DNA of 35,961 nucleotides, taken from Nemertoderma westbladi (taxonomy: Eukaryota; Animalia; Xenacoelomorpha). Within the stretch, counting starts at the first letter, position 1; each line of letters opens with the position of its first letter. Below are positions 1 to 35,961 of this stretch, piece after piece. Position numbers and translations under genes: made by a program. The DNA lies in contig JAUCBJ010001058.1 in NCBI GenBank assembly GCA_032718475.1, positions 1 through 35,961 of the forward strand, in the 5' to 3' direction. The notes beneath the pieces were generated by a model. That model did no database searches. It was not told where the DNA came from and saw only the letters and a list, made by a program, of their open reading frames with translations.

Positions 1-213
1 CGGTTACCTTACTGCATATACCTTACTGCTGTACCGTTCTTCTTATAGCATACTGATACCTACCATACCGGTATCTGGTATATCTGCTATGCAGTCGGCG
101 CCCACCTGACTGCTGACTTATCTATCACATCTATATATGTATTATATTGATTATTATGTTGTGTACATGCTTCAGATAAACTCTTGTTCTATCTTTCGGC
201 TCACCTCACAACA
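1..213 (+). mobile_element. Possible 3' end of an LTR
   Basis: Unique sequence ending in ...CACAACA at the array edge, with AGATAAA about 35 bp upstream. No second LTR or TSD is visible. Confidence 0.3.
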
Positions 214-217
214 TAGC

Positions 218-3200
218 AAGGGTATAGATCGGTGGAGAGACGCTCATACCTGGTAAAGTATGTGGGTATAGATCGGTGGAGAGACGCTCATACCTGGTAA
301 AGTATGAGGGTATAGATCGGTGGAGAGACGCTCATACCTGGTAAAGTATGAGGGTATAGATCGGTGGAGAGACCCTCATACCTGGTTCTGTATGAGGGTA
401 TAGATCGGTGGAGAGACGCTCATACCTGGTAAAGTATGAGGGTATAGATCGGTGGAGAGACGCTCATACCTGGTAAAGTATGAGGGTATAGATCGGTGGA
501 GAGACGCTCATACCTGGTTCTGTATGAGGGTATAGATCGGTGGAGAGACGCTCATACCTGGTAAAGTATGAGGGTATAGATCGGTGGAGAGACGCTCATA
601 CCTGGTTCTGTATGAGGGTATAGATCGGTGGAGAGACGCTCATACCTGGTAAAGTATGAGGGTATAGATCGGTGGAGAGACGCTCATACCTGGTAAAGTA
701 TGAGGGTATAGATCGATGGAGAGACGCTCATACCTGGTTCTGTATGAGGGTATAGATCGGTGGAGAGACGCTCATACCTGGTAAAGTATGAGGGTATAGA
801 TCGGTGGAGAGACGCTCATACCTGGTAAAGTATGAGGGTATAGATCGGTGGAGAGACGCTCATACCTGGTAAAGTATGAGGGTATAGATCGGTGGAGAGA
901 CCCTCATACCTGGTTCTGTATGAGGGTATAGATCGGTGGAGAGACGCTCATACCTGGTTCTGTATGAGGGTATAGATCGGTGGAGAGACGCTCATACCTG
1001 GTAAAGTATGAGGGTATAGATCGGTGGAGAGACGCTCATACCTGGTACTGTATGAGGGTATAGATCGGTGGAGAGACGCTCATACCTGGTAAAGTATGAG
1101 GGTATAGATCGGTGGAGAGACGCTCATACCTGGTAAAGTATGAGGGTATAGATCGGTGGAGAGACGCTCATACCTGGTAAAGTATGAGGGTATAGATCGG
1201 TGGAGAGACCCTCATACCTGGTTCTGTATGAGGGTATAGATCGGTGGAGAGACGCTCATACCTGGTTCTGTATGAGGGTATAGATCGGTGGAGAGACGCT
1301 CATACCTGGTAAAGTATGAGGGTATAGATCGGTGGAGAGACGCTCATACCTGGTACTGTATGAGGGTATAGATCGGTGGAGAGACGCTCATACCTGGTAA
1401 AGTATGAGGGTATAGATCGGTGGAGAGACGCTCATACCTGGTTCTGTATGAGGGTATAGATCGGTGGAGAGACGCTCATACCTGGTTCTGTATGAGGGTA
1501 TAGATCGGTGGAGAGACACTCATACCTGGTAAAGTATGAGGGTATAGATCGGTGGAGAGACGCTCATACCTGGTAAAGTATGAGGGTATAGATCGGTGGA
1601 GAGACGCTCATACCTGGTTCTGTATGAGGGTATAGATCGGTGGAGAGACGCTCATACCTGGTAAAGTATGAGGGTATAGATCGGTGGAGAGACGCTCATA
1701 CCTGGTAAAGTATGAGGGTATAGATCGGTGGAGAGACGCTCATACCTGGTAAAGTATGAGGGTATAGATCGGTGGAGAGACGCTCATACCTGGTTCTGTA
1801 TGAGGGTATAGATCGGTGGAGAGACGCTCATACCTGGTAAAGTATGAGGGTATAGATCGGTGGAGAGACGCTCATACCTGGTTCTGTATGAGGGTATAGA
1901 TCGGTGGAGAGACGCTCATACCTGGTAAAGTATGAGGGTATAGATCGGTGGAGAGACGCTCATACCTGGTAAAGTATGAGGGTATAGATCGGTGGAGAGA
2001 CGCTCATACCTGGTTCTGTATGAGGGTATAGATCGGTGGAGAGACGCTCATACCTGGTAAAGTATGAGGGTATAGATCGGTGGAGAGACGCTCATACCTG
2101 GTTCTGTATGAGGGTATAGATCGGTGGAGAGACGCTCATACCTGGTAAAGTATGAGGGTATAGATCGGTGGAGAGACGCTCATACCTGGTTCTGTATGAG
2201 GGTATAGATCGGTGGAGAGACGCTCATACCTGGTTCTGTATGAGGGTATAGATCGGTGGAGAGACGCTCATACCTGGTTCTGTATTAGGGTATAGATCGG
2301 TGGAGAGACGCTCATACCTGGTAAAGTATGAGGGTATAGATCGGTGGAGAGACGCTCATACCTGGTTCTGTATGAGGGTATAGATCGGTGGAGAGACGCT
2401 CATACCTGGTAAAGTATGAGGGTATAGATCGGTGGAGAGACGCTCATACCTGGTAAAGTATGAGGGTATAGATCGGTGGAGAGACCCTCATACCTGGTTC
2501 TGTATGAGGGTATAGATCGGTGGAGAGACGCTCTTACCTGGTTCTGTATGAGGGTATAGATCGGTGGAGAGACGCTCATACCTGGTAAAGTATGAGGGTA
2601 TAGATCGGTGGAGAGACGCTCATACCTGGTAAAGTATGAGGGTATAGATCGGTGGAGAGACCCTCATACCTGGTTCTGTATGAGGGTATAGATCGGTGGA
2701 GAGACGCTCTTACCTGGTTCTGTATGAGGGTATAGATCGGTGGAGAGACGCTCATACCTGGTTCTGTATGAGGGTATAGATCGGTGGAGAGACGCTCATA
2801 CCTGGTTCTGTATGAGGGTATAGATCGGTGGAGAGACGCTCATACCTGGTAAAGTATGAGGGTATAGATCGGTGGAGAGACCCTCATACCTGGTTCTGTA
2901 TGAGGGTATAGATCGGTGGAGAGACGCTCTTACCTGGTTCTGTATGAGGGTATAGATCGGTGGAGAGACGCTCATACCTGGTAAAGTATGAGGGTATAGA
3001 TCGGTGGAGAGACGCTCATACCTGGTTCTGTATGAGGGTATAGATCGGTGGAGAGACGCTCATACCTGGTAAAGTATGAGGGTATAGATCGGTGGAGAGA
3101 CGCTCATACCTGGTTCTGTATGAGGGTATAGATCGGTGGAGAGACGCTCATACCTGGTTCTGTATGAGGGTATAGATCGGTGGAGAGACGCTCATACCTG

Positions 3201-6200
3201 GTTCTGTATTAGGGTATAGATCGGTGGAGAGACGCTCATACCTGGTAAAGTATGAGGGTATAGATCGGTCGAGAGACGCTCATACCTGGTAAAGTATGAT
3301 GGTATAGATCGGTGGAGAGACGCTCATACCTAGTAAAGTATGAGGGTATAGATCGGTGGAGAGACGCTCATAGCTGGTAAAGTATGAGGGTATAGATCGG
3401 CGGAGAGACGCTCATACCTGGTAAAGTATGAGGGTATAGATCGGTGGAGAGACGCTCATACCTGGTTCTGTATGAGGGTATAGATCGGTGGAGAGACGCT
3501 CATACCTGGTAAAGTATGAGGGTATAGATCGGTGGAGAGACGCTCATACCTGGTAAAGTATGAGGGTATAGATCGGTGGAGAGACGCTCATACCTGGTTC
3601 TGTATGAGGGTATAGATCGGTGGAGAGACGCTCATACCTGGTTCTGTATGAGGGTATAGATCGGTGGAGAGACGCTCATACCTGGTAAAGTATGAGGGTA
3701 TAGATCGGTGGAGAGACGCTCATACCTGGTAAAGTATGAGGGTATAGATCGGTGGAGAGACGCTCATACCTGGTAAAGTATGAGGGTATAGATCGGTGGA
3801 GAGACGCTCATACCTGGTAAAGTATGAGGGTATAGATCGGTGGAGAGACGCTCATACCTGGTTCTGTATGAGGGTATAGATCGGTGGAGAGACGCTCATA
3901 CCTGGTAAAGTATGAGGGTATAGATCGGTGGAGAGACGCTCATACCTGGTAAAGTATGAGGGTATAGATCGGTGGAGAGACGCTCATACCTGGTTCTGTA
4001 TGAGGGTATAGATCGGTGGAGAGACGCTCATACCTGGTTCTGTATGAGGGTATAGATCGGTGGAGAGACGCTCATACCTGGTAAAGTATGAGGGTATAGA
4101 TCGGTGGAGAGACGCTCATACCTGGTAAAGTATGAGGGTATAGATCGGTGGAGAGACCCTCATACCTGGTTCTGTATGAGGGTATAGATCGGTGGAGAGA
4201 CGCTCATACCTGGTTCTGTATGAGGGTATAGATCGGTGGAGAGACGCTCATACCTGGTAAAGTATGAGGGTATAGATCGGTGGAGAGACGCTCATACCTG
4301 GTTCTGTATGAGGGTATAGATCGGTGGAGAGACGCTCATACCTGGTAAAGTATGAGGGTATAGATCGGTGGAGAGACGCTCATACCTGGTTCTGTATGAG
4401 GGTATAGATCGGTGGAGAGACGCTCATACCTGGTTCTGTATGAGGGTATAGATCGGTGGAGAGACGCTCATACCTGGTAAAGTATGAGGGTATAGATCGG
4501 TGGAGAGACGCTCATACCTGGTTCTGTATGAGGGTATAGATCGGTGGAGAGACGCTCATACCTGGTAAAGTATGAGGGTATAGATCGGTGGAGAGACGCT
4601 CATACCTGGTTCTGTATGAGGGTATAGATCAGTGGAGAGATGCTCATACCTGGTTCTGTATGAGGGTATAGATCGGTGGAGAGATGCTCATACCTGGTTC
4701 TGTATGAGGGTATAGATCGGTGGAGAGACGCTCATACCTGGTAAAGTATGAGGGTATAGATCGGTGGAGAGACGCTCATACCTGGTTCTGTATGAGGGTA
4801 TAGATCAGTGGAGAGATGCTCATACCTGGTTCTGTATGAGGGTATAGATCGGTGGAGAGATGCTCATACCTGGTTCTGTATGAGGGTATAGATCGGTGGA
4901 GAGACGCTCATACCTGGTTCTGTATGAGGGTATAGATGGGTGGAGAGACGCTCATACCTGGTAAAGTATGAGGGTATAGATCGGTGGAGAGACGCTCATA
5001 CCTGATTCTGTATGAGGGTATAGATCGGTGGAGAGACGCTCATACCTGGTTCTGTATGAGGGTATAGATCGGTGGAGAGACGCTCATACCTGGTAAAGTA
5101 TGAGGGTATAGATCGGTGGAAAGACACTCATACCTGGTTCTGTATGAGGGTATAGATCGGTGGAGAGACGCTCATAGCTGGTAAAGTATGAGGGTATAGA
5201 TCGGTGGAGAGACGCTCATACCTGGTTCTGTATGAGGGTATAGATCGGTGGAGAGACGCTCATACCTGGTTCTGTATGAGGGTATAGATTGGTGGAGAGA
5301 CGCTCATAGCTGGTAAAGTATGGGGGTATAGATCGGTGGAGAGACGCTCATAGCTGGTAAAGTATGAGGGTATAGATCGGTGGAGAGACGCTCATACCTG
5401 GTTCTGTATGAGGGTATAGATCGGTGGAAAGACACTCATACCTGGTAAAGTATGAGGGTATAGATCGGTGGAGAGACGCTCATACCTGGTTCTGTATGAG
5501 GGTATAGATCGGTGGAGAGAACGCTCATACCTGGTAAAGTATGAGGGTATAGATTGGTGGAGAGACGCTCATAGCTGGTAAAGTATGAGGGTATAGATCG
5601 GTGGAGAGACGCTCATAGCTGGTAAAGTATGAGGGTATAGATCGGTGGAGAGACGCTCATACCTGGTAAAGTATGAGGGTATAGATCGGTGGAGAGACGC
5701 TCATACCTGGTTCTGTATGAGGGTATAGATCGGTGGAGAGACGCTCATACCTGGTTCTGTATGAGGGTATAGATCGGTGGAGAGACGCTCATACCTGGTT
5801 CTGTATGAGGGTATAGATCGGTGGAGAGACGCTCATACCTGGTTCTGTATGAGGGTATAGATCGGTGGAGAGACGCTCATACCTGGTTCTGTATGAGGGT
5901 ATAGATCGGTGGAGAGACGCTCATACCTGGTTCTGTATGAGGGTATAGATCGGTGGAGAGACGCTCATACCTGGTTCTGTATGAGGGTATAGATCGGTGG
6001 AGAGACGCTCATACCTGGTTCTGTATGAGGGTATAGATCGGTGGAGAGACGCTCATACCTGGTTCTGTATGAGGGTATAGATCGGTGGAGAGAACGCTCA
6101 TACCTGGTAAAGTATGAGGGTATAGATCGGTGGAGAGACGCTCATACCTGGTTCTGTATGAGGGTATAGATCGGTGGAGAGACGCTCATACCTGGTTCTG

Positions 6201-8244
6201 TATGAGGGTATAGATCGGTGGAGAGACGCTCATACCTGGTTCTGTATGAGGGTATAGATCGGTGGAGAGACGCTCATACCTGGTAAAGTATGAGGGTATA
6301 GATCGGTGGAGAGACGCTCATACCTGGTTCTGTATGAGGGTATAGATCGGTGGAGAGACGCTCATACCTGGTAAAGTATGAGGGTATAGATCGGTGGAGA
6401 GACGCTCATACCTGGTAAAGTATGATGGTATAGATCGGTGGAGAGACGCTCATACCTGGTTCTGTATGAGGGTATAGATCGGTGGAGAGACGCTCATACC
6501 TGGTTCTGTATGAGGGTATAGATCGGTGGAGAGACGCTCATACCTGGTAAAGTATGAGGGTATAGATCGGTGGAGAGACGCTCATACCTGGTAAAGTATG
6601 AGGGTATAGATCGGTGGAGAGACGCTCATACCTGGTAAAGTATGATGGTATAGATCGGTGGAGAGACGCTCATACCTGGTTCTGTATGAGGGTATAGATC
6701 GGTGGAGAGACGCTCATACCTGGTTCTGTATGAGGGTATAGATCGGTGGAGAGACGCTCATACCTGGTAAAGTATGAGGGTATAGATCGGTGGAGAGACG
6801 CTCATACCTGGTAAAGTATGAGGGTATAGATCGGTGGAGAGACGCTCATACCTGGTAAAGTATGAGGGTATAGATCGGTGGAGAGACGCTCATACCTGGT
6901 AAAGTATGAGGGTATAGATCGGTGGAGAGACGCTCATACCTGGTTCTGTATGAGGGTATAGATCGGTGGAGAGACGCTCATACCTGGTTCTGTATGAGGG
7001 TATAGATCGGTGGAGAGACGCTCATACCTGGTTCTGTATGAGGGTATAGATCGGTGGAGAGACGCTCATACCTGGTTCTGTATGAGGGTATAGATCGGTG
7101 GAGAGACGCTCATACCTGGTTCTGTATGAGGGTATAGATCGGTGGAGAGACGCTCATACCTGGTTCTGTATGAGGGTATAGATCGGTGGAGAGAACGCTC
7201 ATACCTGGTAAAGTATGAGGGTATAGATCGGTGGAGAGACGCTCATACCTGGTTCTGTATGAGGGTATAGATCGGTGGAGAGACGCTCATACCTGGTTCT
7301 GTATGAGGGTATAGATCGGTGGAGAGACGCTCATACCTGGTTCTGTATGAGGGTATAGATCGGTGGAGAGAACGCTCATACCTGGTAAAGTATGAGGGTA
7401 TAGATCGGTGGAGAGACGCTCATACCTGGTTCTGTATGAGGGTATAGATCGGTGGAGAGACGCTCATACCTGGTAAAGTATGAGGGTATAGATCGGTGGA
7501 GAGACGCTCATACCTGGTAAAGTATGAGGGTATAGATCGGTGGAGAGACGCTCATACCTGGTTCAGTATGAGGGTATAGATCGGTGGAGAGACGCTCATA
7601 CCTGGTTCTGTATGAGGGTATAGATCGGTGGAGAGACGCTCATACCTGGTAAAGTATGAGGGTATAGATCGGTGGAGAGACGCTCATACCTGGTAAAGTA
7701 TGAGGGTATAGATCGGTGGAGAGACGCTCATACCTGGTAAAGTATGAGGGTATAGATCGGTGGAGAGACACTCATACCTGGTTCTGTATGAGGGTATAGA
7801 TCGGTGGAGAGACGCTCATACCTGGTTCTGTATGAGGGTATAGATCGGTGGAGAGACGCTCATACCTGGTAAGGTATGAGGGTATAGATCGGTGGAGAGA
7901 CGCTCATACCTGGTAAAGTATGAGGGTATAGATCGGTGGAGAGACGCTCATACCTGGTTCTGTATGAGGGTATAGATCGGTGGAGAGACACTCATACCTG
8001 GTAAAGTATGAGGGTATAGATCGGTGGAGAGACGCTCATACCTGGTTCTGTATGAGGGTATAGATCGGTGGAGAGACGCTCATACCTGGTTCTGTATGAG
8101 GGTATAGATCGGTGGAGAGACGCTCATACCTGGTAAAGTATGAGGGTATAGATCGGTGGAGAGACGCTCATACCTGGTAAAGTATGAGGGTATAGATCGG
8201 TGGAGAGACGCTCATACCTGGTTCTGTATCAGGGTATAGATCGG
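218..8244. repeat. 44-bp minisatellite, distal block (about 182 units)
   Basis: Unit tatgagggtatagatcggtggagagacgctcatacctggt(tct/aaa)g, very homogeneous. The minus strand reads CCAG|GTATGAG, the exon 7 donor. Confidence 0.98.
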
Positions 8245-9377
8245 CTGTTATCTTTGTTGACTTCTTCAAGGCCTTTGATTCAGTTTCTCGCTCACGTATG
8301 TTCAGCATACTTTCATTATATGGGATTCCTGATGAAATTATTGCAGACTGTTGACGGTGACACAGAACCATTTGAAGTGTTATGGGGCGTCCTCCAAGGA
8401 GACACACTTGCACCATTCTTGTTCATTATTGTGGTTGACTACGTTCTAGGCATGTCCTTAGATCATCATAATGATGATGGGGTAATGATAACTCCACCTA
8501 CTGGCTCCAGAAGTCGAGGAAATCCTGCCAAGTACCTAACTGATCTAGACTTTGCTGATGACTTAGGAGTACTCTCAGAATCATTAGAGGGAGCCCAACG
8601 GCTCCTCAGCTCATTAGAACATGCTGCTTCTAGTGTTGGTCTTTTTATTAACTCCAGAAAGACCAAAATTATGACAGTTAACTTTGAAAGTCCTCAGCAA
8701 GTCTCTGATCGGATGAGCATAAGCTCAAAGGATGGTATGCTTGAGCATGTGGACGACTTCTGTTACCTGGGATCATGGATCCGGAAGTCAGGTGAGGACC
8801 TTCGAATACGTAAGGGAAAGGCATGGGCAGCCTTGAATAGGCTTTCCAGGATTTGGAAGTCACCGAGAATTAATCGGAAACTTAAGGTCCGATTATTTAG
8901 AGCAGCAGTAGTTCCAGTACTCCTCTACGGGAGTCCATGCTGGGCTCTAACTGCTGAGGACACCAAATCTCTGGATGGCACATTCACAAGAATGCTACGC
9001 CGGGTTCATTGTGTCAAGTACAATGCACACATCTCCAACCAGACGCTATATAACATTGGAGGTGTCTCATTGGTTCCCCCAAGCTTGACACTAGAACAAA
9101 ATCGCCTCCGCTTTGCAGGACATTGCTTTCGCCGTGAGGACCAGCCAGTGCATAATCTTGTACTTTGGCAGCCTCATGGAGTGAATAAGCATGGTGGACA
9201 GCCCATGACTTTCTTGAGACGCATCTTAAAGGACACAGGCCTTAAAGATGCGGATGATCTAGCAAATGTCATGGGTGATAGGGAGTTGTGGCGGTGCAAT
9301 TTTGTTGACAAGCCGGCACAGCATTCCTAAAAATGCAGCTGCAATGCAGCATGCCGATCCTAGTAGTAGTAGTAGTA
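8245..9377 (+). mobile_element. 5'-truncated non-LTR retrotransposon, RTE-like, reverse transcriptase C-terminal part
   Basis: Motifs FVDFFKAFDSV (different frame, from about 8245), GVLQGDTLAPFLF, LDFADDL and FCYLGS. Stop at 9330, short 3' UTR, (TAG)n tail 9361-9377. Flanking direct repeat gtatagatcgg at 8234-8244 and 9378-9388. Confidence 0.93.
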
Positions 9378-10209
9378 GTATAGATCGGTGGAGAGAACGC
9401 TCATACCTGGTTCTGTATGAGGGTATAGATCGGTGGAGAGAACGCTCATACCTGGTAAAGTATGAGGGTATAGATCGGTGGAGAGACGCTCATACCTGGT
9501 AAAGTATGAGGGTATAGATCGGTGGAGAGACGCTCATACCTGGTAAAGTATGAGGGTATAGATCGGTGGAGAGACGCTCATACCTGGTTCTGTATGAGGG
9601 TATAGATCGGTGGAGAGACACTCATAGCTGGTAAAGTATGAGGGTATAGATCGGTGGAGAGACGCTCATACCTGGTAAAGTATGAGGGTATAGATCGGTG
9701 GAGAGACGCTCATACCTGGTAAAGTATGAGGGTATAGATCGGTGGAGAGACGCTCATACCTGGTTCTGTATGAGGGTATAGATCGGTGGAGAGAACGCTC
9801 ATACCTGGTAAAGTATGAGGGTATAGATCGGTGGAGAGACGCTCATACCTGGTAAAGTATGAGGGTATAGATCGGTGGAGAGACGCTCATACCTGGTAAA
9901 GTATGAGGGTATAGATCGGTGGAGAGACGCTCATACCTGGTAAAGTATGAGGGTATAGATCGGTGGAGAGACGCTCATACCTGGTTCTGTATGAGGGTAT
10001 AGATCGGTGCAGAGACGCTCATACCTGGTAAAGTATGAGGTTATAGATCGGTGGAGAGACGCTCATACCTGGTAAAGTATGAGGGTATAGATCGGTGGAG
10101 AGACGCTCATAGCTGGTAAAGTATGAGGGTATAGATCGGTGGAGAGACGCTAATACCTGGTAAAGTATGAGGGTATAGATCGGTGGAGAGACGCTCATAC
10201 CTGGTTCTG
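9378..10209. repeat. 44-bp minisatellite, proximal block (about 19 units), overlapping the exon 7 donor
   Basis: Same unit. The terminal copy runs into the last 9 exon bases (CAGAACCAG). Confidence 0.97.
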
Positions 10210-10408
10210 CTAAGTAAATTGAATTAGGAATATTCATATTGGTTTTCCACATTGGAGGTTCATTTTCATCAAGTATTAGGATATGAAATTCTTGGTATGA
10301 ATCTTCTATGTGAGACAAATCGGGCGTATATGTTGCTCGCACAGTAGCGTTGATCTGTTTGCCAGACAGGCGTTCGTAATCGAGTGAGTTCGAATCCTTC
10401 ACATCAAT
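10201..10408 (-). CDS. Cadherin-repeat gene, exon 7 (IDVKDSNSLDYERLSGKQINATVRATYTPDLSHIEDSYQEFHILILDENEPPMWKTNMNIPNSIYLAEPG)
   Basis: Acceptor tttgcag| and donor CCAG|gtatga. 208 bp, phase 0 to 1. LDYE and DENEPP cadherin motifs. No further exon was found down to position 1. Confidence 0.88.
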
Positions 10409-10499
10409 CTGCAAACCATTGAAAAAAATATATATTAAAGATATTGTATTAATAATAAAAATAAAGATTGAAGAAGGGAATAAAGAAAGGGAGCCCAAT

Positions 10500-11876
10500 C
10501 ATAAAATGAACGCAGTATGTAACTGTGTTCCCAGATGCCCATAATATGAACGCAGTATGTAACTGTGTTCCCAGATGCCCATAATATGAACGCAGTATGT
10601 AACTGTGTTCCCAGATGCCCATAATATGAACGCAGTATGTAACTGTGTTCCCAGATGCCCATAATATGAACGCAGTATGTAACTGTGTTCCCAGATGCCC
10701 ATATTATGAACGCAGTATGTAACTGTGTTCCCAGATGCCCATAATATGAACGCAGTATGTAACTGTGTTCCCAGATGCCCATAATATGAACGCAGTATGT
10801 AACTGTGTTCCCAGATGCCCATAATATGAACGCAGTATGTAACTGTGTTCCCAGATGCCCATAATATGAACGCAGTATGTAACTGTGTTCCCAGATGCCC
10901 ATAATATGAACGCAGTATGTAACTGTGTTCCCAGATGCCCATAATATGAACGCAGTATGTAACTGTGTTCCCAGATGCCCATAATATGAACGCAGTATGT
11001 AACTGTGTTCCCAGATGCCCATATTATGAACGCAGTATGTAACTGTGTTCCCAGATGCCCATAATATGAACGCAGTATGTAACTGTGTTCCCAGATGCCC
11101 ATAATATGAACGCAGTATGTAACTGTGTTCCCAGATGCCCATAATATGAACGCAGTATGTAACTGTGTTCCCAGATGCCCATAATATGAACGCAGTATGT
11201 AACTGTGTTCCCAGATGCCCATAACATGAACGCAGTATGTAACTGTGTTGTTCCCAGATGCCCATAATATGAACGCAGTATGTAACTGTGTTCCCAGATG
11301 CCCATAATATGAACGCAGTATGTAACTGTGTTCCCAGATGCCCATAATATGAACGCAGTATGTAACTGTGTTCCCAGATGCCCATAACATGAACGCAGTA
11401 TGTAACTGTGTTGTTCCCAGATGCCCATAATATGAACGCAGTATGTAACTGTGTTCCCAGATGCCCATAATATGAACGCAGTATGTAACTGTGTTCCCAG
11501 ATGCCCATAATATGAACGCAGTATGTAACTGTGTTCCCAGATGCCCATAATATGAACGCAGTATGTAACTGTGTTCCCAGATGCCCATAATATGAACGCA
11601 GTATGTAACTGTGTTCCCAGATGCCCATAATATGAACGCAGTATGTAACTGTGTTCCCAGATGCCCATAATATGAACGCAGTATGTAACTGTGTTCCCAG
11701 ATGCCCATAATATGAACGCAGTATGTAACTGTGTTCCCAGATGCCCATAATATGAACGCAGTATGTAACTGTGTTCCCAGATGCCCATAACATGAACGCA
11801 GTATGCAACTGTGTTCCCAGATGCCCATAACATGAACGCAGTATGTAACTGTGTTGTTCCCAGATGCCCATAATAT
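10500..11876. repeat. 40-bp minisatellite (about 34 units, three 43-bp variants)
   Basis: Unit ataatatgaacgcagtatgtaactgtgttcccagatgccc, nearly invariant. Fills most of intron 6. Confidence 0.98.
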
Positions 11877-12056
11877 TCCTCGAATTTCGGCTCACTACAG
11901 ATATTTGGTCCGATTTTTGCGGTGAACAAACTCTATCCGATATTATTAGAAATATATCAAAATTGAATAATTAGAGTTAAACAAACAGTTCTTTATGAAG
12001 TACTAAGTGATTAGTAAACAAACTTGGTAGTTAATGGAGTGATTGCGGTTACTTAC

Positions 12057-12277
12057 TCTGAAGTCCATACCGGAAAACAAATCTTTATCCTTTACTTCGA
12101 GTGATTGAGACGCCAAGTGATCCCATATAATTGTAGCATCCGTTAGTTTCATCCCAGCCAGGGGAATGTATTTATATACAGCCGAACGCGGTACAACAAC
12201 AGTTCCAGCGGGTGCGTTCTCTCCAACACCGAATCTTCCCCCAATGATTGCAATGTGGTTCGGTTGCTCTTTTGTTG
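12057..12277 (-). CDS. Cadherin-repeat gene, exon 6 (ATKEQPNHIAIIGGRFGVGENAPAGTVVV...LEVKDKDLFSGMDFR)
   Basis: Phase-compatible acceptor actttcag| and donor AGA|gtaagt. 221 bp, phase 1 to 0. VxENxPxGTxV and VKDKD motifs. Confidence 0.8.
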
Positions 12278-12404
12278 CTGAAAGTTTTGCATAAAAATGA
12301 GGTTGATTCAGACCGTAGCTAAACTCCACACTACAGAGTTCAGCAATAAAATACACAATATCATTGTCAATACTATATAAACTTAGTCAAATCGTTTAAC
12401 TCAC

Positions 12405-12572
12405 CAATCATTAACGTAATCTTTTGCACGTCAAACATGGGTGTTGGAATAGCTGAGTCGGCTACTTTCACATCAATTTTAAATGCTTGACCCAATAATG
12501 GACTTGATCCGTCTACCGCTTGCTTCAACGTAATAGCACCAGTAGTTGGATCAATTGCGAATAGAGTTAGGG
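12405..12572 (-). CDS. Cadherin-repeat gene, exon 5 (ALTLFAIDPTTGAITLKQAVDGSSPLLGQAFKIDVKVADSAIPTPMFDVQKITLMI)
   Basis: Acceptor ttttatcttcag| and donor ATTG|gtgagt. 168 bp, phase 1 to 1. FxIDxxTGxIxL and VxVxD are cadherin motifs. Translated by hand. Confidence 0.9.
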
Positions 12573-12909
12573 CTGAAGATAAAATAAAATCGTAATTGAA
12601 TTTTATTTACTTTTATGGAGACGTCAGTTTTATATTTACTACCAAAGTGTCACAGCAGAAATAATACGATTATGCCATCAACCATCGGCTATCCTTCATT
12701 CACTGCCTTCATAAAGAATGATAGACAGTTTGGGGCGAGCGAAGACATATGTGATTTTTAGAATACAGTTTGTTACGGGACAACAGTCTGCTCTTCCCGC
12801 TCAATATCTTAGTATTTCTGAAAACAGGACGCTTCAAAGAATTTCACTAAACGGGGTCCGCGAATGACGATGAGAGTTTCAGTGCTTTCACACTAAACAA
12901 TGGGAGGGC

Positions 12910-15900
12910 GGGCTCCATAACCTTTAGTGCTTGGTGAGTAAACGTATAGTATCTTACCCTGAGCATCTCCTGTGAGGGCTCCATAACCTTTAGTGCTTGG
13001 TGAGTAAACGTATAGTATCTTACCCTGAGCATCTCCTGTGAGGGCTCCATAACCTTTAGTGCTTGGTGAGTAAATGTATAGTATCTTACACTGAGCATCT
13101 CCTGTGAGTGTGAGGGCTCCATAACCTTTAGTGCTTGGTGAGTAAATGTATAGTATCTTACACTGAGCATCTCCTGTGAGTGTGAGGGCTCCATAACCTT
13201 TAGTGCTTGGTGAGTAAATGTATAGTATCTTACACTGAGCATCTACTGTGAGTGTGAGGGCTCCATAACCTTTAGTGCTTGGTGAGTAAATGTATAGTAT
13301 CTTACCCTGAGCATCTCCTGTGAGGGCTCCATAACCTTTAGTGCTTGGTGAGTAAATGTATAGTATCTTACACTGAGCATCTCCTGTGAGTGTGAGGGCT
13401 CCATAACCTTTAGTGCTTGGTTAGTAAATGTATAGTATCTTACCCTGAGCATCTCCTGTGAGGGCTCCATAACCTTTAGTGCTTGGTGAGTAAATGTAAA
13501 GTATCTTACACTGAGCATCTAACGTGAGGGCTCCATAACCGTTAGTGCTTGGTGAGTAAATGTATAGTATCTTACACTGAGCATCTCCTGTGAGGGCTCC
13601 ATAACCTTTAGTGCTTGGTGAGTAAATGTATAGTATCTTACCCTGAGCATCTCCTGTGAGGGCTCCATAACCTTTAGTGCTTGGTGAGTAAATGTAAAGT
13701 ATCTTACACTGAGCATCTCCTGTGAGGGCTCCATAACCTTTAGTGCTTGGTGAGTAAATGTATAGTATTTTACACTGAGCATCTCCTGTGAGGGCTCCAT
13801 AACCTTTAGTGCTTGGTGAGTAAATGTATAGTATCTTACCCTGAGCATCTCCTGTGAGGGCTCCATAACCTTTAGTGCTTGGTGAGTAAATGTATAGTAT
13901 CTTACCCTGAGCATCTCCTGTGAGGGCTCCATAACCTTTGTGCTTGGTTAGTAAATGTATAGTATCTTACCCTGAGCATCTCCTGTGAGGGCTCCATAAC
14001 CTTTAGTGCTTGGTGAGTAAATGTATAGTATCTTACCCTGAGCATCTCCTGTAAGGGCTCCATAACCTTTAGTGCTTGGTGAGTAAATGTATAGTATCTT
14101 ACCCTGAGCATCTCCTGTGAGTGTGAGGGCTCCATAACCTTTAGTGCTTGGTGAGTAAATGTATAGTATCTTACCCTGAACATCTCCTGTGAGGGCTCCA
14201 TAACCTTTAGTGCTTGGTGAGTAAATGTATAGTATATTACACTGAGCATCTCCTGTGAGGGCTCCATAACCTTTAGTGCTTGGTGAGTAAATGTATAGTA
14301 TCTTACCCTGAACATCTCCTGTGAGGGCTCCATAACCTTTAGTGCTTGGTGAGTAAATGTATAGTATCTTACACTGAGCATCTCCTGTGAGGGCTCCATA
14401 ACCTTTAGTGCTTGGTGAGTAAATGTATAGTATCTTACCCTGAGCATCTCCTGTGAGGGCTCCATAACCTTTAGTGCTTGGTGAGTAAATGTATAGTATC
14501 TTACCCTGAACATCTCCTGTGAGGGCTCCATAACCTTTAGTGCTTGGTGAGTAAATGTATAGTATCTTACACTGAGCATCTCCTGTGAGGGCTCCATAAC
14601 CTTTAGTGCTTGGTGAGTAAATGTATAGTATCTTACCCTGAGCATCTCCTGTGAGGGCTCCATAACCTTTAGTGCTTGGTGAGTAAATGTATAGTATCTT
14701 ACCCTGAGCATCTCCTGTGAGGGCTCCACAACCTTTAGTGCTTGGTGAGTAAATGTAAAGTATCTTACCCTGAGCATCTCCTGTGAGGGCTCCATAACCT
14801 TTAGTGCTTGGTGAGTAAATGTATAGCATCTTACCCTGAGCATCTCCTGTGAGTGTGAGGGCTCCATAATCTTTAGTGCTTGGTGAGTAAATGTATAGTA
14901 TCTTACACTGAACATCTCCTGTGAGGGCTCCATAACCATTAGTGCTTGGTGAGGAAATGTATAGTATCTTACCCTGAGCATCTCCTGTAAGGGCTCCATA
15001 ACCTTTAGTGCTTGGTGAGTAAATGTATAGTATCTTACACTGAACATCTCCTGTGAGGGCTCCATAACCTTTAGTGCTTGGTGAGTAAATGTATAGTATC
15101 TTACACTGAGCATCTCCTGTGAGGGCTCCATAACCTTTAGTGCTTGGTGAGTAAATGTATAGTATCTTACACTGAGCATCTCCTGTGAGGGCTCCATAAC
15201 CTTTAGTGTTTGGTGAGTAAATGTATAGTATCTTACACTGAGCATCTCCTGTGAGGGCTCCATAACCTTTAGTGTTTGGTGAGTAAATGTATAGTATCTT
15301 ACATTGAGCATCTCCTGTGAGGGCTCCATAACCTTTAGTGTTTGGTGAGTAAATGTATAGTATCTTACACTGAGCATCTCCTGTGAGTGTGAGGGCTCCA
15401 TAACCTTTAGTGCTTGGTGAGTAAATGTATAGTATCTTACACTGAGCATCTCCTGTGAGTGTGAGGGCTCCATAACCTTTAGTGCTTGGTGAGTAAATGT
15501 ATAGTATCTTACACTGAGCATCTCCTGTGAGGGCTCCATAACCTTTAGTGTTTGGTGAGTAAATGTATAGTATCTTACACTGAACATCTCCTGTGAGGGC
15601 TCCATAACCTTTAGTGCTTGGTGAGTAAATGTAAAGTATCTTACCCTGAGAATCTCCTGTGAGGGCTCCATAACCTTTAGTGTTTGGTGAGTAAATGTAT
15701 AGTATCTTACACTGAGCATCTCCTGTGAGGGCTCCATAACCTTTAGTGCTTGGTGAGTAAATGTATAGTATCTTACCCTGAGCATCTCCTGTGAGTGTGA
15801 GGGCTCCATAACCTTTAGTGCTTGGTGAGTAAATGTATAGTATCTTACACTGAGCATCTCCTGTGAGGGCTCCATAACCTTTAGTGCTTGGTGAGTAAAT

Positions 15901-18536
15901 GTATAGTATCTTACACTGAGCATCTCCTGTGAGGGCTCCATAACCTTTAGTGCTTGGTGAGTAAATGTATAGTATCTTACACTGAGCATCTCCTGTGAGG
16001 GCTCCATAACCTTTAGTGTTTGGTGAGTAAATGTATAGTATCTTACACTGAACATCTCCTGTGAGGGCTCCATAACCTTTAGTGCTTGGTGAGTAAATGT
16101 AAAGTATCTTACCCTGAGCATCTCCTGTGAGGGCTCCATAACCTTTAGTGCTTGGTGAGTAAATGTATAGTATCTTACACTGAGCATCTCCTGTGAGGGC
16201 TCCATAACCTTTAGTGCTTGGTGAGTAAATGTATAGTATCTTACCCTGAGCATCTCCTGTGAGTGTGAGGGCTCCATAACCTTTAGTGCTTGGTGAGTAA
16301 ATGTAAAGTATCTTACCCTGAGCATCTCCTGTGAGGGCTCCATAACCTTTAGTGTTTGGTGAGTAAATGTATAGTATCTTACCCTGAGCATCTCCTGCGA
16401 GGGCTCCATAACCTTTAGTGCTTGGTGAGTAAATGTATAGTATCTTACACTGAGCATCTCCTGTGAGGGCTCCATAACCTTTAGTGCTTGGTGAGTAAAT
16501 GTATAGTATCTTACCCTGAGCATCTCCTGTGAGTGTGAGGGCTCCATAATCTTTAGTGTTTGGTGAGTAAATGTATAGTATCTTACACTGAGCATCTCCT
16601 GTGAGGGCTCCATAACCTTTAGTGCTTGGTGAGTAAATGTATAGTATCTTACCCTGAGCATCTCCTGTGAGTGTGAGGGCTCCATAACCTTTAGTGCTTG
16701 GTGAGTAAATGTATAGTATCTTACCCTGAGCATCTCCTGTGAGGGCTCCATAAACTTTAGTGCTTGGTGAGTAAATGTATAGTATCTTACACTGAGCATC
16801 TCCTGTGAGGGCTCCATAACCTTTAGTGTTTGGTGAGTAAATGTATAGTATCTTACACTGAGCATCTCCTGTGAGGGCTCCATAACCTTTAGTGCTTGGT
16901 GAGTAAATGTATAGTATCTTACCCTGAGCATCTCCTGTGAGGGCTCCATAACCTTTAGTGCTTGGTGAGTAAATGTATAGTATCTTACCCTGAGCATCTC
17001 CTGCGAGGGCTCCATAACCTTTAGTGCTTGGTGAGTAAATGTATAGTATCTTACACTGAACATCTCCTGTGAGGGCTCCATAACCTTTAGTGCTTGGTGA
17101 GTAAATGTATAGTATCTTACACTGAGCATCTCCTGTGAGGGCTCCATAACCTTTAGTGCTTGATGAGTAAATGTATAGCATCTTACCCTGAGAATCTCCT
17201 GTGAGGGCTCCATAACCTTTAGTGCTTGGTGAGTAAATGTATAGTATCTTACACTGAACATCTCCTGTGAGGGCTCCATAACCTTTAGTGCTTGGTGAGT
17301 AAATGTATAGTATCTTACACTGAGCATCTCCTGTGAGGGCTCCATAACCTTTAGTGCTTGATGAGTAAATGTATAGCATCTTACCCTGAGAATCTCCTGT
17401 GAGGGCTCCATAACCTTTAGTGCTTGGTGAGTAAATGTATAGCATCTTACCCTGAGCATCTCCTGTGAGGGCTCCATAACATTTAGTGCTTGGTGAGTAA
17501 ATGTATAGCATCTTACCCTGAGCATCTCCTGTGAGGGCTCCATAACCCTTAGTGCTTGGTGAGTAAATGTATAGTATCTTACCCTGAGTATCTCCTGTGA
17601 GGGCTCCCTAACCTTTAGTGCTTGGTGAGTAAATGTATAGTATCTTACACTGAACATCTCCTGTGAGGGCTCCATAACCTTCAGTGCTTGGTGAGTAAAT
17701 GTATAGTATCTTACACTGAGCATCTCCTGTGAGGGCTCCATAACTTTTAGTGCTTGATGAGTAAATGTATAGCATCTGACCCTGAGCATCTCCTGTGAGG
17801 GCTCCATAACCTTTAGTGCTTGGTGAGTAAATGTATAGTATCTTACACTGAACATCTCCTGTGAGGGCTCCATAACCTTTAGTGCTTGGTGAGTAAATGT
17901 ATAGTATCTTACACTGAGCATCTCCTGTGAGGGCTCCATAACCTTTAGTGCTTGGTGAGTAAATGTATAGCATCTTACCCTGAGCATCTCCTGTGAGGGC
18001 TCCATAACCTTTAGTGCTTGGTGAGTAAATGTATAGTATCTTACCCTGAGCATCTCCTGTGAGGGCTCCATAACCTTTAGTGCTTGGTGAGTAAATGTAT
18101 AGTATCTTACACTGAACATCTCCTGTGAGGGCTCCATAACCTTTAGTGCTTGGTGAGTAAATGTATAGTATCTTACCCTGAGCATCTCCTGTGAGTGTGA
18201 GGGCTCCATAATCTTTAGTGCTTGGTGAGTAAATATATAGTATCTTACACTGAACATATCCTGTGAGGGCTCCATAACCTTTAGTGCTTGGTGAGTAAAT
18301 GTAAAGTATCTTACACTGAACATCTCCTGTGAGGGCTCCATAACCTTTAGTGCTTGGTGAGTAAATGTATAGTATCTTACACTGAGCATCTCCTGTGAGG
18401 GCTCCATAACCTTTATTGCTTGGTGAGTAAATGTATAGTATCTTACCCTGAGCATCTCCTGTGAGTGTGAGGGCTCCATAACCTTTAGTGCTTGGTGAGT
18501 AAATGTATAGTATCTTACCCTGAGCATCTCCTGTGA
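12910..18536. repeat. 66-bp minisatellite (about 84 units, with 72-bp variants), overlapping the exon 4 donor
   Basis: Unit gggctccataacctttagtgcttggtgagtaaatgtatagtatcttac(c/a)ctgagcatctcctgtga. On the minus strand this is 18 exon bases plus gtaaga plus 42 further intron bases. Confidence 0.98.
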
Positions 18537-18671
18537 TACTGTATGTCAAAGGGCTGTCTTGCGGATCATCTCCATCCACGGCAAAGATGTTTCCTCCAAC
18601 GCCATTTGATATGGTTACAGGATCGCCGATAGCAGCCCCAATGCTAATAATACCCCCTAAGTATTCTGGAT
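18519..18671 (-). CDS. Cadherin-repeat gene, exon 4 (DPEYLGGIISIGAAIGDPVTISNGVGGNIFAVDGDDPQDSPLTYSITGDAQ)
   Basis: Acceptor ttgcag| and donor CAGG|gtaaga. 153 bp, phase 1 to 1. AxDxD and LTYSI are cadherin motifs. Confidence 0.87.
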
Positions 18672-18718
18672 CTGCAATACGATAAGTTGTCGGTGTAGAC
18701 TAATAAGGTGATGCAATA

Positions 18719-19108
18719 CTGGGAGGGAATGGTTGTAATACTACTGTACGTGTATAGTAGACAGCTGGGAGGGAATGATACTACTGTACGTGTATAGTAG
18801 ACAGCTGGGAGGGAATGGTTGTAATACTACTGTACGTGTATAGTAGACAGCTGGGAGGGAATGATACTACTGTACGTGTATAGTAGACAGCTGGGAGGGA
18901 ATGGTTGTAATACTACTGTACGTGTATAGTAGACAGCTGGGAGGGAATGATACTACTGTACGTGTATAGTAGACAGCTGGGAGGGAATGGTTGTAATACT
19001 ACTGTACGTGTATAGTAGACAGCTGGGAGGGAATGATACTACTGTACGTGTATAGTAGACAGCTGGGAGGGAATGGTTGTAATACTACTGTACGTGTATA
19101 GTAGACAG
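18719..19108. repeat. Alternating 46/40-bp minisatellite (9 units, 86-bp dimer period)
   Basis: ctgggagggaatg(gttgta)atactactgtacgtgtatagtagacag; five long and four short units strictly alternate. Confidence 0.96.
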
Positions 19109-19134
19109 CCACTTTACGGATTGTTTTATTATAC

Positions 19135-19244
19135 CTGTTGCTGGATTTAATGTAAATACGGGTGGCTCGTCTGATATCCCAGTAACCTGAACTATGATTG
19201 GGAAGGTTACCGTATTTCCAGCTACACCGTTGTTGTCTGTTACA
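19135..19244 (-). CDS. Cadherin-repeat gene, exon 3 (VTDNNGVAGNTVTFPIIVQVTGISDEPPVFTLNPATD)
   Basis: Acceptor ttttttcttttag| and donor CAG|gtataa. 110 bp, phase 2 to 1. Has VxDxxG and a degenerate linker (ISDEPPVF). Not in the ORF track; translated by hand. Confidence 0.87.
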
Positions 19245-19494
19245 CTAAAAGAAAAAAACAAATCACATTAGAAGCGATACGAGGAGGCCTTATAAACTCC
19301 TATATAATTATGTGAATAATATTTATAAAAACGAAGTTTAATTAATTAATTATTAAAAAACAAAACCTTATAAAATTAAAGACGGCGTCACGACGCCGTG
19401 AAGGAACCGAAGTTAAACCAAACCAAACCGAAACTAATATTTTTACAGGCCATAAGCCGCTAACTATTTTTTTCAGGATATCAACTCTAAACCA

Positions 19495-19680
19495 GTTTCG
19501 AATCTGAGCGCCTGGTTACGAATTTGGAGTTCCAATTACGAATTTGAATACAACCTGGTTACAAATCTGTATTTCCGCATTACGAATCAATGTGTTTGGT
19601 TAAAAATATGAGCACTTGTCACGAATTGAAGTCCCTGGTTACAATTTGTTACAAATGGTTGCAAATATGAGCACCCAGTA
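19495..19680. repeat. Degenerate short tandem repeat (about 20-23 bp, core ggttacgaat)
   Basis: Recurrent (g/a)ttac(g/a)aat cores separated by diverged spacers. Confidence 0.6.
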
Positions 19681-19720
19681 TCAGCCAGCACTGCCTATAC
19701 TAATACTGTAATTTGCACGT

Positions 19721-21538
19721 ATTTCATTTCATTTCATTTCTTTTAATCAAATAAAATTGATATAACACAGATTATTGGGTCATAAAATATATGCAGTAAT
19801 TACACAAAAGCAACAATAAAATACGTAGCGCAACATAGATGAAATCAATGTGAACTTTACAAACTTTAAATAAAACAGTGTTCAGTTTGAAATAAAGGCT
19901 GTACATGTTATAAATTCATAGGTGTAGTCGTTCGTGATAATTGTACAACGTAATTAATATTCCGAAAGATGGTGTTCTAAGTGGTAAATCACAAAATACT
20001 ACAGCGGGTCCAAGGTCAGAGGTCAATCTCCCCGGCAACAGTCAGTTTAGAGGTCTCCATGGTCTAAGCGCAAGTACGCGACGTGCTTCCCACCTTTCCC
20101 TTGGATGTAATTAAGGTTACAGCCCGTAGGAGCTCCGGTAGATCCCGGTGAAATGCTCAGCAATGCCGAGATGAAATCAGTGAAATGCTATTAAGATCCC
20201 GTGCTGTGATGGTAACTCAGACGATATTGAAGTATTGAGTAATCCTATTGTGTTTGTCTTTGAATGATATGTTCTTGAGATTGTAACATTCCTCGATGTA
20301 CCTGGCATTAATGCATTCGATGGTTGTGAGGGTTCCCAATTTAATTCTCGCTTTCAGTTCTTTAACACCGTAGCTGTGTTGTAGAAGGGAACTTATACTT
20401 GGCATTGCTAACTCTAGATTGCAGCGGTTGTACAAACTGCCAATACCTACGTATCTCTTCATAGTGTCCATAGTGTTGATTTGCAGCATATTGCGAAGGT
20501 TGTACTGTAGATTTGGATTGGGACAGGATGTTAGTCGCCATACAATTCCGATACAGGATGTAAAGGCATCGAAAGCAAGTGGTTGGCACCCCATTAAACT
20601 GTATATCACCTGATTCGAAGCGTATGTTCCAAGATGGAGTAGGCCCCTTAGTGTTTTCCGGTAATAAATCTCAAGTTTCTCAATCTCGGTCTCTGTTAAG
20701 CGCCCTATCAGGAATTTTGCGTTGTATAGTATCATAGGGAGTGCAACAGACCTCCACAGGTGAGCGAGAGTAGTGGTATTGAGCCACCTAACAGTCCATG
20801 CGTTCCGGTGAAAAGATTCAGAGGCCATGGCGATTAGACGGATACACTCAGGGAGAGGATTGGGTCGCCAGAATTCTAGCTGTATCCAAGGAATAGTAGC
20901 ATAGATTGCCCTGGTATGAGTGTGTTCTTAATAGTGATGAAGGTAGGGATGCTGACGTTACTAACGTTGGTTTTACTGGGGACACAGTAAGTCCATTTAG
21001 TCTTACAACTCTCAATATCCCGATGTATATTCCGCAGATTGTCGATGATGATGGATAGGATTCTTTCGAGGTCCTCTGGATTTCTTGCCAGCACTAATAT
21101 GTCGTCGGCGTACGCAATAATATCCATCCAATTGCTCCCAGCTAGCTGTATGTTTATACCCAACAGAGTCCAGTCCAGTGCGTGAAAGACGTCACTCAGA
21201 TAAAAGTTGAATACGACTGGCGAGATGTTGGATCCTTGTTTGACACCCTTCAGTATAGGTATACCTGAGCAGCTGATCTCGTCACCAAATTTAAGAAACA
21301 CCAACGTTTTACTATAGTATCTAAGCAGTGAGAGGCACGTGTGAGGGTTGATGTAACGGCTTAATTTCTGGAATAAAATAAGATGATCCACGTTGTCGAA
21401 GGCCGACGCTATATCAACTTGACAGAGAAAAACGGGCAGACCACGCTGTCTTTGGAGTTCCAGACATTCCAGTAGGGAGGAGATTATGACGTCCCAACCA
21501 AACTTCTTCTGGTATGCAAGTTGAGATGGATGAGATAA
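19721..21538 (-). mobile_element. Decayed 5'-truncated non-LTR retrotransposon (clade not assigned)
   Basis: RT motifs HPSQLAYQK, QVDIASAFDNVDH, GVKQGSNISPVVFNFY, IAYADDI and FLGY. Stop/frameshift near 20876; C-terminal frame 20217-20828. Probable 3' end is attaaa followed by (GAAAT)4 at 19721-19740. No clear TSD, so the 3' boundary is inferred. Confidence 0.85.
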
Positions 21539-22594
21539 GTATGTTCAGCATTTATAATAAAAAATTGCACCAAAGTGAACAAAGTTAGCTAGCAAACAAT
21601 TGTATTATCTCATAATCTGATCCTAATAATTATTAAAGCAGTTAGGGCACCATCTCCTGTCTACATCAAAATTATATCTGATACCAAACACCACTCATAG
21701 TATTAATGTTGCCAAAACATAATTAAACCTCCAAACTCTGATTTTAATTGAACATTGCAACTATTAGTATAGTTTATTAATAGTACCCTACAGTTAGTTA
21801 ACAGTACATATATGGCGAGTCATCAGTGAACTTAGGTGTAGGTTTCAGTGTGTGTGTCAGAAGCCAATATCAGAATATATAACTAGCCATAGTATAATTA
21901 TAATTCTTCGCTGAGATGGGTTGCCGTTGCAGCTTCTGCTGCACAAAGGCCGCACTCGTGTACACTCTATAACTAAAAAGTCATTCAGGTGGCCAGCTTT
22001 TACCAGGACATTCGCATTCATTGAATCCACGGCAAGAGTTTGTGTTGGATTAACACAACCTATGGTTTGACAGATTAATATAATTAATGTTTGCCAACCA
22101 AGTCATTAACTCACCTCCCTCCCTCTCGGATTTTTAAATACATAAATTATTATTATTAGCTGAGTATTAGTGACCAACACTCATCAGAAGCATCCTATGT
22201 GTGTAACTAAAATTCATTCCACTGACCCACCATCTAACATGGCGCACGCAGTGAGTCAGTCACCTTGTAGATATTCCCTTAGGAAGCACTGGGGAGAGTT
22301 ATTCAGCTGATGGGATAATAGATTACAAACTAACCAAGTTAATGTTTGCTTATAGTCTGGGTTGAAAGAGTGAGTGATTAAATAAACACTTGGCACAGAA
22401 AGTACATCCTTGTTAGTTGGCCCTTTCTCTATAGAATAGAATCACTAAGCCCTCTCTATACATTTTTCATGTGCTCCAGCTGGTGTTTTATCATTGCGAC
22501 TATCACGTATTTTCTTTTATGTCTATTTTTCGAGCCCACATTCTATGGACAGACATGTGACCAGCGGGAGTCGATAGTGGTCCTCAAAACATTC

Positions 22595-23654
22595 TCAGTC
22601 AGTCAGTCAGTCAGTCAGTCAGTCAGTCAGTCAGTCAGTCAGTCAGTCAGTCAGTCAGTCAGTCAGTCAGTCAGTCAGTCAGTCAGTCAGTCAGTCAGTC
22701 AGTCAGTCAGTCAGTCAGTCAGTCAGTCAGTCAGTCAGTCAGTCAGTCAGTCAGTCAGTCAGTCAGTCAGTCAGTCAGTCAGTCAGTCAGTCAGTCAGTC
22801 AGTCAGTCAGTCAGTCAGTCAGTCAGTCAGTCAGTCAGTCAGTCAGTCAGTCAGTCAGTCAGTCAGTCAGTCAGTCAGTCAGTCAGTCAGTCAGTCAGTC
22901 AGTCAGTCAGTCAGTCAGTCAGTCAGTCAGTCAGTCAGTCAGTCAGTCAGTCAGTCAGTCAGTCAGTCAGTCAGTCAGTCAGTCAGTCAGTCAGTCAGTC
23001 AGTCAGTCAGTCAGTCAGTCAGTCAGTCAGTCAGTCAGTCAGTCAGTCAGTCAGTCAGTCAGTCAGTCAGTCAGTCAGTCAGTCAGTCAGTCAGTCAGTC
23101 AGTCAGTCAGTCAGTCAGTCAGTCAGTCAGTCAGTCAGTCAGTCAGTCAGTCAGTCAGTCAGTCAGTCAGTCAGTCAGTCAGTCAGTCAGTCAGTCAGTC
23201 AGTCAGTCAGTCAGTCAGTCAGTCAGTCAGTCAGTCAGTCAGTCAGTCAGTCAGTCAGTCAGTCAGTCAGTCAGTCAGTCAGTCAGTCAGTCAGTCAGTC
23301 AGTCAGTCAGTCAGTCAGTCAGTCAGTCAGTCAGTCAGTCAGTCAGTCAGTCAGTCAGTCAGTCAGTCAGTCAGTCAGTCAGTCAGTCAGTCAGTCAGTC
23401 AGTCAGTCAGTCAGTCAGTCAGTCAGTCAGTCAGTCAGTCAGTCAGTCAGTCAGTCAGTCAGTCAGTCAGTCAGTCAGTCAGTCAGTCAGTCAGTCAGTC
23501 AGTCAGTCAGTCAGTCAGTCAGTCAGTCAGTCAGTCAGTCAGTCAGTCAGTCAGTCAGTCAGTCAGTCAGTCAGTCAGTCAGTCAGTCAGTCAGTCAGTC
23601 AGTCAGTCAGTCAGTCAGTCAGTCAGTCAGTCAGTCAGTCAGTCAGTCAGTCAG
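22595..23654. repeat. (TCAG)n microsatellite, 1060 bp, 265 copies
   Basis: Uninterrupted tetranucleotide run as read. Confidence 0.99.
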
Positions 23655-24120
23655 CTACTATTATCTGCTACCCGAAGGTAGGGGTGGGCGCTACTCCTAT
23701 CTGCTACCCGAAGGTAGGGGTGGGCGCTACTCCTATCTGCTACCTGAGGGTAGGGGTGGGCGCTACTCCTATCTGCTACCCGAAGGTAGGGGTGGGTGCT
23801 ACTCCTATCTGATACCCGAAGGTAGGGGTAGGCGCTACTCCTATCTGCTACCCGAAGGTAGGGGTGGGCGTTACTCCTATCTGCTACCCGAAGGTAGGGC
23901 TGGGCGTTACTCCTATCTGCTACCCGAAGGTAGGGGTGGGCGTTACTCCTATCTGCTACCCGAAGGTAGGGGTGGTCGATACTCCTATCTGCTACCCGAA
24001 AGTAGGGGTGGTCGATACTCCTATCTGCTACCCGAAGGTAGGGGTGGGCGCTACTCTTATCTGCTACCCGAAGGTAGGGGTGGGTGCTACTCCTACCTGA
24101 TACCCGGGCGCTACTCCTAT
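23655..24120. repeat. 36-bp minisatellite (about 12.5 units)
   Basis: Unit ctactcctatctgctacccgaaggtaggggtgggcg. Abuts the TCAG run on one side and the SINE body on the other. Confidence 0.96.
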
Positions 24121-24265
24121 CCCTTGTTTTGCTGCCAGTAATTAAACTGGCACTAATTTTATCGACCCCGCGTGATAAAAGGTTGAGTGGACCCTGGCGG
24201 GACTGAACCTACAACCAATAGAATGCAGGACCGGCGTTCAACCATCTGAGCTAGCTAGCCCCGGC
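24105..24265 (-). mobile_element. tRNA-derived SINE with a probable Meta/MESC-type central domain
   Basis: A box TAGCTCAGATGG (24242-24253) and B box GGTTCAGTCCC (24199-24209). These are followed by GGGTCCACTCAACCTTTTATC...GGGGTCGATAAAATTAGTGCCAG (24147-24194), which resembles, from memory, the conserved domain of MetaSINE/Sauria-type SINEs. Confidence 0.75.
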
Positions 24266-24299
24266 TTTTAAAATATTTATATGATTTTACAACACTTAC

Positions 24300-24489
24300 C
24301 TTATCGGAAAACTGTATGTTTTTGTTCCTTCATAGTCCAAACTGTTAGCATTAGCATATAGTTTACCGTTGTTTATGGTAAATGGCACACCAGGTGGCAA
24401 CGAGTCCCATGCTAATGTATTCCATGGGCTGGTTGTATCTTCATCAGTAACAAATGTTGTAAAGTCAAATATGGCCTTAGTAGCATCGC
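24300..24489 (-). CDS. Cadherin-repeat gene, exon 2 (GDATKAIFDFTTFVTDEDTTSPWNTLAWDSLPPGVPFTINNGKLYANANSLDYEGTKTYSFPIS)
   Basis: Acceptor ttttgtag| and donor AAG|gtaagt. 190 bp, phase 1 to 2. Carries the DxD (TDED) and LDYE cadherin motifs. Confidence 0.9.
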
Positions 24490-24587
24490 CTACAAAATGT
24501 GACAAAAATATTAAATAAATAAATTGGAGTTGAGCTGTGAAAGCAACTGTAATTAATGATGTAATATAATGGTTTTGTTCAGAAACG

Positions 24588-24695
24588 AAAAAAATTAGTA
24601 AGCACGTCACTGGGGGTTGAACCAGCGCTATACGTACGTTTCGGCCTATCAGGCCTCATCAGTAGCGCTAACCAGTTCAGCCACTTGCCCCTGAC
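24588..24695 (-). promoter_or_regulatory. Putative Pol III (type 2) transcription unit enclosing the hammerhead
   Basis: A-box-like TGGCTGAACTGG (24672-24683), B-box-like GGTTCAACCCC (24613-24623), T7 run at 24588-24594, and AT-rich TAAATATAA about 30 bp upstream. Confidence 0.55.
24618..24679 (-). ncRNA. Type I hammerhead ribozyme (minimal stem III)
   Basis: Minus strand reads AGCGCUA CUGAUGA GGCCU-GAU-AGGCC GAAA C-GUAC-G UA^ UAGCGCU. Complete core, 7-bp stem I extended by UGAAC/GUUCA, 5-bp stem II, 2-bp stem III with a palindromic GUAC loop. Predicted cleavage between 24631 and 24630. Confidence 0.88.
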
Positions 24696-24781
24696 ACTTA
24701 CTCTCCCACATAATCTACTTATATTTAACAGGGTAGTCTGTATTAAGTTACATATCCATCAGTAGTAAGATGAACCCCATT

Positions 24782-27700
24782 TGGTTTTAGTACCTTGAAC
24801 ATTGGTGGATCACACTTACCTGTTCTAGTACCTTAAACATTGGTGGATCACACTTACCTGGTTCTACTACCTTGAACATTGGTGGATCACACTTACCTGG
24901 TTCTACTACCTTGAACATTGGTGGATCACACTTACCTGGTTCTACTACCTTGAACATTGGTGGATAACACTTACCTGGTTTATAGTACCTTGAACATTGG
25001 TGGATCACACTTACCTGGTTGTAGTACCTTGAACATTGGTGGATCACACTTACATTTTTCTACCACCTTGAACATTGGTGGATCACACTTACCTGGTTTA
25101 TAGTACCTTGAACATTGGTGGATAACACTTACCTGGTTTATAGTACCTTGAACATTGGTGGATAACACTTACCTGGTTTATAGTACCTTGAACATTGGTG
25201 GATCACACTTACCTGGTTGTAGTACCTTGAACATTGGTGGATCACACTTACATTTTTCTACTACCTTGAACATTGGTGGATAACACTTACCTGGTTCTAG
25301 TACCTTGATCATTGGTGGATCTCACTTACCTGGTTCTAGTACCTTGATCATTGGTGGATCTCACTTACCTGGTTCTAGTACCTTGAACATTGGTGGATCT
25401 CACTTACCTGGTTCTAGTACCTTGAACATTGGTGGATCTCACTTACCTGGTTCTACTACCTTGAACATTGGTGGATCACACTTACCTGGTTCTAGTACCT
25501 TGAACATCGGTGGATCACACTTACCTGGTTCTAGTACCTTGAACATTGATGGATCACACTTACCTGGTTCTACTACCTTGAACATTGGTGGATCACACTT
25601 ACCTGGTTCTAGTACCTTGAACATTGGTGGATGACACTTACCTGGTTCTAGTACCTTGAACATTGGTGGATCACACTTACATTGTTCTAGTACCTTGAAC
25701 ATTGGTGGATCACACTTACCTGGTTGTAGTACCTTGAACATTGATGGATCACACTTACCTGGTTCTAGTACCTTGAACATTGGTGGATCACACTTACATT
25801 TTTCTACTACCTTGAACATTGGTGGATAACACTTACCTGGTTCTAGTACCTTGAACATTGGTGGATCACACTTACATTGTTCTAGTACCTTGAACATTGG
25901 TGGATGACACTTACCTGGTTCTATTACCTTAAACATTGGTGGATCACACTTACCTGGTTTATAGTACCTTGAACATTGGTGGATCACACTTACCTGGTTC
26001 TACTACCTTGAACATTGGTGGATCACACTTACCTGGTTCTACTACCTTGAACATTGGTGGATCACACTTACCTGGTTCTAGTACCTTGAACATTGGTGGA
26101 TGACACTTACCTGGTTCTAGTACCTTGAACATTGGTGGATCTCACTTACCTGGTTCTAGTACCTTGATCATTGGTGGATCTCACTTACCTGGTTCTAGTA
26201 CCTTGAACATTGGTGGATCTCACTTACCTGGTTCTAGTACCTTGAACATTGATGGATCACACTTACCTGGTTCTACTACCTTGAACATTGGTGGATCACA
26301 CTTACCTGGTTCTAGTACCTTGAACATTGGTGGATGACACTTACCTGGTTCTAGTACCTTAAACATTGGTGGATCACACTTACCTGGTTCTACTACCTTG
26401 AACATTGGTGGATCACACTTACCTGGTTCTACTACCTTGAACATTGGTGGATCACACTTACCTGGTTCTACTACCTTGAACATTGGTGGATAACACTTAC
26501 CTGGTTTATAGTACCTTGAACATTGGTGGATCACACTTACCTGGTTGTAGTACCTTGAACATTGGTGGATCACACTTACATTTTTCTTCTACCTTGAACA
26601 TTGATGGATCACACTTACCTGGTTCTAGTACCTTGAACATTGGTGGATCACACTTACCTGGTTCTACTACCTTGAACATTGGTGGATAACACTTACCTGG
26701 TTTATAGTACCTTGAACATTGGTGGATCACACTTACCTGGTTGTAGTACCTTGAACATTGGTGGATCACACTTACATTTTTCTACTACCTTGAACATTGG
26801 TGGATCACACTTACCTGGTTCTAGTACCTTGAACATTGGTGGATGACACTTACCTGGTTCTAGTACCTTGAACATTGGTGGATAACACTTACCTGGTTCT
26901 AGTACCTTGATCATTGGTGGATCTCACTTACCTGGTTCTAGTACCTTGATCATTGGTGGATCTCACTTACCTGGTTCTAGTACCTTGAACATTGGTGGAT
27001 CTCACTTACCTGGTTCTAGTACCTTGATCATTGGTGGATCTCACTTACCTGGTTCTAGTACCTTGATCATTGGTGGATCTCACTTACCTGGTTCTAGTAC
27101 CTTGAATATTGGTGGATCTCACTTACCTGGTTCTAGTACCTTGAACATTGATGGATCACACTTACCTGGTTCTACTACCTTGAACATTGGTGGATCACAC
27201 TTACCTGGTTCTAGTACCTTGAACATTGGTGGATGACACTTACCTGGTTCTAGTACCTTGAACATTGGTGGATCACACTTACCTGGTTCTATTACCTTGA
27301 TCATTGGTGGATCTCACTTACCTGGTTCTAGTACCTTGAACATTGGTGGATCACACTTACCTGGTTGTAGTACCTTGAACATTGGTGGATCACACTTACA
27401 TTTTTCTACTACCTTGAACATTGGTGGATAACACTTACCTGGTTCTAGTACCTTGATCATTGGTGGATCTCACTTACCTGGTTCTAGTACCTTGATCATT
27501 GGTGGATCTCACTTACCTGGTTCTAGTACCTTGAACATTGGTGGATCTCACTTACCTGGTTCTAGTACCTTGAACATTGATGGATCACACTTACCTGGTT
27601 CTACTACCTTGAACATTGGTGGATCACACTTACCTGGTTCTAGTACCTTGAACATTGGTGGATGACACTTACCTGGTTCTAGTACCTTGAACATTGGTGG

Positions 27701-30700
27701 ATCACACTTACATTGTTCTAGTACCTTGAACATTGATGGATGACACTTACCTGGTTCTAGTACCTTGAACATCGGTGGATGACACTTACCTGGTTCTAGT
27801 ACCTTGTACATTGGTGGATCACACTTACCTGGTTCTAGTACCTTGAACATTGGTGGATCTCACTTACCTGGTTCTAGTACCTTGAACATCGGTGGATGAC
27901 ACTTACCTGGTTCTATTACATTGAACATTGGTGGATCTCACTTACCTGGTTCTAGTACCTTGAACATTGGTGGATCACACTTACCTGGTTCTAGTACCTT
28001 GAACATTGGTGGATCTCACTTACCTCGTTCTAGTACCTTGAACATCGGTGGATGACACTTACCTGGTTCTAGTACCTTGAACATTGGTGGATCTCACTTA
28101 CCTGGTTCTAGTACCTTGAACATTGGTGGATCACACTTACATTGTTCTAGTACCTTGAACATTGGTGGATGACACTTACCTGGTTCTAGTACCTTGAACA
28201 TTGGTGGATCACACTTACATTGTTCTAGTACCTTGAACATTGGTGGATGACACTTACCTGGTTCTAGTACCTTGAACATTGGTGGATCTCACTTACCTGG
28301 TTGTAGTACCTTGAACATTGGTGGATCACACTTACCTGGTTCTACTACCTTGAACATTGGTGGATCACACTTACCTGGTTCTAGTACCTTGAACATTGGT
28401 GGATGACACTTACCTGGTTCTAGTACCTTGAACATTGGTGGATCACACTTACCTGGTTCTAGTACCTTGAGCATTGGTGGATCACACTTACCTGGTTCTA
28501 GTACCTTAAAGATTGGTGGATCACACTTACCTGGTTCTAGTACCTTAAACATTGATGGATCACACTTACCTGGTTCTATTACATTGAACATTGGTGGATC
28601 ACACTTACCTGGTTCTAGTACCTTGAACATTGGTGGATCACACTTACCTGGTTCTAGTACCTTAAACATTGGTGGATCACACTTACCTGGTTCTAGTACC
28701 TTGAACATTGATGGATCACACTTACCTGGTTCTAGTACTTTGAACATTGATGGATCACACTTACCTGGATCTAGTACCCTGAACATTGATGGATCACACT
28801 TACCTGGTTCTACTACCTTGAACATTGGTGGATCACACTTACCTGGTTCTAGTACCTTGAACATTGGTGGATCACACTTACCTGGTTCTACTACCTTGAA
28901 CATTGGTGGATCACACTTACCTGGTTCTAGTACTTTGAACATTGATGGATCACACTTACCTGGATCTAGTACCCTGAACATTGATGGATCACACTTACCT
29001 GGTTCTACTACCTTGAACATTGGTGGATCACACTTACCTGGTTCTAGTACCTTGAACATTGGTGGATCACACTTACCTGGTTCTAGTACCTTAAACATTG
29101 GTGGATCACACTTACCTGGTTCTACTACCTTGAACATTGGTGGATCACACTTACCTGGTTCTAGTACTTTGAACATTGATGGATCACACTTACCTGGATC
29201 TAGTACCCTGAACATTGATGGATCACACTTACCTGGTTCTATTACCTTGAACATTGGTGGATCACACTTACCTGGTTCTAGTACCTTGAACATTGGTGGA
29301 TCACACTTACCTGGTTCTAGTACCTTGAACATCGGTGGATCACACTTACCTGGTTCTAGTACCTTGAACATTGCTGGATCACACTTACCTGGTTCTACTA
29401 CCTTGAACATTGATGGATCACACTTACCTGGTTCTACTACCTTGAACATTGGTGGATCACACTTACCTGGTTCTAGTACCTTGAACATCGGTGGATCACA
29501 CTTACCTGGTTCTAGTACCTTGAACATTGGTGGATCATACTTACCTGGTTCTAGTACCTTAAATATTGGTGGATCACACTTACCTGGTTCTATTACCTTG
29601 AACATTGGTGGATCACACTTACTTGGTTCTACTACCTTGAACATTGGTGGATAACACTTACCTGGTTTATAGTACCTTGAACATTGGTGGATCACACTTA
29701 CCTGGTTGTAGTACCTTGAACATTGGTGGATCACACTTACATTTTTCTACTACCTTGAACATTGGTGGATCACACTTACCTGGTTCTAGTACCTTGAACA
29801 TTGGTGGATGACACTTACCTGGTTCTAGTACCTTGAACATTGGTGGATAACACTTACCTGGTTCTAGTACCTTGATCATTGGTGGATCTCACTTACCTGG
29901 TTCTAGTACCTTGATCATTGGTGGATCTCACTTACCTGGTTCTAGTACCTTGAACATTGGTGGATCTCACTTACCTGGTTCTAGTACCTTGATCATTGGT
30001 GGATCTCACTTACCTGGTTCTAGTACCTTGATCATTGGTGGATCTCACTTACCTGGTTCTAGTACCTTGAATATTGGTGGATCTCACTTACCTGGTTCTA
30101 GTACCTTGAACATTGATGGATCACACTTACCTGGTTCTACTACCTTGAACATTGGTGGATCACACTTACCTGGTTCTAGTACCTTGAACATTGGTGGATG
30201 ACACTTACCTGGTTCTAGTACCTTGAACATTGGTGGATCACACTTACCTGGTTCTATTACCTTGATCATTGGTGGATCTCACTTACCTGGTTCTAGTACC
30301 TTGAACATTGGTGGATCACACTTACCTGGTTGTAGTACCTTGAACATTGGTGGATCACACTTACATTTTTCTACTACCTTGAACATTGGTGGATAACACT
30401 TACCTGGTTCTAGTACCTTGATCATTGGTGGATCTCACTTACCTGGTTCTAGTACCTTGATCATTGGTGGATCTCACTTACCTGGTTCTAGTACCTTGAA
30501 CATTGGTGGATCTCACTTACCTGGTTCTAGTACCTTGAACATTGATGGATCACACTTACCTGGTTCTACTACCTTGAACATTGGTGGATCACACTTACCT
30601 GGTTCTAGTACCTTGAACATTGGTGGATGACACTTACCTGGTTCTAGTACCTTGAACATTGGTGGATCACACTTACATTGTTCTAGTACCTTGAACATTG

Positions 30701-33700
30701 ATGGATGACACTTACCTGGTTCTAGTACCTTGAACATCGGTGGATGACACTTACCTGGTTCTAGTACCTTGTACATTGGTGGATCACACTTACCTGGTTC
30801 TAGTACCTTGAACATTGGTGGATCTCACTTACCTGGTTCTAGTACCTTGAACATCGGTGGATGACACTTACCTGGTTCTAGTACCTTGAACATTGGTGGA
30901 TCACACTTACCTGGTTCTAGTACCTTGAACATTGGTGGATCTCACTTACCTCGTTCTAGTACCTTGAACATCGGTGGATGACACTTACCTGGTTCTAGTA
31001 CCTTGAACATTGGTGGATCTCACTTACCTGGTTCTAGTACCTTGAACATTGGTGGATCACACTTACATTGTTCTAGTACCTTGAACATTGGTGGATGACA
31101 CTTACCTGGTTCTAGTACCTTGAACATTGGTGGATCACACTTACATTGTTCTAGTACCTTGAACATTGGTGGATGACACTTACCTGGTTCTAGTACCTTG
31201 AACATTGGTGGATCTCACTTACCTGGTTGTAGTACCTTGAAAATTGGTGGATCACACTTACCTGGTTCTACTACCTTGAACATTGGTGGATCACACTTAC
31301 CTGGTTCTAGTACCTTGAACATTGGTGGATGACACTTACCTGGTTCTAGTACCTTGAACATTGGTGGATCACACTTACATGGTTCTAGTACCTTGAGCAT
31401 TGGTGGATCACACTTACCTGGTTCTAGTACCTTAAAGATTGGTGGATCACACTTACCTGGTTCTAGTACCTTAAACATTGATGGATCACACTTACCTGGT
31501 TCTATTACATTGAACATTGGTGGATCACACTTACCTGGTTCTAGTACCTTGAACATTGGTGGATCACACTTACCTGGTTCTACTACCTTGAACATTGGTG
31601 GATCACACTTACCTGGTTCTAGTACCTTGAACATCGGTGGATGACACTTACCTGGTTCTAGTACCTTGAACATTGGTGGATCTCACTTACCTGGTTCTAG
31701 TACCTTGAACATTGGTGGATCACACTTACATTGTTCTAGTACCTTGAACATTGGTGGATGACACTTACCTGGTTCTAGTACCTTGAACATTGGTGGATCA
31801 CACTTACCTGGTTCTATTACATTGAACATTGGTGGATGACACTTACCTGGTTCTAGTACCTTGAACATCGGTGGATGACACTTACCTGGTTCTAGTACCT
31901 TGAACATTGGTGGATCACACTTACCTGGTTCTAGTACCTTGAACATTGGTGGATCACACTTACCTGGTTCTAGTACCTTAAACATTGGTGGATCACACTT
32001 ACCTGGTTCTACTACCTTGAACATTGGTGGATCACACTTACCTGGTTCTAGTACTTTGAACATTGATGGATCACACTTACCTGGATCTAGTACCCTGAAC
32101 ATTGATGGATCACACTTACCTGGTTCTATTACCTTGAACATTGGTGGATCACACTTACCTGGTTCTAGTACCTTGAACATTGGTGGATCACACTTACCTG
32201 GTTCTAGTACCTTGAACATCGGTGGATCACACTTACCTGGTTCTAGTACCTTGAACATTGCTGGATCACACTTACCTGGTTCTACTACCTTGAACATTGA
32301 TGGATCACACTTACCTGGTTCTACTACCTTGAACATTGGTGGATCACACTTACCTGGTTCTAGTACCTTGAACATCGGTGGATCACACTTACCTGGTTCT
32401 AGTACCTTGAACATTGGTGGATCATACTTACCTGGTTCTAGTACCTTAAATATTGGTGGATCACACTTACCTGGTTCTATTACCTTGAACATTGGTGGAT
32501 CACACTTACTTGGTTCTACTACCTTGAACATTGGTGGATAACACTTACCTGGTTTATAGTACCTTGAACATTGGTGGATCACACTTACCTGGTTGTAGTA
32601 CCTTGAACATTGGTGGATCACACTTACATTTTTCTACTACCTTGAACATTGGTGGATCACACTTACCTGGTTCTAGTACCTTGAACATTGGTGGATGACA
32701 CTTACCTGGTTCTAGTACCTTGAACATTGGTGGATAACACTTACCTGGTTCTAGTACCTTGATCATTGGTGGATCTCACTTACCTGGTTCTAGTACCTTG
32801 ATCATTGGTGGATCTCACTTACCTGGTTCTAGTACCTTGAACATTGGTGGATCTCACTTACCTGGTTCTAGTACCTTGATCATTGGTGGATCTCACTTAC
32901 CTGGTTCTAGTACCTTGATCATTGGTGGATCTCACTTACCTGGTTCTAGTACCTTGAATATTGGTGGATCTCACTTACCTGGTTCTAGTACCTTGAACAT
33001 TGATGGATCACACTTACCTGGTTCTACTACCTTGAACATTGGTGGATCACACTTACCTGGTTCTAGTACCTTGAACATTGGTGGATGACACTTACCTGGT
33101 TCTAGTACCTTGAACATTGGTGGATCACACTTACCTGGTTCTATTACCTTGATCATTGGTGGATCTCACTTACCTGGTTCTAGTACCTTGAACATTGGTG
33201 GATCACACTTACCTGGTTGTAGTACCTTGAACATTGGTGGATCACACTTACATTTTTCTACTACCTTGAACATTGGTGGATAACACTTACCTGGTTCTAG
33301 TACCTTGATCATTGGTGGATCTCACTTACCTGGTTCTAGTACCTTGATCATTGGTGGATCTCACTTACCTGGTTCTAGTACCTTGAACATTGGTGGATCT
33401 CACTTACCTGGTTCTAGTACCTTGAACATTGATGGATCACACTTACCTGGTTCTACTACCTTGAACATTGGTGGATCACACTTACCTGGTTCTAGTACCT
33501 TGAACATTGGTGGATGACACTTACCTGGTTCTAGTACCTTGAACATTGGTGGATCACACTTACATTGTTCTAGTACCTTGAACATTGATGGATGACACTT
33601 ACCTGGTTCTAGTACCTTGAACATCGGTGGATGACACTTACCTGGTTCTAGTACCTTGAACATTGGTGGATCACACTTACCTGGTTCTAGTACCTTGAAC

Positions 33701-35326
33701 ATCGGTGGATGACACTTACCTGGTTCTAGTACCTTGAACATTGGTGGATCACACTTACCTGGTTCTAGTACCTTGAACATTGGTGGATCTCACTTACCTG
33801 GTTCTAGTACCTTGAACATCGGTGGATGACACTTACCTGGTTCTAGTACCTTGAACATTGGTGGATCACACTTACCTGGTTCTAGTACCTTGAACATTGG
33901 TGGATCTCACTTACCTCGTTCTAGTACCTTGAACATCGGTGGATGACACTTACCTGGTTCTAGTACCTTGAACATTGGTGGATCTCACTTACCTGGTTCT
34001 AGTACCTTGAACATTGGTGGATCACACTTACATTGTTCTAGTACCTTGAACATTGGTGGATGACACTTACCTGGTTCTAGTACCTTGAACATTGGTGGAT
34101 CACACTTACATTGTTCTAGTACCTTGAACATTGGTGGATGACACTTACCTGGTTCTAGTACCTTGAACATTGGTGGATCTCACTTACCTGGTTGTAGTAC
34201 CTTGAACATTGGTGGATCACACTTACCTGGTTCTACTACCTTGAACATTGGTGGATCACACTTACCTGGTTCTAGTACCTTGAACATTGGTGGATGACAC
34301 TTACCTGGTTCTAGTACCTTGAACATTGGTGGATCACACTTACATGGTTCTAGTACCTTGAGCATTGGTGGATCACACTTACCTGGTTCTAGTACCTTAA
34401 AGATTGGTGGATCACACTTACCTGGTTCTAGTACCTTAAACATTGATGGATCACACTTACCTGGTTCTATTACATTGAACATTGGTGGATCACACTTACC
34501 TGGTTCTAGTACCTTGAACATTGGTGGATCACACTTACCTGGTTCTAGTACCTTGAACATTGGTGGATCACACTTACCTGGTTCTAGTACCTTGAACATT
34601 GGTGGATCACACTTACCTGGTTCTAGTACCTTGAACATTGGTGGATGACACTTACCTGGTTCTAGTACCTTGAACATCGGTGGATGACACTTACCTGGTT
34701 CTAGTACCTTGAACATTGGTGGATCACACTTACCTGGTTCTAGTACCTTGAACATTGGTGGATCACACTTACCTGGTTCTAGTACCTTAAACATTGGTGG
34801 ATCACACTTACCTGGTTCTACTACCTTGAACATTGGTGGATCACACTTACCTGGTTCTAGTACTTTGAACATTGATGGATCACACTTACCTGGATCTAGT
34901 ACCCTGAACATTGATGGATCACACTTACCTGGTTCTATTACCTTGAACATTGGTGGATCACACTTACCTGGTTCTAGTACCTTGAACATTGGTGGATCAC
35001 ACTTACCTGGTTCTAGTACCTTGAACATCGGTGGATCACACTTACCTGGTTCTAGTACCTTGAACATTGCTGGATCACACTTACCTGGTTCTACTACCTT
35101 GAACATTGATGGATCACACTTACCTGGTTCTACTACCTTGAACATTGGTGGATCACACTTACCTGGTTCTAGTACCTTGAACATCGGTGGATCACACTTA
35201 CCTGGTTCTAGTACCTTGAACATTGGTGGATCATACTTACCTGGTTCTAGTACCTTAAATATTGGTGGATCACACTTACCTGGTTCTATTACCTTGAACA
35301 TTGGTGGATCACACTTACTTGGTTCT
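24782..35326. repeat. 39-bp minisatellite (about 270 units) with a 2.8-3.0 kb higher-order period
   Basis: Unit ggttctagtaccttgaacattggtggatcacacttacct. The minus strand carries AGAACCAG|GTAAGTG, identical to the exon 1 donor. Confidence 0.98.
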
Positions 35327-35697
35327 GGGACGTTGTGTGTTGCTAGAGTGGTTGGATCCCACTTACCTGGTTCTGGGACGTTGTGTGTTGCTAGATGTGG
35401 TTGGAACCCACTTACCTGGTTCTGGGACGTTGTGTGTTGCTAGAGTGGTTGGAACCCACTTACCTGGTTCTGGGACGTTGTGTGTTGCTAGAGTGGTTGA
35501 ACCCACTTACCTGGTTCTGGGACGTTGTGTGTTGCTAGAGTGGTTGGATCCCACTTACCTGGTTCTGGGACGTTGTGTGTTGCTAGAGTGGTTGGATCCC
35601 ACTTACCTGGTTCTGGGACGTTGTGTGTTGCTAGAGTGGTTGGATCCCACTTACCTGGTTCTGGACGTTGTTGTGTTGCTAGAGTGGTTGGATCCCA
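35327..35697. repeat. 48-bp minisatellite (about 8 units), overlapping the exon 1 donor
   Basis: Unit gggacgttgtgtgttgctagagtggttggatcccacttacctggttct, which is about 42 exon bases plus gtaagt on the minus strand. Confidence 0.96.
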
Positions 35698-35803
35698 GAC
35701 AGGCGGGTCATTAGAATCCTTTAAAATAACTGTGATGAACGTTGACAGTCCATGCCACCCAGTTGTGGTTCCTTGCAAACCCGACTTGTTGTTGTCATAG
35801 AGA
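35655..35803 (-). CDS. Cadherin-repeat gene, exon 1 of 7 in window (LYDNNKSGLQGTTTGWHGLSTFITVILKDSNDPPVWDPTTLATQQRPEPG)
   Basis: Acceptor ttttcag| and donor CCAG|gtaagt. 149 bp, phase 2 in, phase 1 out. ITVILKDSNDPPVW matches the cadherin DxNDxxP Ca-binding linker. Splices in frame to the exon at 24489. The donor copy actually used could be a downstream one. Confidence 0.85.
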
Positions 35804-35961
35804 CTGAAAATATTATAAAATGTAATTTATTTGAGAATTAATAATAAGAGTTTTCCAACAACCTGTAAGAATGTTTATTATGTTCACAATGTTTATGTTT
35901 ATTTGCCAGACTTTATGTTGAATTATATTTTTATCAATAGGGACCGCTGAATGCATGAGCA

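Follow-up and report, generated by a model that had tools for sequence, protein, structure and literature searches.

Three of the seven exons of a cadherin-like gene of Nemertoderma westbladi are followed by tandem copies of their own exon end and splice donor, and these arrays are probably three very large "mirage" minisatellites, which would have formed by ordinary minisatellite growth and been tolerated because, to judge from mammalian genes, the most upstream donor is the one used. The gene lies on the minus strand of the window, i.e., the whole stretch of 35,961 nt that was analyzed, where six GT-AG introns separate seven exons that join in a single frame. The joined exons give 399 stop-free codons, and the frame is intact across all three donor arrays. 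The exons are as follows (a slash marks the exon-intron boundary):

35655 to 35803, minus strand: exon 1 of the window, 149 nt, end of a cadherin repeat, phase-1 donor CAG/GTAAGT
24300 to 24489, minus strand: exon 2, 190 nt, array-free donor, in-frame stop at the intron start
19135 to 19244, minus strand: exon 3, 110 nt
18519 to 18671, minus strand: exon 4, 153 nt, donor AGG/GTAAGA, with exon, donor and array bridged by an X1 contig
12405 to 12572, minus strand: exon 5, 168 nt, PF00028 at E 0.003 (below cut-off), protocadherin 6vg1 at E 7.6e-6
12057 to 12277, minus strand: exon 6, 221 nt
10201 to 10408, minus strand: exon 7, 208 nt, phase-1 donor CAG/GTATGA

The 399-codon product aligns colinearly with cadherin-repeat proteins along 300-390 residues (best E 5e-12), and its matches to protocadherin and cadherin-23 identify the gene's cadherin domains. 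Pfam matched one exon of the seven, exon 5, under the curated cut-off, and the gene's introns occupy equivalent phase-1 positions in the cadherin repeats. The gene is repeat-rich and cadherin-like. None of 21 candidates among proteins of 122-2000 residues was an orthologue of exon 7, and a search of cluster representatives gave 14 distant matches, none of them an orthologue. Rfam, applied to positions 18500-24900, and ARAGORN gave no matches.

As the earlier note on this DNA had claimed, TRF placed arrays at three of the seven donors, those of exons 1, 4 and 7:

35305 to 35697, minus strand: 48-bp array at exon 1, unit of 43 exon and 5 intron bases, donor copies 2-4 in frame and stop-free
24782 to 35326, minus strand: 39-bp array of ~270 units at exon 1, a diverged relative of the 48-mer, with invariant GTAAGT and a 74-76-unit higher-order repeat
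12910 to 18536, minus strand: 66-bp array with 72-bp variants at exon 4, 84 donors, unit of 18 exon and 48 intron bases, copies 2-14 in frame and stop-free
219 to 10209, minus strand: 44-bp array at exon 7, 201 donors, unit of 9 exon, 30 intron and 5 junction bases

Counting the authentic donor, the arrays that start at donors 1, 4 and 7 contain 277, 84 and 201 donor copies (83 to 276 extra copies of exon end and donor per array), and GT is kept in 554 of all 562, in good agreement with the earlier estimates of ~280, 84 and ~200 mostly intact copies. The units, 39-72 bp long, are arranged head-to-tail with 93-97% matches (TRF), and the three arrays total ~25.4 kb. The anatomy proposed earlier was also observed: every array begins within its exon (43, 18 and 9 exon bases per unit) and then runs into the intron only, and no acceptor is touched by any array in the window, the closest array end being 47 nt away. 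There are 47, 41 and 33 distinct unit types per array, and shared interspersed unit variants, together with the block repeat of 74-76 units, are signs of concerted evolution and turnover. Of the features of boundary-spanning minisatellites, unit size, a real exon-intron boundary in the terminal unit, a repeated splice signal and turnover were found.

At exon 1, GTAAGT is present in 277/277 donor copies and the perfect consensus CAG/GTAAGT in 247. The 48- and 39-bp units form one lineage; the 39-mer was rejected as the ancestral exon end, its linker being too short for a cadherin repeat. Most of the 39-bp array is one block (2.9 kb) repeated ~3.6 times, which suggests unequal exchange, and 44 units (1.7 kb) are identical at lag 74. 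Positions +1 to +6 are the sole invariant 6-base window of the 39-mer (variable positions, 0/6 versus 19/33; p 0.012), but this invariance is absent from the other two donor arrays, so that a general conservation of +1 to +6 was rejected (one of three arrays; pooled p 0.10). At exon 7, GT is kept in 193/201 copies and GTATGA in 189, and the junction insert of the 44-mer is the reverse complement of the donor. This array is split by a LINE fragment of 1.1 kb, a sequence search with which gave 1069 matches (best, 54% identity):

8245 to 9377, plus strand: 5′-truncated LINE (reverse transcriptase) interrupting unit 19 of the 44-bp array, with a target-site duplication of 11 bp and a trinucleotide-repeat tail

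With their interspersed variants, the identity at lag 74 and a LINE with its target-site duplication inside, the donor arrays behave like ordinary minisatellites.

At exon 4, GT is present in 84/84 copies and GTAAGA in 81, and 43/84 copies are weaker than the authentic donor because they carry T at -1. Read support was obtained for the 66-bp array: runs X1, X2 and X3, which come from two samples and two studies, yielded short-read contigs with the array and its distal flank, contigs of a kind that cannot give array lengths. X2 shows 14 differences from the window over 1.1 kb and therefore represents another haplotype; its contig depth is 470-1220 in the array versus 25-37 on the flanks, and this depth is not a copy number. 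At exon 4, none of the contig joints revealed which donor is chosen. Contig counts were zero over 11880-12960 in X4, X5 and X6 and over 18440-18716 in X5, blanks that carry no weight, and, because contigs are subject to a filter, nothing was drawn from the lack of contig cover over 18630-18716 in four runs and over 18540-18579 in X2, X3 and X5. It is highly improbable that the assembly has inflated the lengths of otherwise real arrays, chiefly the 39-bp one, or left consensus errors near the window edge. The identical units at lag 74 would fit such an artefact, as would private 1-bp indels at 35680-35400, seen both within the 48-bp array (units 4 and 6) and when exon 1 is compared with its copies, but the 66-bp array recurs in three runs, with an X2 depth in line with tens of copies, and both the number of distinct unit types and the LINE insertion argue against it.

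Four further arrays (40 bp, 86/46 bp, 36 bp and TCAG), none of which touches a splice site, lie in introns 2, 3 and 6:

22595 to 24106, no strand assigned: 36-bp minisatellite and (TCAG)265 microsatellite, intronic, away from splice sites (controls; TRF)
18719 to 19109, no strand assigned: 86-bp (46+40) array, intronic, beginning 25 nt past donor 3 and ending 47 nt before acceptor 4
10500 to 11876, no strand assigned: 40-bp array, intronic, away from splice sites (control; TRF)

The window holds six minisatellite events, of which three overlap a donor and three lie without a splice site. Donor overlap exceeded expectation under uniform placement (p 0.0014-0.002) and, given the host introns, the probability of three or more overlaps in six was 0.025, both values coming from a window chosen for this feature; the comparison of donors with acceptors (3/7 versus 0/7) gave p 0.10. 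Donor overlap is in fact not rare, because six of the seven introns of the window carry arrays and the collapsed introns are mostly 120-390 nt long. No genome-wide donor-versus-acceptor array test is reported in the openly accessible literature searched. The donor-anchored intron expansion that the earlier note had put forward is unsupported, given the comparison of donors with acceptors and because three of the six events have no splice site and amphioxus has such arrays at both boundaries (PMC3087553).

A tolerance filter alone does not, however, predict that the donor arrays are the three longest of the seven (5.6-10.9 kb versus 0.4-1.4 kb, p 0.03-0.05). A donor-linked origin or growth would, with donors seeding duplications when the exon end breaks or folds into a hairpin, or with U1 bound to sense-strand sites keeping transcription running through the arrays and so permitting longer ones. 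Sites with 6 or more U1 matches number 43-287 in the donor arrays versus 0-2 in the others, and the same reading could draw on the donor overlap, on the mere 5 intron bases in the 48-mer, on the unchanged GTAAGT of exon 1 and on the inverted donor in the 44-mer junction. We nevertheless consider it unlikely. Besides the selection of the window, the donor-acceptor comparison and the amphioxus boundaries, a single AATAAA was found in all the arrays, which leaves little for U1 to suppress, and the donor invariance is not general. Hairpins as a shared trigger were rejected: those at the array-free donors 5 and 6 (7-8 bp) are as long as the one at donor 4, and fold z-scores range from -1.9 to +0.9.

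In each of the three arrays, the nearest intact donor downstream is reached in frame and without a stop codon (null, ~0.04). The frame-safe copies are 2-4 at exon 1, 2-14 at exon 4 and 4 at exon 7. The two copies nearest exon 7, both of them frameshifting, each depart from the unit consensus of the 44-bp array at a single donor-critical base, copy 2 by G>T at +5, which also removes the sole read-through stop, and copy 3 by GT>CT at +1 (p 1e-4 to 0.02, post hoc and from one haplotype); the two changes lie at 10156 and 10112. This pattern hints at selection on leaky proximal donors. Against such selection, the chance of two units with lengths of 3n is 0.11 under the null, and donors 3 and 6 could equally have given safe duplications, yet they have none. 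Frame-safe proximal copies are not reported in the openly accessible literature searched. The arrays are not coding exons, since the frames break after 4, 14 and 4 copies. It is very unlikely that the first copies are functional alternative donors, adding 16, 22/24 or 44 residues to cadherin linkers as length isoforms. They would provide an in-frame, stop-free donor in each array, at exon 4 with an open frame over 13 units, and the exon 1 copies have the perfect consensus, the sole kind that competes in human F7 (PMC1557585). On the other hand, frame-safe donors amount to only 4/277, 14/84 and 2/193, which leaves hundreds of copies without such a role, the exon 4 insert would land inside a cadherin domain, and multiples of three alone could be due to chance. 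Recursive splicing, in which the AG before a copied GT acts as an acceptor and the intron is removed stepwise with the same junction regenerated, is scarcely credible. CAG/GT occurs in the exon 1 and exon 7 units, and roughly half of the 44-mers resemble real acceptors in carrying 12 pyrimidines among the 17 upstream bases; however, these belong to a single 44-mer type, the 48-, 39- and 66-mers have 6-8 pyrimidines (1-4 T), T at -5 is found in 7/7 real acceptors and in no array unit type, and the exon 4 unit has no AG/GT junction.

Repeats that span donors or boundaries are already known from amphioxus and human, and the phenomenon is not new. Amphioxus "mirage" minisatellites are described in Adh3, the globins BflGb6 and BflGb9, troponin C and PGBD5 (PMC3087553, PMC3902484), and are reported not to disturb splicing (PMC3087553). 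Like the arrays of the window they span the exon-intron boundary, repeat the splice signal and show concerted evolution, and the range of Adh3 units (10-72 bp) takes in those found here, but copies number 84-277 per array in the window versus 3-6 in BflGb6, and the three arrays are all at donors whereas amphioxus mirages occur at both boundaries. Human donor-spanning VNTRs (PMC1557585) include F7 IVS7 (37 bp, 5-9 copies), IFI6/6-16 (25 pseudo-sites), CBS IVS13 (15-20), LMNB2 (100 bp, 10-15 copies) and PDGF intron 4 (81 bp, 16-18 copies), the F7 and LMNB2 units not being multiples of 3, which tells against the idea of proximal copies selected for frame. In both systems the first unit straddles the donor, identical pseudo-donors lie downstream in the intron, and few exon bases are included per unit (4 in F7, 9-43 here); the window differs in having about tenfold more copies, a single gene with three arrays, 247 copies of perfect consensus at exon 1 and proximal copies that are frame-safe or disabled. 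In the Rogers model of intron gain through tandem duplication at AG/GT, and in internal tandem repeats of human segmental duplications (PMC2812944, PMC3087553), tandem units also carry AG/GT at the exon edge. Unlike in that model, the arrays do not form the intron from first GT to last AG: in introns 1 and 4 they are followed by 290-340 nt of unique sequence and then by a normal, T-rich acceptor, and this origin was rejected.

In F7 only the most upstream donor is used and only perfect-consensus copies compete, and in IFI6 and CBS there is a leak to two proximal copies (PMC1557585). The spliceosome, which the earlier note had supposed to choose among hundreds of near-identical donors, would thus likely face a competition among the first one to three, and by this human precedent splicing likely still occurs at the first donor of each array. 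Of the two mechanisms offered earlier, the tolerance filter is in keeping with the anatomy, the F7 data and the frame-safe proximal copies, and the donor-anchored one is unsupported. In the preferred reading, minisatellite growth under tolerance, slippage or repair would first have duplicated the exon end, through short homology in the case of the 66-mer and with a small inverted insert left at the junction in that of the 44-mer, and unequal exchange would have amplified the units. Exon definition would pick the first donor, as in F7, with later copies leaving with the intron, and, as the weakest step, a slight leak to the one to three donors that follow (cf. IFI6/CBS) may have led to copies being kept in frame or disabled.

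The value of this gene is as a test case, with three independent arrays, up to 247 perfect U1 sites and, as internal controls, four array-free donors and four non-donor arrays. It allows the rule that the first donor wins to be tested outside mammals and far past the 5-25 copies studied in humans. If the frame-safe pattern holds across haplotypes or genes, it would point to selection on rare mis-splicing into intronic repeats. The gene also illustrates how introns of ~300 nt can reach 6-11 kb without transposons. In a further, unlikely reading, selection would proof-read the leaky nearest copies, holding them in frame or disabling each by a single change up to the next in-frame one, and hundreds of distal sense-strand U1 sites would let the arrays outgrow other intronic repeats 5-10x; if this were true, donor duplication would license its own growth and so give this lineage a route to giant introns.

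The gene lies on the minus strand, and its seven exons, joined across six GT-AG introns, give 399 stop-free codons. Both window ends cut the gene, which continues past each of them. Three of the exons run into tandem arrays detected by Tandem Repeats Finder (TRF).

Exons and donor arrays (TRF) in the window
35803-35655, minus strand, exon 1
35697-24782, minus strand, exon 1 donor array, 48-bp then 39-bp units
24489-24300, minus strand, exon 2
19244-19135, minus strand, exon 3
18671-18519, minus strand, exon 4
18536-12910, minus strand, exon 4 donor array, 66-bp units
12572-12405, minus strand, exon 5, cadherin domain match
12277-12057, minus strand, exon 6
10408-10201, minus strand, exon 7
10205-219, minus strand, exon 7 donor array, 44-bp units

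The cadherin domain match of exon 5 (PF00028, E 0.003) is below the curated cut-off; this exon also matched a protocadherin (E 7.6e-6), and cadherin-repeat proteins aligned with the joined product over 300-390 residues at 22-30% identity. No orthologue was found among the exon 7 candidates (0 of 21), and the cluster-representative matches were all distant.

The three donor arrays total 25.4 kb, i.e., 71% of the window, and hold, with the authentic site included, 277 (exon 1), 84 (exon 4) and 201 (exon 7) donor copies, as the earlier note had counted. The GT was kept in 277/277, 84/84 and 193/201 copies, respectively; a perfect CAG/GTAAGT was present in 247 exon 1 copies, and 43 of the 84 exon 4 copies carried T at -1. 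The exon contributes 43, 18 and 9 bases per unit at exons 1, 4 and 7. None of the TRF arrays in the whole window reaches an acceptor, in agreement with that note, whose inventory was right for the donor arrays and omitted four others (40 bp, 86/46 bp, 36 bp and TCAG) that touch no splice site; six of the seven introns bear arrays. The (TCAG)265 microsatellite (22595-23654; 1060 bp, 100% match) adjoins the 36-bp array. At 24781-24765 the 39-bp array closes with a partial unit that lacks a donor, so that the outermost copy is decayed and all 277 inner copies are intact. The 44-bp array (219-10205) mixes, about half and half, two unit types of equal length that differ in a 3-base block, and in one of them the hairpin spanning the donor is longer, with 9 pairs.

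The 66-bp array, which is the one of the three that the read-contig comparison covered, was present in contigs from three short-read sequencing runs (X1, X2 and X3; two samples, two studies), and one of the two samples may be the source of the window. One X1 contig bridged exon 4, its donor and the first 66-bp unit, and the three runs shared the same distal flank. Over 1.1 kb of flank, X2 and the window disagreed at 14 places, so X2 does not represent the haplotype of the window; its contig depth was 470-1220 inside the array vs 25-37 on the flanks, which is compatible with tens of copies, although depth cannot be read as a copy number. A 5′-truncated LINE interrupts the 44-bp array and carries an 11-bp target-site duplication, a feature that would not arise in assembly; the two species-named matches of this LINE were both animals and, together with the introns and the cadherin repeats, suggest an animal source. 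In the 39-bp array, a block of 74-76 units is repeated ~3.6 times, with 44 consecutive identical units, which reflects either a recent unequal exchange or an inflated assembly. As the explanation of the locus, an inflated assembly is very improbable, and the observation of three donor arrays is real.

Contigs from X1-X3 also revealed a second, intron-less, scrambled copy of the gene (window 12057-12264, 19244 and 18583-18646). In an X2 contig exon 6 and exon 3 are fused precisely, end to start, with 30 letters per side, below the 31-letter bridging rule, and in contigs of all three runs part of exon 3 is joined out of frame to mid-exon 4. This copy, which may be the decayed retrocopy of an RNA formed by back-splicing, agrees with two splice sites used here and reaches no donor array. 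Intron 1 carries a tRNA-like element (24692-24610, minus strand) with the look of an A and a B box, in which a hammerhead-ribozyme-like core (closing stem, CUGAUGA, 5-bp stem II, GAAA and a very short palindromic stem III) replaces the anticodon arm. The closing stem and stem II were present in the centroid fold (z -0.8); the element had no Rfam match, and no tRNA was called by ARAGORN. We take it to resemble the Schistosoma SM-alpha SINE and Penelope-type minimal hammerheads. Another tRNA-like, SINE-looking stretch (24265-24190, minus strand) lies 35 nt past donor 2, and intron 2 holds a second LINE fragment (21544-20220, minus strand) whose reverse-transcriptase frame is broken (PF00078, E 8.6e-22).

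Short homology is present at the junction of the 66-mer. The 44-mer is built from 9 bases of exon, 30 of intron and 5 extra ones; the extra bases complete a reverse complement of the first 7 donor bases and look like a templated repair insert. The 48-mer comprises the exon end and 5 intron bases, and the 39-mer aligns with it in a fixed register (shuffle p 0.001), which suggests that a single old duplication at exon 1 decayed and expanded, the fresher copies adjoining the exon. The independence of the events proposed earlier held for the three loci, and exons 1 and 7 have a common 11-base end because both close matching cadherin repeats. Between exon 1 (35680-35660) and its 48-bp copies (35630-35610) there are two 1-bp indels that compensate for each other and lie 7 bases apart; the exon has either changed since the duplication or the consensus is in error at this point. 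The V-x-E cadherin motif is matched better by the 48-bp copies and the 39-mer register than by exon 1.

Once the arrays are collapsed, most introns measure 120-390 nt. At least three donor overlaps among six minisatellite events had a p of 0.0014 under uniform placement, 0.0019 with exon interiors excluded and 0.025 given the host introns; since the window was chosen for its donor arrays out of a very large scan, these values do not demonstrate a genome-wide bias. Arrays are carried by 3/7 donors vs 0/7 acceptors (p 0.10), and the three longest of the seven arrays are the donor arrays (p 0.03; 0.05 without the microsatellite). In the 39-mer, positions +1 to +6 are invariant (0/6 vs 19/33 variable positions, p 0.012); this invariance was absent in the 66-mer and the 44-mer, with a pooled p of 0.10. 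The length rank and the 39-mer invariance remain hints of a donor bias, and no published genome-wide donor-vs-acceptor test was found in the literature searched. A donor-linked origin of the arrays, or their growth with the aid of U1, is unlikely.

Human F7, IFI6, CBS and LMNB2 have donor-spanning VNTRs. In F7, according to the excerpted text of PMC1557585, only the most upstream of the identical donors is used, the next one takes over when the first is mutated, and competition is limited to perfect-consensus copies; IFI6 and CBS additionally use two proximal copies. By analogy, the copies at risk here would be the first few. At each of the three array exons, the first downstream donor that is still intact would preserve the frame and add no stop; counting outward from the authentic donor as copy 1, the copies of this kind are 2-4 at exon 1, 2-14 at exon 4 and 4 at exon 7. 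The exon 7 unit (44 bp) is not a multiple of 3. Its copy 2 has a +5 G>T change (1/201 copies) that also removes the sole read-through stop, its copy 3 has GT>CT (8/201 copies), and in each unit the donor change is the sole change. Multiplied together, the per-donor fractions (0.34, 0.33 and 0.33) give a null of ~0.04 for three safe arrays; for exons 1 and 4 alone the null is 0.11; the exon 7 arrangement, a post hoc statistic on one haplotype, gave p 1e-4 with units permuted and 0.005-0.02 given one change per unit. In the same excerpts (PMC1557585), the F7 and LMNB2 units are no multiples of 3 either, which, like the 0.11 for exons 1 and 4, counts against selection for frame safety. We regard the frame-safe proximal copies as a testable hint. 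That the copies serve as functional alternative donors is improbable, and that they support recursive splicing is hardly credible.

Tandem repeats spanning exon-intron boundaries are named 'mirages' in amphioxus, where, as far as the excerpts of PMC3087553 and PMC3902484 go, they are found at both boundaries, evolve in concert, are unstable in length and seemingly leave splicing undisturbed. By four tested features, the arrays described here clearly belong to this known class. Duplications would probably have been tolerated in a minisatellite-rich locus, the first donor being the one used. The locus stands out for the size of its arrays, for holding three of them in a single gene, and for proximal copies that are frame-safe.

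Follow-up and report, generated by a model that had tools for sequence, protein, structure and literature searches.

A hammerhead ribozyme motif nested between A-box-like and B-box-like motifs in a young, abundant interspersed repeat of Nemertoderma westbladi

The window, a 35,961-nt stretch of genomic DNA from Nemertoderma westbladi (GenBank assembly GCA_032718475.1, contig JAUCBJ010001058.1, positions 1 to 35,961, forward strand), contains a cadherin-like gene on the minus strand. One exon of this gene, at 24300-24489, is bounded by AG at 24491-90 and GT at 24299-98 with an open frame between them, and a neighbouring exon gave a weak Cadherin Pfam match. The element studied here is located in the intron upstream of the 24300-24489 exon, on the sense strand and 15-25 nt before the 3' splice site. 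Its AT/T-rich 3' end (24490-24520, minus strand) abuts the splice-site AG at 24491-90 and appears to supply the pyrimidine tract.

At its other side, the element lies approximately 45 nt downstream of an 11-kb minisatellite with a 39-nt unit (24782-35326, minus strand). The 270 units of this array include 247 perfect occurrences of the 5' splice-site consensus CAGGTAAGT on the sense strand, compared with 0.5 expected, and the intron consists essentially of the array and the hammerhead element. Other intronic minisatellites of the same gene, at 219-8244, 9378-10205 and 12910-18536, also contained splice-donor-like sequence on the minus strand. A 44-nt minisatellite unit embeds the splice-donor-like CCAGGTATGAG (minus strand), and in a 66-nt array an apparent exon end and donor site are repeated, with open frames (...TGDAQGKILY...) of more than 1500 codons. 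Junctions of exon and 5' splice site appear to be the material from which the minisatellite arrays of the host gene are made. Introns of the gene also harbor two decayed reverse-transcriptase fragments of non-LTR type, at 8188-9330 (plus strand, E 2e-10) and 20217-21544 (minus strand, E 9e-22), both recognized by RVT_1 only, and a (TCAG)265 microsatellite with 100% matches occupies 22595-23654.

Sequence reading and an Rfam alignment identified a complete type I hammerhead on the minus strand of the window. The core box CUGAUGA (C3-A9) is located at 24662-24656, as also found by a descriptor search, and is followed by the helix II hairpin GGCC-UGAUA-GGCC (24655-24643), in which 24655-52 pairs with 24646-43 in 4 bp around the loop UGAUA. 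The core GAAA (G12, A13, A14, A15.1) at 24642-24639 leads into a perfect palindrome, ACGUACGU (24639-24632), which in a monomer forms a helix III of two pairs, A24639-U24632 and C24638-G24633, closed by a GUAC loop, and in a dimer an 8-bp helix III. Helix I, of seven Watson-Crick pairs, is formed by its 5' strand at 24669-24663 (the UAGCGCUA region) and its 3' strand at 24630-24624, both strands being recovered in the Rfam alignment and in predicted folds, and has the open end of a type I hammerhead. Hammerhead numbering of the sequence and the Rfam alignment predicted cleavage at GUA/U, between A24631 (H17) and U24630. All conserved core positions were in place at 24662-24631 (C3 U4 G5 A6 N7 G8 A9, G12 A13 A14, A15.1-U16.1 and H17), which bears out the perfect CUGAUGA/GAAA/GUA core that an earlier note on this DNA had reported. 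The same note had cited the minimal type I hammerheads of Penelope-like elements and non-LTR retrozymes as background. The ribozyme is not of the minimal Penelope type: its 4-bp helix II, 2-bp helix III and 4-nt palindromic loop correspond to the canonical metazoan type I architecture, as characterized in excerpts of PMC4209133.

The note had proposed a search with the Rfam model Hammerhead_1 (RF00163). In 401 nt searched, this model matched end to end (model positions 1-45) at 24668-24625 with an E value of 2.2e-4; the score of 26.4 bits was below the Rfam gathering score of 34. Since the score falls under that threshold, an Rfam scan of the whole window at gathering level returned no matches. 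A descriptor that specified CUGANGA, a 4-bp helix II, a loop of 3-8 nt, GAAA, one to three more helix III pairs, UH and a 6-bp helix I found a single site in the window, the one at 24662-24631, and none in 40 Mb, on both strands, of first-order Markov-simulated sequence. Exact ribozyme patterns had no locus in metagenome contigs (two patterns), in viral contigs (one pattern) or in prokaryote genome contigs (one pattern).

The hammerhead is flanked by motifs that resemble the internal promoter of tRNA genes. Sequence inspection and a motif scan placed an A-box-like motif, TGGCTGAACTGG, at 24683-24672 (minus strand), with a possible D-arm GCUG/UAGC around a GG-containing loop, and a B-box-like motif, GGTTCAACCCC, at 24623-24613 (minus strand), which is the sole match to GGTTCRANNCC in the window. 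The 48 nt between the two boxes are filled by the hammerhead, as the earlier note had stated. In the minus-strand reading of 24697-24588 a G-rich start precedes the A box, and approximately 18 nt separate the B box from a T7 run at 24594-24588 (minus strand), which the note had also observed and which is a possible Pol III terminator. With textbook consensus strings for the boxes, the motif scan found one A box followed by a B box 25-65 nt further on, at this site, where 0.003 were expected in the window, and one B box where 0.27 were expected. A chance origin of the hammerhead and the pair of boxes is excluded.

In spite of these boxes, tRNA-finding software did not accept the frame. ARAGORN found no tRNA either at default settings or with introns allowed, and Rfam gave no tRNA match on the unit at E values up to 10. 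When the ARAGORN threshold was lowered to 80%, two tRNA calls appeared and were rejected, as one lay on unrelated sequence and the other took the A-box region as an intron. A comparison by hand, based on the majority letters of the repeat family described below, showed an acceptor-like pairing, in which a 7-nt stretch upstream of the T-run pairs at six of its seven positions with sequence just upstream of the A box; A and T6 come next. The T-arm-like part is set off from this acceptor-like part by seven extra nucleotides, and the D-stem and helix I make competing claims on the same bases. The frame is classed here as tRNA-promoter-like and probably tRNA-derived, and not as a tRNA. When set against tRNA-derived SINEs, the repeat showed the order and tRNA-like spacing of the A and B boxes and a high-copy, interspersed distribution, and its head showed neither tRNA homology nor a cloverleaf. 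Such SINEs start about 10 nt before the A box, lack an internal terminator, and have an A-rich or LINE-derived tail and target duplications; in the present repeat, a family leader of at least 30 nt beyond 24696, a T6-7 run internal to the long form, an AT/T-rich tail and, as the sole flanking repeat, the 6-nt TATTAA were observed.

A second tRNA-like SINE head was observed in the next intron of the host gene, at approximately 24185-24262 (minus strand; GGGGCTAGCTAGCTCAGATGG ... GGTTCAGTCCC), followed by a 36-nt array and the (TCAG)265 repeat. No Rfam tRNA was detected on it at E values up to 10. By eye only, its frame is similar to the one of the hammerhead unit; a MAFFT alignment of the two misaligned their B boxes.

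Predicted folds were consistent with a ribozyme that acts between two molecules. The centroid fold of the 113-nt unit (z-score -1.02) retained helix I, helix II and an extension of helix I by pairing between the two box regions, and its ends closed further as GUGUCA/GGG with CCC/UGAC; the note's proposal that the boxes prolong stem I and that the ends close is thereby upheld at the level of predicted structure. For a 103-nt monomer, the hammerhead-compatible fold (-30.5 kcal/mol) lay 2.9 kcal/mol above the lowest-energy fold (-33.4 kcal/mol). Cofolding of two molecules yielded a double hammerhead that contained the 8-bp helix III, with an energy of -46.6 kcal/mol for the core dimer, compared with 2 x -17.8 kcal/mol, and of -75.6 kcal/mol for the dimer of the unit, compared with 2 x -33.4 kcal/mol. 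A longer stretch of 236 nt had a z-score of -0.72, and its AT-rich ends paired in the MFE fold.

The size and extent of the family to which this sequence belongs were estimated from the contigs of four public DNA runs (X1-X4; three studies, one organism), which were aligned to 24440-24790 at a likeness of at least 80%. In total 1297, 1936, 1112, and 97 contigs aligned in the respective runs, and 24505-24735 was matched at this level. Summed depth in the flank 24440-24499 was 8, 26, 37, and 0, a single-copy level. Across 24500-24739, summed contig depth was 5,500-450,000, with peaks of 450,714, 329,069, 148,532, and 6,150 in the four runs at 24620-24631, and it was 0 from 24740 onward. The corresponding depth ratios, of approximately 4,000 to 57,000, were rejected as copy numbers, as they disagreed more than 10-fold between runs and summed depth is not copy number; what is claimed for the size of the family is a minimum of roughly one thousand distinct contigs per run. 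Among the X1 contigs, 174 matched at 99% or more and a further 314 at 95-99% (488 of 1297 at 95% or more), and this abundance of near-identical contigs indicated that the family is young. The flanks at loose ends of family contigs were mutually unlike, as in an interspersed repeat, and no second copy of the unit was found within the window. These results agree with the SINE/retrozyme-type family that had been suggested as a frame for the sequence, in that it belongs to a very abundant interspersed repeat.

The depth steps placed this copy of the repeat at approximately 24505-24740 (minus strand), with its 5' end at about 24735-24740 and its 3' end at about 24505-24515. The unit of roughly 105 nt that the earlier note had delimited is therefore only the core: family members extend beyond the T-run as far as about 24505-24524 and, on the other side, beyond 24696. 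The repeat unit is approximately 230 nt long, and the box-to-T-run stretch is its conserved core, not the whole mobile unit. Within it, the B box-ribozyme-A box region (24608-24679) was 3-4 times deeper than the remaining unit. The 3' part, which ends AT/T-rich on the element's strand, occupies 24505-24587 (minus strand), and X1 depth was approximately 100,000 over 24524-24607. Contigs that continued left of 24589 with a common sequence numbered 71 of 919 in X1, 64 of 734 in X3, and 6 of 58 in X4 (agreement 0.68-0.88). Since these family members extend past the T-run, the run is internal to the major, long form of the repeat.

At the 5' side, a 30-nt leader to the right of 24696 was common to 23 of 919 contigs in X1 and 18 of 734 in X3 (agreement 0.76-0.78); in this copy the leader (24696-24740, minus strand) has diverged from that of the family, as judged from the contig continuations. 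Inspection by hand of the family leader revealed a second, imperfect A-box-like motif, TGGATTAGGTGG (minus strand). A smaller set of contigs, 12 of 1297 in X1 and 16 of 1112 in X3, ended their match at the T-run with unrelated AT-rich continuations (agreement 0.52-0.54), which hints at a short form of the family with its end at the expected stop of Pol III. In the family majority, position 24588 is G (A>G, 95% of X1 depth), which reduces T7 to T6; the majority also differs from this copy at 24586, 24596, 24599, 24604, and 24611. A weak candidate for a target duplication is TATTAA at 24509-14 and 24741-46, an AT-rich 6-nt repeat for which chance suffices.

Among the joints listed between copies, none was a high-depth head-to-tail joint; there were single-contig, low-depth joints of the "goes back" kind and one junction from 24708 to 24546 with a depth of 54. 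Six of the 15 joints listed linked opposite strands, each represented by one contig per run, and two of these recurred in X1-X3. Among the best-supported rows listed, the cleavage site showed no excess of loose ends, which indicates that cleavage does not define the ends of the copies.

Sequence variation within the family was expressed as shares weighted by k-mer depth, listed at a 2% threshold for 24619-24660 and at a 10% threshold for the whole unit. The most variable ribozyme positions were 24649 in loop II (50% in X1 and 47% in X3) and 24643, where a change of C11.1 to U that retains a G.U pair reached 39% and 32%, respectively. Lower shares were found in loop III, at 24635 (5% and 2.6%) and 24637 (1% and 2%), and at 24658, that is U7 at the one free core position N7 (1.9% and 1.7%; 36 and 37 contigs). 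Other changes listed in CUGAUGA did not exceed 0.2% in X1 and X3, those listed at G5, A9, G12, and A14 amounted to 0.04-0.8% in these runs, and the remaining core positions were absent from the listing. A change of G12 to A at 24642 had a share of 0.5-0.8%, although this position lies in one CpG with 24643. This CpG serves as an internal control: its two transitions were approximately 50-fold apart, in the direction predicted from hammerhead function, where a change at 11.1 is tolerated and one of G12 to A is lethal.

Variation in the boxes was similarly confined. Only 24676 in the A box varied at 10% or more, by an A to G change on the RNA strand (34-55%) at tRNA position 15 that keeps the purine consensus of the box. 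No variant in the B box reached 10%, and those at 24619 and 24623 remained at or below 0.2% in X1 and X3. Variation thus falls at positions that are permissive in a hammerhead (loop II, pair 11.1, loop III, and N7) and spares the catalytic core and the boxes. The depth-weighted shares are nevertheless weak evidence of selection, as consensus k-mers and subfamily founder events dominate them; the common variants may be single subfamily founders, and polymorphic sites were no less dense in the core (5-6 in 84 nt) than they were in the 3' part (5 in 95 nt).

The reading preferred here, which is given an even chance, is that of a young and very abundant retroposon of SINE/retrozyme-like kind, in which the boxes serve the source copies as a Pol III promoter and a dimer-dependent hammerhead is retained. 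In such a cycle, RNA polymerase III and TFIIIC would transcribe the source copies from the A and B boxes, and the T6-7 run would act as a terminator that leaks. Pairing of two transcripts through the ACGUACGU palindrome would lead to cleavage after A24631 and leave 2',3'-cyclic phosphate and 5'-OH ends. The predicted cut would thus fall between the A and the B box, as the earlier note had anticipated. The RNA would be copied by a reverse transcriptase acting in trans, from a Penelope-like element or a LINE, a route already suggested for Sm-alpha and animal retrozymes. The copy in the window would be a passenger in the intron of the cadherin-like gene, and a single copy would rarely cut.

That even confidence is drawn from the anatomy of the hammerhead, its non-chance origin, the size of the family, the distribution of variants and the CpG control, the boxes, the dimer fold, the tRNA-gene-like 3' end and the precedent of Sm-alpha. 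Several observations weigh against a Pol III-transcribed retroposon. An internal T6 run and a leader of at least 45 nt before the A box are both atypical of Pol III elements, and, since the family unit extends beyond the putative Pol III transcript at either end, the template for copying was not simply an RNA that runs from the boxes to the T-run. Neither ARAGORN nor Rfam recognized a tRNA, and the tail is T/AT-rich on the element's strand rather than A-rich. To these are added the lack of a loose-end excess at the cleavage site, the Rfam score below gathering level, a lowest-energy monomer fold that is not a hammerhead, and the limited value of the variant shares as evidence of selection.

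The extension of the unit beyond the A box and the T-run would be accommodated by an alternative that is considered somewhat unlikely, namely a retrozyme-type element in which the boxes are a relic of a tRNA-derived ancestor or part of a long helix I structure. Such an element would be transcribed by read-through from host genes or by another polymerase, and the hammerhead would cut longer transcripts into units to be circularized by a tRNA ligase. The mutual complementarity of the box regions, which extends helix I, fits this alternative, as do the canonical metazoan architecture that the ribozyme shares with retrozymes (parts of PMC4209133 and PMC7229834) and the suggestion, in an excerpt of PMC7761336, that read-through by any polymerase may yield the transcripts of animal retrozymes. 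It accounts less well for the boxes themselves, since structure alone would not need full-consensus boxes at tRNA spacing with a T-run behind them; moreover, the copy in the window is single and no high-depth head-to-tail joint occurs among those listed.

A more far-reaching proposal, judged unlikely, takes the nesting of the two signals literally: a promoter that acts in DNA and a ribozyme that acts in RNA would be interleaved in a natural Pol III gene, and the hammerhead would have originated within a tRNA-derived SINE, in its anticodon arm. The anticodon stem would then have its counterpart in helix I, with CUGAUGA as an anticodon-loop-like heptamer, while the rest of the ribozyme would resemble an intron at the canonical position 37/38. 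A tRNA-like transcript of this kind would split itself into two halves that are held together by the paired box regions, and its 2',3'-cyclic phosphate and 5'-OH ends would be those that are joined by the tRNA-splicing ligase.

Given that hammerheads are universal in Penelope pseudo-LTRs and that thousands of solitary motifs are dispersed in animal genomes (according to parts of PMC4209133), the sequence might also stem from a Penelope-like element, as a fragment or as a non-autonomous derivative, with a ribozyme end that is recognized by the Penelope reverse transcriptase and with boxes that are incidental. This origin appears distinctly unlikely. The six opposite-strand joints, two of them in three runs, recall inverted partial Penelope copies; each is seen in one contig per run, however, and nesting of abundant repeats could explain them. 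Two length classes of the 3' end may recall the optional tail of Penelope elements that is mentioned in an excerpt of PMC11167929, but depth peaks in the middle of the unit and does not rise towards one end. The 4-bp helix II and the real 2-bp helix III with its 4-nt loop are not the minimal design described in the same parts of PMC4209133, and no Penelope ORF was found nearby, the two reverse-transcriptase fragments (matches at 8188-9330 and 20876-21544) being RVT_1 only and more than 3 kb away.

A hairpin DNA transposon (MITE) with tRNA-like and hammerhead-like sequence by happenstance and no role at the RNA level is very improbable: the unit does fold as a long imperfect hairpin, the AT-rich ends of the 236-nt stretch pair with one another in the MFE fold, and mobility at the DNA level would account for repeat sequence outside the putative transcript, but both fold z-scores are unremarkable, the complementary ends are AT sequence of low complexity, the complete core is not a product of chance, variation obeys hammerhead rules, and the sole flanking direct repeat is the AT-rich hexamer that chance explains.

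Animal genomes contain thousands to hundreds of thousands of hammerheads, for which the polymerase involved and the purpose of the cut are standing questions. A young and abundant family with a ribozyme inside a full-consensus tRNA-type promoter, followed by a T-run, offers a concrete case in which Pol III dependence, cutting by monomers and dimers, and the fate of the halves can be tested. It also suggests a route by which a hammerhead element could grow from a tRNA-derived SINE. If promoter and ribozyme were indeed interleaved in one gene, the family would be the first example of a ribozyme SINE with source genes that have a defined promoter of their own, and might form an evolutionary link between tRNA genes and the hammerhead retroelements of animals. 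If the boxes are relics, it would be one more dispersed hammerhead repeat, of an ordinary kind.

Among known systems, the non-LTR retrozymes of metazoans (coral, mussel, and axolotl) share with this repeat a canonical type I hammerhead and a very high copy number (Cervera and de la Pena 2020; excerpts of PMC7229834). The same excerpts describe their non-coding units as 170-400 nt long, with a weak helix III that makes cleavage dimer-dependent, and report tandem repeats and abundant circular RNAs. Transcription of animal retrozymes is possibly by read-through of any polymerase, with no conserved motif pointing to a machinery in the part of PMC7761336 concerned. In contrast, the copy described here is solitary, without the head-to-tail tandem arrangement of retrozymes in the window, its family looks mainly dispersed in the DNA runs, and it has explicit Pol III boxes.

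The ribozyme itself conforms to the canonical metazoan type I, which has a helix III of 1-2 bp and a small palindromic loop and acts in tandem or as a dimer (Cervera and de la Pena 2014; parts of PMC4209133). It resembles the hammerheads of Penelope-like elements in being of type I, in its predicted action as a dimer and in the thousands of dispersed solitary copies that such motifs have in animal genomes (same source). The minimal Penelope hammerheads lack helix III, combine a short helix I with a longer helix II, and lie in pseudo-LTRs beside an RT/GIY-YIG ORF (same source, in part); the ribozyme in the window differs from them in its 2-bp helix III with a 4-nt loop, its 4-bp helix II and the absence of an adjacent Penelope ORF. 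The combination of an internal DNA promoter and a self-cleaving RNA in one short stretch is known from Pr77/L1TcRz of the Trypanosoma cruzi element L1Tc, which differs in having an HDV-like ribozyme and another type of promoter and in its position at the 5' end of an autonomous LINE (excerpts of PMC3383444).

No description of a hammerhead nested between A and B boxes was found in full-text literature searches; the layout is absent from the portions available of PMC6765202, PMC2770079, PMC7761336, PMC7229834, PMC11167929, PMC4209133, and bioRxiv 10.64898/2026.07.22.740005. The system that appears nearest, judged by the layout descriptions given in reviews, is Sm-alpha, in which a promoter with a tRNA-derived head is followed by a hammerhead, and for which transcription by Pol III and copying via RNA have been proposed (parts of PMC6765202 and PMC2770079). 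In Sm-alpha the ribozyme comes after the promoter (PMC6765202, in part), whereas here the order is A box, ribozyme in the place of the anticodon arm, and B box; likewise, the tRNA part of Sm-alpha is called as tRNA-Gln by tRNAscan-SE (PMC2770079, in part), whereas no tRNA finder accepts the present frame. With Sm-alpha and Sj-alpha of Schistosoma the repeat nevertheless shares its main traits, as described in the excerpts of these two papers: a short, non-coding, high-copy repeat that combines A and B boxes with a canonical type I hammerhead and a weak helix III.
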